Part shown: piece after piece, positions 1-64,000 of the stretch
Position numbering within the stretch: the stretch's first letter is position 1
Layout of the letters: every line of letters starts with the position of its first letter
Virus record (IMG/VR): IMGVR_UViG_3300042453_005404
Coordinates: 1 to 64,000 of that record
Length of the DNA stretch: 64,000 bases
Strand: one strand, 5' to 3'
Translations under genes and position numbers: made by a program
The notes under the pieces: model-generated
What the model was told of the DNA's origin: nothing
What the model saw: the letters and a program-made list of their open reading frames with translations, nothing else
Databases searched by the model: none

Positions 1-219
1 AGAATAAACCTCGCCACCATACGAATCAATCACAATAGGAATGATTGATTGCCCAGTGTTTTGAGCATTAACCATTGCTTCAATAAACTCTTTGGCAGCT
101 TCCTCGGTAAACTTGTTGACGTAAATGATGTTGGGTGATTTGTATTTAACAGTCACTTCCCCAGAGTCTGCAATCTCTGGCTTGGAAAGCAAAGGATTTT
201 TTACTGATAGTTCAAACAT
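1..219 (-). CDS. ClpP-like protease subunit, N-terminal part (runs off the window start; not in the ORF track)
   Basis: Manual translation from ATG at 219, preceded by an AGGAG SD: MFELSVKNP...IIYVNKFTEEAAKEF...IPIVIDSYGGEVYS. This matches the ClpP I-x-I-x-S-x-G-G motif. No stop before base 1. Confidence 0.7.
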   Translation of the reverse strand, partial: MFELSVKNPLLSKPEIADSGEVTVKYKSPNIIYVNKFTEEAAKEFIEAMVNAQNTGQSIIPIVIDSYGGEVYS

Positions 220-308
220 ATGAATACTCCTATAAGGGTTACTGACTCAAACAACAGATTAGCATAGCACAAAAACGATATAAAGCTAGTCGGCTGGATA
301 TCTATATC

Positions 309-668
309 ATGATGAAAACCATTAGCCTATACTCCATTCTCTTTGAAGCAGACGATTCCAACTCTATTATTGATCCAAAAGATATGGCCGATGTTGTGAA
401 AAAAGCTGTAGGTGAAGAAACTAAAAAAATAACAGACTTGCTTGTTAAACAAGGAACGCAAGTTCCAACCGCAAGTTTAAGTACCACTGGTGCAAAACCA
501 GCCGTTGGTAGCAAAGAAAGCGGATCTGATAAAAAACTCGATCAGATTGCACAAGCTCAAACAGCAGAAACAACAGCAAACAAAGATCTACAAAAAGATC
601 TAGAAAATATACAATCACAAGTTTCCACACTAACAGCGATGGCAAAGGAAGTTCAGAAGAAAGGCTAG
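309..668 (+). CDS. Hypothetical protein, putative head-internal protein
   Basis: 119-aa ORF with an N-terminal LYSILFE motif followed by low-complexity coiled-coil-like sequence. Confidence 0.6.
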
Positions 669-1519
669 ACAGCAACAGGCAACTTAATGCTTGGATGATG
701 TTGATAGTTCATTAACTTAATGTCATCAAACGTAAATCCATCAATATCAGTAACCCTTTGATCCAACAACAGATGCGCCATTGGATATGGTGTTCTATGT
801 AGCTGCTGCTTCAATGCCTCTACATGGTTTGAATAGATGTGCAAGTCACCAAAAGTATGCACAAAATCTCCAACTTCCAATCCACAAACCTGTGCAATCA
901 TATGAGTCAGTAGAGCATAAGAAGCAACATTAAACGGTTGGCCTAACCCCAAATCGCACGAACGTTGATATAGCTGACAAGATAGCTTACCATTCACAAC
1001 ATAGAACTGAAACATGGTATGACATGGAGCAAGAGCCATCTGTGGAATATCTCCAACGTTCCATGCAGATACAATAAGTCGTCGTGAATCTGGATTTGTT
1101 TTGATTTGCTCAATAACCTCTTTGATTTGATCGATTTCTATTTCAGTTGGATCATATACAGGACTATTTGGATCATATGGCCTCCAAAACATATGATCCC
1201 ATTTACGCCATTGCTTGCCATAAACAGGTCCAAGGTTTCCATCCTTGTCTGCCCATTCATCCCAGATAGAAATCCCATTCTCTTTCAGCCACTTGATATT
1301 AGTATTACCTTGGAGAAACCATAGAAGTTCTCCTACAACAGACTTCCAGTGAACTCGTTTAGAGGTTAGGATAGGGAATCCTAGAGATAGATCGTAGCGA
1401 GCTTGCCTACCGAATACAGAGATAGTACCTGTTCCAGTACGGTCAGTTTTTTCTACACCATTGGTGAGAACGTCATTGATTAGATCGAAATATGTTTGGT
1501 CAACGTGATGATATGTCAT
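665..1519 (-). CDS. thyA: Thymidylate synthase
   Basis: Motifs [34 protein letters not shown], catalytic LAPCH, YQRSCD and PFNVASY. Confidence 0.97.
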
Positions 1520-1559
1520 GAATAGAACATATCACAAGCAATAAGGAAATGTAAAGAGA

Positions 1560-1868
1560 TTATAGAGCCATTGGATCTTCGAAGTCGAATCCGTTATCAG
1601 TAACATGCATGATCCAGCGAAGACTATCATCCAACTCCTCAGAGTCGAGAAATACTCTTTCGATTTCGGCAGGTGTGGTTTTTACTCCCTTTTGACGAGC
1701 AAAGTCCATAACTTCTTTCCAAGACATTTCCCCACCCTCTTCACCAACATTGCCAAACTCATCATGAAGATCATAAATAAAATCTATTAAAATTTTTCTC
1801 TTGATTCCTTCAGTGTTCGTCCAGTGTTCGTCTGCTCCGCAACTGCAACAGCCCTTCGGGGAATGGAT
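1560..1868 (-). pseudogene. Start-less second copy of the domain in 1810..2196, in the +1 frame (frameshifted fusion partner or pseudogene)
   Basis: 102-codon open frame: ...FIYDLHDEFGNVGEEGGEMSWKEVMDFARQKGVKTTPAEIERVF...VTDNGFDFEDPMAL*. It parallels the upstream ORF and has no start codon before the conserved block. Confidence 0.7.
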
Positions 1869-2196
1869 CTACAAAGTCGAATCCAGAGTCAGTAACACCC
1901 ATGATGTAAGCAAGACCGGAGTCCAACATGTCAGAGTGGTTAAATACTCTTTCGAGTTCATCGGGCGTGGTTTTTACTTCTTTTTGACGAGCAAAATCCA
2001 TAACTTCATCCCAAGATACTGATCCACCCTCTTCACCAACATTGCCAAACTCACCGTGAATATCTTCAATAAATCTTGCGATTTTTTCTTCTTTTTCTGG
2101 AGGCATGTTGAGTGCTCCTATACGCTCTTGTTTTCGTTTTTCAACAGATACCGCTTCTTTAATGATTCTTTTTAGTTGACGTACTGTTAATCTCAT
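1810..2196 (-). CDS. Hypothetical protein with N-terminal QLKRIIKEA motif
   Basis: 128-aa ORF; its domain is duplicated immediately downstream. Confidence 0.75.
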   Translation of the reverse strand: MRLTVRQLKRIIKEAVSVEKRKQERIGALNMPPEKEEKIARFIEDIHGEFGNVGEEGGSVSWDEVMDFARQKEVKTTPDELERVFNHSDMLDSGLAYIMGVTDSGFDFVDPFPEGLLQLRSRRTLDEH

Positions 2197-2270
2197 AAAA
2201 CATTACTCCTGTTATTCTGGGGTCGTATATTACCCAATAACAATATATAGAAACCCCCCGTGCTTTTTTG

Positions 2271-3191
2271 TTATCCTTTTTCGCCTTTTGTCCAAGAGAT
2301 ACCCACCTTTGCTAAGATTATCGAAAATTATGCTTTCAATTCTCTAATAAAGGACTCGTAAAGTTTTTTGAGTTGTTTTGTTGTATTTTGAAGATAGTTT
2401 TCATTAACTGCATTAACAAAAAGATTTGCTTGTTTTAATTCATCTAGTGTTTTGATTCCATTGTCAAAGTAAGCAAAAGTCATTGCTTTTTGCATTTTTC
2501 CGTATTTTTCTTTTCTTTTTTCAAATTCTTCTGGTGATTCTTCTTTTTGTTTTCTTGGCTCTCTCACCCAAGCGTTCCACTTTGTATCGTTTTTATGGTG
2601 TGCAAAGCAATCATCACTTTTATCTGGTGTTTGAAATGGTTCAAAATCTAAAGCTTTAGATGTTACATCCGGTCTAGACTCCAAATACTCTGCCCAAATC
2701 CTTGCGGCTGCTGGGCTAACCATACTACGATCTCCAATCAAACTATTTCCAGACTGACCAAGAATTACCAACAAACAATCATATAGCATTGGTCCATAAC
2801 CTTTTGCTACTTCTGACATGCTAACAAACCAAGCATTATGACAATTATAATTGGCTTTGTCATCGTTCTCTTTGCATGATACATAACCCCAAGGCATTAA
2901 TGGTTTATGACTCGGCTCTTCATATCGAGATATTGGTCCGCCTTTTTCAAATTTAGAAAATTTAAAATCTCCGTAATATTTTTTTCTTAATTTATCAGTT
3001 TGACTTTCAATTAATCTACCTGTTTTCAAACTGTAAAAACCAACAAGATAAAAATCTGCTCCTCCAAGATCTTGTTTTTCAAATTTTACTCCAACTTTAA
3101 ATTCATCACCAACGCTGTTGTTAAAAGCAATTAGATCTTTAACTGTTTTTGCTGGCATGATTTAACCTTTTTCACCTTTTGTCCAAGAGAT
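2271..3191. repeat. 30-bp direct repeat pair (2271-2300 and 3162-3191, 28/30 identical) flanking gene 2328..3158
   Basis: ttatcctttttcgccttttgtccaagagat versus ttaacctttttcaccttttgtccaagagat. Confidence 0.85.
2328..3158 (-). CDS. GNAT-like domain protein, related to the 4325-9095 array
   Basis: KGYGPMLYD...LIGDRSMVSPAAARIW aligns with the array motifs FGPLAYQ...LxSDxxLKPASQRVW. GxG(P)xLY resembles the GNAT acetyl-CoA-binding motif A. Confidence 0.55.
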   Translation of the reverse strand: MPAKTVKDLIAFNNSVGDEFKVGVKFEKQDLGGADFYLVGFYSLKTGRLIESQTDKLRKKYYGDFKFSKFEKGGPISRYEEPSHKPLMPWGYVSCKENDDKANYNCHNAWFVSMSEVAKGYGPMLYDCLLVILGQSGNSLIGDRSMVSPAAARIWAEYLESRPDVTSKALDFEPFQTPDKSDDCFAHHKNDTKWNAWVREPRKQKEESPEEFEKRKEKYGKMQKAMTFAYFDNGIKTLDELKQANLFVNAVNENYLQNTTKQLKKLYESFIRELKA

Positions 3192-3452
3192 TCCCATGGC
3201 TGGTGGGTCTTTCAACGTGTCATGTTCTTTGCTACGATAGTAGCCACCTTTGTTAAGATTTTTGTTAATACCTTTGGTTAGTTCTTTATGGTAGCTTGGG
3301 TTGTTGTCATCTTTGGCATGAATAAAAGTATCTGAACCAATACGATCCCCGTGGCCAACGTATTCATAACCCATTGCTTTTACGAGTTTTTTGTTAAAAG
3401 CTGCTTCTAAAATCAGTAGTTTTATTAAGCCATACAAGAATTCTTCATTCAT
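3162..3452 (-). CDS. Hypothetical protein (LLILEAA motif)
   Basis: 96-aa ORF with TAATTA just upstream of the ATG. Confidence 0.65.
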   Translation of the reverse strand: MNEEFLYGLIKLLILEAAFNKKLVKAMGYEYVGHGDRIGSDTFIHAKDDNNPSYHKELTKGINKNLNKGGYYRSKEHDTLKDPPAMGISWTKGEKG

Positions 3453-3603
3453 ACACGTTAATTACCAAAGAGATTAAAAAATGCAGCAAAATCATAACAG
3501 TTGATGATTGGGAAATAAATCAAGGCAGCTGGAAAAACTCTAAAGCTTTGAGAGATCACTATGAACGCCTACAGCAAATGAATCATATATCAAAAATCAA
3601 ACG

Positions 3604-3942
3604 TTAACTCAAAACAGTAACTTTTGTCATTTCTATATCCATCACCACATATTCTTTTCGTGTTGAATGTCCATCTCCAACAACCAAACCCAAAACCTCA
3701 ACATACACATGACCAAGATCTGAGGTATATACAGCTTTAATCAATCCTTTAAGTTTCTTGTTACTCAGCACTGCTGGATCAAATCGTTCAAGTTTTTTGA
3801 CGACGTGTTGCGAACAAATATCTGGATGCAAATCAAAAACAACATAGCTACCAAGTCTTAGTTCCAAAAGTTGCTGTTTAATTGACTTAGATTTTGCTTC
3901 AGATTTCTTTTTATTGAAGAAGTTGCGTATATAGTTGAGCAT
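3604..3942 (-). CDS. Hypothetical protein
   Basis: 112-aa ORF with a beta-rich C-terminus. Confidence 0.6.
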   Translation of the reverse strand: MLNYIRNFFNKKKSEAKSKSIKQQLLELRLGSYVVFDLHPDICSQHVVKKLERFDPAVLSNKKLKGLIKAVYTSDLGHVYVEVLGLVVGDGHSTRKEYVVMDIEMTKVTVLS

Positions 3943-3962
3943 TTGAAAAACTATATATCCTT

Positions 3963-4328
3963 ATGTATTGTATCTCTTCTATTGGTTATGTTCCACATTC
4001 ATTAGCTTTGAAAATATTGAACAGTTCAGAGTTACGTGCAAAAGGCTTCATGGGATGGAGTCAGCCACCCAACGATCATTATGGAATGCTTTTTGTGCAT
4101 GACATAGAACATCCTCAATCTTATTGGATGCATACCGTTCCTTTTGATTTAGATTGTCTTGGATTCGATAAGCATAACAGATTGGTTGAGGTACTGCCTT
4201 TGGAAGCATTTTCTACGGCCTCTAGAAGATTTTCTGTGCCTGTTCGTTATGTTGTTGAAGTAAGAGGAGGTTGGTGTAAAGACCACGGCATAAAAGGCGG
4301 AGAAAAGCTAGTTATAAGGAAACTATGA
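3963..4328 (+). CDS. DUF192-family protein
   Basis: Motifs GMLFV, YWMHTVPFDLDCLGFD and YVVEVRGG. Confidence 0.75.
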   Translation: MYCISSIGYVPHSLALKILNSSELRAKGFMGWSQPPNDHYGMLFVHDIEHPQSYWMHTVPFDLDCLGFDKHNRLVEVLPLEAFSTASRRFSVPVRYVVEVRGGWCKDHGIKGGEKLVIRKL

Positions 4329-5113
4329 AACTATATCAAATCATATACACAAACGAAGCAGCAAGATCGGCAGAAGAGTCTTTGGAAAAAGGAGTTTTTG
4401 CTTATCTTAAACCGGGAACGTATCCAAAAGTTATTCTAATATCTAGAGACAGGCTTTTGCAAGCCATTGATTCCGAGGTGCTGCTGGGGCCGTTGGTACG
4501 GAAAATTGCTGGTCGTGCTGTTGTTGGAGCTGTAGGTTATAACAAAGACTCTTCTGGTGAAGATTTATACAAGGTGGATACAAGTGCTGGAGTTGCTAGT
4601 TTTGGTCCATTGGCTTATCAGCTAGCAATGTACACAATACAACCATCTTGGCTAATGAGCGATAGTTCTCTTAAACCAGCAAGTCATCGTGTTTGGAAAA
4701 ACATGTACAAGCTTTCTGAGCAAGGAGTTTATGAGCGTAAATGGCTTGGAGATTATAACATTGACTTGGTTTCTGAACGGTATATTGGTATCGAAAGTGG
4801 CAAGTTTGCGAGATTCCTCTCCTCCTTACGGTGGATTCGCCTCTCCTCCTTACCTCCTCCAGCCGAAGATTTATTCATAAAATGGGTAAAAGAAAACCAC
4901 CCAGAAGAACCGATAGAAAACTTTGGTCAATTTTGGGCATATCGTAAAACAAGTCATGACCCTAAGATAAAAAACTTATTTGATCAAAGCGAAAAGTTTA
5001 TCGAACAAATGCAAACCGAGCGAAAGATACCAGAAGTTACAACAAGAGAAATAATAGAACGTTCAGCAGCTTTGTTTTTTGGTCGTCTTTATGGTTCTGC
5101 TGCAAGTTATTGA
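4325..5113 (+). CDS. GNAT-like array paralog 1
   Basis: MKLYQIIYTNEAA; RAVVGAV; TSAGVASFGPLAYQLAM; SDSSLKPASHRVWKNMY. Confidence 0.8.
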   Translation: MKLYQIIYTNEAARSAEESLEKGVFAYLKPGTYPKVILISRDRLLQAIDSEVLLGPLVRKIAGRAVVGAVGYNKDSSGEDLYKVDTSAGVASFGPLAYQLAMYTIQPSWLMSDSSLKPASHRVWKNMYKLSEQGVYERKWLGDYNIDLVSERYIGIESGKFARFLSSLRWIRLSSLPPPAEDLFIKWVKENHPEEPIENFGQFWAYRKTSHDPKIKNLFDQSEKFIEQMQTERKIPEVTTREIIERSAALFFGRLYGSAASY

Positions 5114-5125
5114 AAAGATGAACAC

Positions 5126-5914
5126 ATGAAACTTTATCCACTCATATATACCAACGAAGCAGCAAGAACAGCTAGCGAAGCTATAGAAGCTGAACTAGGA
5201 CTTTTCATTTATCCTACCGATGATTCGATAGCTGTTATATTGATTGATTCAGAACGATGTGAAAATATCTTAGCGTCGTATCTTGAAAAAAAAGAAGCTT
5301 ACAAACCTAAAAAAGAATGGTTAACAACAGCCATTGGAAATCGTGCTGTTGTTGGAGGTGTTGGTATAAGACATCCAGATGCTTGGAGAGTTAGTTTTTC
5401 TGTGGCTGTCAGCAAATATGGTCCATTACTTTATGATGCGGCAATGGCAGCGATATACCCAGATTATCTTTGTTCTGATACAGACATTACAGAAGCCGCT
5501 CAAAAAGTTTGGAACAAAATGCTTGAACGTAATGATGTTGAAAAAATACCTGTTACAGAACTTGGTGATGACGTATACATGATGATAAGCACAAGTTTTA
5601 GCGTTGCAGGCTTGACAAGTAAACAAGCAGAAGAAGCAAGAAATTCTATAGGAGATGCAAATTTGGATTTAGAGTGGTTCGAAAACTTTGTCAGCAGCCT
5701 TCCTCCAGAAGATAAAGCCAAGCTTGGCCCGTTTTATGGTTTTCGTAGAAAGGCTGGCAAAGATCTTTCAAAGTATAATACTCTAATTAAAACCAGTGAT
5801 GACATCATTGATATCTTTGCTGGTTCTATGAAGCTTAAACGATTCGATGTTGAAGAAGCAATAGAACAAGCTGCGATACAAATGTTTAAACGCTTTTATT
5901 TCAGGAGAAAATGA
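5126..5914 (+). CDS. GNAT-like array paralog 2 (most divergent)
   Basis: MKLYPLIYTNEAA; NRAVVGGV; KYGPLLYDAAM; SDTDITEAAQKVWNKM. Confidence 0.8.
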   Translation: MKLYPLIYTNEAARTASEAIEAELGLFIYPTDDSIAVILIDSERCENILASYLEKKEAYKPKKEWLTTAIGNRAVVGGVGIRHPDAWRVSFSVAVSKYGPLLYDAAMAAIYPDYLCSDTDITEAAQKVWNKMLERNDVEKIPVTELGDDVYMMISTSFSVAGLTSKQAEEARNSIGDANLDLEWFENFVSSLPPEDKAKLGPFYGFRRKAGKDLSKYNTLIKTSDDIIDIFAGSMKLKRFDVEEAIEQAAIQMFKRFYFRRK

Positions 5915-5918
5915 ACAC

Positions 5919-6746
5919 ATGAAACTATATCCAATCATATACCTTAACGAAGCAGCTCCAACAGCAACCGAAGCTATTGGCAAAAACGTTGCAGCTATCA
6001 CTAGTGACGACTATGCAGATTGGGAATCACCAACCGATCATAGTATCGTTTTGATATCCACAAATAGAGCAATGAGCATAATGCAATCGTTGCCGAAAAA
6101 AGGTTGGGCACCAGAGGAGATAAGCGCCGCAGAAGCTCGTACTATCGGTAAACTCATTGCAAATCGAGCAGTTGTTGGATATGTTGCATACTCTGATAGC
6201 GATGAAAATCTGTGGAAAATCGACTCTAGTGCCGGTGTGGCGAGTTTCGGACCATTGGCATATCAACTAGCGATGTGGTCAACTGGTGGTTGGCTTGAAA
6301 GCGATATTTCTCTCAAACCAGCAAGTCAAAGAGTTTGGCAAAAAATGTATGAACTATCCAATCAAGGTGTATACAAGCGTAAATGGCTTGGTGAATGGAA
6401 CGAAGATCATCCCGCCGAACGTATGCATATTGGTCCTGCTCCCCGAGATTTAGGAGAGTATATAACCAAAGTCGAAAACGGAGAAATAGATTACGAAGAC
6501 GAACAAGCTTTTCTAAGTTGGTTACAAGAAAACAACCTAAAGCCAGAAACTTATGGTTGGCTTTGGGCTTATCAACTAGTCTCTCACGATTCAAACACTC
6601 GCAGTTTGTTTGACAAAGGCAAGCAACTAATCCAAGATTTAAGAGAAATATATCCTCAGTTCACCGAAAAAGATCTTGGTGAGTTGTTTGAAACTGCGGG
6701 CAGAAAGTTTTTTCGTAGACTCTACGGTGGAAAAGCTAGTTATTGA
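5919..6746 (+). CDS. GNAT-like array paralog 3
   Basis: MKLYPIIYLNEAA; NRAVVGYV; SSAGVASFGPLAYQLAM; SDISLKPASQRVWQKMY. Confidence 0.8.
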   Translation: MKLYPIIYLNEAAPTATEAIGKNVAAITSDDYADWESPTDHSIVLISTNRAMSIMQSLPKKGWAPEEISAAEARTIGKLIANRAVVGYVAYSDSDENLWKIDSSAGVASFGPLAYQLAMWSTGGWLESDISLKPASQRVWQKMYELSNQGVYKRKWLGEWNEDHPAERMHIGPAPRDLGEYITKVENGEIDYEDEQAFLSWLQENNLKPETYGWLWAYQLVSHDSNTRSLFDKGKQLIQDLREIYPQFTEKDLGELFETAGRKFFRRLYGGKASY

Positions 6747-6759
6747 TAACAGAAATAAC

Positions 6760-7515
6760 ATGAAACTTTATCCAATCATATACCTTAACGAAGGTATGCG
6801 TACACCAGAAGAAGCGTTGGAAAAAGGTATTGCTGCGATACAAACACCAACCGGTGTCGCCGGAGGTCAGTTTGTAAATCTTGTTTCAAAAAAACGTATG
6901 CTAAATTTGCTAGAAAAAAACAAAACCTTGTTAAACAATCCAACAGAACGCTTAAAGTTGGTGTTTAAAGCTGCCAACCGTGCTGTTGTTGGTAGCGTTA
7001 GTTTTCGATCTACACACGTTCAAGGTGTAACCAAAATCAACACAAGTGCTGCGGTTAATAAATTTGGACCTCTTGCTTATCAGTTAGCAATGCATTATAT
7101 AAAGCCAAGATGGCTTTGTAGCGATACAAGCCTAACAGCTGAATCAGCAAAAGTGTGGTACGAAATGTACGCACGTCCAGAACTCTATGAAAAAAAATGG
7201 ATGGGTGATCTATCAGGAGATTCTACCAAACTCATTAATGATCGATTGAACGCTGATGAAAACAAAGACTATATCGATTTACCCGACGACATGGTAACCG
7301 ACGAAGCGTATATGACACAAGAACTTGGTGACATGTCCAAATATGGATATCTTTATGTTTATCGTTTAGCTAAACCTATTCCTGCATTGCAGGCTGTTTT
7401 CGATCAAGGGGAAGCGTTTCTTGACGAACTCGTTGACAGAGGATTCGACGCTGCTTTAATCAAACAAATCATTAGTGACAGCGGCGATGCATTTTTTGAA
7501 AGGAGATACGATTGA
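6760..7515 (+). CDS. GNAT-like array paralog 4 (start re-called at 6760)
   Basis: The ATG at 6760 gives MKLYPIIYLNEGMRTPEEAL, matching its paralogs; FGPLAYQLAM is present. Confidence 0.8.
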   Translation: MKLYPIIYLNEGMRTPEEALEKGIAAIQTPTGVAGGQFVNLVSKKRMLNLLEKNKTLLNNPTERLKLVFKAANRAVVGSVSFRSTHVQGVTKINTSAAVNKFGPLAYQLAMHYIKPRWLCSDTSLTAESAKVWYEMYARPELYEKKWMGDLSGDSTKLINDRLNADENKDYIDLPDDMVTDEAYMTQELGDMSKYGYLYVYRLAKPIPALQAVFDQGEAFLDELVDRGFDAALIKQIISDSGDAFFERRYD

Positions 7516-8309
7516 AACTATATCCAATCATATATCTCAACGAAGGTATGCGTACACCAGAAGAAGCGTTGTCGAAAGGTGTGGCTGCAATCAAAAAATC
7601 AGCTGGTAGCGATAAAGTTGCAGCAATCGATTTGCTTTCTATTGAGAGAACTTTAAATATCGCAAAAAAACACAAGCCATGGCAGATCGTTGACGGCGAG
7701 CATTTAGCTAAACGTGCATTTGTTGCTTCGATTGTATATGAGTTTGTTAGTGAAGATATCTACAAAATCATTGGCAGCGCAGGAGTTTCAGACTTTGGTC
7801 CATTAGCTTACCAAATGGTAATGCAAGAAATCATGAAGGATGGTGGATGGCTTGCGTCTGATTCAATGCTTAAACCTGCAAGTCAAAGAGTTTGGCAAAA
7901 GATGTATGAGCTTTCCGAACAAGGTGTATACAAACGTAAGTTTTTGGGAGAGGTAAACAAAAAGCATATCAGTATGCGTCAATTGATTATACCATCTGAA
8001 CTTAAATCCATTGTAGGCATTAAAGACGCTATAAGCGACTATTACAAAACAAGCTACAAAATGACAAATGACGGTTTTATAGCTTATTTGGATGCACTAT
8101 CCCTAAAACCACAAACTTATGGTTGGATGTGGGCATACCAACTTGAATCTCCTAACCCAAACATTGACGAGCTTTATAGAAAAGGTGAAGAGTTAGTTGC
8201 GCAAATAAAAAATATAACGGGATTTGACGATAAAGTTACACATGACATGATCGAGGATGCTGGTGAAAAGTTTTTTGATCGTTTATACGGCAGCAAAGCC
8301 AGCGATTGA
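7512..8309 (+). CDS. GNAT-like array paralog 5 (TTG start overlapping the upstream TGA)
   Basis: TTG-KLYPIIYLNEGMRTPEEAL; SAGVSDFGPLAYQMVM; LASDSMLKPASQRVWQKMY. Confidence 0.8.
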   Translation: MKLYPIIYLNEGMRTPEEALSKGVAAIKKSAGSDKVAAIDLLSIERTLNIAKKHKPWQIVDGEHLAKRAFVASIVYEFVSEDIYKIIGSAGVSDFGPLAYQMVMQEIMKDGGWLASDSMLKPASQRVWQKMYELSEQGVYKRKFLGEVNKKHISMRQLIIPSELKSIVGIKDAISDYYKTSYKMTNDGFIAYLDALSLKPQTYGWMWAYQLESPNPNIDELYRKGEELVAQIKNITGFDDKVTHDMIEDAGEKFFDRLYGSKASD

Positions 8310-8324
8310 CACAAGGAAATCTAA

Positions 8325-9095
8325 ATGAAGCTGTACCCCATTATGTATCTTCATGAAGGTATGCGGACACCAGAAGAAGCGTTGGAAAAAGGTATTGCTG
8401 CTATAGCACACAAGTATGCAACCAGCGTTGGGGGTATAGTGTTGCTTTCTACCAAAAGAACGTTAAAGTACGTACAAAAAAATAAAGCATTAGATGGTTT
8501 AGAACAACGAGCAGTAGTTGCATCGATCAACTATAGGCTGATTCAAGGAGATCTATACAAAATCAATTACAGCGCAGGAGTTTCAGACTTTGGTCCATTG
8601 GCATATCAAATGGTAATGCAAGAAATAATGAAAACTAACAATGGATGGTTGGCTTCTGATGAAAATCTTAAGAAAGCCAGCAAAAGAGTTTGGCAAAAGA
8701 TGTATGAGCTTTCTGAACAAGGTGTATACAAGCGCAAATGGTTAGGTGATTGGGATATCGGCGGGGGAGATCGGACACGGCATCCATTCAGCAGACGAAC
8801 ACATTTAGGTCAAGATTCATCGTTGTATTACGAAGGTATGAAAGATAAGAAGTACGATGGTTCTGAAGCTGATTTTTTAAAATACTTAAGCGAACATAAT
8901 GTAGCACCATATGAGTATGGATGGCTTTGGGCTTACCAACTTCAATCATTTAATCCAAAGTTTGAAGAGCTTTATGAAAAAGGTGAAGAGTTACTTTTGC
9001 AAATCGAACAAATCATCAAAGGTGTAAGAATCAATAACGTTCGTAATGTTTTGCTTTCTGGAGAAAACTTCTTTGGTCGTATGTATCACTCATAA
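8325..9095 (+). CDS. GNAT-like array paralog 6
   Basis: MKLYPIMYLHEGMRTPEEAL; SAGVSDFGPLAYQMVM; YGWLWAYQL. Confidence 0.8.
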   Translation: MKLYPIMYLHEGMRTPEEALEKGIAAIAHKYATSVGGIVLLSTKRTLKYVQKNKALDGLEQRAVVASINYRLIQGDLYKINYSAGVSDFGPLAYQMVMQEIMKTNNGWLASDENLKKASKRVWQKMYELSEQGVYKRKWLGDWDIGGGDRTRHPFSRRTHLGQDSSLYYEGMKDKKYDGSEADFLKYLSEHNVAPYEYGWLWAYQLQSFNPKFEELYEKGEELLLQIEQIIKGVRINNVRNVLLSGENFFGRMYHS

Positions 9096-9109
9096 AAGTC
9101 TTTGTCCAG

Positions 9110-9685
9110 CTATGGTGAATCTGTTTTAACAGGCTCATTTGGATCTTCTAAACCCTGCCACAATCCCGGCATAGCCGGACCCTCAAAGTCTGGTTTGTGC
9201 ATCGCTCCAAAGCTTTCTTGAATATCATGTTCATATTCCAGAGTCACTTTTAGTCTTGGAATAGAATCATTAGCTATTTCATCTTTGGTAGCTGGACGTA
9301 CAACATCTAGAGTACATACCATCCATTGTTCGTCTGGTCCATGACACAATACCCCAGTATCACGAAATGCACGAAGTATTCTACGTTTCTCTTCTGGAGA
9401 GATATCAAGCTTTTCTACTTCGAAGTCTTTTGGTTCGTAGCCAGTATATTCAACGTGTGGCATTTCTTGAAGAGCTAAAGCATTTGGATCATGCACGGCT
9501 GGAGAAGCTGAAATAACTTTTCCTTTTTTGCGACGTTTTACTTTTTGTCCCGGCTTCATTCCAATCGGAAGCATAGGTCCACCTCCGATTTGCCCAGAAG
9601 TATCTAAACCACCGCCGCCAGCACTGATAGCCATTGCTTCTTCTATTGCTGCGTCTTCGTATATAATGCTTTTTAGTTTGCTCAT
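9110..9685 (-). CDS. Hypothetical protein (KSIIYED leader), putative head-associated
   Basis: 191-aa ORF with TAGTTA just upstream of the ATG. Confidence 0.65.
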   Translation of the reverse strand: MSKLKSIIYEDAAIEEAMAISAGGGGLDTSGQIGGGPMLPIGMKPGQKVKRRKKGKVISASPAVHDPNALALQEMPHVEYTGYEPKDFEVEKLDISPEEKRRILRAFRDTGVLCHGPDEQWMVCTLDVVRPATKDEIANDSIPRLKVTLEYEHDIQESFGAMHKPDFEGPAMPGLWQGLEDPNEPVKTDSP

Positions 9686-9694
9686 GCGATATAA

Positions 9695-10348
9695 CTACTT
9701 TAATGCAATCAAATCATTGTCGATCAACAGCTTACCAAGATAGCAACCAAACTCATGATCTGATTTGTAATGTACACCAATAAGTATTCTAGACAACCCA
9801 ATGCTCTCTGCTAGCTTCATTAGCTTTTCCTTATGTTTGGGATATTTCTGTGAAAGCAGAGAAGCCATGATATAGCTTTCATATGAATGACCACTTGGAT
9901 AAGCTGGATGGTTTGTGGCTTTTGTTTCGATCATTACATACAAGTCGAGATCATAGTATACAGCTAACTGATTTGGTCGGGGACGATTGTAATACTCTTT
10001 TAAACGATACAGCAAAGGCTCGGTTTCATCTAAAACACGATCCAAATCTTGTTTTGTTGTATCAGTAATGTTATACCGATAAAGAAAATCAACAAACACT
10101 TTAACCAAATCGTTTTCAGCGTTTTGACAAAACTCTAAAGTTGCTTCAGACACTTTGCTTGTGATTTTGACTAACTGAGATAGTTCATGCTTGGTTTGTG
10201 AAGAAACGTTGGACGGTGGAGGCATATCAAACAAGCGATCATATAAACCAAGATCAACTAGCCTTGCACTTATTTCGTCTTTTACAAGAGTCTTTTCTTT
10301 GTCTTTTAAGGTTAGGTTACCAAACTTGATATTATCGATAAAACTCAT
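9695..10348 (-). CDS. PAP2-superfamily acid phosphatase / haloperoxidase-like protein
   Basis: All three PAP2 motifs: KEYYNRPRP, YPSGHS and SRILIGVHYKSD. Start re-called at MSFIDNIK. Confidence 0.85.
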   Translation of the reverse strand: MSFIDNIKFGNLTLKDKEKTLVKDEISARLVDLGLYDRLFDMPPPSNVSSQTKHELSQLVKITSKVSEATLEFCQNAENDLVKVFVDFLYRYNITDTTKQDLDRVLDETEPLLYRLKEYYNRPRPNQLAVYYDLDLYVMIETKATNHPAYPSGHSYESYIMASLLSQKYPKHKEKLMKLAESIGLSRILIGVHYKSDHEFGCYLGKLLIDNDLIALK

Positions 10349-10359
10349 ACACCTAAGTA

Positions 10360-12081
10360 TCAACCTTCACAGGCTTTACATTCGGTGCTTTCACGCTTGT
10401 ATTCTCTGCTGCCGCTATCTCCTCTGATAACAGAGCTAGTGCGTAGATAATACAAGCTATTCAATCCTTCAGCGTGAGCCATCAAATGTACTTCATGGAT
10501 ATATTTTGGATCAGCATTTTCTGGAAAGAACAAGTTCAATGATTGACCTTGATCGATCCAGCGTTGACGCTGACCAGCAAGCTTAACCAAAGTAAACTGA
10601 TTAAGTTCTCTTGCCGTTAGAAAAACTTCCTTCTCTTCTGCTGATAGGAAGTCTAGATGTTGCACTGAACCATTCTCACGTTCAATGCTTTTCCAAACTT
10701 CATCTGTGTTCTTATCCTTCTTCTCAAGAAGGGCAACAAGAGTTCTGTTTTGTTGGATAATAGTTCCTTTGGCACTTTTTTGAACGAATACATTAGCCGC
10801 CCAAGGTTCAATGCTGGGAGAAACGTTTCCAGAGATAAGCGAGTTAGAAACGGTTGGAGCAAGCGCAATAAGGTGGGTATTACGTCGTCCAGAGCCAACA
10901 CACCACTCTGGTTCACCATATTCTTTTGCGAGCTCTGTAGAGGCTTCTAGAGCCTTTCGTTGAAGTCCAGAAAACATTGCTGCATTAATACGAAACGCAT
11001 CAAATGAATCTAGAGGAATCATGTGCTCTTGAAGATATGTGTGAAAGCCCATAGCTCCAAGACCAATAGCTCTGCCTTTTTCTGCTGAACGAACAGCACG
11101 TTCGAATCCATTAATCTTGGAAGCCTTTGCAATAAACTCTGTAAGAATGCCATCAAGAAACCATGTGGCAAGTTTTACTGCATCGGTATTCTTCCATTCA
11201 TCCCAACGAGCAAGGTTCATGGACGAAAGACAACACACGAACGAATGATCATCGTCTGTATGAAGAAAGATCTCGGTACAGATGTTCGAACCCTTTACAT
11301 CAAGGCTTCTTTCTTTATAGCAATCTGGACGATTGCGTGACACGTTATCTGTGAAGAAAAGATAAGGTTCACCTGTTTCCATACGAGCCTTTAGAATCTC
11401 GCTCCACTTTTCTCTTGCTTCTTTATCTCCAGCTTTTGCCCGTGCAATAAAATCATCGGTAATACAAATACCATGATGTGTGTTTAGGCACTGACGGTTT
11501 TGATCACCTTCTGGTCTACGCATACGTAGAAATTGCCAGAAATCACCATGATCTACTGGAAGATAAGCAGCAGAAGCTCCTCTGCGTACACCACCTTGAG
11601 AAACACCAATAGTAGTAGAGTCTTGAATCTTGATGAATGGAACAACCCCTTCCGACTTACCGTTGCCACGAATGGTTGCTCCTTGTGGACGTACACCATT
11701 CCAGTGAACGCCAACACCACCACCATTCTTTGTCATGGCAGCAAGCTCATGCATAGAACTCATAATACCGTCTATAGAGTCTGGAACGGCAAGAGAAAAG
11801 CATGAGATAGGAAGACCTCTTGTTGTACCGGTATTGGCAGCTACAGGTGACGCAAGACCTAACCAGTTATTCCACATAAGCTCAAAAAACTTTGGAGCAA
11901 GTTCCATTTTACCAAGGTGTCTAGCAGAAGAGTTAGAAACACGTTGCCACATTTGACGAGGTGTTTCTCCTGCAAGAAGATATGTTCCACGAAGCATTCG
12001 ATAGCTTTCTTCTGTAAGCCATTCTGGCGCATCGTTTTCTGTTTTTAGTTTTTGTAGTTCTTCTGCTGTAGACATACTCAT
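10360..12081 (-). CDS. nrdA: Ribonucleotide reductase class I alpha subunit (no ATP cone)
   Basis: LPISCF, KNGGGVG, SNICTEI, CCLSSMNL, APTVSNS, DQGQSLNLF, SLYYLR and C-terminal CKACEG. Confidence 0.95.
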   Translation of the reverse strand: MSMSTAEELQKLKTENDAPEWLTEESYRMLRGTYLLAGETPRQMWQRVSNSSARHLGKMELAPKFFELMWNNWLGLASPVAANTGTTRGLPISCFSLAVPDSIDGIMSSMHELAAMTKNGGGVGVHWNGVRPQGATIRGNGKSEGVVPFIKIQDSTTIGVSQGGVRRGASAAYLPVDHGDFWQFLRMRRPEGDQNRQCLNTHHGICITDDFIARAKAGDKEAREKWSEILKARMETGEPYLFFTDNVSRNRPDCYKERSLDVKGSNICTEIFLHTDDDHSFVCCLSSMNLARWDEWKNTDAVKLATWFLDGILTEFIAKASKINGFERAVRSAEKGRAIGLGAMGFHTYLQEHMIPLDSFDAFRINAAMFSGLQRKALEASTELAKEYGEPEWCVGSGRRNTHLIALAPTVSNSLISGNVSPSIEPWAANVFVQKSAKGTIIQQNRTLVALLEKKDKNTDEVWKSIERENGSVQHLDFLSAEEKEVFLTARELNQFTLVKLAGQRQRWIDQGQSLNLFFPENADPKYIHEVHLMAHAEGLNSLYYLRTSSVIRGDSGSREYKRESTECKACEG

Positions 12082-13043
12082 TTACCTTCTTCCCAAATAT
12101 TAGAGAAATCAACGTGGCCCTTGGAGTAGCTTGTAACTTTTTGTGCGAAGAAATCAGTGTGTTCCACTCCAGCAGTCATAAGATCAAACCATGACATACG
12201 CTTGATAGCTTCTTGATCAATGTTCTTCCAGTTCATTTTTAGTCCAAGTTCACCAAGCTTTGTGTTTGCACGATAACGAATAAACTGCTTGATATCCTTG
12301 GCATCGATACCTTCTATTTTACATCCTTGAAAAACTTTATCAATGAAATCATCTTCAAGTTCAATAGTAACACGGGCAGCTTCGTAAATGCTTTTCTTTA
12401 CTTCATCTGTCCACACTTCTGGGTATTCTTTAATGAACTCACGGAACAACCAACACCCTGCCTCACTGTGCAAAGATTCGTCTCTAACAGACCATGAAAT
12501 GATTTGTCCCACTCCCTTAAGCTTGTTCCATCTGGAGAAGTTAAACAATATTGCAAAAGACGAGAACAAAGAAACTCCTTCTGTAAAGCCAGAAAAGATA
12601 GCAAGCGAGCGGGCGATATCATGTTTATCATCACCTTTCACATCAATCAAACGATCAATCTTTGCCTTGGCTGTTGGTTCTTGAAGGAACGCATCATATT
12701 CTGTTAGGCCAAGTGAATCATTAAGGTAAGCATAACCAATCGTGTGAACAGTTTCCATGTTACCAAAGGCTGTACCCATCATAACGATTTCTGGATGTGG
12801 AAACCACTTAGCAATCTTTGTGGTCCAATAATCGTTCACAACAAGCTCGGTTTGAATAAAACCTTTAAGAACACCACCAACAACTTGTTTTTCTTGTGGT
12901 GTAAGGTTTTCTGCCCAATCTTGAATATCTGAAGCCATTTGAACTTCTGATGGAAGCCAATGAGCTTGCTGTTGCTTTAGCCAGAAATCATGTGCTTTGT
13001 CATACAAAAACGGCTTATAAGTTATGCGCCCATCTAACAACAT
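12078..13043 (-). CDS. nrdB: Ribonucleotide reductase class I beta subunit
   Basis: HWLPSEV, di-iron motifs METVHTIGY, TEGVSLFSSF and RDESLH, and C-terminal DFFAQKVTSY. Confidence 0.95.
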   Translation of the reverse strand: MLLDGRITYKPFLYDKAHDFWLKQQQAHWLPSEVQMASDIQDWAENLTPQEKQVVGGVLKGFIQTELVVNDYWTTKIAKWFPHPEIVMMGTAFGNMETVHTIGYAYLNDSLGLTEYDAFLQEPTAKAKIDRLIDVKGDDKHDIARSLAIFSGFTEGVSLFSSFAILFNFSRWNKLKGVGQIISWSVRDESLHSEAGCWLFREFIKEYPEVWTDEVKKSIYEAARVTIELEDDFIDKVFQGCKIEGIDAKDIKQFIRYRANTKLGELGLKMNWKNIDQEAIKRMSWFDLMTAGVEHTDFFAQKVTSYSKGHVDFSNIWEEGK

Positions 13044-13059
13044 ATACGTACCTTATCTT

Positions 13060-14496
13060 TCAGTGATTTTGATTCAGCTTGGTTAGCTGAAACTTTTCTT
13101 TGCTTTTCTTGATAGCTTCTTTGAAACGGCTTACAGTATCGTCTTGCATACGTTCTTTTTCTGTTTCCATTTCAACTTGAAGTCCTTCAACTTCATCAGC
13201 CGTCAAAACACGAAGCTTGCTTCTTGCAGTATCAACGTGAACCTTGAACTGCAAACCATCCACACCAAATCGGTTCTTGGCTACAAACAGTGTTCCCAAA
13301 CCTGTTGCCTTTTGTGTGCTCAAACGTTGCAAACCAAGAACAAAATCTGCTTCTGCTGCTTGGCCATAGCTTTCTGCCATGTTTGTAAGATCTACAATGT
13401 CACTCTTTGCACCATCTTTGTTTGATTGCAACGCAGTCCATACAGGGCAGTCAAGTTCCTTTGCCATCTTTCGAATCTCTTGAATAACATATTGCATCTC
13501 AAGTCTGGGAAGATCGTAACGTTCTGTTGAACGAATAATCCCAGCATAGTCGATCAAAACAAGGTCTGGCTTAATGCCCTTGTAACTCATTTTCTCAATG
13601 TGAGATTTAATGGTGTTACAGGTAATAGAACGTGCTGGAAACTCTTTAATGATAAGTCTACCAAGATTTTCTTTGTTGGCTTCAAAATATTCCTTGATAA
13701 TATCTTGAGCATCAATACAATCACTGCTGTTAATCTCTGTTAGGTGACTGTCATAACGAATACCTACATAACGTTCGTTAAGTTCCATTGTGTAGTGATA
13801 AACGTTTTTACCCTTGAGCAACGCTTGAGCACCAAAATGTGTAAGCAAGTGAGATTTACCCACGCCAGACGGAGCAACAACAATACCAATCTCACCAGCA
13901 CCTAGTCCACCAGCCATCACCTTCTTTTCATCTAGTTCAGCAATACCGGTAGCAATAGGATGACGATATGTGACACTATATCGTGCTTCAATATCATTGT
14001 TGTAGTCATGGCCGGGAGAGCTAGACATTCCCGCAGCGATAGCTGTTTTCATGATATCAACAACAGTTTCATACTTGTCTGTTAGAATGATATCAACAGA
14101 TTCAGACAACGCCTTCTTGAGAAGCTGTTGACGGCAAAAGGTGAAAGCTTTTTCTTTAACCCAAGGAAGATCATTCATTTCTTCGCTGCGAATAACCTTT
14201 TGTAGAAAGCCATGACATTGCTCACGAAGAACAAGATCAGAGTTGTTGCTTAGTTCATCTTTGATAATGGTGATAAGAAGTTCCATTGTAGGAAACTCTT
14301 TGTAGCTGTGATAATAGCTGATGTATTTGTTCGCAATAAGTTTAAGGTAAACAGGTTCAAGGCATTCATCTACAGAGAATACCTCAATGAACTGTGTTGC
14401 CCAGTTTCGGTCTGTGAGAAGTGCTTGCAGAACTTTCTCTTGAAAGCTTTTGCCAAGGTTACCGAATCCTGCTGCGTTTGTTTTTGTCGAAGACAT
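13060..14496 (-). CDS. DnaB/T4 gp41-like replicative helicase (probable start 14496)
   Basis: Walker A APSGVGKS, LIIKEFP, DLVLIDYAGI, WTALQSNK and AKNRFG. A GGAG SD precedes ATG 14496. Confidence 0.9.
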   Translation of the reverse strand: MSSTKTNAAGFGNLGKSFQEKVLQALLTDRNWATQFIEVFSVDECLEPVYLKLIANKYISYYHSYKEFPTMELLITIIKDELSNNSDLVLREQCHGFLQKVIRSEEMNDLPWVKEKAFTFCRQQLLKKALSESVDIILTDKYETVVDIMKTAIAAGMSSSPGHDYNNDIEARYSVTYRHPIATGIAELDEKKVMAGGLGAGEIGIVVAPSGVGKSHLLTHFGAQALLKGKNVYHYTMELNERYVGIRYDSHLTEINSSDCIDAQDIIKEYFEANKENLGRLIIKEFPARSITCNTIKSHIEKMSYKGIKPDLVLIDYAGIIRSTERYDLPRLEMQYVIQEIRKMAKELDCPVWTALQSNKDGAKSDIVDLTNMAESYGQAAEADFVLGLQRLSTQKATGLGTLFVAKNRFGVDGLQFKVHVDTARSKLRVLTADEVEGLQVEMETEKERMQDDTVSRFKEAIKKSKEKFQLTKLNQNH

Positions 14497-14617
14497 ATGC
14501 TGCTCCATTCCTATGAGAACTATCTTACCTAATCTATCAGGGTATATTCGGAAACTAAAAGGGTTGGCAACATCGTTGGTAGATGTAACTATCATCTACT
14601 TCAAAGGTTGCCAAAGA

Positions 14618-15610
14618 TTATCGAACTAGCGTTTTTGCCATGGTAAACGTGAAATCTAAATCGTTTGTTAGCGGAATATCAGCCCCAGTGAACGTTTTTA
14701 TAAAACCCAACTTATCTGCAACAGGTTGAAAATTTTCTACCTTGTAATCTACCTTGCTTATCTGACTTGCCGCCAAACAGCTTGTATCCAAATACATCAA
14801 CTGCCAGTTCCTTGCTACAACAGAGGAATGACTAACAATGTCACTAAAACATTTCAAAGGCTTTTTGCTGGCTTTTATTTCGTTGTTAGCGGCTTCAAGC
14901 AGCCAAGCTTGATCTAGATCCACATCATCTCTTGCAAAGTCTTTAAAACGGCTTGTAATGGTTTTAAAACCTATGCCGGGAACTCCGTCAAGGTTATCGC
15001 TGGTATCACCAATAACCGAACGTGCAAGAGTAATGTTTCTTGGCGACACCCCGAAGTTTTTCAACACATAATCAGAATCGATCAATATCTTTCTTGCTGG
15101 ATCAAAGATTCTTACTGTTGAATCCTCCAACAACTGATAAAAGTCTTTGTCGCTGGACACAACTATTTTGGTGCAAGCTTCGTTTTGAAACTTACGTTTT
15201 ACAAGATATGCAATAATGTCATCGGCTTCTGTGTCTTGCACATATACCTGACAAACAGGTAAATGACCTAAAGCTTTGCTTACAAGTTGCAACTGATAAA
15301 CCTTGTTCTTCATGTTGCTATTAGGATTGAACTTGCCATCGTTGCGATACATTTCTTGCAACCCTTTGTTGGTTGCACGATTGGCTTTGTATTCAGAATA
15401 AATGTGTTTGCGTCGAGGAGAAGGCCCACCTTGCTCCCATACAACGAATACACGATCTGGGTGAAGCTGGGATATAAGCTTGCCAAGACCACGAACAAAT
15501 CCAGTAACCCCACCAACCAGTTCACCGCTAGCTGTTACAGTTTCATTAACCATAAAGTTACGAGTGAAATAGTTTAAACCGTCAATCACAAGAATAGGTT
15601 TTGATATCAT
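14618..15610 (-). CDS. 5'-3' exonuclease / flap endonuclease (T4 RNase H / PolI N-terminal type)
   Basis: LVIDGLN, YKANR, TEADDIIAY, SSDKDFYQL and HhH GDTSDNLDGVPGIGFKT. Confidence 0.92.
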   Translation of the reverse strand: MISKPILVIDGLNYFTRNFMVNETVTASGELVGGVTGFVRGLGKLISQLHPDRVFVVWEQGGPSPRRKHIYSEYKANRATNKGLQEMYRNDGKFNPNSNMKNKVYQLQLVSKALGHLPVCQVYVQDTEADDIIAYLVKRKFQNEACTKIVVSSDKDFYQLLEDSTVRIFDPARKILIDSDYVLKNFGVSPRNITLARSVIGDTSDNLDGVPGIGFKTITSRFKDFARDDVDLDQAWLLEAANNEIKASKKPLKCFSDIVSHSSVVARNWQLMYLDTSCLAASQISKVDYKVENFQPVADKLGFIKTFTGADIPLTNDLDFTFTMAKTLVR

Positions 15611-16107
15611 AGTAACTCCAAATGGTTTTCATTAATGTCGGTTGTTGCAAAAGCTATGTAGCCCACTTCACCATCACCACGTAGTATTTTTGTATACACT
15701 ATAATCCATTCTATATTTTGTTGTGGTTGCCCTGTAAACACTCCAAACGTTCCCAAATGAATGCCAATCGGTTCATTATATCTAAACTGAGCCCATCCCA
15801 TGCTACCAAAACTGTCGCCTATACCTTCTTCTAGAACAAAAGCTTCTTCTAGTGAAAACGGCGGAAATGACTTCAAAACTTGAATCGCTTGTAATCCGTT
15901 ATATGGTTCGAACATTGGATTGTTAAACCATGGTGTTCGAACCACGTAATCTTTGTATTCCGATTCGATTAGCTTGTTTAGATCATCACATTTCCATCCT
16001 TGTGAGTTTAACGTTACAGACCTTCCTTCAATTCGTGACATGTTTAAAAACTGAAATCCTTTAATGAACGTTCCCGGTTTTAAGTCAAAAAGTTCTTTGG
16101 CCAACAT
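15607..16107 (-). CDS. Hypothetical protein with a C-terminal KILxxDGxVGY beta-barrel-like motif
   Basis: Start re-called at MLAKELF, just after the dut stop; contains YTKILRGDGEVGYI. Confidence 0.6.
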   Translation of the reverse strand: MLAKELFDLKPGTFIKGFQFLNMSRIEGRSVTLNSQGWKCDDLNKLIESEYKDYVVRTPWFNNPMFEPYNGLQAIQVLKSFPPFSLEEAFVLEEGIGDSFGSMGWAQFRYNEPIGIHLGTFGVFTGQPQQNIEWIIVYTKILRGDGEVGYIAFATTDINENHLELL

Positions 16108-16108
16108 G

Positions 16109-16588
16109 TCATGCCCCTGTTGAACCAAAGCCGCCCGCACCTCTGTCCGTAGAAGTTACAACATCAGTCTCAACAAAATCAACTTTATACGTTGGACTGT
16201 TTGCAAATATTTGTTGAATCACCAACTGAGCAACTCGTTCCCCCTGCTTTACTTGATAAGGTTGTTTTGAAAGATTGGCTAGAACAACATTAATCTCTCC
16301 TCGGTAGTTTACATCTACTGTACCCGTAACTGGAAACACGAGCTTTCTAGAAAGACCCGAACGTGAACGTACATCAAGGTAATACGCATTACCATCTGAA
16401 TCTACCAAAGGACAATCTGCCAACTGCAATCCAGTTTTAACCATGGTTACTTCACCGACAGGCAGCAACGTATCTTCTACAGCTGTAATATCAAATCCAG
16501 CATCGCCAAACTCATGTGCGTGTTTTGGCATCGTGGCATTAGGACTAAGCTTCACAAACTTGATAACTAACTCTTTACGACTTGTCAT
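16109..16588 (-). CDS. dut: Trimeric dUTPase
   Basis: AGFDI, RSRSGL, GTVDVNYRGEI, ERVAQLV and RGAGGFGSTG. Confidence 0.96.
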   Translation of the reverse strand: MTSRKELVIKFVKLSPNATMPKHAHEFGDAGFDITAVEDTLLPVGEVTMVKTGLQLADCPLVDSDGNAYYLDVRSRSGLSRKLVFPVTGTVDVNYRGEINVVLANLSKQPYQVKQGERVAQLVIQQIFANSPTYKVDFVETDVVTSTDRGAGGFGSTGA

Positions 16589-16649
16589 GTATCATTACCT
16601 CGTTGATCAACCATAACAAGTGCAAAAGCCAGATATCAAACAAAAACAA

Positions 16650-16679
16650 AAAGGCCGGTTACTTTCGTAACCGGCCTTT
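16650..16679 (-). terminator. Intrinsic terminator after the AAA+ ATPase gene
   Basis: Perfect 13-bp stem aaaggccggttac/gtaaccggccttt. On the minus strand it has a GAAA loop followed by a U-rich tract. Confidence 0.88.
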
Positions 16680-16712
16680 CTGATTGTCTAGGCTGGTCTA
16701 GCCAGCGGGCTC

Positions 16713-18005
16713 TCAACGCTTGCGAGTACGAGCCTTAACAGGGGTTGCAGGAGCAGCGGGAGCCGCAGGAGCAGGTGCCGCAGCCTTGGGAGCAGGAGTG
16801 TTACCAGCAAGCACCCGAACCAGAAGCTCCTCGATATGACCATGCACCTTGAAGGCATTAGCACGGTTAGCATTGAGAGACTTCCAAGAAGCCATGAGAA
16901 CCTCGGCAGGAGCATCCTTCATGTAAGCGCCGAACTGCGCAGCCTCGGAATCAGTCAGAGCATGAGTCTTAAGCTTGTGGTCAAGCTTGCCCATGATATC
17001 GATGAACTTGGCATGACGCTTGGCATCATCCTTGGGAAGACGAGCCTTGGTGCCCTTCCAATCCTTGAGAACATCCTCCGCAGAGATATCGAGGCCACGC
17101 TCCTTGACGAACTTCCAGAAAGCGTTGGCAGCCTCGAAACCAACCATGCTAGCAGCCATGTGGCAGAACACAACATCCTCCGGGGCATCGTAAAGACCCG
17201 ACTGAGTGAGCTCTGCATCAAGGTTACCCCAAGCACGACGGTCAGGGTACTTCTTGTTAGGCTCGCAAGTATCCTTGTACTCAAGGTACTTCTCATTGCT
17301 ACGGATGAACTCCACAAGAGCCTGATTGCAGTGCTCATTAGCCCAATCGAGCCAATCCTGCGTAGTGGGATCGAGATCGACAACAGCGTAACGAGACAGA
17401 GCAGCAGGGTCCATCGGAGTAACGTCATACTGGTCACCGACGTTTACCGCAACCATGATGCGAGTACCATCATGCAGAAGGTTACCATCGAAAGCCTTGC
17501 TATCCGCAAGCTGGAAGGTAGCCTGTTCAACACCCTTGATCGCACGGTTAAGCTCATCGAGGAAGAGCACGCACGGGAACTCGCAAGTAGCCAGAAGCCA
17601 CTCGCAAGCACGGAACACCGTGCCACCACGGTTACCCTCGAAGGGAATACCCGTGATATCACCCTCGGTCATCTGCGACAGACGACGCTCCACAACCGGG
17701 ATACCCATATCGTAATGCCACACGTTGCGAGGCATATCCGCATAAGCAGGATTGCTACCGTTACGCTTCCAGAACGAAGCGATTGCCTTGGCAAAGCCAG
17801 AATCCTTGCCAAGAGCAGCGGTCACCCGCTCGCAGTTACCACGATCCATGTAGAAATCGTGACGAAGTTCACTAGCGATCTGATAGACCACCTGTGACTT
17901 GCCGATACCGTGACGACCACGAAGCATGGTCGCACGATTCGCAGAGAATCGCTTGAAGAGGTTCTTGGTGGACTTGATATCGAGAGTGAGAGCGGAGAGA
18001 GCCAT
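16713..18005 (-). CDS. MoxR-like AAA+ ATPase
   Basis: Walker A GRHGIGKS, Walker B LFLDELNR, MDPAALSRY and YPDRRAW. Confidence 0.85.
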   Translation of the reverse strand: MALSALTLDIKSTKNLFKRFSANRATMLRGRHGIGKSQVVYQIASELRHDFYMDRGNCERVTAALGKDSGFAKAIASFWKRNGSNPAYADMPRNVWHYDMGIPVVERRLSQMTEGDITGIPFEGNRGGTVFRACEWLLATCEFPCVLFLDELNRAIKGVEQATFQLADSKAFDGNLLHDGTRIMVAVNVGDQYDVTPMDPAALSRYAVVDLDPTTQDWLDWANEHCNQALVEFIRSNEKYLEYKDTCEPNKKYPDRRAWGNLDAELTQSGLYDAPEDVVFCHMAASMVGFEAANAFWKFVKERGLDISAEDVLKDWKGTKARLPKDDAKRHAKFIDIMGKLDHKLKTHALTDSEAAQFGAYMKDAPAEVLMASWKSLNANRANAFKVHGHIEELLVRVLAGNTPAPKAAAPAPAAPAAPATPVKARTRKR

Positions 18006-18035
18006 TTGCTTGTTTCCTTTAGCCTTTCTAGAACC

Positions 18036-18064
18036 AGTATATCAGTCAGTTGCGATTTTCTAAA
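18036..18064 (-). promoter_or_regulatory. Early sigma70-type promoter TTTAGA-N17-TATACT
   Basis: Read directly on the minus strand, with an extended -10 TG; lies 30 nt upstream of the AAA+ gene. Confidence 0.75.
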
Positions 18065-18107
18065 ACTTATTTATTTTTTTTTGTTTTTGGCTGAAATACA
18101 GGGGTTT

Positions 18108-18320
18108 TCAGCTGTTTTGAAGTTCAAGCCATTCCCAACCGTTGACCAAATCCTCTTCTGCAAGATTTGTGGCAAATCGAACGGCGTCGTTACGAGCAAG
18201 GGGATCGCAGTTTGTACACACAGAGAACAAAGGCTCCTCGCTGACATAGAAGGTCGATCCTTCGCCAGCTTCTTGACATTTCTCGCAAGTTACTTCTTCC
18301 GGCCAAAAATACTGGAACAC
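18108..18320 (-). CDS. Small putative Zn-finger protein (CEKC...CTNC)
   Basis: GTG start at 18320 with an AGGAG SD 7 nt upstream; two CxxC motifs. Confidence 0.55.
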   Translation of the reverse strand: MFQYFWPEEVTCEKCQEAGEGSTFYVSEEPLFSVCTNCDPLARNDAVRFATNLAEEDLVNGWEWLELQNS

Positions 18321-18333
18321 AGCAATACTCCTT

Positions 18334-19659
18334 TCACGCACGCCTAACAGCCTTGTCTTCCTTGCCCATCTTAACAATCAAGTCACCGGGACGGGCCGCA
18401 GAGATATCACCAGTTTCGGTAATAACCCACATAACCTTGGTACCAACCACGGCACCCATCTTGGGAGCATATCCGTCAGTCATGATGATACATGCACTGT
18501 ACTTACCCTTGCGCTTGCTGTCGTTGAGGTAACGCTGCACGGCATCGAAGTCTGTACCACCGCAGCGGGTACGAGCCCACTTAAAGCTCTGGCCGTTGTT
18601 GACCGACTGCAAAGACTTTTCATCCATCTCGGTATCAAAGTTAATGATATCGATCTTGCCTTCCTTGCTGGCAGCAAAAGTCTCTGCAAGAAACCGACGA
18701 ACATCATCGTCACTAACCGACCCAGATTGATCGATAGCACAGAGAATGTTGGCAATGGTGCTACGCTTGGCTCCCGGCATCATGTACGGAAGACGCTTGT
18801 TGATACGCTTCATGGTGCTGTTACGCTCCATGCTACGAGTGCGACCGATAAACATACGCAGAATGGCCTTCCAATCAAGCTCATTCTTCAGAAGCTTCTC
18901 GATCTGAGAGACAACCTCGGAAGGGATAGAGCCCCACGAAGCACGCTGCTGCGCAGCCTTGGCACCCTTCTCGATCAACTCACGAACCTGCTCACGCATG
19001 ATATCACGAAGCTCGTCGGGCACATCACCCCAACCACCGTGACCGTCGAGAGATTCACCATCCTCGTTGCCAACCTCAAGGGTATACTCACCCTCGTCAT
19101 TGGTCTTGCCGTTTTGCTCGGCATATTCTTCCAAACGAGCCATGTACCAATCGGCACTCTCATGCTTGGGAAAGCTCTTGATAAGAGCCGCAAGCTTGGG
19201 ATCATCCGACTTGGGAGCACGACCGGGCATAAGACAGAAATCGGGAAGCTTGTCGCCGCCGATAATCGAGTTGATGGCAAGATCGGTAGCAACGTTCCAC
19301 AGACGAGAACGCTTGCGATCCGCAACGCTGCGCTCTGCAATATGCATGAACGCAACGTGAAACATCTCATGCATAAGCACACCAATCCGCTGCTTGGTAG
19401 GAAGGGAACGCATGAAATCAGGGTTATATCCCATCTTGATATTACCCTGCTTGTCTGCACAAACGTAGGCAGTATCTACCTTCCAATCCGCAACCTTGGG
19501 AATATGCATAGACATACCTCCAAGAAACGGCTCCTCTTGCATGAGTTGAATGAACTCACGATCAAAACGATATTCCTCGGAGGGAACGTTGGGATCGGGC
19601 TCATGCCGCACGTTGAGAGAAGTGACCTTGTTGCTGGTGTTGTCGTTCTTGGTTTCCAT
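18334..19659 (-). CDS. DUF2201-type metallopeptidase-like plus VWA domain protein (MoxR partner)
   Basis: HEMFH (HExxH), WNVATDLAIN, MIDAS AIDQSGS, GGTDF and IIMTDG. Confidence 0.88.
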   Translation of the reverse strand: METKNDNTSNKVTSLNVRHEPDPNVPSEEYRFDREFIQLMQEEPFLGGMSMHIPKVADWKVDTAYVCADKQGNIKMGYNPDFMRSLPTKQRIGVLMHEMFHVAFMHIAERSVADRKRSRLWNVATDLAINSIIGGDKLPDFCLMPGRAPKSDDPKLAALIKSFPKHESADWYMARLEEYAEQNGKTNDEGEYTLEVGNEDGESLDGHGGWGDVPDELRDIMREQVRELIEKGAKAAQQRASWGSIPSEVVSQIEKLLKNELDWKAILRMFIGRTRSMERNSTMKRINKRLPYMMPGAKRSTIANILCAIDQSGSVSDDDVRRFLAETFAASKEGKIDIINFDTEMDEKSLQSVNNGQSFKWARTRCGGTDFDAVQRYLNDSKRKGKYSACIIMTDGYAPKMGAVVGTKVMWVITETGDISAARPGDLIVKMGKEDKAVRRA

Positions 19660-19665
19660 ACTATT

Positions 19666-19694
19666 ATAATATCATGTATAACTAGGAATCTAAA
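19666..19694 (-). promoter_or_regulatory. Early promoter TTTAGA-N17-TATTAT, predicted leaderless
   Basis: The -10 ends 6 nt before ATG 19659. Confidence 0.75.
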
Positions 19695-19703
19695 ACAAAT
19701 AAA

Positions 19704-19742
19704 AACCCCGGCAAAACAAGGGTTTCCTGTTAAGCCGGGGTT
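19704..19742 (-). terminator. Probable terminator after hsp20
   Basis: Stem aaccccggc/gccggggtt, followed by a T-rich tract on the minus strand. Confidence 0.65.
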
Positions 19743-19765
19743 GTTTAAGGTGTTAAAGATTGATA

Positions 19766-20113
19766 TCAGTCTACTGGAATGTTACGAGGTTGTTCTGATG
19801 CTTTGATTGGACAAAGCACAGTAAGAATTCCATCTTTGCATGAAGCGGAAATGGCGGATATATCTACTTTGCTTCCAAGCCGATATGTAAGTGTTTTCTT
19901 GTTTTTTTCTGGGCGTTGTAGGGTAATCACAAGTTGTGATCCTTTTGTTGCCAAGGATACATTTTCTCGACTATAACCGGGAACTTCTATGGTTAGTTTG
20001 CATGATCCATCTGCTTCATGAGTTACTTCATCTTGCAAGTTGTACAAGTGAGATTCCCATGACGAGTTACGAGGAAAATTAAAGATATCGAAATATGGTG
20101 CTAGTGTTGACAT
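19766..20113 (-). CDS. Small heat-shock protein (Hsp20 / alpha-crystallin domain)
   Basis: IEVPGYSRENV and ISASCKDGILTV. Start re-called at MSTLAPYF with an AGGAG SD. Confidence 0.85.
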   Translation of the reverse strand: MSTLAPYFDIFNFPRNSSWESHLYNLQDEVTHEADGSCKLTIEVPGYSRENVSLATKGSQLVITLQRPEKNKKTLTYRLGSKVDISAISASCKDGILTVLCPIKASEQPRNIPVD

Positions 20114-20219
20114 TTTTTCTCCTTGTTGCGCTGGCTTTTCACACCGGCAATCTAAAACCAGTATACACACCGAAAAAAACATGTCAAGGGGTTGTATTTA
20201 TTTTTATTGGAGAATTTTT

Positions 20220-20921
20220 ATGGAACTGCCAAACGACGTACAAACATTTATCGACACGGTTGGAAAAGAATATGGCAACGTAACAATCAAACCAAAAAGC
20301 TCATCACAACTAATGAAAGCTATTGGTTGGTTGTTTTCCGTCACAAGAATATCTCCAGAGTTTATGACACGTTACATCACAACCATTGGAAACACTGTTT
20401 ACTTTCCAGATGACATGCTGGCAAATCCAAACAGTGAATCGATGCTAAGAGTTGTGGTGCATGAAACCATACACGTTGCTGACTCTAAACGCTTTTCTGA
20501 TCCACTCTTCAAGTTCTTGTATCTCTTTCCTCAATCACTCGCTTTGTTGGCGTTGTTAAGCGTTTTAGCCGTTTGGAAAATAGGTTTCTTGTGGTGTCTT
20601 CTTTTCTTGCTGTGTCTTGCACCAATACCTGCACCATTTCGTTATTGGTTCGAACTAAGAGCTTACAGAACAAGTATTTTGTTTGCGAGAAAAGACGACA
20701 AGTTAACCGATGAACAAATGATACCAATATATGAATGGATAGAAAAACAACTTTGCACCAATCTTTATTACTGGACATGGCCGTTTCCAAGCATGGTAAG
20801 AAAACATCTTAAAGATGAAAGTTGGATGGATTCCGGCATATACAAGAAAATATCGGGATGGCTAGCTATACGACGCATTGTTCGAAAAATATCAACTGCA
20901 AAACAATCTAGTGGAACATAA
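20220..20921 (+). CDS. Membrane-associated zincin-like metallopeptidase
   Basis: TTIGNTVY, HETIHV (HExxH), two hydrophobic helices and FELRAY. Confidence 0.65.
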   Translation: MELPNDVQTFIDTVGKEYGNVTIKPKSSSQLMKAIGWLFSVTRISPEFMTRYITTIGNTVYFPDDMLANPNSESMLRVVVHETIHVADSKRFSDPLFKFLYLFPQSLALLALLSVLAVWKIGFLWCLLFLLCLAPIPAPFRYWFELRAYRTSILFARKDDKLTDEQMIPIYEWIEKQLCTNLYYWTWPFPSMVRKHLKDESWMDSGIYKKISGWLAIRRIVRKISTAKQSSGT

Positions 20922-21537
20922 CCAAGAGAAGAGAGAAAAAGACGTGAAATACCAACGATTATTGTTACAGATTATCGAAGAAGAAATCGACAAATATTTT
21001 CTGGAACAAGTTGCACCACCAGCGGCACCAGCTGCTCCAACGCCACCTACCGCATCAACAGATGCGGGTTTAGAGCCTGATGTTTCCGGTGGGGGCGAAG
21101 GTGATGATGAAGGCAATGTAGACAAAGCCATAAAGATACTTGCTGCTAAAACTCCTATCGAGGTCAAAAAAACGATTTTGTCTTCTTTACAAAATGGCGC
21201 AGAAAGACCTGATGCTGAAACTTTGATTGCTTATGTACAAAACAAGAAAGAAAAAGAGTCAACAAACAATTCTACTATTGAAGATACAGACAAAGAAATA
21301 CCAATTAACGTCGATAAAGCTGTTACCCACATTGTACAAACTTTCAAGTTCAAGGTACCAGAAAAAGCAGAAAAAGAAGCAGAAAAAGAAGATAAAGCAT
21401 CGATAGAAGAAAAGCCTGCGGAAACACCAGCAGCTCCCGCCGCACCAACTTCTGCACCTGTGCAAGAATCTAAATTGCAAACCAGTTTGCGAGAATATTT
21501 AAGGTACAAGCAATTAAGTCAAAAGGTGAAAAGATGA
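20878..21537 (+). CDS. Hypothetical acidic/Pro-Ala-rich protein, putative head-internal (probable GTG start near 20943)
   Basis: LLQIIEEEIDKYFLEQ motif and PAAP linkers. Confidence 0.6.
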   Translation: MFEKYQLQNNLVEHNQEKREKDVKYQRLLLQIIEEEIDKYFLEQVAPPAAPAAPTPPTASTDAGLEPDVSGGGEGDDEGNVDKAIKILAAKTPIEVKKTILSSLQNGAERPDAETLIAYVQNKKEKESTNNSTIEDTDKEIPINVDKAVTHIVQTFKFKVPEKAEKEAEKEDKASIEEKPAETPAAPAAPTSAPVQESKLQTSLREYLRYKQLSQKVKR

Positions 21538-21911
21538 AAAAGGAACTTACATACAAACAACTTAAAACAATCATTAAGGAATGTGCTTGTGAAGCAATGA
21601 AAGACTCACATATGGGTGGAATGCCCAGCATTAAAATGATTAAGCTTGGAAAACCTGATACGCAAGCTGGATTGTTTCCCGGTATGGGTTTAGATCATAT
21701 GGATCATGATGATTCACACTGGGATGATCACGACCAAGGTGAAAAAAGCATGATTCTTGCTAATCTTGCAAGAATGTCAGACAAGGCTTTAGAGCTTCGT
21801 GATTTGGCTGCTGGCGTACCCGACAACGAAGAATGGGTTCAAGAAAAGATTGCTGTTGCTTCTGCGATGATAGATTCGATTTACAACTATTTAAAATACA
21901 AGCAAGACTGA
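21534..21911 (+). CDS. Hypothetical protein (QLKTIIKE leader)
   Basis: 125-aa ORF containing EWVQEKIAVA. Confidence 0.65.
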   Translation: MKKELTYKQLKTIIKECACEAMKDSHMGGMPSIKMIKLGKPDTQAGLFPGMGLDHMDHDDSHWDDHDQGEKSMILANLARMSDKALELRDLAAGVPDNEEWVQEKIAVASAMIDSIYNYLKYKQD

Positions 21912-21924
21912 TAAGAGGTGTTAA

Positions 21925-22302
21925 ATGTTAACCGAAGATAAACTCAAACGACTTGTTTCTTTAATGGTTGAACGCAAGATTCAAGTGCTCAAAGAAGGCA
22001 AGAAATTTCAAGCCATTCGTTCGCTAACAATACAAGCGCAGCAAACAGCAATGAAATTTGAAGAAGACATGGTTGAAGCTTTGGATCTAAAGGAGCCAGA
22101 TGATCTTTGTGATGATGAGCAACAAATTTATGCTCAAGCAATGGCAGATATGCACAGCAAGATGATTGAAGCTGTTGTTCACGCTGCTGAAGTTTTGAAA
22201 AATCTTTCTGAACGTCAAAAAGAACCAGAAAACAAAAAAGCTGGTAAAGCTTCTTCCGCCGCATCTGGTAGCACTGTAGAAAAAGATCTTCCTACTCTTT
22301 GA
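21925..22302 (+). CDS. Hypothetical protein
   Basis: 125-aa helical ORF, co-oriented with its neighbours. Confidence 0.6.
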   Translation: MLTEDKLKRLVSLMVERKIQVLKEGKKFQAIRSLTIQAQQTAMKFEEDMVEALDLKEPDDLCDDEQQIYAQAMADMHSKMIEAVVHAAEVLKNLSERQKEPENKKAGKASSAASGSTVEKDLPTL

Positions 22303-22373
22303 ACATTCTTAACCAATACATTAAAACTCTGGTAACCTAGTATAGTTGTATTTACTAGCACCGGAGTAAACAT

Positions 22374-23273
22374 ATGTCAATGACAGAAGAAGAGTCAAGA
22401 GAATTTAAAAACAGTATCTTCGCAGCACAACAAGCAGCCCAAGGCGGACTACCAAACGTACAAGGTATGCCAATACAAACAGCAGCACAAGCTGCAAAGC
22501 AAGCCATTGGATTTGATCTTCCAGTAGCAGAAGTACCTTTGCCATCAAAAGGTCTTGTATATCCTGATGGTCCACTAGCAGGAGCTGAAACCGTTGAACT
22601 AAAACCAATGACAGCAAGAGAAGAAGATATTCTTATGAACAGAACTCTTGTTCGCAAAGGTACTGTTGTTAGCGAGCTAATCAAAAGTTGTTTGATCGAT
22701 AAAAACATTGATGTTAACTCAATGATTTCTGGTGATCGTAACGCACTTATGATTGCTGTGCGTATTACAGGCTACGGTGCAGAATACGCAGTAAAGATTT
22801 CTTGTCCTTCTTGTGAAGCACAACAAGATTGGACACTAAATCTTGAAGATCTTCCTGTTAAAGAACTTGATCTAGAAAAACTTAAACAAGTTGCTCCCGG
22901 TCAAAATGCATTTGAGTTTGTTCTTCCATTTTCCAAGAAAACAGTTATCTTTAAGTTCCTTACTGGAAAAGAAGAAGAAAGAATTCTTCAAGATATCGAA
23001 GCCAAGCGTAAGAAGGGAATTGTTCAAGAAAACCTTGTTACAACCAAGCTTATGAATAGCATTGTTGCCATTGAAGGCAATTCTGAACGTGGCTTCATCA
23101 ATCAGTTCTGCCAACATATGCCAGCCAGAGATTCATTGGCTTTGCGCAAGGTTCTTGATGAATCAGAGCCCGGTGTGGATATGAGCTCTGATTTTGTTTG
23201 CAATAGTTGTGGACACACGGAGGTACACGCCGTTCCACTCGGCCCCAGCTTTTTTTGGCCTAACGCCAAATGA
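22374..23273 (+). CDS. T4 gp26-like baseplate hub / tail assembly chaperone
   Basis: LPSKGLVY, VELKPMTAREEDIL, GDRNALMIAVRITGYG, CPSC...CNSC and terminal FFWP. Confidence 0.75.
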   Translation: MSMTEEESREFKNSIFAAQQAAQGGLPNVQGMPIQTAAQAAKQAIGFDLPVAEVPLPSKGLVYPDGPLAGAETVELKPMTAREEDILMNRTLVRKGTVVSELIKSCLIDKNIDVNSMISGDRNALMIAVRITGYGAEYAVKISCPSCEAQQDWTLNLEDLPVKELDLEKLKQVAPGQNAFEFVLPFSKKTVIFKFLTGKEEERILQDIEAKRKKGIVQENLVTTKLMNSIVAIEGNSERGFINQFCQHMPARDSLALRKVLDESEPGVDMSSDFVCNSCGHTEVHAVPLGPSFFWPNAK

Positions 23274-23526
23274 CGTTGAAGCAGTTCTACTTGAGCCAAT
23301 GTTTTTGCTGGGCTACTATTACGGAATGACTTACTCCGAATATCTCAATTTCCCAGTAGCTTACAAACGTTGGCTCATAGAACGTATCAACAAAGAAATC
23401 ACCAAGGCATCAGAAAAACAAGCCGATATTCCAAGCAAAGCTCCACATCATAACGTTCCAGATGTTAGAGCAATGACAGGAAAAGCAAGACAGTTCGTCA
23501 ACCCCCGCACACAACGTTTTACGTGA
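23194..23526 (+). CDS. Small tail-assembly protein in the +1 frame overlapping the gp26-like gene (possible frameshift extension)
   Basis: FFGLTPNDVEAVLLEPMFLLGYYYGMTYSEYLNFPVAYKRWLIERI. The only upstream start is a TTG without an SD; a T7 run lies at 23250-23256. Confidence 0.6.
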   Translation: MFAIVVDTRRYTPFHSAPAFFGLTPNDVEAVLLEPMFLLGYYYGMTYSEYLNFPVAYKRWLIERINKEITKASEKQADIPSKAPHHNVPDVRAMTGKARQFVNPRTQRFT

Positions 23527-23570
23527 CTTGAAAAAACCTGCCCTCTCTAGTTTTACATAACTAATTTGAT

Positions 23571-23900
23571 GTGACATACTCAATCAACACTATGTCACAT
23601 CATTTCACTTATACCATTGGTATACCTCTTCCTCAAGGTGGAGAACTCTATCAGTTCGATGGAGAACGATCCAAACTAGGTTCAACAGAACTTCCTGTTG
23701 GACAGTTTTATCTTACTCGACCATTAGTACCAAACAATCCATTAACCAATGCCAGAAAAGATACAAGGTTTGGCAAGTTGATTGTAAGACAATATGATCG
23801 ATTTGATAACCTTATGAGAGTTGTTGAATATCTGGATGTTAAAGTGTTGAACTTAATTGATGGTCCAGACCTTATCTTGGAGTTTACATACAAGCCATGA
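23571..23900 (+). CDS. Hypothetical protein, possibly a divergent tail-tube-like fold
   Basis: RKDTRFGKLIVRQYD...LILEFTY loosely resembles tube proteins; lies in the tail module. Confidence 0.35.
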   Translation: MTYSINTMSHHFTYTIGIPLPQGGELYQFDGERSKLGSTELPVGQFYLTRPLVPNNPLTNARKDTRFGKLIVRQYDRFDNLMRVVEYLDVKVLNLIDGPDLILEFTYKP

Positions 23901-24499
23901 GCAAAACAATAAATGGAATCTTGACAGTTTATTGCGGACCTATGTATGCTGGTAAAACAACTGCTCTTATTGCAGAAATTGAAGCGGGCATAGAAGAACA
24001 AAAAACCCTTCTTGTGATTAAACCAGTTATTGACAATCGTTACGCCGAAGAAGATATTGTTTCACACGATGGAACATCCCTCCAGAAAACAACAGGTCAC
24101 AAAGTTCAACGTTTGGGTGTTTTGGAGTTCTTAGAAAAAAAAGACTTAGAAAAAATTGACTTGTTGCTTATTGATGAAGCTCAGTTCTTTGGCCCATTAT
24201 GTACAACCTACATAAGTGAATATCTTAAAGCTGGGATTGATGTTGTTGCTGTTGGATTGGATTTGGACAGTGAAGGCAAACCATTTGGTTCTATGCCACA
24301 CCTATTGTCTCTTGCAAACAATGTTTACAAACTTGTTGGTGTTTGTTCGGTTTGTGGTGATGAAGCTACAAGAACCTTTAGAAAACTAACCGTTAGCTCT
24401 ACAGAGCAAGTGTTGATTGGTGGTAGTGAAACGTATGAGCCACGTTGTTTGCAACATTGGGTCGAAGGACAAACAGAGAAATATAAATTCTTTAGCTAA
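23897..24499 (+). CDS. tdk: Thymidine kinase
   Basis: GPMYAGKTT, LIDEAQF, GLDLDSEGKPFG, CSVC and YEPRCLQH. Confidence 0.95.
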   Translation: MSKTINGILTVYCGPMYAGKTTALIAEIEAGIEEQKTLLVIKPVIDNRYAEEDIVSHDGTSLQKTTGHKVQRLGVLEFLEKKDLEKIDLLLIDEAQFFGPLCTTYISEYLKAGIDVVAVGLDLDSEGKPFGSMPHLLSLANNVYKLVGVCSVCGDEATRTFRKLTVSSTEQVLIGGSETYEPRCLQHWVEGQTEKYKFFS

Positions 24500-24511
24500 T
24501 ATTTATCTGTC

Positions 24512-25114
24512 ATGAACAAAGCAGCAGTGAAATATGACGCAAAAGTAAAAAAAGATGGATCAATTGTTCTAACAAATGACTTACACCAAAAAGGTGAAAT
24601 TGTTTTGTTAAAAAAAATTGATATAACTAGCAATTCTTGGGTCATGGAAGCTGTGGTATCAATGACCAACAACAAAGGTATATCTGATGAAGATGGTGTT
24701 GGTGGAGATGGAATATGGTTTAAATTCAATCAAGAAAATCTTGTTGTGGGGCTAGACACTTTTATGAATGAATCAAATGAAAGTGGTAATGAAATAGTTC
24801 TTAAAGCCGAAGGAGAAATCATAGCACAAGAAGCTTGCCAGACTCGTTTCAACAATGGAAAGAAAATAAATGTAAAAGTGATTTGTTTTCCAAAGAAACA
24901 ATCAATGCTTGTTGTTATGATAAACAACAAGGTAGTTTTAAACTACGCCTTCAAAGCGTCCTCCATTCCAGCTATATTCAAAAACAAACCAGCAGTGTTT
25001 TCGGTTTATTCGTTTACAGGAGATGCTGGGAGTACACAAACTGTTCACAGCATTAGGTTTAAGTCTGTCAATGAAGATGCTATCGAGTCTTTAAAAAAAG
25101 AAATCAAAGACTGA
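24512..25114 (+). CDS. Legume (L-type) lectin-like beta-sandwich protein
   Basis: GGDGIWF, LVVGLDTFMN and FTGDAGSTQTVHSIRF resemble L-lectin motifs. Confidence 0.55.
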   Translation: MNKAAVKYDAKVKKDGSIVLTNDLHQKGEIVLLKKIDITSNSWVMEAVVSMTNNKGISDEDGVGGDGIWFKFNQENLVVGLDTFMNESNESGNEIVLKAEGEIIAQEACQTRFNNGKKINVKVICFPKKQSMLVVMINNKVVLNYAFKASSIPAIFKNKPAVFSVYSFTGDAGSTQTVHSIRFKSVNEDAIESLKKEIKD

Positions 25115-25134
25115 AATAGGCTAGTTTACAAGCA

Positions 25135-25638
25135 TTATTCCCAAGCCCTACACGACCAGTACCGGGCCTTGGTTCTTGGGCCGGGATTTTTGCAATTATG
25201 ACGAGCTCTAAAGCTCTTACGACGCTTTGGATTGCTCTTCTTGATGCGCATGTTTCTATCACCAAAGGTTACTCTTTTTACGTTTCCTGTTTTGGGATCA
25301 CGAACAAAAACATAAAACTTTTTCTTTCCCTTTGATGTTGGATTTCTTTTTGGTTTGCCGAGCTCAACTTTTTTTCCTTGATATTCTGCTTCGGTTAATA
25401 AATTATGTTGTTCGTTCATATAAGCAACAAGACAACCTTCGCAAACTGGTGTTCCGTCTTCTAGCTCTGCATTAAGCTCTAGAATGTTAACATTTTCTTC
25501 TGGTAGTTCTTCGTCAAACAAAAGATATAAGTCTTTTTCTGGGACATAAACAGGTTCTTGATTAAGAACACGTTTGTATTTGCTCTTGAGCTCTTGTAAT
25601 GATTCTAGAATAAGACGCTTTAAATACAGTTTGTTCAT
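25135..25638 (-). CDS. Conserved phage protein with a basic C-terminal domain
   Basis: RLILES leader; EAEYQGKKVELGKP; VKRVTFGD...RRKSFRARHNC...ARYWSC. Confidence 0.75.
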   Translation of the reverse strand: MNKLYLKRLILESLQELKSKYKRVLNQEPVYVPEKDLYLLFDEELPEENVNILELNAELEDGTPVCEGCLVAYMNEQHNLLTEAEYQGKKVELGKPKRNPTSKGKKKFYVFVRDPKTGNVKRVTFGDRNMRIKKSNPKRRKSFRARHNCKNPGPRTKARYWSCRAWE

Positions 25639-25677
25639 TGTATTACCTTTGTTGTTCTAGAATCTAAGTATGAACGT

Positions 25678-25866
25678 TCAAGGTAAACTAGCAGTTTTTC
25701 GTTCCAAAACTACAACACGTCTTATTAGATCTTCGATTGCTGTTTGAATGTTTTGCAATCTTGTTGTTATATCGGTTCCATTGATGGTGCAAGGAACGCT
25801 GATATCAATTCTTGTAACTTTGTCTGGGGTAAAGCTTACTGGCTGTGGTGTAACATTTCTAGGCAT
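25678..25866 (-). CDS. Small coiled-coil protein
   Basis: 62-aa ORF containing RLQNIQTAIEDLIRRVVVLE. Confidence 0.5.
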   Translation of the reverse strand: MPRNVTPQPVSFTPDKVTRIDISVPCTINGTDITTRLQNIQTAIEDLIRRVVVLERKTASLP

Positions 25867-25904
25867 GATTTTATTGTATAGTGAGGAACATCAGGTTTTA
25901 CAAA

Positions 25905-26261
25905 CTAAAGTGGAAACGGCACACCAAAAATTGAACGAAAGTTGTTTCCATCGATGTTTTTTGCATCCAAGGCTCTGATAACAGAGTCAACGGTTGCACC
26001 GGGACGTTTGATTTCGTCTTGAAAACGTTTTGAGCTTTGCACAGCTTTTGAAAGAATCTCGATTTTTCTTGGATCGCCACTTAGTTTGAATGGCGACCGT
26101 TGTCCTGTAACCATTGTTGCGATGATTGAAGCAAACACTAGTTTGCCTAACGTAGTCATTCTATAGCTTGACAAAGCCATAGAAACAGGATTTTCCAAAT
26201 AAGGAACACGTAAAAACTCTTTTAGTATTTTGGTTGCGGCTATTTCATTCATGTTAAGCAT
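25905..26261 (-). CDS. Hypothetical protein
   Basis: 118-aa ORF with TATTTA upstream. Confidence 0.6.
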   Translation of the reverse strand: MLNMNEIAATKILKEFLRVPYLENPVSMALSSYRMTTLGKLVFASIIATMVTGQRSPFKLSGDPRKIEILSKAVQSSKRFQDEIKRPGATVDSVIRALDAKNIDGNNFRSIFGVPFPL

Positions 26262-26334
26262 CCCAGTTCACAACATAAATACTACCAACAAAATGTACAT
26301 ATCGATACTTATCTAAAGCAGGAGCGTTTTATAA

Positions 26335-29300
26335 ATGGCAACAGCTGATAACCTAAAAATAGCACAACAACTGCTAGCAACCATGCAGCAAATAACTGCA
26401 CAGGTTGAACGTCAAACCGAGGCTTATCACGCTCAAGCTCAACTTGTTGACGCTTTGTGTAAAGCACAAGAATGTTTTGGTAAAATCGACGCTGCAAAAG
26501 TAAAAGAAGTCACAGACGCACTCAAAGAAGCTCAAGAAAAAACAAAAGAGTTTGGAAACGAACTATCAAATGTTTCAGAAAAAGAAGTTTCGAAACTTGG
26601 AGGAGCTTTAAACGAACTTGCAGAACATATGAAAAGTGTAAATGTTCCCAAGGAGTTTATTAATGGCTTCAAAGACGGAATAACTTATTCAACAAATTTA
26701 TTCAAAAACATATTGTCTTTGGGTGGAAGTGCTCTTGGTTTACTTAAAGATATTGGTCAGAATTTTTTATCTTTTCCCGGTAAAATTATAGAATTTTTTC
26801 AAAATGCCGCTCAAGGTGGTGTTGATCCTTATAGAGTTGCATTAGAAGAGTTACGTGGAGAATTTGGTGACTTAAAAGTTGGTACTTCTGCTGCGGTAAA
26901 AGGAATGACAGAAAACACCAAAAAACTTGGTGAGTCTGGACTTCGTTTAAGCAGGGTGTTTGGTTATGGTAGAGAAGGCTTGGCTAACATGTTAAAAGAA
27001 AACATGGAAATGTTCAAGCAAATGGGGCCATTAGCTAACAGGCTTGCAGCTTCGCTTAGAGGTGCTGAAGGAGAGTTTACGCTATTAAGAAAAGCTACAG
27101 GTCTTACTGGAGAAGCCATGAAAGCATTCCAGCTTAGAGCAGAAGAAACTGGAATGTCTGGTGCCCGAGCAACTCGTGAAATGACTCTAGCTTTAGCTCA
27201 AGGTCAAAAGGCTTTCGGCATATCGGTTAAAGAGTTTGGCAAAGATATCGAAGTGATGTTAAAAGACACAATCACTTTTGGTATTAAAGCACCAGCAGAA
27301 ATGGTTAAAATTAGTGCTTACGTTAAAAAACTAGGCATTTCAATGGAAACGCTAAAGAAAGTCACGGATAAAGCTTTTAACTTTGAGGATGCTGCGCAAC
27401 AAGCAGCTAAGTTGTCAGAAGCATTTGGTATTGCGCTTGATCCGTTGAAGCAAATGGAAGCAGATCCAGTTAAGAAAATGGATAACCTCAGACAAGCGTT
27501 CTTTAAAACCGGGCAGCGATATGAATCGATGACCGCTCAAGCGAGAAAATATCTTGCAGAACAAGCTGGTATATCTGACGAAGAAGCAAGAATAGCTTTC
27601 TCGCAAAAGAATAGGGCTATGACAGGTGCTCAAGTTGAAGCGCAAATGAAAAAGCAGCAAAAAGCGCAAATGTCTCAAGCTGAAGCCATGAAGTTGTTGG
27701 CCGAGTCTGTTCAAAGACTTGTTAGAAGTGGAGAACCGTTGAAAGGTTCTTTTATTGATATATTTGTCAAAGGATTCGAAAGAGGAGTTAAAAGATCAAG
27801 AGAGTTTAGAGAGGTTGTACGAAAACTTCAGCAAAGTTTGAGGGTGGTATATTGGGCCGGTAGAGATGTTGGCAGAATGTTTATCAAAGAGTTTCCCGGC
27901 ATCAAAACAATGCTTAAATCTCTTTCTGATATGTTTAACCCTAGACGTTTCAGAGAGCTAATGAAACAAGTCAAAGAAGAATTCAGTAAGTTCTTTAAAG
28001 CCTTGCAAACTGATCCAAAAGCAGGCGTGCAAGAGTTCATGAAGAATATGAAAAAAATCTTCTTCGACTTTTTCACAAAAGGTGCTCCAGCTGGTTCTAG
28101 ATTCCTTGATGGCTTAAAAGCGTTCTACAAAACCGTTGGTGCTATTTTTATTGAAGGCGCACGATATGCCTTGACTGCACTTAAAGATCTTCTCAAAATA
28201 ATAGTGGATTTTGTTAAGAATCCGGCTTCTTTATCTTCTCCTGCCTCGGATGCCTTGGGAGAAGGTATAGCGGGAATGGTTAAACAAGCGTTTGATTATG
28301 CCGTTAGAGAACTTGGTCCTGTTTTGCAAGAAGTTGGCGCATTGTTTGTTGATTTGTTTACAACCCTTTACAAGAAATATATTGAGCCTCATCTCCAAGA
28401 CATTTTTCTTGGTACTCTTGCTTTTTTCTTGGGGCCAGCAATTGTAGGTGGTATTGTACGTGCTGGTCTTGGTTTGCTAGTTCAAGGATTGGGAAGCTTA
28501 TTGGCTGGTACAAGTGGAATTGTTAATAATATTGCTAGTGGAGTAACACAAACAACAAAAGTAACCGGTCCCGGTGGTGCGGTTACCGAAACAACTATTT
28601 CAAGACAAGCAGATACTATGGATGGCATTGGAAGAGGTATGGCTAAATTAGCCGGTACCATTGCTGCGCTGGCGGTGGGGGTGGCGGTTGCCGTTTTTGC
28701 AATTATTACTTTAGCAAAAATCTATGAAACTTCAGGCATTAAATTAGAATCATTTATAGCTGTTGGTGCGATGTTTGGTGGAATAGCTCTCATAACAGGA
28801 ATATTGGTTCAAACAAGATTGTTTGATTTGCTGGGTGCAATTAAGCCAAACCCTGTTGCATGGGCGGCGCTTGGAGCCATTGCTCTTTTGATTGGTGGTA
28901 TGGAACTAGCAGTACTTGGTATAATAGGGATAGCTGGTTTAGCACGAAATATTCCATCGGAAACAATAGAAGCTGTTGCTAGTCTTATGGTTCAAATGGT
29001 TGGTATTTTTTATGCTGCCGCTGGATTGTTGGCTGTAGCTACCGGAATTGGAGCTGTTATAGGTGTTAGTTTAGGTACGGCTGCCATTGCTGCCGTCGAA
29101 GGTATGGCTGCTATTAGTTTAGCAGTTATTGCTATAGCAGAAACAGCAACAGTAATAATTTCGAAATTTCGAAACTTTAATCAGCCTCAAGTAACCATGA
29201 CTGCAACCATTATGGAAAAATTCATAGGGTTTTATAACTCTGTGGGAGAAACGTTGAAAGCATTATTGGCATATCAAAGCACAGCTGGCCAAACAAGTAA

Positions 29301-31860
29301 AGTCGAAGAAATTCTTATAAAACTAAACAATGTTATTAAAACAATGTCTGACGGTATTGTTTCTACTCTTGATAAACTGAATATTTCTGGAGATATTAAC
29401 GAAATACAAGCAAAAGCGACGCTTATCAGTGCGGTTTTAGGTGGAATGAGTGGAATAATCGCACCTTTGTCAAATTTCGCAACAACTTATGTCAAGAATA
29501 ATCTGCCAGAAGACAATATAATCAAGCAGTTTGGAAATTCTATCTCAAAGATTATTGGTACTCTTGGAAGTTCTATTGGCAACATAATCGACAAGTTAAG
29601 AAATATGTTGTATGTGGTAAAAGACGTAGATCTTATAAAAGGAGCTGGTGTAGCGATTAGTTCAATTTTGCAAGCCATTGCTGGTTTGGTTGGAGGAATA
29701 ATGCAACTTATTCCTTCTGGTGGGGGTACTAGTGGTGTTTTGGCTGGCATGGCTGCGGGAGCGGGTATTGGAATGTTGGCTGGTCCGGCAGGCGCTGCTG
29801 TGGGTGCAATAATTGGTGCTGCTGTTGGCTATGCGGCAGAGAGTGGGCAATATCAAGCTAAAATCAAAGCAATGCAAGATATAATTACCCTTGTAGCTAA
29901 CAGTATCAAGGATTTAGTTAAAGGTATTATAGATCCATTGCAAACGATTTTGACGCTGCCAAACATCAGTGAAAACGGTATTAGGGCTGCACAGGCGCTT
30001 GGACCTATTTTTACAGGTGTTGCATCTATATTGAGTGCTGTGATGAAATCTGCTGATGCCATAAAAGCATTTGAAGGTTTAAATCGCATGACGCCAGAAC
30101 AAGCACGAAATGTTATAACTGATTTTAAAACTTTGATTGAAAGTGTAGGAAACTCAATAAGAGAGTTGATAGACAGTCTTAAAACCTTTTTGACTGGATC
30201 TATTGTTGCAATTCCTACAAGCATATCAGACAATCAGCTAAAAGTTTATGACGAGCTCGGAAAAATCATGTCCAGCATTGGCACTATTATTGGTACTGTT
30301 TTATCGTCTGCATCCAATGTAATGCATGATGCTTTGCATACTCCATCTGGCCGTGTGAATGCTAGCGAGGTTGGAGACATACTTGCCGGTGTTTCAAGAC
30401 TTTTGATGGACACAATTGGCCAAATACCACAAGTGCTATCTGCAATGACAGAAAATTTGCCAAATCTTGTTAAGTCTATCAACAATGTTCCTACGATTCC
30501 TCGTGATTTTTTGACAAAAGTATATGCACTTAAAGTAACATTTGAAATGTTGAGTTCTATTACAGCATTTTTTTCAAATTTTATCGGTGTTGCTAGAGAA
30601 TTTGATAAAGGTGCAGAAACTTTAACAATTGAGCAGTCGATTTTGGGTGTTAAACTTCAAATATTACAATTGTTGCGATTTTTTTCTAACTCTGCCGGAA
30701 ACGGAGTTCCAGCTTTAATTCAAAGTCTTATAACCAAAATATCGGCTTTTGATTTTGGTGGAAGCGGTGGAACAAAAAACTATTTGTCAAAAGTTTCGGC
30801 AATAAAATCCACATTTGAAGCTCTTGGTAGCATTGTAAGCAGTATAAAAACAATGAATGATACGTTTCCCACTGGAGGAACGAATACGAATGTAACAACA
30901 AAAATAACACAATCTTTGCAAAATATATCCAGCGTACTGGGAGCAATAACCAGCACAACTATTGAAGGACAAGGCGAAGGAGATTTAAACTTTAATTTAA
31001 ATCCTTTGTACGATATTGATCTTCATGAACGAATTAAAACGCTGAACTCACTTTTGAAAAAAAGCAACTTGGCTAATAACATATCTAGTTTGTCATCCAA
31101 ATATAACACAATATATCAAAAAATTAGCGAGTTTAATGGTCCAGAAGCCGACATATCTTCTAGCTTGAGAACGAGATTGTCGAATGCACTTTCTGCAATC
31201 AACACAGTGGCTACAAAGATTGTTGAAAACATAGAAACAAATCCATTCAATAACATCTCCAGCCCAAACAACAGCTTGCAGAAGCTTGCAGCTTTGGATA
31301 CAAGCTTGCGAAGCAGTAATATAACACGAAAAATACAAGGCTTGGCACAAACTATTGTACCCATGATGAGCAGTGTTGCTGCAATCGCAACAAATATATT
31401 AGACTCATCTAATGTTAATTCTAATGGTGTTCAAAATGCTTTGGACAATATATTTGGAATGGATGATGGATTAATCGCTCGTTTGGAAGGTTACTTTGGT
31501 GACGAGGAAACTGAAGGAACGCCTGCCAGAAGAATTGAAAACATAACCTCTAAAATCAAAGGTAGACTAACTACAAACATTCAAGAAATGATTAGGGCCT
31601 ATAATTCGTTTAGTGCAGATTTGGCTAGGTTTAACTCTGACATTAACGTTCAGTTGCGGCAAGCAGAACGTGGCTTGGGAGGAAGACAGACTTTAGCAGT
31701 TAGAAACGCAGCAGTTAACGCACAAATCAACGTACAGGTGTCGATTGATGCACAGCAAATTGTGGCTGCGATGAAAACACATTCCAATAGAACAACCGAA
31801 GCAGAAAACGACAGATTTAAAACTTCCGCATTCACCACTGCAAGAATTCCAACAGGCTAA
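26335..31860 (+). CDS. Tape-measure-like protein
   Basis: 1841 aa, almost entirely helical and Ala/Gly/Ile-rich, with central hydrophobic segments. It lies between the chaperone-like and baseplate genes and has a GGAG SD. Confidence 0.8.
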   Translation: MATADNLKIAQQLLATMQQITAQVERQTEAYHAQAQLVDALCKAQECFGKIDAAKVKEVTDALKEAQEKTKEFGNELSNVSEKEVSKLGGALNELAEHMKSVNVPKEFINGFKDGITYSTNLFKNILSLGGSALGLLKDIGQNFLSFPGKIIEFFQNAAQGGVDPYRVALEELRGEFGDLKVGTSAAVKGMTENTKKLGESGLRLSRVFGYGREGLANMLKENMEMFKQMGPLANRLAASLRGAEGEFTLLRKATGLTGEAMKAFQLRAEETGMSGARATREMTLALAQGQKAFGISVKEFGKDIEVMLKDTITFGIKAPAEMVKISAYVKKLGISMETLKKVTDKAFNFEDAAQQAAKLSEAFGIALDPLKQMEADPVKKMDNLRQAFFKTGQRYESMTAQARKYLAEQAGISDEEARIAFSQKNRAMTGAQVEAQMKKQQKAQMSQAEAMKLLAESVQRLVRSGEPLKGSFIDIFVKGFERGVKRSREFREVVRKLQQSLRVVYWAGRDVGRMFIKEFPGIKTMLKSLSDMFNPRRFRELMKQVKEEFSKFFKALQTDPKAGVQEFMKNMKKIFFDFFTKGAPAGSRFLDGLKAFYKTVGAIFIEGARYALTALKDLLKIIVDFVKNPASLSSPASDALGEGIAGMVKQAFDYAVRELGPVLQEVGALFVDLFTTLYKKYIEPHLQDIFLGTLAFFLGPAIVGGIVRAGLGLLVQGLGSLLAGTSGIVNNIASGVTQTTKVTGPGGAVTETTISRQADTMDGIGRGMAKLAGTIAALAVGVAVAVFAIITLAKIYETSGIKLESFIAVGAMFGGIALITGILVQTRLFDLLGAIKPNPVAWAALGAIALLIGGMELAVLGIIGIAGLARNIPSETIEAVASLMVQMVGIFYAAAGLLAVATGIGAVIGVSLGTAAIAAVEGMAAISLAVIAIAETATVIISKFRNFNQPQVTMTATIMEKFIGFYNSVGETLKALLAYQSTAGQTSKVEEILIKLNNVIKTMSDGIVSTLDKLNISGDINEIQAKATLISAVLGGMSGIIAPLSNFATTYVKNNLPEDNIIKQFGNSISKIIGTLGSSIGNIIDKLRNMLYVVKDVDLIKGAGVAISSILQAIAGLVGGIMQLIPSGGGTSGVLAGMAAGAGIGMLAGPAGAAVGAIIGAAVGYAAESGQYQAKIKAMQDIITLVANSIKDLVKGIIDPLQTILTLPNISENGIRAAQALGPIFTGVASILSAVMKSADAIKAFEGLNRMTPEQARNVITDFKTLIESVGNSIRELIDSLKTFLTGSIVAIPTSISDNQLKVYDELGKIMSSIGTIIGTVLSSASNVMHDALHTPSGRVNASEVGDILAGVSRLLMDTIGQIPQVLSAMTENLPNLVKSINNVPTIPRDFLTKVYALKVTFEMLSSITAFFSNFIGVAREFDKGAETLTIEQSILGVKLQILQLLRFFSNSAGNGVPALIQSLITKISAFDFGGSGGTKNYLSKVSAIKSTFEALGSIVSSIKTMNDTFPTGGTNTNVTTKITQSLQNISSVLGAITSTTIEGQGEGDLNFNLNPLYDIDLHERIKTLNSLLKKSNLANNISSLSSKYNTIYQKISEFNGPEADISSSLRTRLSNALSAINTVATKIVENIETNPFNNISSPNNSLQKLAALDTSLRSSNITRKIQGLAQTIVPMMSSVAAIATNILDSSNVNSNGVQNALDNIFGMDDGLIARLEGYFGDEETEGTPARRIENITSKIKGRLTTNIQEMIRAYNSFSADLARFNSDINVQLRQAERGLGGRQTLAVRNAAVNAQINVQVSIDAQQIVAAMKTHSNRTTEAENDRFKTSAFTTARIPTG

Positions 31861-31872
31861 AAAGGTACAAAA

Positions 31873-32070
31873 ATGTTATCAAACAAAGATCTTCGTGAAC
31901 AAGTTTTTTCAAATCAAATAATCAAAAGTCTTTTAGAACAAATCGAAGACAAAAACGAAAGAGAAAAAACCGTTATAGCAATTAATGGAATGCTTGATCA
32001 GCTTCAAGGTAAATTCAATGGTCTTTCGCAAGCATACGAAGAAATATCTAAAAAACAAGGTTCTAAATAG
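31873..32070 (+). CDS. Hypothetical protein
   Basis: 65-aa ORF between the tape-measure-like and baseplate genes. Confidence 0.6.
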   Translation: MLSNKDLREQVFSNQIIKSLLEQIEDKNEREKTVIAINGMLDQLQGKFNGLSQAYEEISKKQGSK

Positions 32071-32089
32071 TTATCCATCAAGGTAACTC

Positions 32090-35000
32090 ATGCCGCCTAT
32101 TGTTCCACCACCATCAGAGTTGTTGTCTGCTCCTGCACCCGAACAATCAACAACAAACATAATACAACGTCCCGGTCCTCAAACAAATGCAGAACAAGCA
32201 CCGCTTGCTCCATCTCCAATACCATCACTTTCTCGTCGCTTAACGATCTACTATCAAAACAAAGGCGATGCTCCTGTTGTTCCAACAATAGATAACGAAA
32301 TCGATATAGCTCAACCAGTTCTTAATCAATTTGCAGAATATGTTGTTAATCGTTCTCAAGTTAACGACGTTCCGATCAACGCAACTCAACCAAATTATAT
32401 CGATAAAATTGCGAATGCCAAAGTAGAATTTAACAGTGTTCCAACTCCCTCATATACCAATGATCCAATAATCAGCACACCTGATATGTTGGGCGTACAC
32501 TATAAAGCAAACAACGGAACCGGTTTGCGCAATTTTTCAATAAACGTATACCAAAAAGATATCAATCAAGAAAATGCAAAACTTCACGAAGCAAACATTA
32601 ACAGAATTTTGTTGAGCACTAGAGGTCACAACTCTGAGCCAAACAACCAATTTGTTACCCCAGATGTAACTCAAAACAAAAACGACAACAGAATAACTCT
32701 TGGTTCTTACTTTTACAAGAACGCTAGCAATTTGAGCAATGGAGTTAACTACGTATCGGGAAGTTACGTTCGCAGCCAACCAAATACAGCAACGTCAGCA
32801 CCTCCAATGACAATCGAACAAATGAAAAACATTGGTTTAAACATTATGTTTGAAGCTGTACAAGGTCGTGCTGGCTTGGATTTTGCTATACGTTCCAACG
32901 ATGCTGGTGATATCGCTGAAGCCGAAGCTAGAATGGTATTGCCTTCCGAACAAAGAATAGGAAAGCGTGTAAGCCTTGGTAGATTCACTCCAGCATTTCA
33001 AATCAAAAAGCTTACTGGGGCAGAAAAACCAAACAACTCAAACTTTATCGACAACACCGATGACGTACAATCATATGGTAGCCAATACAACGTATATTCT
33101 CAGTTTGATAGCCTTATATCTTTAGGCCAAATTGCTTTGTGTGTTGCAATGATCTTGGCTTATGTTTTGTTGCTAAACACAATTGTTGCTTTTATACATA
33201 TTCGTGACACCAGAGAAGGCGTTAACTTAGCTGATCTAAATGGCAACCAACGAAGAAGATTGCTTGGCTCTTCTATCTTACAAAAAAATTCTGGAGTATA
33301 TCCTTCAAGCCAAACATCTGGAACAGATTTCTTAACACAAACCTCTGGTTTTACTGAGTTGGTTGGCACCAATGGTCTTTTACCTTACACAAGATATGGA
33401 CATGAATACAGCTTGAACGCTGGCATTCAAGAATTCTTTGGGTTTAGTTTTCTTGGTGGAAGTCTTGAAACTGGCATAACAGGCATACAACAACTTGCAA
33501 ACTCTTCTTTAAAAGTTTTAACCGAAAATGGTAGGTTAAATGTTATCTTACGTGAGATTTTAAGAAGTGGAATTAGTTTGGTCGAAGATTCATCTGTAGA
33601 TTTTACAGGAGCAGCTTCGATTGCTGGAATTGGAAACTTACTTAAAAAGATAAGCACATTGAAAATTATTCGCTTTATAGGTGTTTTAATGTCTATGGGC
33701 GATAGAGTTAGATTCGAAACAGAAATAAGAAGGGCAGCGTCGCTAGAAAGAGGAGTTGCCAGCGCAGAAGCAAATTCTAGAGATGATCCAAATTTTACAC
33801 CAGATGATTCTACGAGTTTTGGCGCAAATGTGTCCTATATCGATAATTTAAATGGTGTTTTGCGTTCAAACTTTATTTCAAAATCTAGAATCAGTGTCAA
33901 CAATACAGGAATAATATGGAGTAACACTTCTGCGGGAATGGCTAAGTTGCCATTATATCAAAACAATAACAAATCTTCATTTGCTGGAGCTGCTGGAATA
34001 AATTCAGAATTTGGTTCCAGATGGAGTGATATCGATTTGCCTGTAAACCAACCAAGTTTTTCGGAAAGTAACATATTTGGAGCTCCAACCATCAGCGATG
34101 AAGAAGTTAATAACGGCAGAATTAGCCCCGACCATGTAAGAGAAATCGAAAAAAGTTTAGAAGCCGATTTCATGCCGTTTTATATTCACGACTTGAGAAC
34201 AAATGAAATACTTTCGTTTCATGCGTTTTTAGAAGATGCCAACGAAGACTTCAACGTTGAATATACCGCTCAAGACGGCTATGGTCGTATGGACAAAGTT
34301 CAAATTTATAAAGGAACAACAAGAAACGTTTCTGTGAACTTTAAAATGGTTGCAATGAATCCACAAGATCATGACATGATGTGGTATAAAATTAACTCTC
34401 TTGCAATGATGATATATCCACAATGGACTCAAGGTAGAAAAGTATCTATAGGTCAAACTTATAATTTCATTCAAGCTTTTTCGCAAATTCCCGGCGCAAC
34501 TCCTGTAATACGTTTGCGCCTTGGAGATCTTTATAAATCCAATTACAGCAAAATGGCTGTAGCGAGATTGTTTGGAATCAACACATTAGAAGATTATAGC
34601 GTTGGTAATGTAACAGATCGCTCGTCAGCACAGACTTTGCAAGAAAATCAACCTGCCACTACAGATATCGGAAGACGACGAGCAGCGTTGACAAGCTCAG
34701 AAGCTATTAATAAAAATAATGTAGACAACATATTTGCTCTTTTTGATGATTTGGTTCTTGTAAACCTTCCTACAGGCACGGTTGAAAGCAGTCCTCCATC
34801 ACGCCGAGGAAGAGGAAGAGGAAGAAATACACAAAATAACCAAAACATAAGATATGCTGCAAAGTTTGTTCAACAACAAGAAGTACTGCTATCGAATGAC
34901 GGTACTTCACTAGAAGGCATAACTGTTAACGTCGTTCAATCTTTTATCGTTTCAGATGTCAATGACCTTTCAAGTACAACATCCGTCACAGGAATAAACA

Positions 35001-35551
35001 ATGACAATGTTTTTCTTCCTTATACGTTTTTAAACTCAAACTTAGACAAGCCTAGAACTTTGGCCAAATTCGATGCAAGAATTACAGCAGAAACAGCAGC
35101 GAGAAATGCAAGGAATCAAGAACGAGCCTTACTCGACCCAGTAAAGTTTTATAATCGAGATTTGAATCCTGTGATGAAAGCTTTTCATTCTTCTGGTGGT
35201 AAGGGTCTTGCTGGTGTTATAACAAATTTTAAAGTGGATTATGGAGAAGCGAAAGGAAATTGGGGTATTGACAGCAGCAACTCGTTGCGAGCACCTATGT
35301 TTGTTACAATCAATTTAACAATGGCTGTGATTCATGATATTACACCCGGCCTAGATGCCAAGGGTGTTATGATGGCTCCAATTTGGCCTGTTGGCAACAT
35401 GTCGAACTACTTCATGAAAGATTCGCCTAATCGAAATCAGGAAGGAAGGGTGGTGCCTTCAATAGCAGTAGATTCTGGTGAAGGTTTAACTGACAACAAC
35501 TACTTTGATGTTAAAAACAAGGTAATGTACTATAAACGTACAAACAGATAA
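32090..35551 (+). CDS. Large baseplate / tail-tube-initiator-like structural protein
   Basis: PFYIHDLRTNEILSFHAFL...YGRMDKVQIYKGTTRNVSVNF...PVIRLRLGDLY resembles contractile-tail tube-initiator domains. Confidence 0.6.
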   Translation: MPPIVPPPSELLSAPAPEQSTTNIIQRPGPQTNAEQAPLAPSPIPSLSRRLTIYYQNKGDAPVVPTIDNEIDIAQPVLNQFAEYVVNRSQVNDVPINATQPNYIDKIANAKVEFNSVPTPSYTNDPIISTPDMLGVHYKANNGTGLRNFSINVYQKDINQENAKLHEANINRILLSTRGHNSEPNNQFVTPDVTQNKNDNRITLGSYFYKNASNLSNGVNYVSGSYVRSQPNTATSAPPMTIEQMKNIGLNIMFEAVQGRAGLDFAIRSNDAGDIAEAEARMVLPSEQRIGKRVSLGRFTPAFQIKKLTGAEKPNNSNFIDNTDDVQSYGSQYNVYSQFDSLISLGQIALCVAMILAYVLLLNTIVAFIHIRDTREGVNLADLNGNQRRRLLGSSILQKNSGVYPSSQTSGTDFLTQTSGFTELVGTNGLLPYTRYGHEYSLNAGIQEFFGFSFLGGSLETGITGIQQLANSSLKVLTENGRLNVILREILRSGISLVEDSSVDFTGAASIAGIGNLLKKISTLKIIRFIGVLMSMGDRVRFETEIRRAASLERGVASAEANSRDDPNFTPDDSTSFGANVSYIDNLNGVLRSNFISKSRISVNNTGIIWSNTSAGMAKLPLYQNNNKSSFAGAAGINSEFGSRWSDIDLPVNQPSFSESNIFGAPTISDEEVNNGRISPDHVREIEKSLEADFMPFYIHDLRTNEILSFHAFLEDANEDFNVEYTAQDGYGRMDKVQIYKGTTRNVSVNFKMVAMNPQDHDMMWYKINSLAMMIYPQWTQGRKVSIGQTYNFIQAFSQIPGATPVIRLRLGDLYKSNYSKMAVARLFGINTLEDYSVGNVTDRSSAQTLQENQPATTDIGRRRAALTSSEAINKNNVDNIFALFDDLVLVNLPTGTVESSPPSRRGRGRGRNTQNNQNIRYAAKFVQQQEVLLSNDGTSLEGITVNVVQSFIVSDVNDLSSTTSVTGINNDNVFLPYTFLNSNLDKPRTLAKFDARITAETAARNARNQERALLDPVKFYNRDLNPVMKAFHSSGGKGLAGVITNFKVDYGEAKGNWGIDSSNSLRAPMFVTINLTMAVIHDITPGLDAKGVMMAPIWPVGNMSNYFMKDSPNRNQEGRVVPSIAVDSGEGLTDNNYFDVKNKVMYYKRTNR

Positions 35552-35561
35552 GAGATTTATC

Positions 35562-35855
35562 ATGGCAACAAGCAGATACGTTTTAACACCAAAACTAAAC
35601 TTTAACTTTCAGTATGGCACAAGCGAAACAGTTGCTAACATTCGTTCAGCTATAGCGAACGGTCAAATTGCGGTCAACGTGATATTTTTGAAAGAGGTTA
35701 TACGTCTTGATGTATTGGCCGGTCAATATTACGGTGATGGCAAATACTATTGGCTTATTGCAGCCGCAAGTAACATTGGCTGGAGTTTACAAATTCCTCC
35801 CAACACAAGAATCGTGATTCCAGACCTACAGCAAGCACTTCAGTTCTTAGGTTGA
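35562..35855 (+). CDS. LysM/gpX-like baseplate wedge protein
   Basis: RLDVLAGQYYGDGKYYWLIAAASNI...IPPNTRIVIP. Confidence 0.8.
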   Translation: MATSRYVLTPKLNFNFQYGTSETVANIRSAIANGQIAVNVIFLKEVIRLDVLAGQYYGDGKYYWLIAAASNIGWSLQIPPNTRIVIPDLQQALQFLG

Positions 35856-35898
35856 GAAAAACCTGCCCTCTGCACTTATAATTTCTGGGATAAACAAC

Positions 35899-38800
35899 AT
35901 GCTATACCTTGATACAGAAAACTTGGTTCTTAATCCGGCTGCTCTTCGTGCGCAAAAGAATGCTAGACTAAATCAGTTGAAAGCAACGTTTCGAAATTAC
36001 TATGGCTTTATCACCAACACAGACATTGCAACAGCTCTTTCTTTGCAGCAAGTAATAGGCCGTGCTGATTTAAATCGCCCGCCCCTTGATACAGCACGAG
36101 GCGGTCGCCGTTCGACTGACAGTGGTGATATACGAGCAGCAATAGAAGATTTAAATGTAAGAGCCGACCCCGAACTAGTTCCTGTATTCGAATTACTGAT
36201 GGAAAGCGACAACGGCGCTGCTAAAACAATATTAACAGCCGATCCCGAAGCAATAAGAAATAAACTAACGGATTTGGTAACAAACGCTTCAGAACAAAAA
36301 ATCGATGCTGTTCGCCGTTGTGTTAAAATTCATTATTGTGATGGGTCACGTTCACCAACTTTAGAAAATTTAGGTATTTGCTTTGCTGATTTAAATAATG
36401 CTGTTCCTAATCTTCAAGAAGATAATACATTAAAAGAGCGCATTGCCGTTGTATGCATGGATCATCCACTGCTAATGCCGGGAGAAAAAAATGCTGAACT
36501 GTTGTCTGTGTTTTTCAATGGCATTCCAACTTTAGAGTTAACGAGAGCAACACCTGTTTTGAACATTAAGTTTTTCTCTACAAGACCAACCGTTCAAAAC
36601 AACAAGCTTAGTGCTATCACGTTACAAAAGTTTGTTGAAGGTGCAAGAGATATAGGAGAACAAACACCAAGCAATGCCGCACTAAATGCTTTTGCAAAAT
36701 CAAATCAAATAGCAACTGGTTCTGTTAACGGAACCAGAAGATCAATTGTAAACTTTGACACTTATACCGTTACAGGACTTGAGTTGTTTCGAATGCCTCA
36801 ATCAATGCAAAACATTGAAGGTTACAAACAAATCGACAATTACTTGTCACCAATTATCGATCCTTTTCGACCGTTAGCTTCGATTAAATCATTTAGCATC
36901 GATGTTAAAAGTGCTTACGGTTTACAAGGAACACGAACAGCAACATTAGAAATGGTTCTGCATGATCGCTCACGTATGTCAGAGTTTGCTGACTTTGTTA
37001 AACCAGATAGATTTGGTGAAACGTTTCTCGAAGTAGAATACGGATGGCTGCATCCAGATCTTGAAAGAGAACAAAACTTTTATGCTGATCTTTTAAATCT
37101 AACACGTTCTGTTGAGCACTTCACTATCGTCACAAGCAACTTTAATTTTGATGATGTTGGTCAAGTAAACATTACTTTAAACTTGATTGGTAGAGGCACC
37201 GCTGAAAGCACTGAACTTTCAATTGTTGGAGAAACCGCCGCCGGTCGCATTCAAACTCAAATAAGACAGATTGAAGAGTTATCTGCAACAATTAACAGAT
37301 TGGGTGGCGTGGTGTTTCCAAATCGAGAAACAAACTCTGAAAGCCGCTCGCATAGAAGAGAAGTGCGGGGTATTCAAGGTTTAAGTGCTGCCGGGGATGC
37401 TACCAGCAATTTGATAATGACAAAAGAAATTTTGAAAGAGCTAAGAAGATTAAACGACAGATTGAATGAAAGAAGGCAAAATCCTGCTTTAAGACCAGCA
37501 GCAGATCAACTTCAGAAAGAAATCCAAAGGCTTGTGGGTGATCCCAACAGAAGGGATAGAGATAGAACTCCCGGTGCAAGCAGTCTCTTAGGCAGTGTAT
37601 CACGTACACTTAATGTGGAAATACGAGATATTTTAAACAGCCTTAACAACGATCCCTCTCAAGATAAAACAAACAAAGAGCAATGCTATAACGATTCATT
37701 TTTAAAACAAATGAATCGACGAATTTGGGATACGATAAAAAACGATTTGGCTACGCACCCGCCGGTACCTACTAGAAATGAAGCAGCTTCAAGCGCAGGA
37801 CTTCCATCGACCGACAACGCCGCCTCCAGAGCTACACCTCCCGGTGCGGTGCCAATACCACCATTTAACGGGGCCAAAGTTATTTCTCTTGGAACATTGT
37901 TAACAGCTTTTGTTGCTAAACCTTTGGCTGCTTTAAAAACCGGTGACAATCCAAAATTCAAAGAAGTACAAATGTACTTTTACAACTTTAATAATAAAGC
38001 AAGTTGGATGAGTCATTGCAACATTTCGCAGTTTCCTGTACAAACGGATTATTTCACCCGTGAATATGGAAGAATGCGTATGGAAAACGTAAGCAGAACA
38101 GTGAACCTAAGCGTAAATGAATTTTTAAATTTTATAGCTTCAAGAATTGTGGACGACGTAATGAATCCAGCTTACGGAATATCAAGTCTTTACAAATACA
38201 ACGACGATCAGCAAGTTGAAGCAAGAAACGAACGAAACTTTGATAGGAGGATGGAAGAAATAATGAAGGGGGCCAACATTGGCAAGCATCCTGATTTTGT
38301 TCCTCCTCAAGTTACATTTGAAATCGAAGCATTACCAGCAACAGTTACCGACAATTTAACCGATAACAGTCAAACCGTTCTCAAAATACATGTTTTTGAT
38401 AAAGCATGTTCACCAAACAATCCATATCGTGAGTTGCTAAATCTTGCAACAGAAAACGTTCTTGGTACTTTGAGTGCCTATCCCGGCGATCCTGCGCAAA
38501 GAACAGCAAATGAAGATTTAGCGGTTCAAAACGCAAATGCACGCACTGAAGAGCAAAGAACAAATGTACGAAATGATTTGCGACAAAACTGGCGGCAGCT
38601 ACATAATGCCGTGGTAGCAGACGTGCGTCGTCTTGGTTTGATTGCTCCTATAAACTCGGAAGAAGGACAACAATCTGATCTCTTAGGTCAATATAGGTTC
38701 TCTGGTGGTCCACAAAAACTCAAAGAATATATTATGAAAGGTATGCCTCATATCATCTATGGAGCCATGGCCACAACAATAAAAACAGCAACTCTTGGTT

Positions 38801-39249
38801 CTCAAAGTGATCCTGCATTAAACACAATCAACATTCAACGCTCGCTTAATGCTTCTCCAATCCAACCAAACGGTCAACAAGCAGGTGGTGTTCCGTTAAG
38901 CGTTTATCCTGTTGAGCTAAACATGACAAGTTTAGGTTGTCCAATCCTACGATACGGTCAAGAAATATTTGTGGACTATAACACCAACACTTCTATTGAC
39001 AACATTTATTACATCACTGGCTTGCAACATAAAATCGAAGCAGGAAACTTTGAAACAACCATTAAGTTCACAGCAGTTGACGCATTTGGTCGTTACAGAA
39101 ACCTTATAAGCCAACTCAACACAGCAGCTCAAACAATCGCAGCTATCCCTGAAGGTCAACCACAGCCACCAGCAACTCCTACACCTCATCGTTCTCAACA
39201 TTCTCATCGTCCTCATCGTTCACAACGGGGACCAGCACCAACACGATAA
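35899..39249 (+). CDS. Baseplate hub-like (gp27/gpD-type) large structural protein
   Basis: C-terminal LGCPILRYGQEIFVDY...IDNIYYITGLQHKIEAGNFETTIKF; module position. Confidence 0.6.
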   Translation: MLYLDTENLVLNPAALRAQKNARLNQLKATFRNYYGFITNTDIATALSLQQVIGRADLNRPPLDTARGGRRSTDSGDIRAAIEDLNVRADPELVPVFELLMESDNGAAKTILTADPEAIRNKLTDLVTNASEQKIDAVRRCVKIHYCDGSRSPTLENLGICFADLNNAVPNLQEDNTLKERIAVVCMDHPLLMPGEKNAELLSVFFNGIPTLELTRATPVLNIKFFSTRPTVQNNKLSAITLQKFVEGARDIGEQTPSNAALNAFAKSNQIATGSVNGTRRSIVNFDTYTVTGLELFRMPQSMQNIEGYKQIDNYLSPIIDPFRPLASIKSFSIDVKSAYGLQGTRTATLEMVLHDRSRMSEFADFVKPDRFGETFLEVEYGWLHPDLEREQNFYADLLNLTRSVEHFTIVTSNFNFDDVGQVNITLNLIGRGTAESTELSIVGETAAGRIQTQIRQIEELSATINRLGGVVFPNRETNSESRSHRREVRGIQGLSAAGDATSNLIMTKEILKELRRLNDRLNERRQNPALRPAADQLQKEIQRLVGDPNRRDRDRTPGASSLLGSVSRTLNVEIRDILNSLNNDPSQDKTNKEQCYNDSFLKQMNRRIWDTIKNDLATHPPVPTRNEAASSAGLPSTDNAASRATPPGAVPIPPFNGAKVISLGTLLTAFVAKPLAALKTGDNPKFKEVQMYFYNFNNKASWMSHCNISQFPVQTDYFTREYGRMRMENVSRTVNLSVNEFLNFIASRIVDDVMNPAYGISSLYKYNDDQQVEARNERNFDRRMEEIMKGANIGKHPDFVPPQVTFEIEALPATVTDNLTDNSQTVLKIHVFDKACSPNNPYRELLNLATENVLGTLSAYPGDPAQRTANEDLAVQNANARTEEQRTNVRNDLRQNWRQLHNAVVADVRRLGLIAPINSEEGQQSDLLGQYRFSGGPQKLKEYIMKGMPHIIYGAMATTIKTATLGSQSDPALNTINIQRSLNASPIQPNGQQAGGVPLSVYPVELNMTSLGCPILRYGQEIFVDYNTNTSIDNIYYITGLQHKIEAGNFETTIKFTAVDAFGRYRNLISQLNTAAQTIAAIPEGQPQPPATPTPHRSQHSHRPHRSQRGPAPTR

Positions 39250-39283
39250 AATCTATATAATCTATCAAATCATATGGTAACAT

Positions 39284-40408
39284 ATGGTCATGGATTATAT
39301 CGATCAACTCATTTCTCAGCTATATTTGGTCAAGCAACCACAACAAGCCCCAGAACGCTTTATACGGGCTTTTAAAGGCTTGTCTCCACGATTGCAAGGC
39401 AATGCCGTTCCATGGCATTTAACCATGCCAGAAAAGCTGTATAATGAGATTGGAAAGGATCAAGAACGTTTCCATACCGAACTAAGCAGCCTTGATCTTT
39501 CTTATCTTCAAGATGTGTATATTCCAACACAAAAAGTGTTTGATTATCTTCAACCAGCAAAGATTAATGTTGAACGCTATCAGCAATATTCACAACTCGA
39601 TCAAACTGGACATATTCAATCGTTTAAACCTAACCAAGATGGTTATGCTAACGTAGTTGAATATGATCGTGTAAGCAATATCACAGGACGGTTTAAAACT
39701 GTTTCTGGGCCTATGCTGTTACACCTTCCAAAGATTTATCGAAGCGTGTTAGAAAGCCGTTGGAAAGATAATGGAACAGTTGTATCTCTAGACTACAAAT
39801 CACTGGAACCAAGAGTGTTACTAGCTACTAGTGGAACACAACCAAAAGAAGAGATAGAGAAGGACATATATGAATCTGTAAGAACTTCTCTATTCCAAGA
39901 TAATCCAGAAGTTAATCGTGATGTGGTAAAAAAGATCGTGTTATCGGAGCTATATGGTGCAGGCATTGAAACCCTACGCCAGCGTTTGCCTAACATTAGA
40001 GATTTAGAATCAACTGTTGGACAGATCTCAGATTGGTTTGGTTTGGAAGCTATGAGAACAAAACTTTATGAACAATGGAAGGAAACAGGTAATCGGTATA
40101 TTGCCAATTTTTATGGTAGAAGAGTAAAAACAGAAACTTCACATACTCTTGTAAACCATTATGTGCAAAGCACAGCAATGGATGTTGCCATGCTAGGGTT
40201 TTTGAATATTCTTCAATACGTTGAAGAACTTGAAAAGCAGGAGCATATTGCTCCTATATTCATTCTTCACGATGCTTTGATTTTGGATATTCACGAAAAT
40301 AGTTTTAGTTTGATTAATGGATTGTGTAAGCTGGGTAGTGTAGACATTAAGAAGCTAGAAACCACTACGTTTTATATGTCCACAGACAAAGGGTTTTCAA
40401 CACTATGA
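39284..40408 (+). CDS. Family A DNA polymerase, polymerase domain only, divergent
   Basis: RVSNITGR, motif A SLDYKSLEPR, motif B RDVVKKIVLSELYG, NHYVQSTA and motif C LHDAL. No exonuclease domain within the 374 aa. Confidence 0.75.
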   Translation: MVMDYIDQLISQLYLVKQPQQAPERFIRAFKGLSPRLQGNAVPWHLTMPEKLYNEIGKDQERFHTELSSLDLSYLQDVYIPTQKVFDYLQPAKINVERYQQYSQLDQTGHIQSFKPNQDGYANVVEYDRVSNITGRFKTVSGPMLLHLPKIYRSVLESRWKDNGTVVSLDYKSLEPRVLLATSGTQPKEEIEKDIYESVRTSLFQDNPEVNRDVVKKIVLSELYGAGIETLRQRLPNIRDLESTVGQISDWFGLEAMRTKLYEQWKETGNRYIANFYGRRVKTETSHTLVNHYVQSTAMDVAMLGFLNILQYVEELEKQEHIAPIFILHDALILDIHENSFSLINGLCKLGSVDIKKLETTTFYMSTDKGFSTL

Positions 40409-41013
40409 ACCAAGAACAAGTAATCATTAAGAACTTTGAGCTATTCAAGACACAAGCTGCAAAGCTAGGTGCAAAAGGGGGTTCTATTCTAAGTTATGTG
40501 GACAACAATGCAGAACGAATCATGCTTGCACCTGCTTCAACAAAGCGGGATTATACTTGCTGTCATCCCGGTGGACTTGTTGAGCACTCTCTACGTGTAT
40601 TGCAGAATGCTGCCAAGCTACGTCAAGTATACAACCTTACGGACTCTGTTGCTACTTCAAGCATTATTCTCTGTTCTTTGTTTCATGACATTGGCAAGGT
40701 TGGCACGGAAAGCAAAGAATATTACGTAGACAATGCAAGTGATTGGCATCGTGACAAGCTTGGAGTTTATTACAACGTTGCTGATCGGTTTCAACACGTT
40801 CCAGTATCTCAACTAAGCCTTTTTACACTTTCGAAAAATAACGTTGAGATTGATATTGATGAATGGTATGCTATGTCTGTGGTTGGGAATAAGTCAGTTA
40901 GAGAAGATCTTCCCACACAAGGAGAACCTTGGATTTATGTTATTCTTTCACAAGCTGTAAAAGCTGCTTGTGTGCAAGGTAAAGGCAAAGAAAAGGTTAT
41001 TTCGATTCAATAA
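40405..41013 (+). CDS. HD-domain phosphohydrolase (YhaM-like)
   Basis: GGLVEHSLRV and LFHDIGKVG; ATGA overlap with the polymerase gene. Confidence 0.8.
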   Translation: MNQEQVIIKNFELFKTQAAKLGAKGGSILSYVDNNAERIMLAPASTKRDYTCCHPGGLVEHSLRVLQNAAKLRQVYNLTDSVATSSIILCSLFHDIGKVGTESKEYYVDNASDWHRDKLGVYYNVADRFQHVPVSQLSLFTLSKNNVEIDIDEWYAMSVVGNKSVREDLPTQGEPWIYVILSQAVKAACVQGKGKEKVISIQ

Positions 41014-41121
41014 ACATGATTGGATTTTTTGCTAATACTTAGTAGATAGACCACCAAAACTAGGTGTTAGTTCAACACAACCAAACAAAAACTGTGGTCA
41101 AGAAAGAAAAGAGCAAATAAA

Positions 41122-41967
41122 ATGGCAAGTTACAATCTCGATGCAATCAAGGCAGCTCTCTCAAAGAACGACAAAACTTCAACTGGCACAAAGGGTACAA
41201 CCCAAAAGCAAGTATACTGGAAGCCTACTCTGGGCGAACACGATCTTCGTTTTCTTCCGATTCAAAACTCTTCTAATGAGCCATTTCAAACCGTGTCTTA
41301 TTACGGTGATCCTCTAACTCAAATGCGTATGGTTGCTCCATATTCATTTGGTCTTCCTGATCCTATCAAGGAACAGTTCGAAGAGCTTCGTAACAGCAAG
41401 AAGCACCCCGATGGTTGGTCTATTGCCAAGCATCTTCGTGCCAAGGAACGCTTTTATGCTGTTATTCTTGTTCGTGGTGAGGAAGACAAGGGTCCACAAA
41501 TCTGGGAGTTTTCCAAGGAAACTCGTGACCAAGTTTATGGTATCCTAACTCACAAGGATAACATTGACGAGGACATGCTTTCTCCTGATGTTGGCTATGA
41601 CTTCACTTGCTCAGTTACGCAAGTAATCGAAGGTGGTAAGCCACGGCTCTACAAGGGATCTCCTGTGAAGCAAATCAACCTTCAAGCTCGTAAGAAGCCA
41701 TCTCCTCTATCAAAGGATAAGGCTCAAACGAAGAAGTGGCTGGATGCAGTGCCAAACCTTGAAGAAATGTTTAAGCGTCAATGCAAGTCTCCAGAAGAAC
41801 TTGTTGAGGTGCTAGAACAGTTTGTTGCCAACCTTACTGGTGTCACTCCTAGTGCTTCTACCCGAGAAGCTGGAACAGATGTAACAGAAGCTAAAACAGG
41901 AAGAAAGCAAACAAATCCTGTTGCCGATAAACTTGAAGATGCCTTCGCAGACTTGGCTCCTTTCTGA
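41122..41967 (+). CDS. Single-stranded DNA-binding protein (T4 gp32-like)
   Basis: YWKPTLGEHDLRFLP, ERFYAVILVRGEEDKGPQIWEF and GYDF, with an acidic/hydrophobic tail EDAFADLAPF. Confidence 0.8.
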   Translation: MASYNLDAIKAALSKNDKTSTGTKGTTQKQVYWKPTLGEHDLRFLPIQNSSNEPFQTVSYYGDPLTQMRMVAPYSFGLPDPIKEQFEELRNSKKHPDGWSIAKHLRAKERFYAVILVRGEEDKGPQIWEFSKETRDQVYGILTHKDNIDEDMLSPDVGYDFTCSVTQVIEGGKPRLYKGSPVKQINLQARKKPSPLSKDKAQTKKWLDAVPNLEEMFKRQCKSPEELVEVLEQFVANLTGVTPSASTREAGTDVTEAKTGRKQTNPVADKLEDAFADLAPF

Positions 41968-42007
41968 TATCTTAACTTAATCCTCTTTCTCCTCTTCACC
42001 CAAAACG

Positions 42008-42050
42008 GAAAACCCCGGCAGGATCTCTCCTCCGGGGTTTTCTCTTTTTC
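42008..42050 (+). terminator. Intrinsic terminator after the SSB gene
   Basis: Stem gaaaaccccgg/ccggggttttc followed by a T-tract. Confidence 0.8.
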
Positions 42051-42078
42051 TTCTGTTAAACTTTTTCGTTTACTTTGT

Positions 42079-42107
42079 TTGACTTTTGATTGCTGCTATG
42101 TTATGTT
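42079..42107 (+). promoter_or_regulatory. Sigma70-like promoter TTGACT-N17-TATGTT upstream of recA
   Basis: Spacing read directly; an AAGGAG SD precedes ATG 42133. Confidence 0.5.
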
Positions 42108-42132
42108 GTTTGAAGAAGGAGAGCAAAACTAT

Positions 42133-43902
42133 ATGGCAATCAAATCAAACAAAAAGCCTCTATTAGACGAACCAGCAGCAAACGAGGACACAGACTTTTC
42201 TGCTGAACTAATCAAGCAAATCAACAAAGAAGCTGGTAACAAAATCGCTTTCAACCTTGGTACCGACGAAGCTCCAACAACAGTTAAACGTTGGATTTCT
42301 ACAGGTTCCAAACAACTTGACTACATTATCTCTAACCGTCGCAACGGTGGTGTAGCAGAAGGGCGTATTGTAGAAATCCAAGGCCCACCGAGCTCTGGTA
42401 AATCTCACATCGCTTATGAGATTGCTAAAAGCACACAACGTATGAATGGTATCGTTGTGTATATTGATACAGAGAATGCTACATCAGTAGAAAACCTTGA
42501 AGGTCTTGGTATCGATATTCGCAAGCGTTTCGTGTTTATTCAAGAAACCTGTATTGAAGATATCTTCAAGGTTATTGAATCAACTATTGAAAAGGCTCGC
42601 AATCTCAAGGCTGATGTACCGGTAACGGTTATTTGGGACTCTGTTGCTGCCAGTGCTCCCAAGGCAGAGATTGAAGGTGATTATGACCAGAACACGATTG
42701 GTTTGGCGGCTCGTGTATTGTCCAAAGGTTTCCGTAAGGTTACTGATGTGATTGGGGACAAGAATGTTTGTCTTGTGCTGCTAAATCAGCAGAGAACTAA
42801 GATTGGATGTGTCAGCCCAGAAACAATGATCTCTTATCGTCCGGTTGGTACAAACCAAGAACGTGTTGGCACCATGCGTTCATTTTTTAAAGAAACAGGA
42901 ATCTATTTTAACAGTATGATCATTGGAAACCCGGTTGATATATCTGGTTGGGAGGTGAAGACACTAATAGCTGATCATAATAATTTTTCCGAAGTTGTTT
43001 GGAAACCGGTCTTGCGGGTTGTAAGAAAGCCAAGTGCTCCCAGAATAAACATCACCACAGCTTCTGGTTTCTCACTTGATTGCTCACCAGACCATAAAGT
43101 TTTTGTTCGAAGTGTTAATTTTCCATGTCCAAGCGAGTGGTATGCAGAAGCCAAAGATATTTATAAAACAGTCAAGAATTATCCTCTTCAAATAAAAACT
43201 ATCGGAGGCTGGGAGCCATTTCAAATTAAAAGCTCTTTGGAGGATATTGAGATTGCCGATATTGAAGTAGAGGGAGAACATTCTTATCTAAGTAATGGAA
43301 TTTTGTCACACAATACAATGTATGGCGACCCGACAACTACTCCCGGTGGAATGGCAATTCCATATCATGCATCTACTCGTATCAAGCTTACAGGTGGTCA
43401 ACAAATCAAACAAAGCATCAACGGCAAGGAGGCTGTTATTGGTATCAACGTTACCTGCAAGACCATTAAGAACAAGGTTGCAAGACCTTGGAGAGAAGTA
43501 TCATTTGAGATTCACTTTGGTAAGGGAGTGAGAGAGGACGAAAACGTTTTCGATGAACTTCGTGAGTTTTGTGAGAAATGCAAAGATCCTGTTATCTTTG
43601 AAGGTAAGAAAATCAAGCTAGAGGGAACGTCACAATGGAAATATTTCCAAGTAAACGATGTTAAAACTGGGGAGATTGTTGTGGATGAAAAGTTCTACAA
43701 GAGCGAGTTTGGAAGCCGTATTCTAAACAATCCAGAGTATGCTGATTACGTCACTGCTCTAATGGATGCAACGTTCATTATGAAGAATGGTGATGACAAC
43801 CACAAAACGGTTGCTAGCATTGATCTTGGTAGTGCTACCGAGGTTGAAGCTGCAAAAGTTGAAAAACTTGGCCGTGCTGGCAAAAACTTGCTAGCAGACT
43901 GA
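42133..43902 (+). CDS. recA: RecA/UvsX recombinase, intein-containing
   Basis: WISTGS, GRIVEIQGPPSSGKS, IWDSVAA, AIPYHASTRI and KNKVARPWRE. Confidence 0.92.
   Translation: MAIKSNKKPLLDEPAANEDTDFSAELIKQINKEAGNKIAFNLGTDEAPTTVKRWISTGSKQLDYIISNRRNGGVAEGRIVEIQGPPSSGKSHIAYEIAKSTQRMNGIVVYIDTENATSVENLEGLGIDIRKRFVFIQETCIEDIFKVIESTIEKARNLKADVPVTVIWDSVAASAPKAEIEGDYDQNTIGLAARVLSKGFRKVTDVIGDKNVCLVLLNQQRTKIGCVSPETMISYRPVGTNQERVGTMRSFFKETGIYFNSMIIGNPVDISGWEVKTLIADHNNFSEVVWKPVLRVVRKPSAPRINITTASGFSLDCSPDHKVFVRSVNFPCPSEWYAEAKDIYKTVKNYPLQIKTIGGWEPFQIKSSLEDIEIADIEVEGEHSYLSNGILSHNTMYGDPTTTPGGMAIPYHASTRIKLTGGQQIKQSINGKEAVIGINVTCKTIKNKVARPWREVSFEIHFGKGVREDENVFDELREFCEKCKDPVIFEGKKIKLEGTSQWKYFQVNDVKTGEIVVDEKFYKSEFGSRILNNPEYADYVTALMDATFIMKNGDDNHKTVASIDLGSATEVEAAKVEKLGRAGKNLLAD
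42808..43314 (+). mobile_element. 169-aa mini-intein in the RecA L2 loop
   Basis: Starts CVSPET; block B CSPDH; ends ADIEVEGEHSYLSNGILSHN with Thr at +1. Removing it restores QQRTKIG-TMYGDPTTTPGG. No LAGLIDADG or HNH motif seen. Confidence 0.92.
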
Positions 43903-43963
43903 TTCTTTCCCACCTCTTAAAAAACCCTTAGTTTTCAAGGGTTTACAAAAAAATAAAATAATC

Positions 43964-43992
43964 TTTAGAATATCTTGGTTGTATGGTATTCT
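43964..43992 (+). promoter_or_regulatory. Early promoter TTTAGA-N17-TATTCT, predicted leaderless
   Basis: The -10 ends 6 nt before ATG 43999. Confidence 0.75.
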
Positions 43993-43998
43993 ATTATC

Positions 43999-44550
43999 AT
44001 GAACGACGAAGACATTTTCATGCAAGAGCTTGCATCTGATCCTGATTATGTTGCGTGGTGTGACCAGCGCAAGCAAGAGGCTATGGATGAAATGTGCAGC
44101 ATGAGCGACGATCAAATCGAGGCCATACTTCCCCAGAAGTACATGGTTTTCGTGTATGGCTCTCTCAAGCGTGGTTTTGGTAATCACAAGCTTTTGGAAG
44201 GTTCCAAGTTTTTCGGTATTACTGAAACGGTATATCGTAACTTTCGTATGCATCCTTTGCTTGGTTCTTTTCCAGCGGTTACTGTTGCCATCGATGATGC
44301 GTTTGCAATCATGGGTGAGTTGTACGAGGTTGACGCTGCAACCATGAAACGCATTGATATGCTTGAAGGTAACGGAACGATGTACACTCGTCGGCTTGTA
44401 TCGGTGTACAACGGCTCCGAGATTGTTGAAGCTTGGATGTATCTCATGTCGGAAAATGACAAGCTTATTGAAAACAACGTAATATATTCTACCGGTCGAT
44501 TTGTATACACCGACAACAACCTTGGCACCCAAGAGTGGTTCCAAGGATAA
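43999..44550 (+). CDS. Gamma-glutamylcyclotransferase (AIG2-like) family protein
   Basis: VFVYGSLKRGFGNH, IMGELYEV, RIDMLEG and AWMY. Confidence 0.85.
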   Translation: MNDEDIFMQELASDPDYVAWCDQRKQEAMDEMCSMSDDQIEAILPQKYMVFVYGSLKRGFGNHKLLEGSKFFGITETVYRNFRMHPLLGSFPAVTVAIDDAFAIMGELYEVDAATMKRIDMLEGNGTMYTRRLVSVYNGSEIVEAWMYLMSENDKLIENNVIYSTGRFVYTDNNLGTQEWFQG

Positions 44551-44612
44551 AAATCTCAACCATCAAGCTATTTAAACTCAACAACAAGTAGAAAGAAAAA
44601 GGAACAGACAAA

Positions 44613-45890
44613 ATGGGTCAGCTTCGTAACACGATTCGTACAATGGTTCGCAACGAGTTCGCTGCTCGCATGGTTGAGGAAGCCAAGAAGAGCACGAAGA
44701 AGGGTTATACCGCAAAGACGGTATACCGTTCTAGCAAGTATATCGATATGTGGAATGATCTTCCCAAGGGTACACCTACACTTGTGGTTACGGACGATGC
44801 TACCAAGTTCGATTTCGTGCGACGTATGTTGAGCCTTCTTAACAAGGCTGATCAAGAGCGTAGCACTGCTCCCATTTATCTTGAACCCGAGCAAAAAGCA
44901 GAAGCTCTCAATCTTCTAAAGCCTCTTGTTAACGATCCTAACGAGTTTGTGGAAACCATGAACAAAGAGCGGGGCATTGTCTTTGGTCAAGCTTATGGGG
45001 AGACGGTGGGTGGCAAGCTTCGTTCTCACCCCGATCCTGTTGCTTATCTTCTCACGCAATATCTTTCCGACAAGGATGTGCTTAAGAGCATGGAGAACGT
45101 CGAGCCCGACGCTCCTGCTGCTGCTGGTACTGCCGAGGAAGGTGAATATGACATTATTCCCGGTACTACCAGCAAAGCAGATATTTCTCGTATGCTTTCT
45201 CAAGATCCTACCGAGACAACCACTGAAATGAGCGTGGTTAATCGTCTTAAGAAGGCAATGAAGCATCTTACCAACGATCAGAACATGGCCATTATGGAGT
45301 TTATCAAAGACCCTGATATGGATTCTGCCGACAAGAAGGAACTGATTGGTAATCTTGAAAAGCTTACCAAGCTTGTTGGTGATACTGCTGGCAAGTATTC
45401 CGAAATGTTCGTGGATGCACATATCGCTGCTGCTAAAGCCATCAAGGATGTTGAGAACTTTGATCAAGTAGAAAAGGCACGCACTCAAGGCAACAAGAAG
45501 TTTATTGATGCTCTCAAGTCCGCTGGCGTGTTCTCCCCCGCTGTGAACCGTGGCAAGATTAATCCTGCTGAATACGATGTGTTTGATGCGGTACTTGATA
45601 CCCAAGAAGGTCGCTCGGATGTGCATGGAATGATTACGATTGCTGCCAAGAAGCCAGCTCAAGCAGAGCTTTTCCGTGACGAAGCGATTGCCGCTGCCAA
45701 GGAGGCATTCATAGGAGAGCAAGACAAGCAAACCAACTTCAACACTCTTGGTGATTTTACTGATACCCTTCCTGCTGTCAAGGAAATTCGTCGGCAGATC
45801 TTCAGCACCCTTTCGAAGCGTGGTCGCAAGAAGGGTTCTACCAAGGAAGTGCTTGCTGCCAAGAAAGCAGCAGCAGGCAAGAAGAAGTGA
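44613..45890 (+). CDS. Hypothetical protein with G/C-ending codon usage
   Basis: 425-aa ORF with an AAGGA SD and a basic C-terminus KRGRKKGSTK; followed by a gatttagc/gctaaatc hairpin (45889-45911). Confidence 0.8.
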   Translation: MGQLRNTIRTMVRNEFAARMVEEAKKSTKKGYTAKTVYRSSKYIDMWNDLPKGTPTLVVTDDATKFDFVRRMLSLLNKADQERSTAPIYLEPEQKAEALNLLKPLVNDPNEFVETMNKERGIVFGQAYGETVGGKLRSHPDPVAYLLTQYLSDKDVLKSMENVEPDAPAAAGTAEEGEYDIIPGTTSKADISRMLSQDPTETTTEMSVVNRLKKAMKHLTNDQNMAIMEFIKDPDMDSADKKELIGNLEKLTKLVGDTAGKYSEMFVDAHIAAAKAIKDVENFDQVEKARTQGNKKFIDALKSAGVFSPAVNRGKINPAEYDVFDAVLDTQEGRSDVHGMITIAAKKPAQAELFRDEAIAAAKEAFIGEQDKQTNFNTLGDFTDTLPAVKEIRRQIFSTLSKRGRKKGSTKEVLAAKKAAAGKKK

Positions 45891-45919
45891 TTTAGCTCGT
45901 TAAGCTAAATCGCTATGAA

Positions 45920-46240
45920 ATGTTTTCTGCAATAACAAAGCTTTTTCATTCATCTAGCTTAGATGAACCAAAAAAGACTGCCCTTCGAAGCTTGGAGTTC
46001 GAAGGGCAGTCTTGCAATTTCTATATTGACTTCAAAAATCTTGAAGATGCAAACACAATGATGTTTGAGATATTGAACATGCAACATGAAAAAACCGTGC
46101 ATACAATAATGCGTATAGAAAAAACATCGTTGTCAGTATCAATACAACATAACGTTAATACTGATGATGATGGAATGATCGATTTGATTGACAGAATAGA
46201 TAAAAGAGCAGTGGAGTTTATAAATGGCAAAGTTCATTGA
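45920..46240 (+). CDS. Hypothetical protein
   Basis: 106-aa ORF in a co-oriented run. Confidence 0.55.
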   Translation: MFSAITKLFHSSSLDEPKKTALRSLEFEGQSCNFYIDFKNLEDANTMMFEILNMQHEKTVHTIMRIEKTSLSVSIQHNVNTDDDGMIDLIDRIDKRAVEFINGKVH

Positions 46241-46655
46241 AGGTAAAGACGGTTCCCGTATGCTTGTGAGTGATGACGTACCAGAAGATATCGAATTTGG
46301 TGGAAACGAAATAATGTCGAACAAAGAAATTACAAGCAAAATGATGGAGCTAATAAAGGCAGACCCCGCCAGCATTTTACTGTGTTTTGCAAAAGAAGAT
46401 CTTCCAGTTGTTCCTGTTCAAGCAGATAAGTTTATTGTTGACGAACCAAAGATCAAACTAGCTGGAACAATGCTTTTGGTTGATTATGCATGGCTGCTAG
46501 AGAATCTTATTGAATCCATTTCTCATCTCGAAATCAGAACCGAGAACAGAATCTACAAAATAGCTAATGGTCCAATGTTGGTTACACGTTTTGTTGGAAA
46601 AGATATCAATGCAACAACCGTCAATGTGAATGTTTCCTTTAAACGGTATATTTAG
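46224..46655 (+). CDS. Hypothetical protein
   Basis: 143-aa ORF with a GGAG SD. Confidence 0.6.
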   Translation: MAKFIEGKDGSRMLVSDDVPEDIEFGGNEIMSNKEITSKMMELIKADPASILLCFAKEDLPVVPVQADKFIVDEPKIKLAGTMLLVDYAWLLENLIESISHLEIRTENRIYKIANGPMLVTRFVGKDINATTVNVNVSFKRYI

Positions 46656-46675
46656 AACATGGAGATTAATCGATT

Positions 46676-47080
46676 ATGTCAATGAGAAAAAACATTCTTG
46701 CTCTTTCGTTGTTTGAAGCAGCAAAGACTCTAAAAGAGCAAGCAGAAACTGTTTCAAACGAAGGTGTTCCGGTTGATGACGAAACTGGAGAAGCCATTAC
46801 CTTGGATCATATTCTTGAACGTTTAAACACCATTCGCTCTGGTAAAAGTTTTCAAGATCCAGAAGTTTATGGAAAGCTAACAACTCTATTCAAATCAATG
46901 TCAAGCGATGACAAACTTAAACTAAATCAACAACTTCGCAACATTGGAGCCGTAGTTCAAAATCAAATTCCTGTTGAAATGGCTCCCGAAACATCAACAC
47001 CCGCTCCATCACCCGCACCCCCATCAACACCCGCTCCATCCCCCGCACCCCCTCCACCGCCCTCAGCCCCCGCCGCTTGA
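46676..47080 (+). CDS. Hypothetical protein (LSLFEAA leader) with a Pro-rich tail
   Basis: RLNTIRSGKSF; the tail is encoded by a 30-nt tandem repeat. Confidence 0.7.
   Translation: MSMRKNILALSLFEAAKTLKEQAETVSNEGVPVDDETGEAITLDHILERLNTIRSGKSFQDPEVYGKLTTLFKSMSSDDKLKLNQQLRNIGAVVQNQIPVEMAPETSTPAPSPAPPSTPAPSPAPPPPPSAPAA
46992..47051 (+). repeat. 30-nt tandem repeat x2 (29/30 identical)
   Basis: catcaacacccgctccatc(a/c)cccgcacccc, encoding STPAPSPAPP twice. Confidence 0.9.
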
Positions 47081-47113
47081 TCAAAACAGCTATATACAAG
47101 CTGAAAAATAATC

Positions 47114-47143
47114 TATAGATTTCTGATTATTTTGTGCTATACT
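47114..47143 (+). promoter_or_regulatory. Early promoter variant TATAGA-N18-TATACT
   Basis: Extended -10 TGcTATACT, upstream of ORF 47169. Confidence 0.55.
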
Positions 47144-47168
47144 ATTCCTTAAGGATCGACAAGCACAC

Positions 47169-47453
47169 ATGGCAATCAAGGAACCTGTATTCAGTTACCG
47201 CAAGTATCGAGTTACCCCAAATGTTGATTACATTCCGTGTTTGCCTGTTAAGAAGTCGCAAGGCTATTATGAGCAAGAGTTTTCAACAACAACACGTATT
47301 CCTAAAGGTGCCGAAGTTACTTTTGTCGCAAAATACGATAATGATTTGGTTGAGGTTCGGTTTACTGTTGAAAACTCCAAAGAGTTTTATCATGTGCTGG
47401 TAATGTCGGACTTTATTTGCGAAAACTTGCTGCCGATATTCCGCAAGAACTAA
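47169..47453 (+). CDS. Small beta-rich hypothetical protein
   Basis: 94-aa ORF with an AAGGA SD. Confidence 0.6.
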   Translation: MAIKEPVFSYRKYRVTPNVDYIPCLPVKKSQGYYEQEFSTTTRIPKGAEVTFVAKYDNDLVEVRFTVENSKEFYHVLVMSDFICENLLPIFRKN

Positions 47454-47552
47454 CTACTCAAACAAATAACGAACAAAAGCTTCCACATTTCGTGAAGCCT
47501 GCTCTGTCACTTGTTGGTTTGCAGGAGCGTTTTCTCTGAAAGATTTTTTCAT
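47454..47552 (-). CDS. 32-aa small protein below the ORF-track cutoff
   Basis: MKKSFRENAPANQQVTEQASRNVEAFVRYLFE*, with a GAGGT SD 5 nt upstream and TATTTA at 47573-47578. Confidence 0.55.
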   Translation of the reverse strand: MKKSFRENAPANQQVTEQASRNVEAFVRYLFE

Positions 47553-47650
47553 GATATACCTCGTATGTGTCATAAATATCGTTTACATTTCATTATGTTC
47601 GTGAGAACATAATGAAACAACTCAAACATATATACACAAAGGAGAAAATC

Positions 47651-47860
47651 ATGATTAATATTCGTTCACTAGTTCTTGTTCTTGGTATCTTTGCTACAGG
47701 GTGTGATTCTTGTACGTCTGTTACACCCTCAGACGCTGCCGTTGATGCAACTGTTGCTCAAGATGTAGTGGTTGAAGCAGCTGTTGACGTACCAGTGGTT
47801 GCAGATGCTGCTCCTGTAGCCGTAGATGCAACCGTGGCCGTCGATGCTGCCCGTGACTGA
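47651..47860 (+). CDS. Small lipoprotein with a DAAVDA-type low-complexity tail
   Basis: GGAG SD; signal peptide MINIRSLVLVLGIFATG-C with a lipobox-like Cys; Asp/Ala/Val repeats. Confidence 0.7.
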   Translation: MINIRSLVLVLGIFATGCDSCTSVTPSDAAVDATVAQDVVVEAAVDVPVVADAAPVAVDATVAVDAARD

Positions 47861-48236
47861 ACACATCTGGTGTGAAAATATCAGAAAGCGGCATTCAAGT
47901 TTGCTGGGAAAACTGGCACAACTTGAATGCCCTTCTGGTTGGGAAACAATGATCGATCAACTGTGCTTGGATATAATAAAGCACGAAGTTTTCTTTTCAG
48001 AAAATCCCGACTATACACCAGTTAACTTTGTTCAGATCAAAGAAAAGTTCGGTGGTTTAAGAGCGTATTACGAAGGTGGTAAAATCAAAAACGAATACAT
48101 AGAAATGATACGTATCATTGTTCGTAAATACGAAGATATATCCACAGAAGTATGTAGTTTTTGTGGATCATTCCCCGCCAAACTAACAGTAAAAAATCGA
48201 TGGATACACCCAGTTTGCTCAGAATGTGAAAAATGA
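47826..48236 (+). CDS. Conserved phage hypothetical protein (QIKEKFGGLR family)
   Basis: GWETMI, VQIKEKFGGLRAYY and CSFCG...CSEC. Confidence 0.7.
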   Translation: MQPWPSMLPVTEHIWCENIRKRHSSLLGKLAQLECPSGWETMIDQLCLDIIKHEVFFSENPDYTPVNFVQIKEKFGGLRAYYEGGKIKNEYIEMIRIIVRKYEDISTEVCSFCGSFPAKLTVKNRWIHPVCSECEK

Positions 48237-48493
48237 TTAAAATCAAAAATATCGCTGACGCAATCGCAAAAGCTCATATGTTAACTCACGAAGCCAAACT
48301 TGAGATGTTCGCTATTAGCGAGAATCAAACAAGTTATATGGCTATTGTAACACATCCAATGCTAACTTCCAACATTGAAGAAGTTATTAGCGTACATAAC
48401 ATGCCTTCCGACATTGCAGAAGAATATGTGCATTGTCGTGTTCATGGGTTAGCCGCAAAACTACTAGCAAAATTACATCCAGAAAAACCTTGA
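48233..48493 (+). CDS. Hypothetical protein
   Basis: 86-aa ORF with an ATGA overlap. Confidence 0.55.
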   Translation: MIKIKNIADAIAKAHMLTHEAKLEMFAISENQTSYMAIVTHPMLTSNIEEVISVHNMPSDIAEEYVHCRVHGLAAKLLAKLHPEKP

Positions 48494-48518
48494 GATATTC
48501 AAAACCATGTGATATACT
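48490..48518 (+). promoter_or_regulatory. Early promoter TTGAGA-N17-TATACT, predicted leaderless for mnmA
   Basis: The -10 ends 6 nt before ATG 48525. Confidence 0.75.
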
Positions 48519-48524
48519 TGTTTC

Positions 48525-49559
48525 ATGGCAAAGATTCTCGTTGGGCTTTCTGGTGGTGTAGATTCTGCCGTTGTTGCTGCTTTGTTGAAGCGACAAGGGC
48601 ATGAAGTCTATGGTTATACCCTTAAGCTTCTAGAAACACTTGACAGTGATGAAGGTGAGGGTTGCTGCACCTTCAAGGATATTCGTGATGCTCGTATGAT
48701 TTGTGATCAGATGGGTATTGAATACCTTGTCACAAACTGGAAGCAACAGTTCAAGGAAAAGGTTATTGATCGTTACCTTGATGGAGCCAAACAAGGTATT
48801 GCTTACAATCCGTGTGTAACGTGTAATAGCACCATCAAACTTCCAGTGCTTGCTGCGGTTGCCAATCATTTTGGCTGCGAGTATATTGCTACTGGACACT
48901 ATGCAAGAGTAAACAATGGACGAATCAGCAGGGCAAAAAATCTCAAAAAAGATCAAAGCTATTTTCTCTGGGAAACTCCATCAGATGTTGTTTCTCGACT
49001 TATCTTTCCCCTTGGAGATTTTGATAGCAAGGAAGATACTAGAGCTCTTGCCCGTGAGTTTGGTCTTCACGTCGCTGACAAGAAGGATTCAACCGACTTG
49101 TGCTTTCTTGCTGGAGGTACCAAGGAAGAGTTTTTGGAGCGAAACAACGTTGTTTCCTTTGGTGGTAACTTTGTTGATGTTGATGGAAAGGTAGTAGGAA
49201 AGCATGAAGGATACACAAAATACGTCGCAGGACAGCGTGCCAACATTGCTGGCAGTAATAATGCTCGTTACGTTCTCAATGTTGTACGTTCTACTGGGAA
49301 CGTCGTGGTTGGTTCAAGGGAGCAGGCCAGTTCTCGATCTTTCTTTCTCACCAACGCTAGGATCGATTTTAAGGTAGGTGTAGATACGGTTACAGCAGTT
49401 ACCCGCTATCATTCATCTCCTGTCGCTGTAGAGGCTATTACGAGCTCTGACAGTGGTGTAAATGTTTCTTTGCGGGAATCTGTGTTTGGTGTTGCAAAGG
49501 GACAGAGCTGTGTGTTTTATTGCGGTGATGAAGTTGTTGGTGGAGGGGTGATTTCATGA
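48525..49559 (+). CDS. mnmA: tRNA U34 2-thiouridylase
   Basis: PP-loop LSGGVDS, GCC, NPCVTCN, IATGHYARV, KDQSYFL, KKDSTDLCF and GQSCVFY. Confidence 0.92.
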   Translation: MAKILVGLSGGVDSAVVAALLKRQGHEVYGYTLKLLETLDSDEGEGCCTFKDIRDARMICDQMGIEYLVTNWKQQFKEKVIDRYLDGAKQGIAYNPCVTCNSTIKLPVLAAVANHFGCEYIATGHYARVNNGRISRAKNLKKDQSYFLWETPSDVVSRLIFPLGDFDSKEDTRALAREFGLHVADKKDSTDLCFLAGGTKEEFLERNNVVSFGGNFVDVDGKVVGKHEGYTKYVAGQRANIAGSNNARYVLNVVRSTGNVVVGSREQASSRSFFLTNARIDFKVGVDTVTAVTRYHSSPVAVEAITSSDSGVNVSLRESVFGVAKGQSCVFYCGDEVVGGGVIS

Positions 49560-49849
49560 TTATCGGTGAGTTGTACTTTGTGAAAGAGCTTTTCTGGCTT
49601 CTCTTTCCAACGAAAGAACTGGCGTCGAAGCGATGGTGCTTTGCGGCGACCGGCGGTCGAGCGAAGCAGGTGAAGGGGGCAGTTTCTTTTGTTGAACCAA
49701 AGACTTATGTTGTTTTTCTTGAAGAAGATGAAAATGTAAATGAATGTTGCTATAAACTGCTTGATTCAAATGGTAACATTGGTTGGATTGGTTGGAATAG
49801 CTGTTCTGATTTCTCTAGCTATTTCGAGCTTGTAAAGGCAAATCAATGA
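49556..49849 (+). CDS. Hypervariable-cassette paralog 1 (small beta-barrel-like)
   Basis: IGELYFVK...LFPTKE-[GC-rich 49619-49681]-VEPKTYVV...KLLDSNGNIGW. Confidence 0.8.
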   Translation: MIIGELYFVKELFWLLFPTKELASKRWCFAATGGRAKQVKGAVSFVEPKTYVVFLEEDENVNECCYKLLDSNGNIGWIGWNSCSDFSSYFELVKANQ

Positions 49850-50148
49850 GTGATATTCAAATCGGTGAGCTTTATTTGGTTAAAGGTTTCTGTCTTCTCA
49901 TTCCAACAAAAGAACGGGCGTCGAGGCGGTTGTCGGGGGGGTGCGGGCGACCGGCGGCGTATCGACATGCAAAAGAGTTAAGCCAAATTTTTAAATGCAA
50001 CGTTTCTGTTGTTGAACCAAACACTTACGTTGTTTTGCTTGAAATGGATGAAGTATATTTCAAGGTTCTTGACTCAAACGGTAACATTGGTTGGATTTAT
50101 TGCTCTGATTTCTCTGGTTATTTCAAGCTTGTAAAGGCAAATCAATGA
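49846..50148 (+). CDS. Hypervariable-cassette paralog 2
   Basis: Same scaffold; GC-rich cassette at 49915-49965. Confidence 0.8.
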   Translation: MSDIQIGELYLVKGFCLLIPTKERASRRLSGGCGRPAAYRHAKELSQIFKCNVSVVEPNTYVVLLEMDEVYFKVLDSNGNIGWIYCSDFSGYFKLVKANQ

Positions 50149-50459
50149 GTGATTTCATGATTATCGGTGAGTTGTATTTGGTTAAAAGTTACCACTGGTT
50201 TCTCTTTCCAGCAAAAGAGCAGGCGACGGGGGTCGATGCGGCGAGGGTGGCGGTGAGGGTGTCGCAGAGTTATGCAAAATGGTTCAGCCAAGAATTTAAA
50301 TGCAAAGTTTTTGTTGTTGAACCAAACACTTATGTTGTTTTGCTTGAAGTAAATGAAAATGAATGTTGCTATAAACTGCTTGATTGTAATGGAAACGTTG
50401 GTTGGATTTATTGTTCTGATTTTTCCGACTATTTCGAGCTTGTAAAGGCAAATCAATGA
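50145..50459 (+). CDS. Hypervariable-cassette paralog 3
   Basis: Same scaffold; GC-rich cassette at 50220-50267. Confidence 0.8.
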   Translation: MSDFMIIGELYLVKSYHWFLFPAKEQATGVDAARVAVRVSQSYAKWFSQEFKCKVFVVEPNTYVVLLEVNENECCYKLLDCNGNVGWIYCSDFSDYFELVKANQ

Positions 50460-50770
50460 GTGATATTCAAATCGGTGAGTTGTATTTGGTAAAAGAGTTT
50501 TTCTGGTTTCTCTTTCCAACAAAAGAACTGGCGAGGCGGGTGCAGACCGCCGTGGTGGCGGCGGCGAGGTACAGGGCGAAGGCGGCGTGGCGTAATGCAA
50601 AAATGTTAAGCAAAGATTATAACTGCAACGTTTTTGTTGTTGAACCAAACACTTGCTTTGTTTTGCTTGAAGAAGATGAAAATTTTTTCAAGGTTCTTGA
50701 CTCAAACGGTACCGTTGGTTGGATTCGTTGTAGGGATTTTTCCGACTTTTTCGAACTTGTAAAGGAATAA
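50456..50770 (+). CDS. Hypervariable-cassette paralog 4
   Basis: Same scaffold; GC-rich cassette at 50528-50593. Confidence 0.8.
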   Translation: MSDIQIGELYLVKEFFWFLFPTKELARRVQTAVVAAARYRAKAAWRNAKMLSKDYNCNVFVVEPNTCFVLLEEDENFFKVLDSNGTVGWIRCRDFSDFFELVKE

Positions 50771-50774
50771 AGCA

Positions 50775-50990
50775 ATGCTTCAATTTGGAAAGCTTTATCG
50801 GTTCAATAGCGCACACGAAGACTTTATGGTAAGCACAAGGCGTGGTTGGAAGTTTGTCGGTAAAAACACTATGTTTGTTTTGCTTAAAGAAGAAGACGAG
50901 CATTATGTTGTTTTGCTATCTGATGGTGTGATTGGCAACGTTTACACAAATGAAGGTTCGCTAGACTTGGTAACAAAGGATAACATATGA
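50775..50990 (+). CDS. Small beta-barrel-like protein, distant relative of the array, no GC cassette
   Basis: FGKLYRF...NTMFVLLKE...VLLSDGVIG. Confidence 0.65.
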   Translation: MLQFGKLYRFNSAHEDFMVSTRRGWKFVGKNTMFVLLKEEDEHYVVLLSDGVIGNVYTNEGSLDLVTKDNI

Positions 50991-51241
50991 ATGACTTTAA
51001 TGTAAAGATTGGCAAGATATACGAGATAGAGTCTTTGGAAGGCAAACAAAAAATAGGTGGTGGTACCACTTTCATGGTTAGAGTTGAATCTAATCGTTGG
51101 ATTAACTATCCGTGCAAAGGTACAACAGCTTTGGTCTTGGATCTTCCTTCGCTCTCGGGTTTTTATAAAGCGTTGTTCAACGATGGCACTATTGGTGAGT
51201 TTTATGTTGCGGGCGATAGGTTTCGTGAGGTATTGAAATGA
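50987..51241 (+). CDS. Small beta-barrel-like protein, distant relative of the array
   Basis: KIGKIYEI...ALVLDL...YKALFNDGTIGEF. Confidence 0.6.
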   Translation: MNDFNVKIGKIYEIESLEGKQKIGGGTTFMVRVESNRWINYPCKGTTALVLDLPSLSGFYKALFNDGTIGEFYVAGDRFREVLK

Positions 51242-51296
51242 TCGAAATCGGTAAGCTATAGAATGGCCGGAACAGACGTTGATCCAAAATAATACC

Positions 51297-51325
51297 TTTA
51301 GATATTTGTTAAAGAATGGTAATAT
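51297..51325 (+). promoter_or_regulatory. Early promoter TTTAGA-N17-TAATAT, predicted leaderless
   Basis: The -10 ends 6 nt before ATG 51332. Confidence 0.72.
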
Positions 51326-51331
51326 AAAAGT

Positions 51332-51520
51332 ATGAAGTACAAGGTTCGCAACTGGATTGCTGTGTCGGCTTGGAATCGCAAGGGTGGTGAGCATTCACGT
51401 TCACAAAACGAGCCCCGTGGAGGCCAGCGTAACGTTCAACGTGAATATCTTGATGAATATGAAAACGAGATTGACGATGAAAGCGATTTTCATGACGATT
51501 TCAACGATTGTTGGGATTGA
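51332..51520 (+). CDS. Small bipolar protein (basic N-terminus, acidic C-terminus)
   Basis: 62-aa ORF directly at the early promoter. Confidence 0.6.
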   Translation: MKYKVRNWIAVSAWNRKGGEHSRSQNEPRGGQRNVQREYLDEYENEIDDESDFHDDFNDCWD

Positions 51521-51557
51521 AAATCAAAAAACAACATAAAACAAAGGCAAAATCATT

Positions 51558-51788
51558 TTGATCACACTATATATGAACACCAAGAACAACAACAGTGTAC
51601 ATTTGCTTGACACTTTGTTCGTTGGCAAGCGATACAAGTTTCATTTCACCCATCGCAAGGCATGTATTGGTGTTGTTTGTGACGTTGATAAAAGCAAACA
51701 AACGTTTGTTGTTTACGATGTTGCAACCGCTGGTTACGAGTTGATTCCTGTGCAACGGCTTATGTCGTGTGAAGGAATCAACCGATAA
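51558..51788 (+). CDS. Small beta-rich hypothetical protein
   Basis: LFVGKRYKF...IGVVCDV...FVVYDV. Confidence 0.55.
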   Translation: MITLYMNTKNNNSVHLLDTLFVGKRYKFHFTHRKACIGVVCDVDKSKQTFVVYDVATAGYELIPVQRLMSCEGINR

Positions 51789-51793
51789 TATTT

Positions 51794-52099
51794 ATGAAGA
51801 AGAAAGGATCGACTATGCGAACACAAACTGCAAAATCTGGGGATGTTGTTGTTATTTACGGTCGTACCACCTATGACCGTCAAATCATCAAGTATACCGA
51901 TGCAAAGGATTTGGTAGCGTATCTTCGTGAACGTGACTATCCAGAAGGAGATGTTACAACCAACGAAGAATATATGCGCCTTGTTCTTTCTCGCATCAAA
52001 GAAGCATACGAGGATTTCAACTTGCCATATCACAATGAAGATGCGTTTGTTTCCGCATTGTTTCGAATGGGAATGTTTGGAAAAGCAACGCTAAACTAG
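51794..52099 (+). CDS. Hypothetical protein
   Basis: 101-aa ORF; possible later start MRTQT after an AAGGA SD. Confidence 0.6.
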   Translation: MKKKGSTMRTQTAKSGDVVVIYGRTTYDRQIIKYTDAKDLVAYLRERDYPEGDVTTNEEYMRLVLSRIKEAYEDFNLPYHNEDAFVSALFRMGMFGKATLN

Positions 52100-52107
52100 G
52101 TACAATA

Positions 52108-52359
52108 ATGATAGGCAAAATGTATGAGCTAGCGAAAGCCAGAATGATCGAAACAATGGTTTTCGATGAAAGCTTTAAAGTCATCGATTCTATGAAACAA
52201 GGTGATTTTTTTGTGGTGATCGAACACTTATCTGCTCCTGTCGTAGATCAATATGATAGAATCCATAAAATCCATAAACTCAAACTTCTAACTCCCAAAG
52301 GCCGCACAGGATATTCGACCTTTTGGGACGACGAAATCAAACCAGCTAAAACACCTTGA
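52108..52359 (+). CDS. Small beta-barrel-like protein, distant relative of the array
   Basis: MIGKMYEL...FFVVIE...KLKLLTPKGRTGY. Confidence 0.65.
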   Translation: MIGKMYELAKARMIETMVFDESFKVIDSMKQGDFFVVIEHLSAPVVDQYDRIHKIHKLKLLTPKGRTGYSTFWDDEIKPAKTP

Positions 52360-52391
52360 TATCCAGCAAAAATAAAAATCGTAGATATTGT

Positions 52392-52420
52392 TTTAGATAA
52401 TCCCAGCCGTGTGATATTCT
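52392..52420 (+). promoter_or_regulatory. Early promoter TTTAGA-N17-TATTCT
   Basis: Read directly; 29 nt upstream of ATG 52450. Confidence 0.72.
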
Positions 52421-52449
52421 GATTTCAGAAAGAGAGACAGAGAAAACAA

Positions 52450-52701
52450 ATGGCTCGTATTCGTTCAAGTGAGTTCGTTACTTTCGTCAACACCGGCAAG
52501 AGCTTCAAGTTTGGTGCTCTCACCATGAAGGGTGACGAAGTTCGTAGCTACAACACCGTGATCGCTACGGTTGATCGTGGTAACAAGACCGTTACGATCA
52601 ATCCTCGCAAGTACAGCGTTACAACCACCATTCATCAGCGTGCTGCCGAGGTTGGTATGCACTATCTTCCCGATTTCACTGTTTCGTATCTTTCGGTTTG
52701 A
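52450..52701 (+). CDS. Hypothetical early protein
   Basis: SYNTVIA...KYSVTTTIHQ; C/G-ending codons. Confidence 0.65.
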   Translation: MARIRSSEFVTFVNTGKSFKFGALTMKGDEVRSYNTVIATVDRGNKTVTINPRKYSVTTTIHQRAAEVGMHYLPDFTVSYLSV

Positions 52702-52724
52702 TTAAGTAAAAAGTAGAAAAGACA

Positions 52725-52910
52725 ATGGCAAATCACAACAAGAACAAGCGTTATGGTGGCAGCGAGCGGGTTGAGCGGGTGCGCAAGGCTCGCCCGAGGG
52801 GGCAGGAAGCTCTTGAGAGGCAGCGGCAACGCAAGCTTGAAAGGGGTTCAGTTCGTCCACTACCAGAAACCGATTACGATCTTCTTATCGATTACACTAA
52901 CCTTGACTGA
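52725..52910 (+). CDS. Small basic hypothetical protein
   Basis: 61-aa Arg-rich ORF. Confidence 0.5.
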   Translation: MANHNKNKRYGGSERVERVRKARPRGQEALERQRQRKLERGSVRPLPETDYDLLIDYTNLD

Positions 52911-52919
52911 GGTTTAGTC

Positions 52920-53336
52920 GTGAATCGACTCATCGATGCTGCTCTGAGTTTTGCTCGTGAGCATAAGCATGACAGCGATATGCCTGCATGGGTAACTGCC
53001 ATGATTGTGTCCGGTGGACGAGTTTTGTCCGTTGGTTACAATAATCGTGCAAACAGTGGCTTGCAAGAGCGTTATAAGCAAAACCCTCATTGCAACTCTA
53101 TCCATGCAGAGGTTGACGCTATTCTCAACGTTCGACGCAAGATTGATCTGACGGGCAGCAAGATTGTTGTTGTTCGTAGGTTGCGTTTCGATTCCGAGCG
53201 CAATCCTGCTCTTGGTATGGCAAAGCCTTGCGTTACCATGTGTCAGGCTATCTTGTATGCTTATGGCATCAAGAAGGCAATCTATACCATTAACACCAAT
53301 GAATATGGGGTTATGAGGATTGTTGATCCTCGCTAA
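52920..53336 (+). CDS. Zn-dependent cytidine/dCMP-deaminase-like protein
   Basis: VLSVGYN, SIHAEVDAI and AKPCVTMC (an atypical PCxxxC). Confidence 0.8.
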   Translation: MNRLIDAALSFAREHKHDSDMPAWVTAMIVSGGRVLSVGYNNRANSGLQERYKQNPHCNSIHAEVDAILNVRRKIDLTGSKIVVVRRLRFDSERNPALGMAKPCVTMCQAILYAYGIKKAIYTINTNEYGVMRIVDPR

Positions 53337-53346
53337 AAGGAACAAA

Positions 53347-53655
53347 ATGCAAAAACCTCCTCGTTGGTTTATTGCTGGTAAAATGTATACGTGGGCACCG
53401 TGTCCCATGGGCGTGGGGCGTGGGGCAGATAGCAAGTATTACGTACAAACAGCTTCTCCAAAAACTGCTTCATTTCGAGAAAGACAACAAGCTGAAGAGA
53501 TTAGCATCAGCACAAACGAATGTGTTGTAATGCTTGAAGTTGAATGGTATAAAGAAGATCTTCTGGCTAAAATACTCACAGAGAACGGTAGAATCGGATG
53601 GGTCAGAATCTCTCCGTTTTATGTTCATGAATGGAAACAAGTAACAGGTTCCTAA
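53347..53655 (+). CDS. Small beta-barrel-like protein related to the array, with a short GC-rich patch
   Basis: AGKMYTW-[GC patch]...VVMLEVE...KILTENGRIGWV; AAGGA SD before ATG 53347. Confidence 0.7.
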   Translation: MQKPPRWFIAGKMYTWAPCPMGVGRGADSKYYVQTASPKTASFRERQQAEEISISTNECVVMLEVEWYKEDLLAKILTENGRIGWVRISPFYVHEWKQVTGS

Positions 53656-53707
53656 CAACAAACGATTTTAAAGGCATTATACAGGCAAGAAAGAAAAGGA
53701 AAGCACA

Positions 53708-54115
53708 ATGAGTCAAGTAACAGAAAAGACAGTCACGGTTAAGGTTAAGAATCATCCCAGAGACATGTTTTATTCTGGCAAACAAACCAGAGATCATCTT
53801 AACGGCATGATGAAGTATATGGCTTCAAAGAAATGTTTTCCAGATAACGACCTTGTTAAGGCATTTCTTAACACTGTAAATGTTGGTGATATTGTTGGTG
53901 TGGAACATAACCAATATAGAGTAGAAGAAGTATCTGAACACAGCTTTATTGGGTTGAATGCTCTTTCAAAGGAGCGTATGACTCTTAGCTCGGAAGATCT
54001 TACGATGGGACTTGGTTCTGGATTTTGTGAGATTCTGTACAGGGATGGAAAGCCTTACGGCATTGAAACCGAGAAACAAGTAAAGGTTAAAATCGTAGAT
54101 CACTCAAAAACTTGA
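53708..54115 (+). CDS. Hypothetical protein
   Basis: 135-aa ORF with an AAGGA SD. Confidence 0.65.
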   Translation: MSQVTEKTVTVKVKNHPRDMFYSGKQTRDHLNGMMKYMASKKCFPDNDLVKAFLNTVNVGDIVGVEHNQYRVEEVSEHSFIGLNALSKERMTLSSEDLTMGLGSGFCEILYRDGKPYGIETEKQVKVKIVDHSKT

Positions 54116-54148
54116 GTTTTTAGTTGATCTTGGATAGCTTTGTTCCTT

Positions 54149-54826
54149 CTACTTCCTTCTAAAAAAGTCTGTCACTCTCTGGAGCATACCTTGGTTTTGT
54201 GATGGTGCTGGTGGGGTTGTTGCAGCAACATTTCCCGCTGCTGGTCGTGCTGGAATTGTTGTCGCCGCAGTTGGCGCAGAGCTTGTTTGGGGTGAAGAAG
54301 CTGGAGGCCGTGCGGATCGTTGAGGTTGAGATGGAGGAGTAAAAATACGTGTTATATCTTCGTCAGAAAGTCCTCTGCCCTTCAGAAATTTGATATAATC
54401 TTCTCGATCTTTTTCCTGATAATATTTTTTCTTTTCTTCTGGAGACATATCAGGAGCAGATGGAGTTGTTGAATCCAATGGAGGGCGACGACGTAGGGGA
54501 GATGGTGGCCGAGGTGTTTCCATTTTTCCAAAATCCCCTTGTCTTTCTGGAATTTTACCACCAATAAAATTGGCAAGAGTTTTGATATTGCTAGCTGCGT
54601 TACTTGCGTCTTCTGCATCTTGTTTTGTTGGAGCAGCTTGTTTAACCAAATGCTCGATATTATTGATAAGTTCTTTAATTTCTTTTTGTGAGCTGTTTAT
54701 AACCTCTGGAGAAGATCGACTAATTTTGTTGGAGGGCGAAGGCGCTAAATTGGGTTTGTTGGTTGCCAACCGAGCTTTTAAGTCTGGTGGTTTTGGGCCT
54801 TCAAAAAGTATGTCATATAACTTCAT
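54149..54826 (-). CDS. Pro-rich protein with an MKLYDILFE leader, putative head-internal
   Basis: Start re-called at 54826; TATTTA upstream. Confidence 0.65.
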   Translation of the reverse strand: MKLYDILFEGPKPPDLKARLATNKPNLAPSPSNKISRSSPEVINSSQKEIKELINNIEHLVKQAAPTKQDAEDASNAASNIKTLANFIGGKIPERQGDFGKMETPRPPSPLRRRPPLDSTTPSAPDMSPEEKKKYYQEKDREDYIKFLKGRGLSDEDITRIFTPPSQPQRSARPPASSPQTSSAPTAATTIPARPAAGNVAATTPPAPSQNQGMLQRVTDFFRRK

Positions 54827-54861
54827 ATAAGTTAGAAATAAATATATGGCTTTAAGCAATT

Positions 54862-55587
54862 TTAACGATTGTTAATTGCATCTTTAAATGCTTGCTTTAT
54901 CGCTTCTTCAAGACCAATACGGTTTCTGAACCTTTGAAAAAGGCTTTGCTTTGTTGGTGTTGCTTGTGGCAATGGAGTTGTTGGAGCATTTCGCATTGTT
55001 CTTTCAATGTCAACTTGTGGAACAGGTTGTGTTTGATTAGGTCTATATTGAGGTTGTGTTTTAGCGAATGCTAAAGCAGCTTGTGTTGCTTGCTGTGGTG
55101 ATGGTGACTTTGTAGGCTTCTGTTCCTGTGGTGTTGTAATTGATCTTGCGCTAGGTTGGGGCAAAGCAGTAGAACTAGCAGCAGAACTTACAACGGGTTG
55201 TTGTGGTTCTGGTTTAGTTTTATAACCTTTCATGTCGGCAATTGCACTAATGATTGGGTCTACATCTTCAATTGCTTTTTTAGCTGCAACAACTTCTTCT
55301 TTTGATGGATCTTTCTTATTGGCAAGGTTTGAAATAGCTGGCAATTCATTTTTGATTTTTTCTCGCATTTTGGTTATTAATTGACTTGGTTCAAATTCCA
55401 TCCTGCCAGACTTTGAAGGCTTATCATAAGGACTCGGTTTTATTTTAGCTCTTGGTGCTCTTATTTTGGTTGGTGGGTTGGTTGGTGGGTTATTGGTTGT
55501 CGGCACTGTGGAGTCTCCGTGCCGTCCAACTCGTTGCGGTGGAGGTGCATCTTCATACAAAAATTCGTACAAACTATACTTTGTCAT
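54862..55587 (-). CDS. Pro/Thr-rich protein with a YSLYEFLYED leader, similar in layout to 54149..54826
   Basis: Disordered-helical-disordered layout; TATTTA upstream. Confidence 0.65.
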   Translation of the reverse strand: MTKYSLYEFLYEDAPPPQRVGRHGDSTVPTTNNPPTNPPTKIRAPRAKIKPSPYDKPSKSGRMEFEPSQLITKMREKIKNELPAISNLANKKDPSKEEVVAAKKAIEDVDPIISAIADMKGYKTKPEPQQPVVSSAASSTALPQPSARSITTPQEQKPTKSPSPQQATQAALAFAKTQPQYRPNQTQPVPQVDIERTMRNAPTTPLPQATPTKQSLFQRFRNRIGLEEAIKQAFKDAINNR

Positions 55588-55625
55588 AAGGTTACAAATA
55601 AATATATCATTGTTACAATAGTAAT

Positions 55626-56540
55626 ATGATCAATATTCCCAAAGAGTTTTACATTCCTCCCAAAACCGAAGTTATCTTTGTTCAAGACTTTTTTGCCAAA
55701 GAGCTCGTTGGCGGCGCAGAGTTAACTTCTGACGCTATCATTAAAGCCTGTCCAAAAAAGCTTTTTGAGCTTCATGCTCATTCCATTACAGAGAATATTG
55801 TCAAGAAAAACAAAGACAAGCTATGGGTGTTTGGAAATCAAACAATGGTTGCTGCCCATTTACTTCAATTGTTTATTGACTTGAATATTGTTTATGTGTT
55901 TTTTGAATATGACTTCAAGCCTTGTGTTATGAGGTCAGTGAAAAAACACGCAATGCAAGCTGGGGTATGCGAGTGTAACAAACAATCATTTGGAAAGTTT
56001 ATGGCACATTGGATCGTCAATGCCAAGATTAACTTTTGGTGTAGCGACGGTCAGAGAGAACAGTTCGAACGTCTATATCCAGAATTCAAAGATAAAACAA
56101 AAAACTTTACTCAAAGCTCTACGTTCTATCCAGAGACTATTCTCAACATTCGCAAGGTAAGAGAACGTAAAGAACGGGGAGAACTAGTTCCAGAGGACCG
56201 TTGGGCTATTCTGGATTCAGATAGTTGGATTAAAGGCACAGAAGATGCAGTGAAATATTGTAAAGAACGCAATATGAACTATGTTCTTCTTAAGAGCCTT
56301 GTCAACGAACAGTTTCTTGAAGAGTTAGCCAAGAGTAAAGGGTTGGTATTCTTTCCAAGAGACATAGACGTAGGAAGCAGAATCACTACAGAAACAAAAC
56401 TACTTGGTGGAACACCTGTTGTTAACGATCAAGTGCTGCACGTTAAGGAAGAATGGTTCAATAAAAGTATTCCAGAGATTGAGGATTATCTACTAGATGG
56501 ACCTTCAAGATTTTGGAGAGTTATACAAGAAACGTTGTAA
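55626..56540 (+). CDS. Glycosyltransferase-like protein (GT-B-like C-terminus)
   Basis: GGAELTS, LEELAKSKGLVFFP and SRITTETKLLG. Confidence 0.55.
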   Translation: MINIPKEFYIPPKTEVIFVQDFFAKELVGGAELTSDAIIKACPKKLFELHAHSITENIVKKNKDKLWVFGNQTMVAAHLLQLFIDLNIVYVFFEYDFKPCVMRSVKKHAMQAGVCECNKQSFGKFMAHWIVNAKINFWCSDGQREQFERLYPEFKDKTKNFTQSSTFYPETILNIRKVRERKERGELVPEDRWAILDSDSWIKGTEDAVKYCKERNMNYVLLKSLVNEQFLEELAKSKGLVFFPRDIDVGSRITTETKLLGGTPVVNDQVLHVKEEWFNKSIPEIEDYLLDGPSRFWRVIQETL

Positions 56541-56912
56541 ACCTTCAGAGATAAGGTCTGCATATATTTCTCTGTTTTTTCTTCCATAAAACCTTACTAA
56601 TCTACCACTCATGGTATTGGCTTCATCCTCCAGTGGTTGCAGACCTTCATCGTCATTTGGAAAATTTGTTCCTTGTTGTTGTTGGCGGCAGTGAGTTAGT
56701 TCATGTGCCATAGTACGCATAACATCTGCTATGGCACGGTTATGTACAGCAACAAAAACTTCACAAGTATTTGGATCAAAGTATCCTGCTGTTGGCATTC
56801 CTGTTTGACGTTTTGCAAGAATGATTTTAACCTTGCCTTTTAAGCCAAGTTCTTTAATGCAGTGTTTTGCAAACTTTTTGATTGCTGCAACGTTTTCTTT
56901 GGTTAGTTTCAT
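56505..56912 (-). CDS. HExxH metallopeptidase-like protein
   Basis: MRTMAHELTHCRQ...LEDEAN. Confidence 0.7.
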   Translation of the reverse strand: MKLTKENVAAIKKFAKHCIKELGLKGKVKIILAKRQTGMPTAGYFDPNTCEVFVAVHNRAIADVMRTMAHELTHCRQQQQGTNFPNDDEGLQPLEDEANTMSGRLVRFYGRKNREIYADLISEGLQRFLYNSPKS

Positions 56913-56972
56913 ACAGATATAACTAGACTTCTTTTTTTCTATCTGCTAACGTTTCAAAGAAAGGAACACCGT

Positions 56973-57977
56973 ATGCCTAACGTGTATTATGAATATGATC
57001 AAGTTTTCATTCAACCAGATTTTTCTGATATTTTAAGTCGATCAGAGGTTGACACTGGAGTAATTCTAAGCAGTAGAGATTCCGATCTCGTTATGAAGCT
57101 TAAGGTTCCTGTTATTTCTGCGAACATGGATACAGTTACCGAAGGTGATATGGCTAAAACTCTGTGGCAAGCTGGGGCTGTTGGAGCTATTCATCGCTTT
57201 ATGCCCATTCCCGACAACGTTCTTTCATATCTTCAAGTTGCTAGCAACAAAGGCATGGATTGTTTTGTGTCGATTGGCACAAGTAGAGATTGGCAAGAAC
57301 GTTCAGAAGCTTTATACAATGCTGGAGCACGTTTTTTTGTTGTTGATATTGCTCATGGACATTCACAGATGATGAAAAACACTGTTGAATGGCTTGGTAG
57401 TCGTTATGGTCATGATATCTTTATCATGGCCGGAAACGTTGGAACACCACAAGCTGTGCGTGATTTGGATTCTTGGGGTGTTGACGCTATCAAGGTTGGC
57501 ATTGGTGGTGGCTTTGTGTGTGAAACAAAGAATGTTACAGGAGTAAACACACCAATGTTTACAACGGTTCAGATATGTTCAGAAGTAACGGACAAACCCA
57601 TCATTGCAGACGGTGGTGCAAGAGCTTATGGAGACGTTGCGAAAGCTATTGGCGCAGGAGCAACAGCCGTTATGAGCGGATACTTCTTCGCAGGGTGCCC
57701 AGAAAACCCAGAACGTTCCAAGATTTATGATCCAATAACTCACACGTATCGACCGATTTATCGTGGCATGGCATCAAGGGATGCCATGTCAGTGATTAGA
57801 GATACAGATAAGAATCTACCGACTCCCGAAGGTAGAAGCACAACAACAAACCTAAAGCCAAGTGCCAAGGTTGTTATAGAAGAGATTGCTGGTGGTCTTC
57901 GTTCTGCATATTCTTATGTTGGAGCAAGATCAACAGGTGAGTTTCAAAGCAAAGTCAAGTTCGGATATCGTCGCTAA
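56973..57977 (+). CDS. IMP dehydrogenase / GMP reductase family enzyme without CBS domains
   Basis: PVISANMDTV, VDIAHGHS, AGNVGT, IKVGIGGGFVCET, IIADGG, YRGMAS and GGLRSAYSYVG. Confidence 0.9.
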   Translation: MPNVYYEYDQVFIQPDFSDILSRSEVDTGVILSSRDSDLVMKLKVPVISANMDTVTEGDMAKTLWQAGAVGAIHRFMPIPDNVLSYLQVASNKGMDCFVSIGTSRDWQERSEALYNAGARFFVVDIAHGHSQMMKNTVEWLGSRYGHDIFIMAGNVGTPQAVRDLDSWGVDAIKVGIGGGFVCETKNVTGVNTPMFTTVQICSEVTDKPIIADGGARAYGDVAKAIGAGATAVMSGYFFAGCPENPERSKIYDPITHTYRPIYRGMASRDAMSVIRDTDKNLPTPEGRSTTTNLKPSAKVVIEEIAGGLRSAYSYVGARSTGEFQSKVKFGYRR

Positions 57978-57996
57978 TTAAACATAGGAGACTAAA

Positions 57997-58464
57997 ATGC
58001 AAAAAGTGAATCATCCTCTAAAAGCCAGAATGTACGTTGGTGGTTTGAAATCTGTGTTGGTTGATATTGTAAACGATATAGAAGAAATCGAGAAAACTGG
58101 TGGTGTTCCAAGTAAGTTTATTGAAAGCCTGATAGACATTAAAGCAGCAATCGATTTGACTCTTGCTGAGTTCAAAAAAGTTACTGTTCGTTGCTGTGAA
58201 CACGGAACAGAACACGATGTATGTGATGACTCTTGTTCTGACGATGTAGATCATTGCGATGAATGTGGTGAATTTGAAGACGAATGCGCTTGTGAAGAAG
58301 GCCATGTTGAAGATGATGTAGATCGTTGTGATGAATGCGGTGAATTTGAAGACGAGTGTATTTGTGAAGAGGAAGATGCTCCACCGCCTCCTGTTCGCAA
58401 ATCGAATCCGATGAAAAAGTCGGAGGCAAAAGTAGTTGCACCTGTTAGAAAGAAAGGAAGATAA
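57997..58464 (+). CDS. Acidic Cys-repeat protein
   Basis: DDVDxCDECGEFEDECxCEE twice with a 72-nt period; AGGAG SD. Confidence 0.7.
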   Translation: MQKVNHPLKARMYVGGLKSVLVDIVNDIEEIEKTGGVPSKFIESLIDIKAAIDLTLAEFKKVTVRCCEHGTEHDVCDDSCSDDVDHCDECGEFEDECACEEGHVEDDVDRCDECGEFEDECICEEEDAPPPPVRKSNPMKKSEAKVVAPVRKKGR

Positions 58465-58466
58465 TC

Positions 58467-58847
58467 ATGTTAGCTTGGTTAAAAAAGCTGTTCAGTAAAT
58501 CGAAACAAGAAGAATGGGGTGGCACAAAAGTTTTGTGGCAAACTTCATTTGTTAAGGTAACTCATATTTGGGTTGAAGCTGGCAGAGCAACTGAAACATA
58601 TGTCACGCAAGATTTTGCGGTAAAGGATTGGTTGTTTTTAAAGGGTAGTGGTGATTACATTGTTGGATCGATGAAGAAAAAGATTCTTCCCGGTACACAT
58701 CCTATTATTATGGCAGGCACCAAGCATTCCATTCAAGCAACAAACGAAAGAGTGGAAGTGCTTGAAATTCAAACCGGAGCTCTTGCTTCTTCTTCTTCAA
58801 CAGAACCCGCACAACTCCCAGCCAGTTCTTCTGAAAAAACAAAATAG
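58467..58847 (+). CDS. Cupin (mannose-6-phosphate isomerase C-terminal-like), degenerate
   Basis: EEWGG, WLFLKGSG, GTKHSI and VLEIQTG. Confidence 0.55.
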   Translation: MLAWLKKLFSKSKQEEWGGTKVLWQTSFVKVTHIWVEAGRATETYVTQDFAVKDWLFLKGSGDYIVGSMKKKILPGTHPIIMAGTKHSIQATNERVEVLEIQTGALASSSSTEPAQLPASSSEKTK

Positions 58848-58884
58848 TTAGCCTTCCAAAAAACCTACATCTATACTCATTTTC

Positions 58885-59823
58885 ATGAGTAAAGAACAGC
58901 CAAACATAACAAAAAAACATCTAAAAATCCTTGAGAATGCCAAAAAGGATGTGATATACTCTAATAGTATAGACAACCTATTAGATGGTAAAATGACAAT
59001 CACAACTGATATCGATCTTTCTGTTCCCACCAATGCACAATACATTCAGCTGCGTAAGCATGTCAGTTATTCTGAGATTGCTACTTGGATGGATTGCGCA
59101 TACAAGCACAAGCTCAAATACCTCGACGAAGTAAAGACCGATAATGACGGTCCTTCCGAGCACACTGAGTTTGGTCAAGTTATTCACGATGCGCTGGAGC
59201 AATACCTTACTACAAAGGTTATGCCTCCAATCGAGCAAGTAAGAACTCAACTCACTGAGTATTTTTCAAAGCTACCAAATGCTAGCGAGCTAAAAGAATC
59301 GGAATGGCATGATACCATTGAGCCTATTCTTTCTGAAGTGCCAGCTTTTATGGAAGAAACTTTTGGAGATTGGAAGTTTGTTGCTGCTGAACTTCCATTG
59401 ATGGAAACTCTAGACAAACACAATCATATGTTCAAGGGATTTGTTGATGGTGTTATTGAAGGAGTTAACAAAAAGGGCGAGCGTGTTGTTTGGATTATTG
59501 ACTGGAAGACATGCAGTTTCTTTTGGCCATTGGCCAAGCGCATTGACCCTAAGAAAACAATGCAGCTTGCTTTTTACAAATACTTTTATGCTCGCAAGCA
59601 CAACCTGACACTTAAAGATGTTAAGTGTGGTTTTATTCTGCTTCGACGTAGCAAAAAGAAAGGAAACTGTGAGCTTGTTACTGTCAGTGTTGGTGACAAG
59701 GCAGTAGAAAAAGCAATGGGAACGATTGATACAATGCTTGGATATATTCAAAAGCGTATGTTTCCAAAGAATCGTGAAAGTTGCAAGTTTTGCCCATATG
59801 CAGGAACGGAGCACTGCCCATGA
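58885..59823 (+). CDS. PD-(D/E)xK nuclease (RecB/Cas4-like)
   Basis: VSYSEI...CAYKH, FKGFVDGV, IIDWKT, QLAFY and CKFCPY...HCP. Confidence 0.85.
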   Translation: MSKEQPNITKKHLKILENAKKDVIYSNSIDNLLDGKMTITTDIDLSVPTNAQYIQLRKHVSYSEIATWMDCAYKHKLKYLDEVKTDNDGPSEHTEFGQVIHDALEQYLTTKVMPPIEQVRTQLTEYFSKLPNASELKESEWHDTIEPILSEVPAFMEETFGDWKFVAAELPLMETLDKHNHMFKGFVDGVIEGVNKKGERVVWIIDWKTCSFFWPLAKRIDPKKTMQLAFYKYFYARKHNLTLKDVKCGFILLRRSKKKGNCELVTVSVGDKAVEKAMGTIDTMLGYIQKRMFPKNRESCKFCPYAGTEHCP

Positions 59824-60533
59824 AACTACTAATAAAGTTCCCCACCCGTGGCAGACCAGACAAGTTCTTTACTGTTTTAGACCGTTATTTCTATGGTGCA
59901 AAACGCAAAGATCTTACATCATTCCTTATCACATGTGATCAAGATGATGCTTCGATGAATAATGAAGCCGTTCGTAATCGGTTGCAACAAAGCTACAAAG
60001 GAATGACCGTTGTATTTGGTCATTCAAAAAGTAAAATCGAAGCTGTAAATGCCGACATGTCACACGCTCCAGAGCATGATATTATTCTTTTAGCTTCTGA
60101 TGACATGGTACCCGAAGAAAAAGGATACGATGAAATCATTCGTCAAAAGATGACTGAGCATTATCCAGATACAGATGGTGTGTTGTGGTTCTTTGATGGT
60201 TATAGAAAAGATTTCAACACTCTTTGCATTTTGGGCAAAAAGTATTACGAGCGATTCAACTACATATATCATCCAAGCTATAAAAGCTTTTGGTGTGACA
60301 ATGAGTTCACGGATGTTGCCAATCAACTTGGCAAGCAAACATATATCGACAAGGTGATTATTCGCCACGTACATCCAGATTGGATTCAAAGAGATCAAGC
60401 AACAGCTTTAATGCATCAAAACATTCATGGTTCAAAAGAAGTAATCGATCAAACGTTTATAAAAAACCTACCTTTCGAAAGATTAGATGCAATGAACTAT
60501 CAGCAACGAAAACAAGCAGGATTTCCGCAATGA
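59820..60533 (+). CDS. GT-A / GT2-like glycosyltransferase
   Basis: FPTRGRP, IILLASDDM and SFWCDNEFT. Start re-called at 59820. Confidence 0.75.
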   Translation: MKLLIKFPTRGRPDKFFTVLDRYFYGAKRKDLTSFLITCDQDDASMNNEAVRNRLQQSYKGMTVVFGHSKSKIEAVNADMSHAPEHDIILLASDDMVPEEKGYDEIIRQKMTEHYPDTDGVLWFFDGYRKDFNTLCILGKKYYERFNYIYHPSYKSFWCDNEFTDVANQLGKQTYIDKVIIRHVHPDWIQRDQATALMHQNIHGSKEVIDQTFIKNLPFERLDAMNYQQRKQAGFPQ

Positions 60534-61240
60534 AGAAAGTGATCGCATTTTCTCTGTGGGGTAATGATCCTCGATATCTTGGTGGTGCATTACAAAACAT
60601 ATCTTTAGCTAGAATCTTTTATCCCGATTGGATCTGTAGATTTTATATCGGTCAAAGCACGCTGAAGAACAAAAAATTCATTGCGCAACTAAAAAACAAC
60701 GAAAATGTAGAAGTTGTTGAAATGAGTGAAGACGGCAACTGGGTTGGGATGTTTTGGCGTTTCTATGCTGCATTAGATTCAACGATAGATGTAATGCTGT
60801 CTAGAGATACCGACAGTCGTTTTGGTTTTAGGGAAGCTGAAGCTGTAAAAGATTGGCTCAACGGCGATATGTCATTTCATATCATGCGAGACAATCATCA
60901 ACATGGTGTTCCTATCCTTGGTGGTATGTGGGGTACAAAGGTTGCCGCTTTTAAACAACTAGTTGGAGAAGGTGTTTTGGATCACAAAGCTGGAAACTAT
61001 TGGCAATGCGATCAAGAATACCTTCGAGATAATGTTTATCCGAAGATTAAAGATGTGGCTTGTGTTCACGATGAGTTCTTTGAGAAGAAACCGTTTCCTA
61101 CAACTGCTGGAAAGCGGAATTCCGATCATTTCGTTGGGCAAGCGTATGATGGTAACGGATACATTTTGGACGTAAAAAACTATGGAGTAGTTTCGTACCG
61201 AGACTATATGGCCGCACACGATATCGATTGGAAAGAATGA
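60530..61240 (+). CDS. Glycosyltransferase-like protein
   Basis: IAFSLWG, GMFWRF, SRDTDSR, FHIMRD, ILGGMWG and DQEYL. Start re-called at 60530. Confidence 0.65.
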   Translation: MKKVIAFSLWGNDPRYLGGALQNISLARIFYPDWICRFYIGQSTLKNKKFIAQLKNNENVEVVEMSEDGNWVGMFWRFYAALDSTIDVMLSRDTDSRFGFREAEAVKDWLNGDMSFHIMRDNHQHGVPILGGMWGTKVAAFKQLVGEGVLDHKAGNYWQCDQEYLRDNVYPKIKDVACVHDEFFEKKPFPTTAGKRNSDHFVGQAYDGNGYILDVKNYGVVSYRDYMAAHDIDWKE

Positions 61241-61244
61241 GCAC

Positions 61245-62084
61245 ATGAACGTTCACTTCAATACAATGGTTAAGAACGAAGCATTGTTACTTGATTGTGT
61301 GCTTCCCATCTGGAAAACATACAACGTAGATCAGTTTGTTTTTTATGATGATAACTCAACAGACAATACTTTAGAGATTATTGCCAAGCATCTACCAGCA
61401 GAACGTTTTGCTGTTTACAACGACAAACTACCTGCGTTCAATGAAGCCTATCACAGATCAAAAATGCTTCAACATAGCCGTAAAAAACGTGCTGATTATG
61501 TGCTTTCTATTGACGCCGATGAACTACTGTCTGCGAATCTAGACAAAGATTTAAGAGTTGTCTTGAAAGAGTACGATACAAAAGATATATGGTTGTATTG
61601 GTATAACGTGGTAAACGGTACTTTGAATCAAACAAGAAACGATCCATCGTATGTTGACAACTATAGAAGCTTTATCCTGCCACTAAAACATACCGGCCAC
61701 TTAGATTTGTCGCAATGGAAATATCATACCCCTAGAGTACCTGTTGTCAATCTTCCTAAGTCTTGCACAAAAGATTATGGCGTGATTCATTTGCAAGCAA
61801 TCAATCGACGGTTTTATGCATTGAAACAGCTGTGGTACAAGCATTATGAGTTGGTCAACTACAATCATTCTGTTGCGCAAATCAACGGACGATACGATCC
61901 AGTGGTAAACAACTTAAACTTTTGCGCAGTTGAAACTCCTGCCTCGATTGTGAACGATATAAAGTTCGATTCGGTTGTTTTTGATCAAATCGAAGAAATA
62001 AGACAACATAAAAAGTATATACTTGAACACTTTAATCCCGCATTGGTTACATTTGGAAAAGAATATCTTGGAGATATAAAATGA
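61245..62084 (+). CDS. GT2-family glycosyltransferase
   Basis: MVKNEA, YDDNSTDNT and VLSIDADE. Confidence 0.8.
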   Translation: MNVHFNTMVKNEALLLDCVLPIWKTYNVDQFVFYDDNSTDNTLEIIAKHLPAERFAVYNDKLPAFNEAYHRSKMLQHSRKKRADYVLSIDADELLSANLDKDLRVVLKEYDTKDIWLYWYNVVNGTLNQTRNDPSYVDNYRSFILPLKHTGHLDLSQWKYHTPRVPVVNLPKSCTKDYGVIHLQAINRRFYALKQLWYKHYELVNYNHSVAQINGRYDPVVNNLNFCAVETPASIVNDIKFDSVVFDQIEEIRQHKKYILEHFNPALVTFGKEYLGDIK

Positions 62085-62665
62085 AAACGTTTCGAGTCGA
62101 TGATGTTAGTGTTAATACAAATCAAGAAAAACTATTGGAAATGATTGCGTTGCTAAATCAACGTTACAACAATTCACGTTTTCTGCTGGGTATTTCTCCT
62201 CTTGTCTGTGATATGAAGGAGTTTAGTGACAAAAGAAACGAACGAATATTTCCTTCTATTTTTAACGCTTATAGCGATCATAGAGTTTTTTACAAGGTAG
62301 ACAAGTGTGGTGTACCAGCAGTTGTTTCTGAGTTAATAAAGCTTTATGGTAGCAAGATTGACTTGGCTGGTCACGGTTTGATTCATGTTGATCATCGTCT
62401 TCTAACAAAAGAAGTACAAGAACTCAGTATTCTTTCTTCATGTAACTTGATTGGTGCAAAAACTTATATTCCACCTTTCAATAAATGGAACAAACACACT
62501 GAAGAAATATGCAAAGAGTTTGGTATTAACTTGGTGAAATTTGAAGATGGTTGGCGGCACCTTGGATTCGAACCTATCAATGACAACTCAAGAAACTACT
62601 ATTTTCATACCCATGACTTTGATATGGAAAAGTTCAAAATGATTGTTGCTGGGAGCGGTAAATGA
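62081..62665 (+). CDS. Polysaccharide deacetylase-like (NodB-type) protein
   Basis: FRVDDV, LAGHGLIH and YIPPFNKWN. Confidence 0.7.
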   Translation: MKTFRVDDVSVNTNQEKLLEMIALLNQRYNNSRFLLGISPLVCDMKEFSDKRNERIFPSIFNAYSDHRVFYKVDKCGVPAVVSELIKLYGSKIDLAGHGLIHVDHRLLTKEVQELSILSSCNLIGAKTYIPPFNKWNKHTEEICKEFGINLVKFEDGWRHLGFEPINDNSRNYYFHTHDFDMEKFKMIVAGSGK

Positions 62666-63213
62666 TTGTTGCCATACATCAGCCGAACTTTTTTCCTTGG
62701 TTGCCTTTTTATGAAAAGATAAAAGCCGCTGATGTGTTCGTTTTTCTTCGTAACTGTCAGTTTGAGAAAAACAACTATCAAAATCGATTTCATTACCGTG
62801 ATCGATGGCATACCATGAGCGTCAACAAAGGTTTGGAACCTATCGTTGACAAGCGATATGTAAGCCATGAAAAAGATTGGAACAAAATCAAAGTTAACTT
62901 AAAAGACAAGTTTGTGTTAAACGAGTATGACGAATGCATTAGTGATCACTTGTACGAAACCAATCACAAGATCATTCTTAAAACGCTGAAAAAGTTAAAT
63001 ATCAACACTGCGATTGAGTACGATAGCCCTACAGATCTTACTAACACTGATAGACTTGTTGAAATATGCAAAGCTTTAAAGGCCACTACATACCTTGCTG
63101 GGCGTGGTGGTACAAAATACATGGATATGAGTAAGTTTGAAGCCGCTGGAATAAAGGTTGACATTCAAAAGGTTTCTGTTGAACAATCCATCCATGTTCT
63201 TGATATTCTATAG
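62662..63213 (+). CDS. WbqC-like protein
   Basis: AIHQPNFFPWLPFYEKI, YQNR and YLAGRGGTKYM. Confidence 0.88.
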   Translation: MIVAIHQPNFFPWLPFYEKIKAADVFVFLRNCQFEKNNYQNRFHYRDRWHTMSVNKGLEPIVDKRYVSHEKDWNKIKVNLKDKFVLNEYDECISDHLYETNHKIILKTLKKLNINTAIEYDSPTDLTNTDRLVEICKALKATTYLAGRGGTKYMDMSKFEAAGIKVDIQKVSVEQSIHVLDIL

Positions 63214-63216
63214 GCC

Positions 63217-64000
63217 ATGCCACAGAAACTTTTTGATCGTATTGTTGTAAGCTCCGACGATTCTCCTACCTTTTTGAACTTTTGGCCTTGCGTATCACAA
63301 GCATGGCAAAAATTCTTCGATGTAAAGCCAACACTAGCATTGGTAACAAACAGATCACCAGACGATTCGTTGTTTGCAACTTTGCAAAAATACGGTGATG
63401 TTTGTACCGTTCCTTATATCCAAGGCATACCAACAGCCAATCAAGCTAAAATAGCTCGTTTTCTTGTTGCTAGTAAGATGGGCGACGACGTTTGCATGAT
63501 CGAAGACATTGATACTGTTCCTTTACAGCGAACGTTTTTCGAAAACAGATTAAAAATGCGTGAACCTAATCGTATTTTGGCCGTAGGGCATGAAGTTTTG
63601 GCAAATACTGTTGATACTGGTAAGTTTCCGATCAGCAATATCACAACTGAGGGCCGAAACTTTAAACTACTGTTTAACCCAAACGATCTTAGCCATGAAG
63701 AATTATTGAAATCGTATGTTGGTATGCGTGTTGTTGATCATAAAGAAAACATTGCAAACAATCCGTCCCATTTTTCTGACGAATCAATGATTCGTGGATT
63801 GATTCATAAACACAACTTGCATCACATGGTTCAAAAAGTTGAAAGAGGAGCAGACATTCATAGAGATTGGGTTGATCGATCATGGTGGGGGATCGATGAA
63901 AACAAGTTGAAAAATGGAGGATACGTTCTTTGCAACTTTTTACGTCCGTGCAGAGAAAACGCACAACATTTTATTCCAATCTATGAATATTTGTACGGAT
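63217..64000 (+). CDS. Glycosyltransferase-like protein, partial (runs off the window end; not in the ORF track)
   Basis: Manual translation is open to base 64000: MPQKLFDRIVVSSD...CMIEDIDTVPL (DxD)...FSDES. Confidence 0.65.
   Translation, partial: MPQKLFDRIVVSSDDSPTFLNFWPCVSQAWQKFFDVKPTLALVTNRSPDDSLFATLQKYGDVCTVPYIQGIPTANQAKIARFLVASKMGDDVCMIEDIDTVPLQRTFFENRLKMREPNRILAVGHEVLANTVDTGKFPISNITTEGRNFKLLFNPNDLSHEELLKSYVGMRVVDHKENIANNPSHFSDESMIRGLIHKHNLHHMVQKVERGADIHRDWVDRSWWGIDENKLKNGGYVLCNFLRPCRENAQHFIPIYEYLYG

What the first reader, a model, noticed from the sequence alone, without database searches (positions are those of the whole stretch)
4325..9095. Six-gene tandem array of divergent GNAT-like proteins with a shared MKLYPIIYxNE leader
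Seen: six co-oriented 250-275 aa paralogs with conserved blocks (RAVVG, SAGVxxFGPLAYQ, WLxSDxxLKPASQRVW, YKRKWLG, YGWLWAYQL, FFxRLYG) separated by highly divergent stretches. DNA blocks are shared patchily: gaaggtatgcg...gaagaagcgttg in copies 4-6, and agcgcaggagtttcagactttggtccatt in copies 5-6. This points to mosaic exchange. Established: GxGxxL is the GNAT acetyl-CoA loop, and phage GNATs can act on host proteins (anti-CRISPR AcrVA5, LUZ19 Rac). Inference: this may be a diversifying set of capsid-packaged, injected acyltransferases against different host targets.
Basis: partly seen in the sequence, partly recalled or inferred. Interest (0 to 1): 0.72.

Follow-up and report, generated by a model that had tools for sequence, protein, structure and literature searches.

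The report
Leader-tagged GNAT-like cassette array in phage
An uncultured freshwater T4-like giant phage carries six shuffled copies of a previously undescribed acetyltransferase-like protein, each starting with a short tag that closely resembles the signal phage T4 uses to load proteins into its head and inject them into the host.

Summary
Six co-oriented paralogs (251-275 aa, 27-49% identity) fill window 4325-9095, and each starts with MKLYxIIYxNE. They hit no Pfam or PHROG family and no cultured phage, but more than 400 metagenomic relatives exist.

Two high-confidence AlphaFold models (pLDDT 91 and 93) match GNAT acyltransferases almost exclusively, though only at modest scores (Z 6.3-7.2). 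The six copies have lost the first glycine of the GNAT G-x-G loop. Cofactor binding is untested.

The main new result concerns the leader:
- It resembles the T4 capsid targeting sequence MKTYQEFIAE.
- The genome encodes T4-type portal, gp21 prohead protease and gp23 capsid protein.
- The same leader heads at least 19 ORFs with unrelated bodies, including a NUDIX hydrolase and a proline-rich protein.
- It ends in an L-x-E motif, the T4 gp21 cleavage pattern.

Related phages keep the flanking genes at 75-98% identity but carry 1-6 cassettes of at least 8 subtypes in different orders. Homology breakpoints fall at the ends of the leader-coding segments.

Best reading: head-packaged, protease-processed, ejected GNAT-fold proteins in a hyperplastic cassette locus. 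Packaging, cleavage and enzyme activity are inferred, not shown.

The parts
3963..4328 (+). DUF192 gene, first gene of the operon. Its stop overlaps the start of copy 1 (ATGA).
   Evidence: Pfam PF02643, E 1.3e-16. It precedes the array in every related locus at 38-98% aa identity. In L014/L015 it is fused in frame to a family copy through ...SLSDILFEGPK.
4325..5113 (+). Copy 1, 262 aa. Leader MKLYQIIYTNE is encoded by 4325-4357.
   Evidence: Homology with relative L006 (98% through DUF192) stops at 4362, 5 nt past the leader. This copy has no close subtype partner in the tree.
5126..5914 (+). Copy 2, 262 aa, the most divergent copy (27-35% identity to the others). Leader MKLYPLIYTNE.
   Evidence: It groups with L007_c1 and L006_c5, which sit at other positions in their arrays.
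5919..6746 (+). Copy 3, 275 aa. Leader MKLYPIIYLNE. This is the copy that was modelled.
   Evidence: AF2 model pLDDT 91.2 with residues 1-10 disordered. GNAT-type fold hits. It is 89% identical to L006_c1. A 91% DNA block shared with L006 starts exactly at 5919.
6760..7515 (+). Copy 4, 251 aa. Leader MKLYPIIYLNE.
   Evidence: It is 93% identical to L006_c2. Its first 30 codons show excess identical codons with copy 5: 18/23 against 26/64 elsewhere, p 0.003.
7512..8309 (+). Copy 5, 265 aa, TTG start overlapping the stop of copy 4. Leader (M)KLYPIIYLNE.
   Evidence: The DNA block shared with L006 ends at 7545, the end of this leader. Copies 5 and 6 are sister duplicates specific to this phage.
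8325..9095 (+). Copy 6, 256 aa. Leader MKLYPIMYLHE.
   Evidence: It is 49% identical to copy 5. Synteny with relatives resumes at 9099.
2328..3158 (-). Leaderless distant paralog, 276 aa. It keeps the G-Y-G-P-M-L-Y-D loop.
   Evidence: BLASTP to copy 2, E 3e-6 over the core motif. It is conserved at the same position in L008, L009, L011 and L012 at 46-51% identity.
54149..54826 (-). Unrelated proline-rich basic protein (pI 9.9) with the same kind of leader, MKLYDILFE.
   Evidence: Its body has no homology to the array.
309..668 (+). Small protein with a displaced leader variant, [13 protein letters not shown].
   Evidence: It is conserved in L008 and L011 at 38-40% identity. Assignment as a leader is tentative.
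3162..3452 (-). A 96-aa conserved neighbour with a second kind of N-terminal leader, ...LIKLLILE|AA.
   Evidence: It is 55-84% identical in relatives. The pattern is shared with genome ORFs at 142966, 144338 and 190466. Tentative.

Best explanation
The six genes are cassettes of a previously unannotated, divergent GNAT-fold family. Each is fused to an 11-residue N-terminal propeptide that works like the T4 capsid targeting sequence.

Proposed mechanism:
1. The operon (DUF192 plus six cassettes) is transcribed against the surrounding early-type genes.
2. The leader, with Tyr4 and a hydrophobic 6-8 stretch, docks each protein into the scaffolding core of the prohead.
3. The phage's gp21-type serine protease cuts after the Glu of the terminal L-x-E (LNE, or LFE in other leader-bearing genes).
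4. The roughly 27-30 kDa mature proteins stay in the head and are ejected with the DNA.
5. In the host they bind or acylate targets at the very start of infection.

The locus evolves by swapping whole cassettes through recombination at the conserved leader-coding sequence.

Shown here: the paralogy, the fold class, the modular leader, the T4-type head genes, and the cassette turnover with breakpoints at leaders.

Inferred: packaging, cleavage, ejection, acyl-CoA use and the nature of the targets.
For: (1) Resemblance to the T4 signal.
- T4 IPII and IPIII start MKTYQEFIAE|A, read from AF158101.
- The literature gives this as the 10-aa CTS. Residues 4 and 7 serve targeting; residues 8 and 10 serve processing (PMC8442874; PMC9026906).
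- The array leader MKLYPIIYLNE|A/G shares M, K, Tyr4, a hydrophobic stretch and a terminal (L/I)-x-E followed by a small residue.

(2) T4-type head genes in the 260-kb genome.
- Portal E 5e-66, Peptidase_S77 E 4e-28, gp23 E 9e-77.
- The protease is 32% identical to T4 gp21. His and Ser align with T4 His85 and Ser140.

(3) The leader is modular.
- At least 19 ORFs start with MKL[YFS]x[IL][IL][FY](E or xNE) at a start codon.
- Their bodies include a NUDIX hydrolase (E 1e-18), a pair with an RGEGLGKAMY motif, a proline-rich protein and several orphans.
- BLAST and hhalign find only the leader in common.
- The DNA pattern gives 19 hits against 1 in the control. Related records give 6 vs 0 and 3 vs 0.
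- Synonymous sites differ between leaders, so selection acts on the peptide.

(4) The leader is disordered in both models. pLDDT is below 50 for residues 1-10 and 1-8.

(5) Distant family members in other phages carry a different, longer leader that also ends L-D-E|A-A. The Glu is nearly invariant.

(6) GNAT-type fold.

(7) The family core also occurs inside large multidomain proteins, next to GNAT, HNH and zeta-toxin domains. Iyer et al. predict that such proteins are delivered with the DNA (PMC5512222).

(8) Hyperplastic locus.
- Flanking genes are 75-98% identical, while arrays hold 1-6 copies of at least 8 subtypes in different orders.
- Window-versus-L006 homology breaks at 4362, 5919 and 7545, all leader boundaries.
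- Other strains diverge right after the leader.
Against: - No virion proteomics exists and the phage is uncultured.
- The array lies about 180 kb from the head module, among thymidylate synthase, RNR and helicase genes.
- No T4 late-promoter consensus TATAAATA lies upstream.
- Copies 1 and 2 end in T-N-E, not L/I-x-E.
- The mature proteins are not basic like T4 IPI-III (pI 5.0-8.9).
- GNAT similarity is modest: Z below 8, Foldseek E at best about 1e-3, and no sequence-profile match.
- The six copies lack the first Gly of the G-x-G pyrophosphate loop, so they may not bind acyl-CoA.
- The CoA docking job was not run by the tool.
Confidence: 0.55

Rival explanations
1. The proteins are packaged through the leader but are not enzymes. 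They would be pseudo-GNAT binding proteins, acting as inhibitors or decoys of host defence proteins like T4 IPI*, or as dispensable filler of the scaffolding core.
For: - The six copies lost the first Gly of the G-x-G loop, which relatives keep.
- No sequence-level GNAT signal exists.
- T4 internal proteins with the same kind of leader are non-enzymatic, and IPI* is a restriction inhibitor (PMC3012670).
- Surface regions between the conserved blocks are highly divergent, as expected for binding specificities.
Against: - The residues invariant across 62 homologs (G111, P112, Y115, S128, D129, W140, M143 in copy 3) lie on the segment that corresponds to GNAT beta4-alpha3-beta5-alpha4, the cofactor and catalytic region (secondary structure).
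- This pattern suggests a conserved pocket rather than a variable interface.
Confidence: 0.2
2. The proteins are ordinary cytoplasmic phage enzymes that are not packaged. The shared N-terminus would serve another role, such as translation efficiency, oligomerisation, turnover, or targeting to a non-capsid site.
For: - The array sits in an early-type nucleotide-metabolism neighbourhood: thyA, RNR, DnaB, FEN.
- No T4 late promoter is present.
- ATG-AAA starts are common in well-expressed genes.
Against: - Conservation extends through residues 3-11 with varying codons.
- The leader is unstructured in the models.
- The leader ends in the L-x-E pattern cut by T4 gp21 (PMC9026906) and resembles the T4 CTS.
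- Unrelated leaders on distant homologs also end in L-x-E|AA.
- The operon runs opposite to its early-type neighbours.
Confidence: 0.15
3. The proteins are nucleotide- or DNA-modifying acyltransferases, like Mom-type GNATs. They would work with the adjacent thymidylate synthase, RNR, DUF192 and PAP2 genes to modify phage DNA.
For: - Conserved synteny thyA - DUF192 - array - PAP2 - RNR.
- GNAT-family DNA modifiers are reported in T4-related jumbo phages (PMC7824862).
Against: - Six or more interchangeable, rapidly turning-over subtypes do not fit a fixed biosynthetic pathway.
- Copy number ranges from 1 to 6 among close relatives.
- This reading does not explain the leader shared with NUDIX and proline-rich proteins.
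Confidence: 0.05

Closest known systems
T4 internal proteins IPI, IPII, IPIII and Alt (CTS-bearing, gp21-processed, ejected head proteins)
   Same: - A short N-terminal leader with M-K-x-Y, a hydrophobic stretch and (I/L)-x-E before a small residue.
- The same leader sits on unrelated proteins.
- T4-type portal, protease and capsid genes are present.
- The loci are variable between related phages.
- Like Alt, the cargo has an enzyme fold.
   Different: - The leader is 9-11 residues with a different sequence (MKLYxILFE or MKLYPIIYLNE).
- The cargo is 27-30 kDa, not basic, and GNAT-like, rather than small basic proteins or an ADP-ribosyltransferase.
- At least 19 leader-bearing genes occur, against about 6 in T4.
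- The copies form tandem arrays of paralogs.
- No experimental evidence exists.
GNAT domains of polyvalent proteins, and solo phage GNATs predicted to be capsid-deployed (Iyer et al. 2017, PMC5512222; for example Mycobacterium phage Alice gp113)
   Same: - A GNAT-fold module is predicted to travel with the DNA into the host.
- The family core also occurs inside 550-1530-aa multidomain proteins with GNAT, HNH and zeta-toxin domains.
- AFDB neighbour A0A7J4UN01 is named a large polyvalent protein-associated domain.
   Different: - Those GNATs are RimI-like and are recognised by Pfam. This family is not.
- Here delivery would use a cleavable leader on solo proteins, not fusion into a giant polypeptide.
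Phage GNAT effectors Rac (LUZ19/phiKMV) and AcrVA5
   Same: Phage-encoded GNAT-fold proteins that modify host proteins early in infection.
   Different: - Those are canonical GNATs made after infection and are not known to be packaged.
- No sequence similarity to them was detected here.
- No target is known for this family.
Ejection-protein paralog families of giant phages such as SPN3US and phiKZ, processed by a gp21-like protease (PMC5694885, PMC7411985)
   Same: A jumbo phage carries many head-internal proteins in paralog families, trimmed by a T4-like prohead protease.
   Different: - Those phages are a different lineage with different cleavage motifs and longer propeptides.
- Their paralogs are not GNAT-like.
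- They are not arranged as leader-delimited shuffled cassettes.

Membership tests
GNAT superfamily (acyl-CoA N-acyltransferase fold) | Mixed alpha/beta fold with the order beta4 - alpha3 - beta5 - alpha4 - beta6 and a C-terminal beta7. | tested here: met
   - Copy 3 model: VIA Z up to 6.3, with the top 38 chains all from the GNAT superfamily.
- Short paralog model: Z up to 7.2, with 67 chains at Z >= 5, nearly all GNAT. Foldseek gives probability 1.0 at E 1e-3.
- Scores are modest (Z below 8), so this is fold-level support only.
GNAT superfamily (acyl-CoA N-acyltransferase fold) | Motif A, the pyrophosphate loop Q/R-x-x-G-x-G/A between beta4 and alpha3. | tested here: not met
   - The six copies have [SKD]-[FY]-G-P-L-x-Y with a single Gly.
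- The leaderless paralog at 2328-3158, the short paralog and most distant relatives keep G-Y-G-P. The loop is therefore ancestral in the family and degenerate in the array.
GNAT superfamily (acyl-CoA N-acyltransferase fold) | Match to curated sequence profiles (Pfam clan Acetyltrans). | tested here: not met
   - No Pfam hit at E <= 1 for the six copies, nor for 10 distant relatives.
- hhalign to a canonical GNAT domain gave probability 0.3%.
- Indirect support only: ESM Atlas neighbours have 15-50% of members with PF00583.
GNAT superfamily (acyl-CoA N-acyltransferase fold) | Binds acyl-CoA and transfers the acyl group. | not testable with these tools
   The protein-plus-CoA job was not folded by the tool.
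T4-type CTS-bearing head internal proteins | N-terminal leader of about 10 residues with an aromatic at position 4, a hydrophobic core, and (I/L)-x-E at its end. | tested here: met
   - MKLYPIIYLNE compared with T4 MKTYQEFIAE.
- Copies 1 and 2 end in T-N-E, which departs at P3.
T4-type CTS-bearing head internal proteins | The same leader is attached to unrelated proteins of one phage. | tested here: met
   At least 19 ORFs fall in about 10 body families. The DNA pattern gives 19 hits against 1 in the control.
T4-type CTS-bearing head internal proteins | The phage has a gp21-type prohead protease and a T4-type head. | tested here: met
   PF03420 E 4e-28, portal E 5e-66, gp23 E 9e-77. Positions aligned to T4 gp21 His85 and Ser140 are conserved. 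That these are the catalytic residues is from memory.
T4-type CTS-bearing head internal proteins | Found in virions, with the leader removed. | not testable with these tools
   The phage is uncultured and no proteome is available.
T4-type CTS-bearing head internal proteins | Small, highly basic proteins (IPI-III type). | tested here: not met
   The mature proteins are 240-264 aa with pI 5.0-8.9. They are closer in kind to Alt, a packaged enzyme.

The most novel reading that the evidence does not exclude
This phage lineage runs a leader-delimited cassette system. One short coding segment would serve both as the address label that loads proteins into the head and as the recombination linker that lets phages swap ejected effectors. 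That would yield a repertoire of about 20 pre-made enzymes (GNAT-like, NUDIX and others). The six GNAT-like cassettes would each acylate or block a different host defence or takeover target in the first seconds of infection.
Probability: 0.3. Interest if true: 0.78.

Novelty: new variant of a known kind. Interest (0 to 1): 0.62.

Why it matters
If correct, a simple sequence rule (an MKLY-type leader ending in L-x-E) reads out the whole set of proteins that an uncultured, widespread freshwater jumbo phage injects with its DNA.

It assigns a role to a protein family of more than 400 clusters that has no annotation. It also extends the T4 capsid-targeting principle far outside the T-even phages, to enzyme cargo.

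The leader-bounded breakpoints give a concrete mechanism for how such effector sets are reshuffled between phages. The leader may also be useful as a packaging tag.

Tried and rejected
- Pfam and PHROGs on the six proteins found nothing. Pfam on 10 distant relatives also found nothing.
- blastn and tblastn against 50,697 phage records gave no match for the array or for copy 3.
- A profile search of PDB sequences gave only chance hits.
- hhalign of the family profile against a canonical GNAT domain gave no match. Against the RGEGLGK pair, only the leader aligned.
- Complex prediction with CoA was counted but not folded, so it gives no evidence either way.
- The T4 late promoter TATAAATA has one site in 64 kb, fewer than chance, and none near the operon. 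TATATA-like elements upstream of DUF192 and some head genes were seen but are too weak in AT-rich spacers to use.
- Sigma-70 and terminator scans found nothing above chance.
- Gene conversion within genes is marginal. Long exact runs coincide with the most conserved peptide blocks. The codon-identity excess in the first 30 codons is significant only for pairs 4-5, 1-3 and 4-6.
- The read laying joints between paralogs mostly sit on shared 31-mers or have short sides. They may be assembly artefacts.
- An artefact or chance explanation for the repeat was rejected, given the E-values and conservation in 11 related loci.

Full report
**The observation**

Window 4325-9095 holds six co-oriented ORFs of 251-275 aa. 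Spacers run from -4 to 15 nt. The array is preceded by a DUF192 gene (3963-4328) whose stop overlaps the first start codon. No promoter-like or terminator-like site exceeds chance inside the array, so this is one operon on the strand opposite its neighbours.

With the first 14 residues removed, the six bodies still match each other at 27-49% identity, with E-values from 1e-8 to 6e-69. The alignment has 29 invariant columns. The conserved peptide blocks are real, but several occur in only some of the copies.

**The genome**

The window is the first 64 kb of a 260,466-bp viral record, estimated about 70% complete. The record encodes:
- a T4-type portal, E 5e-66;
- a Peptidase_S77 (gp21) prohead protease, E 4e-28;
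- a gp23-type major capsid protein, E 9e-77.

The protease is 32% identical to T4 gp21. Residues aligned with T4 His85 and Ser140 are conserved; that these are the catalytic residues is from memory.

The capsid protein is only 33-43% identical to any cultured phage. The nearest are Microcystis phage Mel-JY01 and Flavobacterium phage immuto. The array sequence occurs in lake, reservoir and other freshwater metagenomes from many studies. This is an uncultured freshwater jumbo phage of the T4 superfamily.

**The protein family**

None of the six proteins hits Pfam at E <= 1, or PHROGs. tblastn finds no copy in 50,697 phage records. In metagenomic protein sets the profile finds 106 clusters by word search and 434 representatives by full HMMER. 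All are unnamed.

Fold evidence:
- An AlphaFold model of copy 3, built on 62 homologs, has pLDDT 91. A model of the 203-aa paralog at genome 137961-138572, built on 37 distant homologs, has pLDDT 93.
- Both models match GNAT-superfamily structures almost exclusively. VIA Z reaches 6.3 and 7.2, with 67 chains at Z >= 5 for the short model.
- Foldseek gives probability 1.0 for NAT9, a mycobacterial protein acetyltransferase, KKT23 and NatD, at E about 1e-3.
- ESM Atlas neighbours, by language-model features and by shape, are viral clusters in which 15-50% of members carry PF00583.

These scores are modest, and no sequence-profile link to canonical GNATs was found. I therefore call it a divergent GNAT-fold family, not a demonstrated acetyltransferase.

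Conserved positions:
- The secondary-structure order around the conserved core is strand - loop - helix - strand - loop - helix - strand. This is the GNAT beta4-alpha3-beta5-alpha4-beta6 unit.
- The residues invariant across 62 homologs (G111, P112, Y115, S128, D129, W140, M143 in copy 3) lie on this unit. That they line a cofactor pocket is inference.
- Most relatives, and the leaderless paralog at 2328-3158, have G-Y-G-P in the beta4-alpha3 loop. This fits the G-x-G of GNAT motif A. The six array copies have only [FY]-G-P.

**The leader**

All six copies begin MKLYxIIYxNE. In both models the first 8-10 residues are disordered.

A scan of the whole genome found at least 19 ORFs that start, at a start codon, with MKL[YFS]x[IL][IL][FY] followed by E or xNE. 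They are:
- the six array genes;
- a proline-rich basic protein in the window (54149-54826);
- thirteen genes clustered at genome 133.9-144.3 kb.

The cluster includes:
- a NUDIX hydrolase, E 1e-18;
- a pair with an RGEGLGKAMY motif;
- a trio homologous to the array family, hhalign probability 95.6%;
- the 203-aa family member;
- several orphans.

Between these groups only the leader aligns. Codons differ among the leaders, so the peptide is what is conserved. A degenerate DNA pattern for the leader gives 19 hits in this genome against 1 for the reversed control. Fragments of related phages give 6 vs 0 and 3 vs 0.

**Comparison with T4**

T4 IPII and IPIII start MKTYQEFIAE followed by Ala, read directly from AF158101. 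This decapeptide is the T4 capsid targeting sequence:
- It is sufficient to load foreign proteins into the head.
- gp21 removes it.
- Residues 4 and 7 matter for targeting; residues 8 and 10 matter for processing (PMC8442874; PMC9026906; PMC3012670).

The leaders here share M-K-x-Tyr4, a hydrophobic stretch, and a terminal L-x-E (LFE or LNE) before a small residue.

Two further observations point the same way:
- This phage's capsid protein has L-L-E and L-N-E motifs in the stretch that aligns with the T4 gp23 propeptide. One candidate maturation site is SMLNE|N. This is suggestive only.
- Distant family members from other phages carry a different, longer N-terminal helix that nevertheless ends L-D-E|A-A. 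The Glu is nearly invariant. Across lineages, then, the family is joined to its N-terminal extension by a motif that fits the T4 gp21 cleavage pattern.

Together these make head targeting and proteolytic trimming the best explanation for the leader. Neither has been observed.

**Locus dynamics**

Eleven related viral contigs keep the order thyA - leaderless paralog - two small ORFs - DUF192 - array - a 191-aa ORF - (PAP2) - RNR. Flanking proteins are 75-98% identical. The arrays, however, hold 1, 2, 4 or 6 copies.

A tree of 31 copies resolves at least eight subtypes shared between phages. They occur in different orders and combinations. Only copies 5 and 6 are a duplication specific to this phage.

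DNA comparison with the closest relative, L006, shows where the homology breaks:
- 98% identity runs through DUF192 and stops at 4362, 5 nt past the first leader.
- A 91% block starts exactly at the start codon of copy 3 (5919) and ends at 7545, the end of the leader of copy 5.
- Synteny resumes at 9099, just after copy 6.

Contigs from other lakes diverge immediately after the leader and then encode other MKLY-type copies.

Patchy conversion inside genes is only marginally supported. From memory, unverified here: a similar role of the conserved leader in swapping internal-protein genes was proposed for T-even phages by Repoila and colleagues in 1994.

**Weighing the explanations**

Points against packaging:
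- The locus is far from the head genes and sits in an early-type neighbourhood.
- No T4 late promoter is present.
- Copies 1 and 2 end in T-N-E.
- The mature proteins are not basic.

The orientation against the neighbouring genes and the Alt precedent, a packaged enzyme, soften the first and last points.

Whether the proteins are active acyltransferases or binding proteins on a GNAT scaffold is open. The degenerate loop favours the second reading; the conserved core favours the first.

A role in DNA modification is unlikely, given the interchangeable subtypes and variable copy number.

**Novelty**

The principle is known from T4: a cleavable capsid-targeting leader on diverse ejected proteins, in variable loci. 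GNAT modules delivered with phage DNA have been predicted (PMC5512222; PMC7824862).

What is new:
- the protein family itself;
- its organisation as a leader-delimited cassette array;
- the size of the leader-tagged gene set;
- its occurrence in a distant, uncultured freshwater lineage.

No paper in the library combines a capsid targeting sequence with an acetyltransferase. I rate it a new variant of a known kind.

Noticed in passing
Genome G000 133905-144282 (locus L004 3906-14283): A second cluster of 13 leader-bearing genes on both strands. It includes a NUDIX hydrolase (136087-136518), a pair with the canonical-looking RGEGLGKAMY motif (134715, 135397), a trio related to the array family (139231, 140007, 140858), a 203-aa family member (137961) and a 336-aa orphan (136954).
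   Followed up: partly
Window 1810-2196 (-), window 3162-3452 (-); genome 100826 (-), 141673 (-), 142966 (+), 144338 (+), 190466 (+): A second kind of N-terminal leader, an amphipathic stretch ...[LIV]K.[IL][IV]...[LIV]LE followed by A or G. It occurs on a zeta-toxin-like kinase (PF06414, E 5e-15), on an ORF inside the head module, and on other ORFs. It resembles the long leader ending LDE|AA on distant family members in other phages.
   Followed up: partly
L014 7464-8582 and L015 2423-3541: In two more distant relatives, DUF192 is fused in frame to a single family copy. The junction keeps ...SLSDILFEGPK, an internal copy of the leader core. A 667-aa DUF192 fusion also appears in the protein library (P0114).
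   Followed up: partly
L011 3781-5367 and L012 529-2115: The thymidylate synthase gene of two relatives is split into two pieces (aa 1-108 and 117-284) about 760 nt apart. This looks like an intron or homing-element insertion. The window's copy (665-1519) is uninterrupted.
   Followed up: no
Window 16000-20000: GC content rises to 0.48-0.50 against about 0.39 elsewhere. The stretch holds an AAA ATPase (16713-18005) and a DUF2201 metallopeptidase/VWA-like protein (18334-19659). This may be a recent acquisition.
   Followed up: no
Window 42079-43902: The RecA-like protein is 607 aa, about twice the usual length. It has a weak intein-splicing hit at residues 309-345.
   Followed up: no
Window 26335-39249: Three very large ORFs (1841, 1153 and 1116 aa) have no significant Pfam family.
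   Followed up: no
Window 39284-40408, 48525-49559, 56973-57977: A family A DNA polymerase fragment-like ORF (not the family B enzyme of T4), an MnmA-type tRNA 2-thiouridylase, and a GMP reductase/IMPDH-family gene. This is an unusual metabolic load for a T4-type phage.
   Followed up: no
Genome 223393-223569 (+): A 58-aa ORF starts MTKLYNILFE, the leader shifted by one residue. It may be a very small leader-tagged peptide.
   Followed up: no

What the first reader, a model, noticed from the sequence alone, without database searches (positions are those of the whole stretch)
18036..52420. Recurrent early promoter with a non-canonical TTTAGA -35, four copies predicting leaderless mRNAs
Seen: TTTAGA-N17-TAnnnT with an extended TG occurs at 18064-18036(-), 19694-19666(-), 43964-43992, 51297-51325 and 52392-52420. 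Variants are TTGAGA (48490-48518) and TATAGA-N18 (47114-47143). In four cases (VWA gene, GGCT gene, mnmA, ORF 51332) the -10 ends exactly 6 nt before the ATG and there is no SD. Established: sigma70 starts transcription about 7 nt after the -10, and leaderless mRNAs can load 70S ribosomes directly. Inference: this is a coordinated early regulon partly translated without an SD, which constrains host identity and might bypass translation shut-off.
Basis: partly seen in the sequence, partly recalled or inferred. Interest (0 to 1): 0.6.

Follow-up and report, generated by a model that had tools for sequence, protein, structure and literature searches.

The report
Phage promoter class making leaderless mRNAs
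An uncultured freshwater jumbo phage carries about 35 copies of one bacterial-type promoter, and in about 25 of them the gene's ATG sits exactly where transcription should start, so these replication and repair genes are probably made from mRNAs with no leader and no ribosome-binding site.

Summary

- **Where it lies:** the window is the first 64 kb of a 260-kb IMG/VR myovirus record from lake metagenomes.
- **Motif counts:** TTTAGA-N14-TGnTAnnnT occurs 5 times in the window, against 1 expected. It occurs 19 times in the genome, against 1 in the control. A matrix built from it finds 43 sites and none in reversed sequence.
- **Leaderless arrangement:** in 25 sites a start codon (24 ATG) begins exactly 7 nt after the -10, which is the predicted +1. 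None of the 25 has an SD-like tetramer. In-frame stops inside the promoter itself block any longer reading frame in 24 of the 25. Pfam domains begin at residues 2-4 in three of these proteins.
- **Leadered members:** the other members start with a purine at the same position (usually AGAAAG) or drive tRNA genes.
- **Genes served:** DNA polymerase III alpha, ligases, an exonuclease, UvdE, mnmA, GGACT and many small ORFs.
- **Relatives:** the same -10-to-ATG spacing recurs in related phage contigs, some with a canonical TTGAC -35.
- **Polymerase:** the phage sigma lacks region 4.2, so the host primary sigma is the likely reader.

Early timing, the host, and any escape from translation shut-off remain unproven. 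No 5'-end data exist. This is a new, clade-wide case of a known mechanism.

The parts
19666..19694 (-). Promoter TTTAGA-N14-TGA-TATTAT. The predicted +1 is the A of the ATG at 19659, so the transcript is leaderless. A terminator-like GC hairpin and T-run lie just upstream.
18334..19659 (-). Leaderless gene: DUF2201 putative metallopeptidase plus VWA-like domain, 441 aa.
   Evidence: In-frame stop at -15 and no SD-like tetramer.
18036..18064 (-). Promoter TTTAGA-N14-TGA-TATACT, a leadered member. The predicted +1 is the A at 18029 (AGAAAG...), giving a 24-nt leader with AAAGGA before the ATG at 18005.
16713..18005 (-). AAA-type ATPase gene (430 aa) served by the leadered promoter.
   Evidence: weak AAA_16 and AAA_5 hits, below the curated cut-offs
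43964..43992 (+). Promoter with an A-rich upstream element, TTTAGA-N14-TGG-TATTCT. The ATG at 43999 is the predicted +1.
   Evidence: The orthologous promoter in G003 keeps the 6-nt gap although the gap sequence differs.
43999..44550 (+). Leaderless gene: gamma-glutamyl cyclotransferase-like (GGACT), 183 aa.
47114..47143 (+). Variant promoter TATAGA-N18-TGc-TATACT. It is leadered: about 18 nt beginning AAGGA before the ATG at 47169 (94-aa ORF).
48490..48518 (+). Variant promoter TTGAGA-N14-TGA-TATACT. The ATG at 48525 is the predicted +1.
48525..49559 (+). Leaderless gene: tRNA 2-thiouridylase MnmA, 344 aa. The Pfam match starts at residue 3.
   Evidence: The ortholog in G003 is SD-led instead.
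51297..51325 (+). Promoter TTTAGA-N14-TGG-TAATAT. The ATG at 51332 is the predicted +1.
   Evidence: A strain variant in two runs changes 4 of the 6 gap bases and turns the -10 into TATTCT, with no indel.
51332..51520 (+). Leaderless 62-aa ORF with no family match.
   Evidence: The ortholog in G003 is also leaderless.
52392..52420 (+). Promoter TTTAGA-N14-TGA-TATTCT, a leadered member. The predicted +1 is the A at 52427 (AGAAAGAGAGA...), with the ATG at 52450.
52450..52701 (+). 83-aa ORF served by the leadered promoter.
40844..40872 (+). High-scoring copy (30.5 bits, TTGAGA-N14-TGG-TATGCT) lying inside the 202-aa ORF 40405-41013. It may be an internal promoter for the gene at 41122. Its role is uncertain.
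55591..55619 (+). Further leaderless-type arrangement with a different -35: GTTACA-N17-TACAAT with TG, then 6 nt, then the ATG at 55626 (304-aa gene).
39255..39283 (+). TGG-TAACAT followed by 6 nt and the ATG at 39290 (372-aa gene). The -35 is poor. The -10 and the gap are identical in relative G003.
1526..1554 (-). TTACAT-N14-TGA-TATGTT followed by 6 nt and the ATG at 1519 (284-aa gene). Possible further leaderless unit.

Best explanation
This is a class of about 35 sigma70-type promoters in an uncultured freshwater jumbo myovirus. Each has four elements:
- an A-rich UP-like element (consensus about AAAATAMC);
- a -35 element TTTAGA, extended to TTTAGAWAWTC;
- a 17-bp spacer;
- an extended -10, TGnTATTCT.

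The bacterial RNA polymerase core, most likely with the host's primary sigma factor, should start 7 nt after the -10 at a purine preceded by a pyrimidine. In about 70% of the units that purine is the A of the gene's ATG. The mRNA would then begin 5'-AUG, carry no Shine-Dalgarno sequence, and need the leaderless route of initiation (direct loading of a ribosome with initiator tRNA on the 5' AUG). In the remaining units the same start position opens a 15-30 nt leader, typically AGAAAG followed by an SD, or a tRNA operon.

The class serves replication, repair, RNA-repair, tRNA-modification and small accessory genes. It is therefore most likely the early or early-to-middle programme. The identified late structural genes (major head, tail sheaths) are SD-led.

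Shown: the motif, its geometry, its statistics, the gene content and the conservation in relatives. Inferred: the transcription start site, which sigma reads it, and the timing.
For: **Motif enrichment**
- Searches show the motif far above chance in the window and in the genome.
- When sites are chosen only by TGnTAnnnT-N6-ATG, the -35 and the A-rich element re-emerge upstream without being selected for.

**Exact spacing**
- 29 sites at offset 6 against a mean of 3.7 at other offsets.
- 25 of the 43 matrix hits are leaderless.

**Start-site context**
- 32 of 36 sites have pyrimidine at -1 and purine at +1 at the predicted start, against 24% genome-wide. This includes the leadered sites.

**It is a transcription signal, not a translation signal**
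- The same motif sits 15-18 nt before tRNA-Ile and tRNA-Leu genes.

**The ATG is the true start**
- In-frame stops lie 12-42 nt upstream in 24 of 25 sites, often the TAG of TTTAGA or the TGA of the extended -10.
- 0 of 25 have an SD-like tetramer.
- 24 of 25 start codons are ATG, against about 80% of other genes (Fisher P = 0.012).
- Pfam matches start at residues 2-4 in mnmA, the phosphoesterase and the amidoligase.

**Conservation**
- Offset-6 spike in G002 (23 against about 4.5) and in G003 (16 against about 2).
- The spike also appears when loci with PolIII-alpha identity of 38% or more are pooled, but not in loci below 30%.
- Orthologs keep the 6-nt gap while its sequence diverges.

**Host sigma is the likely reader**
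- The phage sigma aligns to RpoD regions 2 to 4.1 and stops before the region 4.2 helix-turn-helix, as it also does in relatives G001 and G002.
- No Sigma70_r4 domain and no RNA polymerase subunit was found in the record.

**Class separation**
- The major head and tail sheath genes are SD-led. Both sheath genes are preceded by a different motif, CTATWTAT.
Against: - There is no 5'-end or expression data. The only RNA-labelled runs are assembled contigs and are probably DNA.
- The record is only about 70% complete. A sigma region 4 partner, an activator or a polymerase could lie in the missing part.
- Conservation runs 5 nt past the -35 hexamer (TTTAGAWAWTC) and ends 12 nt before the -10. That also fits an activator box of the T4 MotA kind.
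- A generic TTGACA/TATAAT scan is not enriched in the window: 36 found against 31.8 expected.
- The host is unknown, so its ability to translate leaderless mRNA is untested.
- Genes downstream in these units use SDs as often as genes in the structural blocks. Leaderless initiation is a property of the first cistron only.
Confidence: 0.72

Rival explanations
1. The motif is a middle-type promoter. The -10 is read by the host sigma or by the truncated phage sigma. The 11-nt TTTAGAWAWTC box is bound by a phage-encoded activator in place of sigma region 4, as in sigma appropriation by T4 MotA/AsiA. The mRNAs would still be leaderless, but the class would not be the earliest one.
For: - Conservation extends beyond a 6-nt -35 and ends 12 nt before the -10.
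- The phage and its relatives carry an RpoD-like sigma that lacks region 4.2.
- The close relatives G003 and G001 share TTTAGA, while the distant G002 uses plain TTGAC.
- The genes served (polymerase, ligases, repair) would be delayed-early or middle genes in T4.
Against: - The element sits at the canonical -35 position with a 17-bp spacer.
- It grades continuously into TTGAGA, TTGACT and TTTACT within the same genome.
- Upstream A-tracts are typical of promoters read by unmodified host polymerase.
- No separate, more canonical 'earliest' promoter class was found: the generic scan was not enriched.
- No activator was identified.
Confidence: 0.18
2. The sites are real promoters, but the mRNAs are not strictly leaderless. 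Transcription would start 1-5 nt upstream of the ATG, or the genes would be expressed mainly from read-through transcripts with SD-independent internal initiation.
For: - Start-site choice varies by 6-9 nt after the -10 in known systems (general knowledge).
- Many units lie in same-strand arrays where read-through is possible.
Against: - The spacing distribution is a single sharp spike at 6 nt (29 sites), with offsets 5 and 7 at 1 and 6.
- 32 of 36 sites have pyrimidine/purine at exactly -1/+1.
- A 1-5 nt leader would still be functionally leaderless. PMC8244752 classes leaders under 10 nt that way.
Confidence: 0.08
3. The recurrence comes from duplication of one promoter-plus-ORF cassette, or from chance in AT-rich intergenic DNA, and has no common function.
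For: Two pairs are clearly duplicated with their flanks: 110792/111459 and 131998/132527.
Against: - Spacers and downstream genes are otherwise unrelated: polymerase, ligases, mnmA, tRNAs and others.
- There are 0 hits in reversed controls.
- The arrangement is conserved in diverged relatives with a different -35.
Confidence: 0.02

Closest known systems
Thermus phage phiYS40 leaderless transcripts
   Same: A large myovirus in which a whole temporal class of genes is transcribed as leaderless mRNA from host-polymerase promoters, with the -10 adjacent to the start codon (as summarised in PMC3594737).
   Different: - In phiYS40 the middle and late classes are leaderless, and infection shifts the IF2/IF3 levels.
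- Here the leaderless class is the replication/repair/accessory (early-like) set, and the identified late structural genes are SD-led.
- A conserved -35 and an extended -10 are present here.
- No link to initiation factors was found.
- The host here is unknown and from freshwater, not a thermophile.
'-10 region adjacent to the ORF' expression pattern of Deinococcus-Thermus and Actinobacteria
   Same: [quoted passage not shown]
   Different: - Those are cellular genomes, often with a weak or absent -35.
- Here the pattern belongs to one phage promoter class with strong -35, TG and UP-like elements.
- About 7% of the phage's genes are leaderless, but about 70% of the units in this promoter class are.
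Phage lambda cI mRNA from PRM
   Same: The textbook phage leaderless mRNA that begins with the AUG (cited in PMC12340547, reference list).
   Different: That is a single regulatory gene in a host where leaderless genes are a minority (about 4.5% in the gamma-proteobacterial genomes where any were detected; PMC3160421). Here about 25 genes share one promoter type, and the pattern is conserved across a clade.
T4 early promoters
   Same: From my own knowledge, not tested here: very strong host-sigma70 promoters with A-rich upstream elements, a -35 that deviates towards GTTTAC, and an extended TG -10. They are scattered in front of many small early genes.
   Different: T4 early mRNAs have leaders and SDs.
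Jumbo phages phiKZ and AR9
   Same: Jumbo genome size and distinct temporal promoter classes.
   Different: - They use their own multisubunit polymerases with unrelated promoter motifs.
- No leaderless transcripts were found in phiKZ (PMC8244752), and AR9 5' UTRs are 26-491 nt (PMC5312081).
- No phage polymerase was detected here.

Membership tests
Sigma70-type (-35/-10) bacterial promoter | -10 hexamer TAnnnT | tested here: met
   All exact sites have it. The consensus is TATTCT.
Sigma70-type (-35/-10) bacterial promoter | -35 hexamer related to TTGACA, placed 16-18 bp upstream of the -10 | tested here: met
   TTTAGA matches at 4 of 6 positions with a 17-bp spacer. Variants are TTGAGA, TTGACT and TTTACT. 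Relative G002 has TTGAC.
Sigma70-type (-35/-10) bacterial promoter | Extended -10 TG and A-rich upstream element (optional enhancers) | tested here: met
   TG is present in all seed sites. AAAATAMC upstream re-emerges without being selected for.
Sigma70-type (-35/-10) bacterial promoter | Binding by holoenzyme and initiation about 7 nt after the -10 | not testable with these tools
   No raw RNA reads were available. The only indirect support is pyrimidine/purine at -1/+1 in 32 of 36 sites.
Leaderless mRNA | 5' end of the transcript at, or within a few nt of, the A of the start codon | not testable with these tools
   Predicted from the fixed 6-nt gap between the -10 and the ATG. No 5'-end data exist.
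Leaderless mRNA | No Shine-Dalgarno sequence and no alternative upstream start | tested here: met
   0 of 25 have AGGA, GGAG or GAGG at -18 to -4. In-frame stops lie 12-42 nt upstream in 24 of 25.
Leaderless mRNA | AUG as start codon (strongly preferred on leaderless mRNA) | tested here: met
   24 of 25 are ATG. The one GTG case (40879) is an intragenic site of doubtful function.
Early (host-polymerase) phage regulon | Placed in front of non-structural genes and absent from structural modules | tested here: met
   None of the sites of 13 bits or more fronts an identified structural gene, and none lies at 60-100 kb, 176-216 kb or 234-248 kb. The one such site inside a structural-looking block is the intragenic copy at 40872.
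Early (host-polymerase) phage regulon | Transcribed first, without phage protein synthesis | not testable with these tools
   No infection system and no time-course data.
T4-type middle promoter (activator box replacing the -35) | Box centred near -30 bound by a phage activator, together with an anti-sigma co-factor | tested here: inconclusive
   The extended box TTTAGAWAWTC ends 12 nt before the -10, but it starts at the canonical -35 position. No search for MotA or AsiA was run and no activator was identified.

The most novel reading that the evidence does not exclude
A whole clade of freshwater jumbo myoviruses, with PolIII-alpha identity down to about 38% and GC from 31% to 59%, may have fixed leaderless initiation as the default for the first cistron of early transcription units. 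The early promoter would then double as the translation signal.

Evolution appears to toggle single genes between three forms: leaderless, AGAAAG-leadered and SD-led. If the phage also biases the host towards 70S or leaderless initiation early in infection, this would be a translational take-over strategy with the opposite timing to phiYS40. It would also serve as a sequence marker for predicting the hosts of uncultured phages.
Probability: 0.2. Interest if true: 0.7.

Novelty: new variant of a known kind. Interest (0 to 1): 0.52.

Why it matters
- **Biology:** it gives a sequence-level, testable map of the probable early transcription programme of an abundant but uncultured lake phage, found in runs from 17 studies, mostly lake and freshwater. 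It shows that leaderless expression can be a programmed, clade-conserved property of one phage promoter class rather than an oddity of single genes.
- **Annotation:** gene callers that expect an RBS will misplace these starts. The first ATG 7 nt after TGnTAnnnT is the start.
- **Host prediction:** the mix of leaderless and AGGAG-led genes argues against Bacteroidota-type hosts, which lack SD-led initiation, and fits hosts that use both modes.
- **Engineering:** the element is a compact promoter of about 45 bp that needs no 5' UTR.

Tried and rejected
**Close and cultured relatives**
- No near-identical phage record exists in GenBank.
- The best PolIII-alpha match to a cultured phage is under 30% identity.

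**Host assignment**
- The best cellular matches to mnmA are only 34-39% identical and are spread over Acidobacteriota, Gemmatimonadota and others, so they say nothing about the host.
- No WhiB, a marker of actinophages, in this record or in five relatives.
- The Atlas look-alikes of the sigma factor give no host signal.

**Translation take-over genes**
- No ribosomal protein S21 and no IF3.

**Phage polymerase**
- No multisubunit RNA polymerase match.
- The single-subunit family search rang nowhere, not even in the control genomes, so it is uninformative.

**RNA evidence**
- The runs that hold the phage are stored as contigs, and the two runs labelled RNA are probably DNA. They give no start sites. 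Only strain variation could be read from them.

**Other checks**
- A generic E. coli-consensus promoter scan is not enriched: 36 found against 31.8 expected. It cannot by itself support or refute the class.
- GTAAAAC as a 7-mer is not enriched. Only the longer AAAACCTSCCCTCT form recurs.
- The 93-aa ORF after the sigma gene is not a detached region 4.
- The phiYS40 primary paper could not be read. It is cited through PMC3594737.


Full report
**Context**

The window is bases 1-64000 of a 260,466-bp IMG/VR virus record. The record is linear and CheckV rates it about 70% complete. GC content is about 40%.

The phage is a myovirus. It has a major head protein and two tail-sheath paralogs, DNA polymerase III alpha, ligases, a cluster of 10 tRNA genes and its own sigma-like protein. 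It has no close relative among cultured phages.

Near-identical DNA occurs in runs from 17 studies, mostly lake, reservoir and freshwater metagenomes. One relative is a complete 305-kb genome with terminal repeats. The group is therefore a clade of jumbo phages.

**Observation**

That is 5 against 1.0 expected. The TTGAGA variant at 48490-48518 and the TATAGA-N18 variant at 47114-47143 are also present.

The pattern generalises across the whole record:
- TTTAGA-N14-TGnTAnnnT occurs 19 times, against once for the backwards control.
- A position matrix covers only the promoter, from 12 nt upstream of the -35 to the end of the -10. It gives 43 hits of 10 bits or more and none in reversed sequence.
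- The consensus is an A-rich AAAATAMC element, then TTTAGA (often TTTAGAWAWTC), a 14-nt variable stretch, then TGnTATTCT.
- When sites are picked only by TGnTAnnnT-N6-ATG, the -35 and the A-rich element still emerge upstream. The two halves are therefore truly linked.

**The leaderless arrangement**

I took all 2128 ATGs that open 50 or more codons. TGnTAnnnT ends exactly 6 nt upstream of 29 of them. Other offsets average 3.7, with 1 at offset 5 and 6 at offset 7 (Poisson P about 8e-17). Of the 43 matrix hits, 25 have a start codon at that position.

For these 25:
- None has AGGA, GGAG or GAGG at -18 to -4.
- In 24, the nearest in-frame stop lies 12-42 nt upstream. It is frequently the TAG inside TTTAGA or the TGA of the extended -10, so the frame cannot start further upstream. 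The exception is the intragenic GTG site at 40879.
- 24 are ATG, against about 80% of other genes.

Pfam domains begin at residues 2-4 in mnmA, the metallophosphoesterase and the amidoligase. That excludes a start further downstream for those genes.

At the predicted start, 32 of 36 sites have a pyrimidine at -1 and a purine at +1. The genome-wide frequency of that dinucleotide class is 24%.

The leadered members begin at that same position with A, typically AGAAAG. They carry a 15-30 nt leader with an SD-like AAGGA or AGGAG. The window sites at 18036 and 52392 are of this kind.

Two further copies lie 15-18 nt before tRNA-Ile and tRNA-Leu genes. The motif is therefore a transcription signal and not a translation signal.

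**Genes served**

The genes behind this promoter class are:
- DNA polymerase III alpha and an ATP-dependent DNA ligase;
- a T4-type RNA ligase and a cyclic-phosphate-processing receiver-domain protein;
- a metallophosphoesterase and an RNase T-like exonuclease;
- a KaiC/DnaB-like ATPase and the UV endonuclease UvdE;
- an amidoligase, MnmA, a GGACT protein and a DUF2201 metallopeptidase/VWA protein with a neighbouring AAA ATPase;
- many small ORFs.

Twenty of the 36 sites of 13 bits or more lie between 101 and 133 kb. None fronts an identified structural gene; the only one inside a structural-looking block is the intragenic copy at 40872. The major head and sheath genes have leaders with AGGAG-type SDs. 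Both sheath genes, and several other large genes, are preceded at 24-58 nt by a different motif, CTATWTAT.

About 40% of all predicted genes have a strong 5-mer SD. That share is similar in the early-like and the structural-like regions. Leaderless initiation is therefore a property of the promoter-proximal cistron only. It is not a genome-wide switch of translation mode.

**Relatives**

Polymerase III alpha retrieved about 35 related loci.

- **G002** (320 kb, 44% GC, 55% identity): 23 sites at offset 6 against about 4.5 elsewhere. Its -35 is a plain (C/G)TTGAC.
- **G003** (123 kb, 95% identity): 16 sites against about 2, and it uses TTTAGA.
- **Pooled loci with 38% identity or more**, GC 31-59%: these keep the spike.
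- **Loci below 30% identity**: these do not show it.

Orthologous genes often stay leaderless while the 6-nt gap sequence diverges. Some toggle between forms, however. mnmA is SD-led in G003, and the ortholog of the gene at 129595 is AGAAAG-leadered in G001.

A strain variant seen in two metagenomes changes 4 of the 6 gap bases before ORF 51332. It also converts the -10 from TAATAT to the consensus TATTCT, without any indel.

**Which polymerase reads it**

No phage RNA polymerase subunit was detected. The multisubunit search found nothing, and the single-subunit search was uninformative.

The phage sigma (genome 162693-163472, minus strand) aligns to RpoD, RpoS and SigA from region 2 to region 4.1. 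It ends just where the region 4.2 helix-turn-helix should begin. The same truncation is conserved in G001 and G002. No Sigma70_r4 domain occurs anywhere in the record.

A sigma without region 4.2 cannot read a -35 in the usual way. The -35-dependent class is therefore best assigned to the host's primary sigma. The truncated phage sigma is then a candidate reader for the single-element CTATWTAT sites. This is inference.

The main alternative is that the extended TTTAGAWAWTC box is bound by a phage activator, which would make this a middle class.

**Host**

The host is not identified.
- WhiB is absent.
- mnmA is only 34-39% identical to any cellular homolog found.
- Heavy use of AGGAG argues against Bacteroidota-like hosts, which lack SD-led initiation.
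- Leaderless genes are common in Actinobacteria, Deinococcus-Thermus, Acidobacteria and delta-proteobacteria. They also occur at a few percent in a minority of genomes of several other phyla (PMC3160421).

The constraint on the host is therefore weak.

**Comparison with known systems**

This is the known '-10 adjacent to the ORF' mode of leaderless expression (PMC12340547, PMC3160421, PMC4007540). It is used by a phage, as in lambda cI and especially phiYS40 (PMC3594737).

It differs from those cases in three ways:
- It is tied to one strong, fully equipped promoter class.
- It serves the early-like genes, not the late ones.
- It is conserved across a diverse uncultured jumbo-phage clade.

The studied jumbo phages phiKZ and AR9 have no leaderless transcripts (PMC8244752, PMC5312081).

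**Verdict**

- The promoter-plus-leaderless reading is strongly supported by sequence statistics, but no RNA 5' end confirms it.
- 'Early', 'host-constraining' and 'shut-off bypass' remain hypotheses.

Noticed in passing
Genome 204402, 207641, 241015, 244673, 251594, 168826, 163914, 97523, 84774 (loci L010, L014, L016, L018). None of these gene-upstream sites lies in the window.: A second recurrent upstream motif, CTAT(A/T)TAT, lies 24-58 nt before the ATG of SD-led genes, including both tail-sheath genes and several other large genes. There are 28 sites against 16 for the reversed control, and roughly half lie within 60 nt upstream of a gene start. It is a candidate late promoter.
   Followed up: partly
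L014:2693-3472 (minus strand), which is genome 162693-163472: The phage sigma factor resembles RpoD/RpoS across regions 2 to 4.1 but ends before the region 4.2 helix-turn-helix. The truncation is conserved in relatives G001 and G002. An M78-like peptidase gene lies just upstream.
   Followed up: partly
Window about 35850 (plus strand) and about 23540; genome 70853, 201369: The motif AAAACCT(G/C)CCCTCT, often preceded by TGT, recurs upstream of several large genes. Its function is unknown; it could be a promoter, an operator or part of a terminator.
   Followed up: partly
Window 49556-50770: A tandem array of four paralogous small genes (97-104 aa). Metagenome contigs show skips and back-joins here, which indicates copy-number or arrangement variation between strains.
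   Followed up: no
L021, L022, L023 (polymerase III alpha gene of close relatives): The polymerase gene spans about 4.9 kb in these relatives, against 3.7 kb here. It therefore carries an insertion of about 1.3 kb, possibly an intein, an intron or a homing endonuclease.
   Followed up: no
L013:15285-17034 (minus strand), which is genome 155285-157034: A cluster of 10 tRNA genes: Asn, Lys, Ile(tat), Val, Glu, Tyr, Ser, Pro, Leu(taa) and Leu(caa). Copies of the same promoter class drive it.
   Followed up: partly
Genome 114364-126629 (L011, L012): An RNA-repair-like gene set, each gene behind its own leaderless promoter: a T4-type RNA ligase, a metallophosphoesterase, an RNase T-like exonuclease and a cyclic-phosphate-processing receiver-domain protein. 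An amidoligase and a DNA ligase lie nearby.
   Followed up: no
Window 2196-2280 (minus strand) and genome 171960-172043 (plus strand): A nearly identical 60-nt upstream element (GGGG..TTCTATATATTGTTATTGGGTAA...CCCAGAA.AACAGGAG) precedes two paralogous genes, both of which start ATGAGATTA.
   Followed up: no
Genome 110764-110799 and 111431-111466 (L011): A promoter plus the 5' end of its ORF is duplicated almost exactly about 670 bp apart. Each copy also contains a second, overlapping, weaker match to the motif.
   Followed up: no

What the first reader, a model, noticed from the sequence alone, without database searches (positions are those of the whole stretch)
49556..50770. Tandem array of four near-identical small genes, each with a different GC-rich, NNG-periodic hypervariable cassette at the same site
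Seen in sequence: four translationally coupled paralogs share AT-rich scaffolds. The 27-mer gcttgtaaaggcaaatcaatgagtgat recurs at all three junctions. After the conserved (L)FP(T/A)KE, each gene has an unrelated in-frame segment: 49619-49681 (21 codons), 49915-49965 (17), 50220-50267 (16), 50528-50593 (22). By hand count these are about 68-78% GC, and 58 of 76 codons end in G, whereas the flanks favour A/T-ending codons. None has a stop or frameshift, so selection appears to keep them in frame. Inference: a constant scaffold with one hypervariable loop suggests targeted diversification of a binding surface, as in antibody CDRs or DGR targets. Length variation and the G bias do not fit a classical fixed-length A-to-N DGR. 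Alternatives are (GCG)n microsatellite slippage plus mutation, untemplated GC-biased addition during repair, or a DGR-like process from an (AAG)n or antisense (CAA)n template elsewhere in the genome. No reverse transcriptase or template repeat is visible in this window. This is the best candidate here for an undescribed system.
Basis: partly seen in the sequence, partly recalled or inferred. Interest (0 to 1): 0.88.

Follow-up and report, generated by a model that had tools for sequence, protein, structure and literature searches.

The report
Repeat-derived hypervariable hairpin in phage paralogs
Four tandem copies of a small, uncharacterised jumbo-phage gene each carry a GC-rich hypervariable insert that looks like a decayed alanine-codon repeat changing by small insertions, deletions and frame slips, not like the product of a dedicated mutator.

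Summary
Four translationally coupled paralogs (49556-50770) have AT-rich scaffolds (33-34% GC) and an in-frame 48-66 nt segment at the same site with 68-78% GC. There, 58 of 76 codons end in G, against 48 of 333 in the flanks.

The targeted-diversification reading is not supported.
- The window is the first 64 kb of a 260-kb freshwater jumbo-phage contig with at least 18 such paralogs in five arrays.
- The wider family has 261 clusters at 50% identity and no Pfam or PHROG model.
- Across 54 distinct genes the cassettes average 70% GC against 35% in the flanks.
- Ala is 66% GCG in cassettes against 8% genome-wide, so the bias sits at nucleotide level.
- Another array of the same genome uses GCC/NNC cassettes, which rules out genome-wide codon or mutation bias.
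- Between close relatives a cassette is either identical or changed in one jump: 21-nt indels, 6-24 nt tandem duplications, or compensated ±1 frameshifts. Flanks can be 0% diverged. The point-substitution rate is not raised.
- Alleles are stable across independent assemblies.
- I found no reverse transcriptase, no template copy and no adenine-specific pattern.

AlphaFold places the cassette at the tip of a helical hairpin inserted in an SH3-like barrel.

Best reading: a degenerate (GCG)n/(GCC)n low-complexity tract turning over by slippage and recombination. The protein's function is unknown.

The parts
49556..49849 (+). Paralog g1 (97 aa). It has the shortest cassette and lacks the conserved AK.LS..YKCN stretch that follows it in the other copies.
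49846..50148 (+). Paralog g2 (100 aa)
50145..50459 (+). Paralog g3 (104 aa)
50456..50770 (+). Paralog g4 (104 aa). Close orthologues in related phages carry different cassette alleles.
49619..49681 (+). Cassette 1: 68% GC, 13/21 codons end in G
49915..49965 (+). Cassette 2: 78% GC, 13/17 codons end in G
49935..49941 (+). G7 homopolymer inside cassette 2, a possible slippage-prone tract. It is identical in the other assemblies.
50220..50267 (+). Cassette 3: 75% GC, 14/16 codons end in G
50238..50261 (+). 12-nt tandem duplication GCGGCGAGGGTG x2 inside cassette 3 (reads AARV/AVRV)
50528..50593 (+). Cassette 4: 77% GC, 18/22 codons end in G. It forms the end of helix 1, the low-confidence loop and the start of helix 2 in the model.
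49828..49854 (+). Junction 27-mer with the ATGA stop/start overlap (g1/g2). Identical copies lie at 50127-50153 and 50438-50464.
49778..49796 (+). 9-nt tandem duplication ATTGGTTGG (IGWIGW) in the g1 scaffold, another slippage footprint
50775..50990 (+). 71-aa cassette-less distant relative. It shares the C-terminal SH3-like half.
   Evidence: hhalign probability 92.7%
50987..51241 (+). 84-aa possible further distant relative (22% identity in the alignment only)
53317..53655 (+). Distant family relative (HMM E = 2.4e-6) with a small GC-rich island directly after its GKMY hairpin

Best explanation
The four genes belong to a large, uncharacterised family of about 100-aa phage proteins. Each has an SH3-like beta-barrel with a helix-loop-helix hairpin inserted between the N-terminal beta-hairpin and the rest of the barrel. 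The tip of that hairpin is encoded by a cryptically simple, GC-rich tract. I read the tract as a decayed alanine-codon repeat: GCG-type in this array and GCC-type in another array of the same genome. The tract turns over by slipped-strand events: in-frame indels, 6-24 nt tandem duplications, and ±1 slips that are later compensated. It is also shuffled by recombination among paralogs. Selection keeps every copy open. New copies of the founder codon keep entering by duplication, so the GC content and the third-base bias persist even though the cassettes of different paralogs can no longer be aligned. Shown here: the composition, the synonymous-codon bias, the two codon flavours in one genome, the indel and frameshift events, the allele stability, and the absence of a reverse transcriptase or template in the regions searched. 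Inferred: that slippage alone maintains the GC richness; that the hairpin tip is a binding surface under diversifying selection in a phage-host conflict; and that no helper enzyme is involved.
For: 1. The GC island is a family-wide feature. In 54 distinct genes the cassettes average 70% GC (range 58-79%) against 35% in the flanks, and G3 is 0.64 against 0.18.
2. The bias is at nucleotide level. G-ending synonymous codons in cassettes against the genome: Ala 66 vs 8%, Arg 75 vs 10%, Gly 60 vs 6%, Val 80 vs 16%, Lys 100 vs 42%. The most frequent base at each codon position spells GCG, and G:C is 2:1.
3. In the same genome, the four genes at L047 2995-4218 have NNC cassettes (C3 68-80%, G3 0-8%). 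In the pooled NNC cassettes, 32% of codons are exactly GCC and 34% are one step away, with runs of up to five GCC. The amino acids are the one-step neighbours of GCC: A, S, T, P, V, G, D. A genome-wide codon, tRNA or mutation bias cannot give both flavours.
4. Internal short repeats exceed codon-shuffled controls: 0/500 shuffles reach the observed count for k = 5 and 6, and 6/500 for k = 7. TRF finds the 12-nt duplication in cassette 3. There is a 24-nt duplication in L047_3605 and a 6-nt AATGCA duplication in L022_57.
5. Change is saltatory. Pairs with 0-5% flank divergence have cassettes that are either 0-5% diverged or 25-48% diverged with 11-24 gapped positions. The events are a 21-nt deletion next to a 12-nt imperfect direct repeat, and compensated frameshifts. 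In L013 the string GGTGGCGACGGCG reads VATA; in L010 and L011 it reads WRRR. In L031_160 against L008_11335, a -1 shift is followed by a +1 shift 17 nt later.
6. Point substitutions are not elevated: 10 per 202 cassette codons against 60 per 839 flank codons.
7. Alleles are stable. The window version is identical in 5 other assemblies. The g4 orthologue has about 5 discrete alleles, several of them seen in more than one independent sample. The first-copy cassette is invariant in all 2-copy arrays.
8. Every family copy that is not cut by a contig end is intact across the whole HMM, or is a clean cassette-less form. None is frameshifted.
9. In the model the cassette spans helix 23-31, a loop of pLDDT about 55 (residues 32-40) and the start of helix 41-54.
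10. Cassette-less family members exist (L053, L058).
Against: Slippage alone may not explain why all cassettes stay at about 70% GC in a 40% GC genome. In indel-free close pairs only 1 of 10 cassette substitutions is at a third position, against 27 of 60 in the flanks (p = 0.04, small sample). This hints at selection on the third base or on GC content itself. The G-type cassettes are only 14% exact GCG and are equally close to GGG, so the 'decayed GCG repeat' picture is looser than for the GCC type. The perfect repeats are short (2-5 units), so slippage rates may be modest. Only about 94 kb of the 260 kb were examined for helper enzymes. No read-level data were available, so within-population variation is untested. 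Function and selection on the hairpin tip are inferred only; nonsynonymous:synonymous is 9:1 against 36:14, which is not significant.
Confidence: 0.6

Rival explanations
1. The GC richness is itself selected. Each cassette would be a DNA- or RNA-level element whatever its exact sequence: for example a high-melting barrier that limits gene conversion between tandem paralogs, a polymerase or ribosome pause site, or a recombination hotspot. Hypervariability would then follow from weak constraint on the actual letters.
For: The GC island is kept in nearly all lineages in both G3 and C3 flavours. Third positions change less than the first two in close pairs (1/10 against 27/60). Scaffolds recombine around intact cassettes: L020_4295 and L030_389 have identical cassettes with flanks 4.5% apart, and L008_5646 and L030_52 share a cassette behind different N-termini.
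Against: No stable hairpin is detectable: mean z = -0.05 over 44 cassettes against codon shuffles. Canonical G4 motifs occur in only 4 of 44, and C-type cassettes put the G-rich strand on the other side. No strong shared motif was found. Some relatives have AT-rich cassettes or none (L046, L053, L058).
Confidence: 0.15
2. A dedicated, undescribed diversification process acts on the cassettes. Examples are programmed breakage with G/C-biased untemplated fill-in, or induced slippage by a phage enzyme.
For: Changes are sharply confined to the cassette while flanks are identical (L013 vs L010, L025 vs L024). The composition is unlike the rest of the genome. About 170 kb of the genome was not examined.
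Against: Alleles are stable across independent samples and projects. One cassette (MVTMVPMLVGALRAEGQIC) is invariant while its neighbour varies. Codon-phase periodicity and subfamily-specific third bases are not what untemplated addition predicts. No candidate enzyme was found next to the three arrays whose neighbouring large ORFs were scanned against Pfam (the window array, L008, L009). The nearby family A DNA polymerase fragment is replicative in type.
Confidence: 0.08
3. A DGR or DGR-like retroelement copies an A-rich template, such as (AAG)n or (AAC)n, into the cassettes with adenine mutagenesis. This would give NNG or NNC codons.
For: The fixed third base with variable first two bases superficially resembles the AAC-to-NNC design of DGR variable regions (DGR properties from PMC3240598 and PMC5758913).
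Against: Cassette lengths vary from 11 to 30 codons, and changes are indels and frameshifts. Positions 1-2 are not random: G 48% at position 1 and C+G 68% at position 2, with Ala dominating. No RVT-type hit appeared among about 50 ORFs scanned. No template-like copy was found in 88 kb. The fold is not C-type lectin or Ig, and the site is mid-protein. At least 18 targets with different lengths would need many templates.
Confidence: 0.03
4. An ancestral insertion of a mobile GC-rich mini-element has since drifted. Comparable elements are Rickettsia palindromic elements, or mitochondrial GC clusters and translational-bypass elements.
For: It is a GC-rich in-frame insert in an AT-rich gene, and cassette-less relatives exist.
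Against: There is no palindromic structure. No copies exist outside the family. The inserts are always in frame and open in every family copy not cut by a contig end, so they are translated, not bypassed. Drift in a 40% GC genome would erase the GC and third-base bias, which instead persists after the cassettes have become unalignable.
Confidence: 0.04

Closest known systems
Low-complexity ('cryptically simple') coding regions that evolve by replication slippage, including alanine-tract (GCN)n expansion and contraction
   Same: The composition is dominated by one codon and its one-step neighbours. Short internal tandem repeats exceed chance. Divergence between close relatives is dominated by indels. 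The frame is preserved. (My own knowledge of the class; features tested.)
   Different: Here the tract sits at one fixed site in at least 18 paralogs of an AT-rich phage genome. It comes in two codon flavours in one genome, shows compensated frameshifts, and has perfect runs of only 2-5 units.
Diversity-generating retroelements (PMC3240598, PMC5758913, PMC8144416)
   Same: A constant scaffold carries one hypervariable segment. The third codon base is fixed while the first two vary. The carrier is a phage.
   Different: There is no reverse transcriptase, template repeat or adenine-specific pattern. The length varies. The fold and the position in the protein differ. Alleles are stable rather than individual-specific.
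Simple-sequence contingency loci of bacteria (homopolymer or short-repeat phase and length variation)
   Same: The change is slippage-type. There are G runs of up to 7. The compensated ±1 frameshifts look like off-then-on footprints.
   Different: There are no long perfect tracts. No frameshifted (off) copies were seen in any assembly. The variation is in a coding hairpin of many expressed paralogs, not a switch of one gene.
Cassette-type antigenic variation (Borrelia vls, Neisseria pilE/pilS, Anaplasma msp2)
   Same: A central variable segment lies between conserved arms in a multicopy family. There is some mosaic sharing: 29 nt are shared between two paralogs of L022. The scaffolds recombine.
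   Different: All copies are full-length, translationally coupled ORFs. There are no silent donors and no single expression site.
SH3 and bacterial SH3b domains
   Same: The predicted five-strand barrel has SH3 domains as its best structural matches. There are sub-threshold SH3_3 and SH3_4 Pfam hits.
   Different: Foldseek E-values are all above 1e-3 and Pfam scores are below the cut-off. A 30-residue helical hairpin is inserted after the first beta-hairpin.

Membership tests
Diversity-generating retroelement target | Reverse transcriptase (with accessory gene) encoded nearby | tested here: inconclusive
   No RVT-type Pfam or PHROG hit among about 50 ORFs of the window and of the flanks of two more arrays. 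About 170 kb of the contig was not examined.
Diversity-generating retroelement target | Template repeat about 90% identical to the variable region, with mismatches only at template adenines | tested here: not met
   Short-word blastn of the four cassettes against 88 kb of the genome gives only chance matches of 13 nt or less outside the family. Paralog and allele differences involve all bases and gaps.
Diversity-generating retroelement target | Variation without length change | tested here: not met
   Cassettes are 11-30 codons long. Alleles differ by 1-, 6- and 21-nt indels.
Diversity-generating retroelement target | Variable region at the C-terminus of a C-type lectin or Ig-like fold | tested here: not met
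   The cassette spans residues 25-47 of 104 in an SH3-like model.
Slippage-driven low-complexity coding tract | Composition dominated by one repeat unit and its one-step derivatives | tested here: met
   NNC (GCC-type) cassettes: 32% exact GCC plus 34% one step away. NNG (GCG-type) cassettes: 14% exact GCG plus 32% one step. Genome ORFs: 1% plus 13%.
Slippage-driven low-complexity coding tract | Internal short tandem or dispersed repeats beyond composition | tested here: met
   k-mer repeat excess against codon and position shuffles. TRF 12-nt x2 repeat. 24-nt and 6-nt duplications.
Slippage-driven low-complexity coding tract | Close relatives differ mainly by indels, with no raised substitution rate | tested here: met
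Slippage-driven low-complexity coding tract | Length polymorphism within populations | not testable with these tools
   No reads were available. The consensus assemblies of one strain are identical.
Phase-variable contingency locus | Long perfect simple repeat with on/off frameshift variants in a population | tested here: inconclusive
   There is a G7 at 49935-49941 and G5-G6 runs elsewhere. No frameshifted copy was seen in any assembly. Compensated frameshifts exist between strains.
Silent-cassette gene-conversion system | Promoterless partial donor cassettes plus one expression locus | tested here: not met
   All copies not cut by a contig end are complete ORFs with start codons in coupled arrays.
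SH3-like fold | Five-strand barrel recognised by structure or profile comparison at accepted thresholds | tested here: inconclusive
   The top PDB and BFVD matches are SH3 domains with probability 0.9-1.0, but E is at least 4e-3 and TM is 0.4-0.6. Pfam SH3_3 scores 15.8 bits against a cut-off of 27.
Translational-bypass or palindromic GC mini-elements | Inserts that break the frame or fold as palindromes, and occur in unrelated genes | tested here: not met
   Always in frame. Folding z is about 0. No copies outside the family.

The most novel reading that the evidence does not exclude
The GC-rich tracts are kept because they make the hairpin tip evolvable. On this reading the family carries a built-in, enzyme-assisted or structure-assisted mutable site: a phage counterpart of contingency loci, or a new targeted diversifier distinct from DGRs. 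It would let a jumbo phage retune a panel of at least 18 small binding proteins against host factors.
Probability: 0.1. Interest if true: 0.8.

Novelty: new variant of a known kind. Interest (0 to 1): 0.42.

Why it matters
The finding defines an uncharacterised and highly expanded family: 261 clusters at 50% identity, and at least 18 copies in one genome. These are small SH3-like phage proteins with a modular hypervariable helical hairpin, typical of genes caught up in phage-host conflict. It also gives a clean natural example of how a repeat-derived tract can keep a foreign base composition and codon phase. Two codon flavours sit side by side in one genome, and the same nucleotides are read in different frames in sister strains. 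Finally, it removes a false lead: an NNG or NNC codon pattern on a constant scaffold is not enough to call a DGR-like system.

Tried and rejected
- blastn of 4 kb around the array against INPHARED phages: no match.
- Pfam, PHROGs, NCBIfam and PADLOC on the paralogs: nothing above threshold.
- Profile search against PDB sequences: 0 hits.
- tRNA scan of the window: none.
- RNA/DNA hairpin hypothesis: mean z = -0.05 against codon shuffles.
- G-quadruplex hypothesis: 4/44 canonical motifs, and C-type cassettes contradict a sense-strand G requirement.
- Shared recognition motif: only weak enrichments, such as CGAGGG and GGCGTGGC.
- Donor or template search within 88 kb: none.
- Simple AT-to-GC transition bias from scaffold-like codons: rejected, because scaffold third positions are T-rich and would give C3, not G3.
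- Genome-wide codon or tRNA explanation: rejected by the coexistence of G3 and C3 arrays in one genome.
- Locus search with the broad alignment A5 failed because it was too diverse, so a sub-alignment was used.
- Four literature searches found no description of this family or pattern.
Full report
**1. Observation**

The region holds four ORFs: 49556-49849, 49846-50148, 50145-50459 and 50456-50770. Each overlaps the next by ATGA. TRF sees a 305-bp array of 3.2 copies.

The four segments at the stated coordinates are in frame.
- GC is 68-78% against 33-34% for the rest of each gene.
- 58 of 76 codons end in G, against 48 of 333 in the flanks (Fisher p = 2e-25).

The only correction concerns the word 'unrelated'. 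Cassettes 1 and 2 share two strings, cassettes 3 and 4 share another, and pairwise identity is 28-57% against 72-83% in the flanks.

The sequence is real. Five contigs assembled from other samples are 100% identical over 1.3-2.4 kb, cassettes included.

**2. Context**

The window is positions 1-64000 of a 260,466-bp contig (IMG/VR UViG_3300042453_005404). It is a jumbo phage. Its genes include ribonucleotide reductase, a DnaB-like helicase, a UvsX-like recombinase, gp32, thymidylate synthase, thymidine kinase, dUTPase, a family A polymerase fragment, a T4-type baseplate protein and an MnmA-like tRNA thiouridylase directly upstream of the array. No phage in INPHARED resembles it at the DNA level.

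The same genome holds more arrays of the family:
- seven genes in L008 (contig 105-117 kb);
- three in L009 (about 130 kb);
- four in L047 (about 121 kb).

That makes at least 18 cassette-bearing paralogs. Related phages have two copies where the window has four.

The family has no Pfam, PHROG, NCBIfam or PADLOC model. It has 52 close homologues in the 5.8-billion-protein set, all of them unnamed or 'hypothetical protein'. It has 261 representative clusters at E <= 1e-3 in the 1.84-billion set.

**3. Structure**

AlphaFold2 with a 26-sequence alignment gives pLDDT 84.5 and pTM 0.76. The model reads as follows: a beta-hairpin (residues 9-20), helix 23-31, a low-confidence loop 32-40, helix 41-54, then four strands, a short helix and a last strand.

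Foldseek's best matches in the PDB and in BFVD are SH3 domains and phage SH3-like proteins. All have E >= 4e-3. The cassette (residues 25-47 of g4) is therefore the distal part of a helical hairpin inserted in an SH3-like barrel.

The hairpin is dispensable in relatives. The 71-aa gene just downstream shares only the C-terminal half (hhalign 92.7%). Members in L053 and L058 go straight from the N-terminal hairpin to the barrel.

**4. The composition is a nucleotide-level, family-wide property**

In 54 distinct genes taken from the window and 30-odd loci, the figures are as follows.

| Measure | Cassettes | Flanks |
|---|---|---|
| Mean GC | 70% (range 58-79%) | 35% |
| G at third position | 0.64 | 0.18 |
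| Length | 11-30 codons | - |

Within amino-acid classes, G-ending codons are used far more in cassettes than in the genome.

| Amino acid | Cassettes | Genome |
|---|---|---|
| Ala | 66% | 8% |
| Arg | 75% | 10% |
| Gly | 60% | 6% |
| Val | 80% | 16% |
| Glu | 79% | 24% |
| Lys | 100% | 42% |

The most frequent base at each codon position spells GCG, G:C is 2:1, and the commonest residues are Ala, Arg and Gly.

**5. Two flavours in one genome**

The L047 array of the same phage, and distant relatives in other phages (L044, L045, L049, L050, L056), also have GC-rich cassettes (65-85% GC) in AT-rich scaffolds. There the codons end in C (C3 56-89%, G3 0-16%). In the pooled C-type cassettes, 32% of codons are exactly GCC and 34% are one step from it. 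Runs reach five GCC. The residues are A, S, T, P, V, G and D, which are the one-step neighbours of GCC.

A few relatives have AT-rich cassettes (L046). Both flavours coexist in one genome, so the third-base bias cannot come from genome-wide codon preference, tRNA supply or a general mutation bias. It tracks the subfamily, as a founder repeat unit would.

**6. How the cassettes change**

Among pairs with flank divergence below 6%, the cassette is either as similar as the flanks (0-5%) or very different (25-48%) with 11-24 gapped positions. The events can be read directly:
- a 21-nt deletion next to a 12-nt imperfect direct repeat (L025 against L024, flanks 0/261);
- a 6-nt AATGCA duplication (L022_57);
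- 12-nt and 24-nt tandem duplications (cassette 3; L047_3605);
- compensated frameshifts.

Two frameshift cases stand out. In L013 against L010 and L011 (flanks 0/252), the shared string GGTGGCGACGGCG is read VATA in one and WRRR in the other. In L031_160 against L008_11335, a -1 shift is followed by a +1 shift 17 nt downstream.

Internal k-mer repeats exceed codon-shuffled and position-shuffled controls.

In ten indel-free close pairs, cassettes have 10 substitutions in 202 codons and flanks have 60 in 839. The point-mutation rate is therefore not raised. Only 1 of the 10 is at a third position, against 27 of 60 in the flanks (p = 0.04).

Scaffolds recombine around cassettes. Two paralogs of L022 share 29 nt inside otherwise different cassettes.

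**7. Time scale**

The window's version recurs unchanged in five other assemblies. Contigs chosen through the neighbouring 71-aa gene give a sample that is not selected on the cassette. In that sample the g4 orthologue falls into about five discrete alleles. Several of them occur in more than one sample and project. The first-copy cassette is invariant.

None of the family copies that are not cut by a contig end is frameshifted. This is variation between strains under purifying selection for an open frame. It is not per-generation scrambling.

**8. Tests of other ideas**

- DGR: there is no reverse-transcriptase hit among about 50 ORFs, and no template-like copy in 88 kb. Length changes, non-random first and second positions, a different fold and a different location all count against it.
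- Hairpin or G-quadruplex element: folding z is about 0 and there are few G4 motifs.
- Shared motif: only weak enrichments.
- Mobile mini-element or bypass element: the inserts are always in frame, and no copies lie elsewhere.
- Artefact: excluded.

**9. Verdict**

Its favoured inference, a new targeted diversification system, is not supported.

The best reading is a degenerate alanine-codon-repeat tract at the tip of an inserted helical hairpin. It turns over by slippage-type indels, small duplications, compensated frameshifts and paralog recombination, in a large uncharacterised phage gene family (confidence about 0.6).

Two things remain unexplained. The first is why GC richness is kept so uniformly, with a hint of third-position constraint. 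The second is what the proteins bind.

A built-in mutable site, or a helper enzyme encoded in the unexamined 170 kb, is not excluded (about 0.1).

Noticed in passing
window 4325-9095: Six tandem paralogous ORFs of 256-279 aa, 30-51% identical to each other, with no Pfam hit. This is a second expanded family in the window.
   Followed up: partly
window 46992-47070 (in ORF 46682-47080): C-rich 30-nt x2 tandem repeat encoding a Pro/Ala/Ser tail. The tail differs in sequence among the L013 and L016 orthologues. It is another GC-rich low-complexity tract in this AT-rich genome.
   Followed up: partly
L047 2995-4218 (same contig, about 121 kb): Four more tandem paralogs whose cassettes are GCC/NNC type (C3 68-80%). 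The arrays in the window, L008 and L009 are almost all GCG/NNG type.
   Followed up: yes
L053 112-382 and 2967-3258; L058 2985-3255: Family members in another phage that lack the hairpin cassette altogether.
   Followed up: partly
window 52725-52910: 61-aa Arg-rich ORF whose central part also uses unusually many G-ending codons (CGG, AGG, GAG, CAG).
   Followed up: no
window 53317-53655: Distant SH3-like relative with a short GC-rich island right after its GKMY hairpin. The called start (53407) may be too far downstream.
   Followed up: partly
window 42079-43902; L016 640-3299; window 58885-59823 vs L010 8299-10224: The UvsX/RecA-like gene is 607 aa with two RecA_N hits, and its L016 orthologue carries an intein-like hit. 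The PDDEXK nuclease gene is 312 aa here but 641 aa with a LAGLIDADG hit in L010. These look like strain-variable intein or homing-endonuclease insertions.
   Followed up: no
window 48525-49559: Phage-encoded MnmA-like tRNA 2-thiouridylase (Pfam tRNA_Me_trans, E = 5e-63) directly upstream of the array and overlapping its first start codon.
   Followed up: no
window 16000-20000: Local GC of 0.48-0.50 against about 0.40 elsewhere. The stretch spans an ATPase gene and a 440-aa ORF that matches an HNH-endonuclease PHROG family.
   Followed up: no
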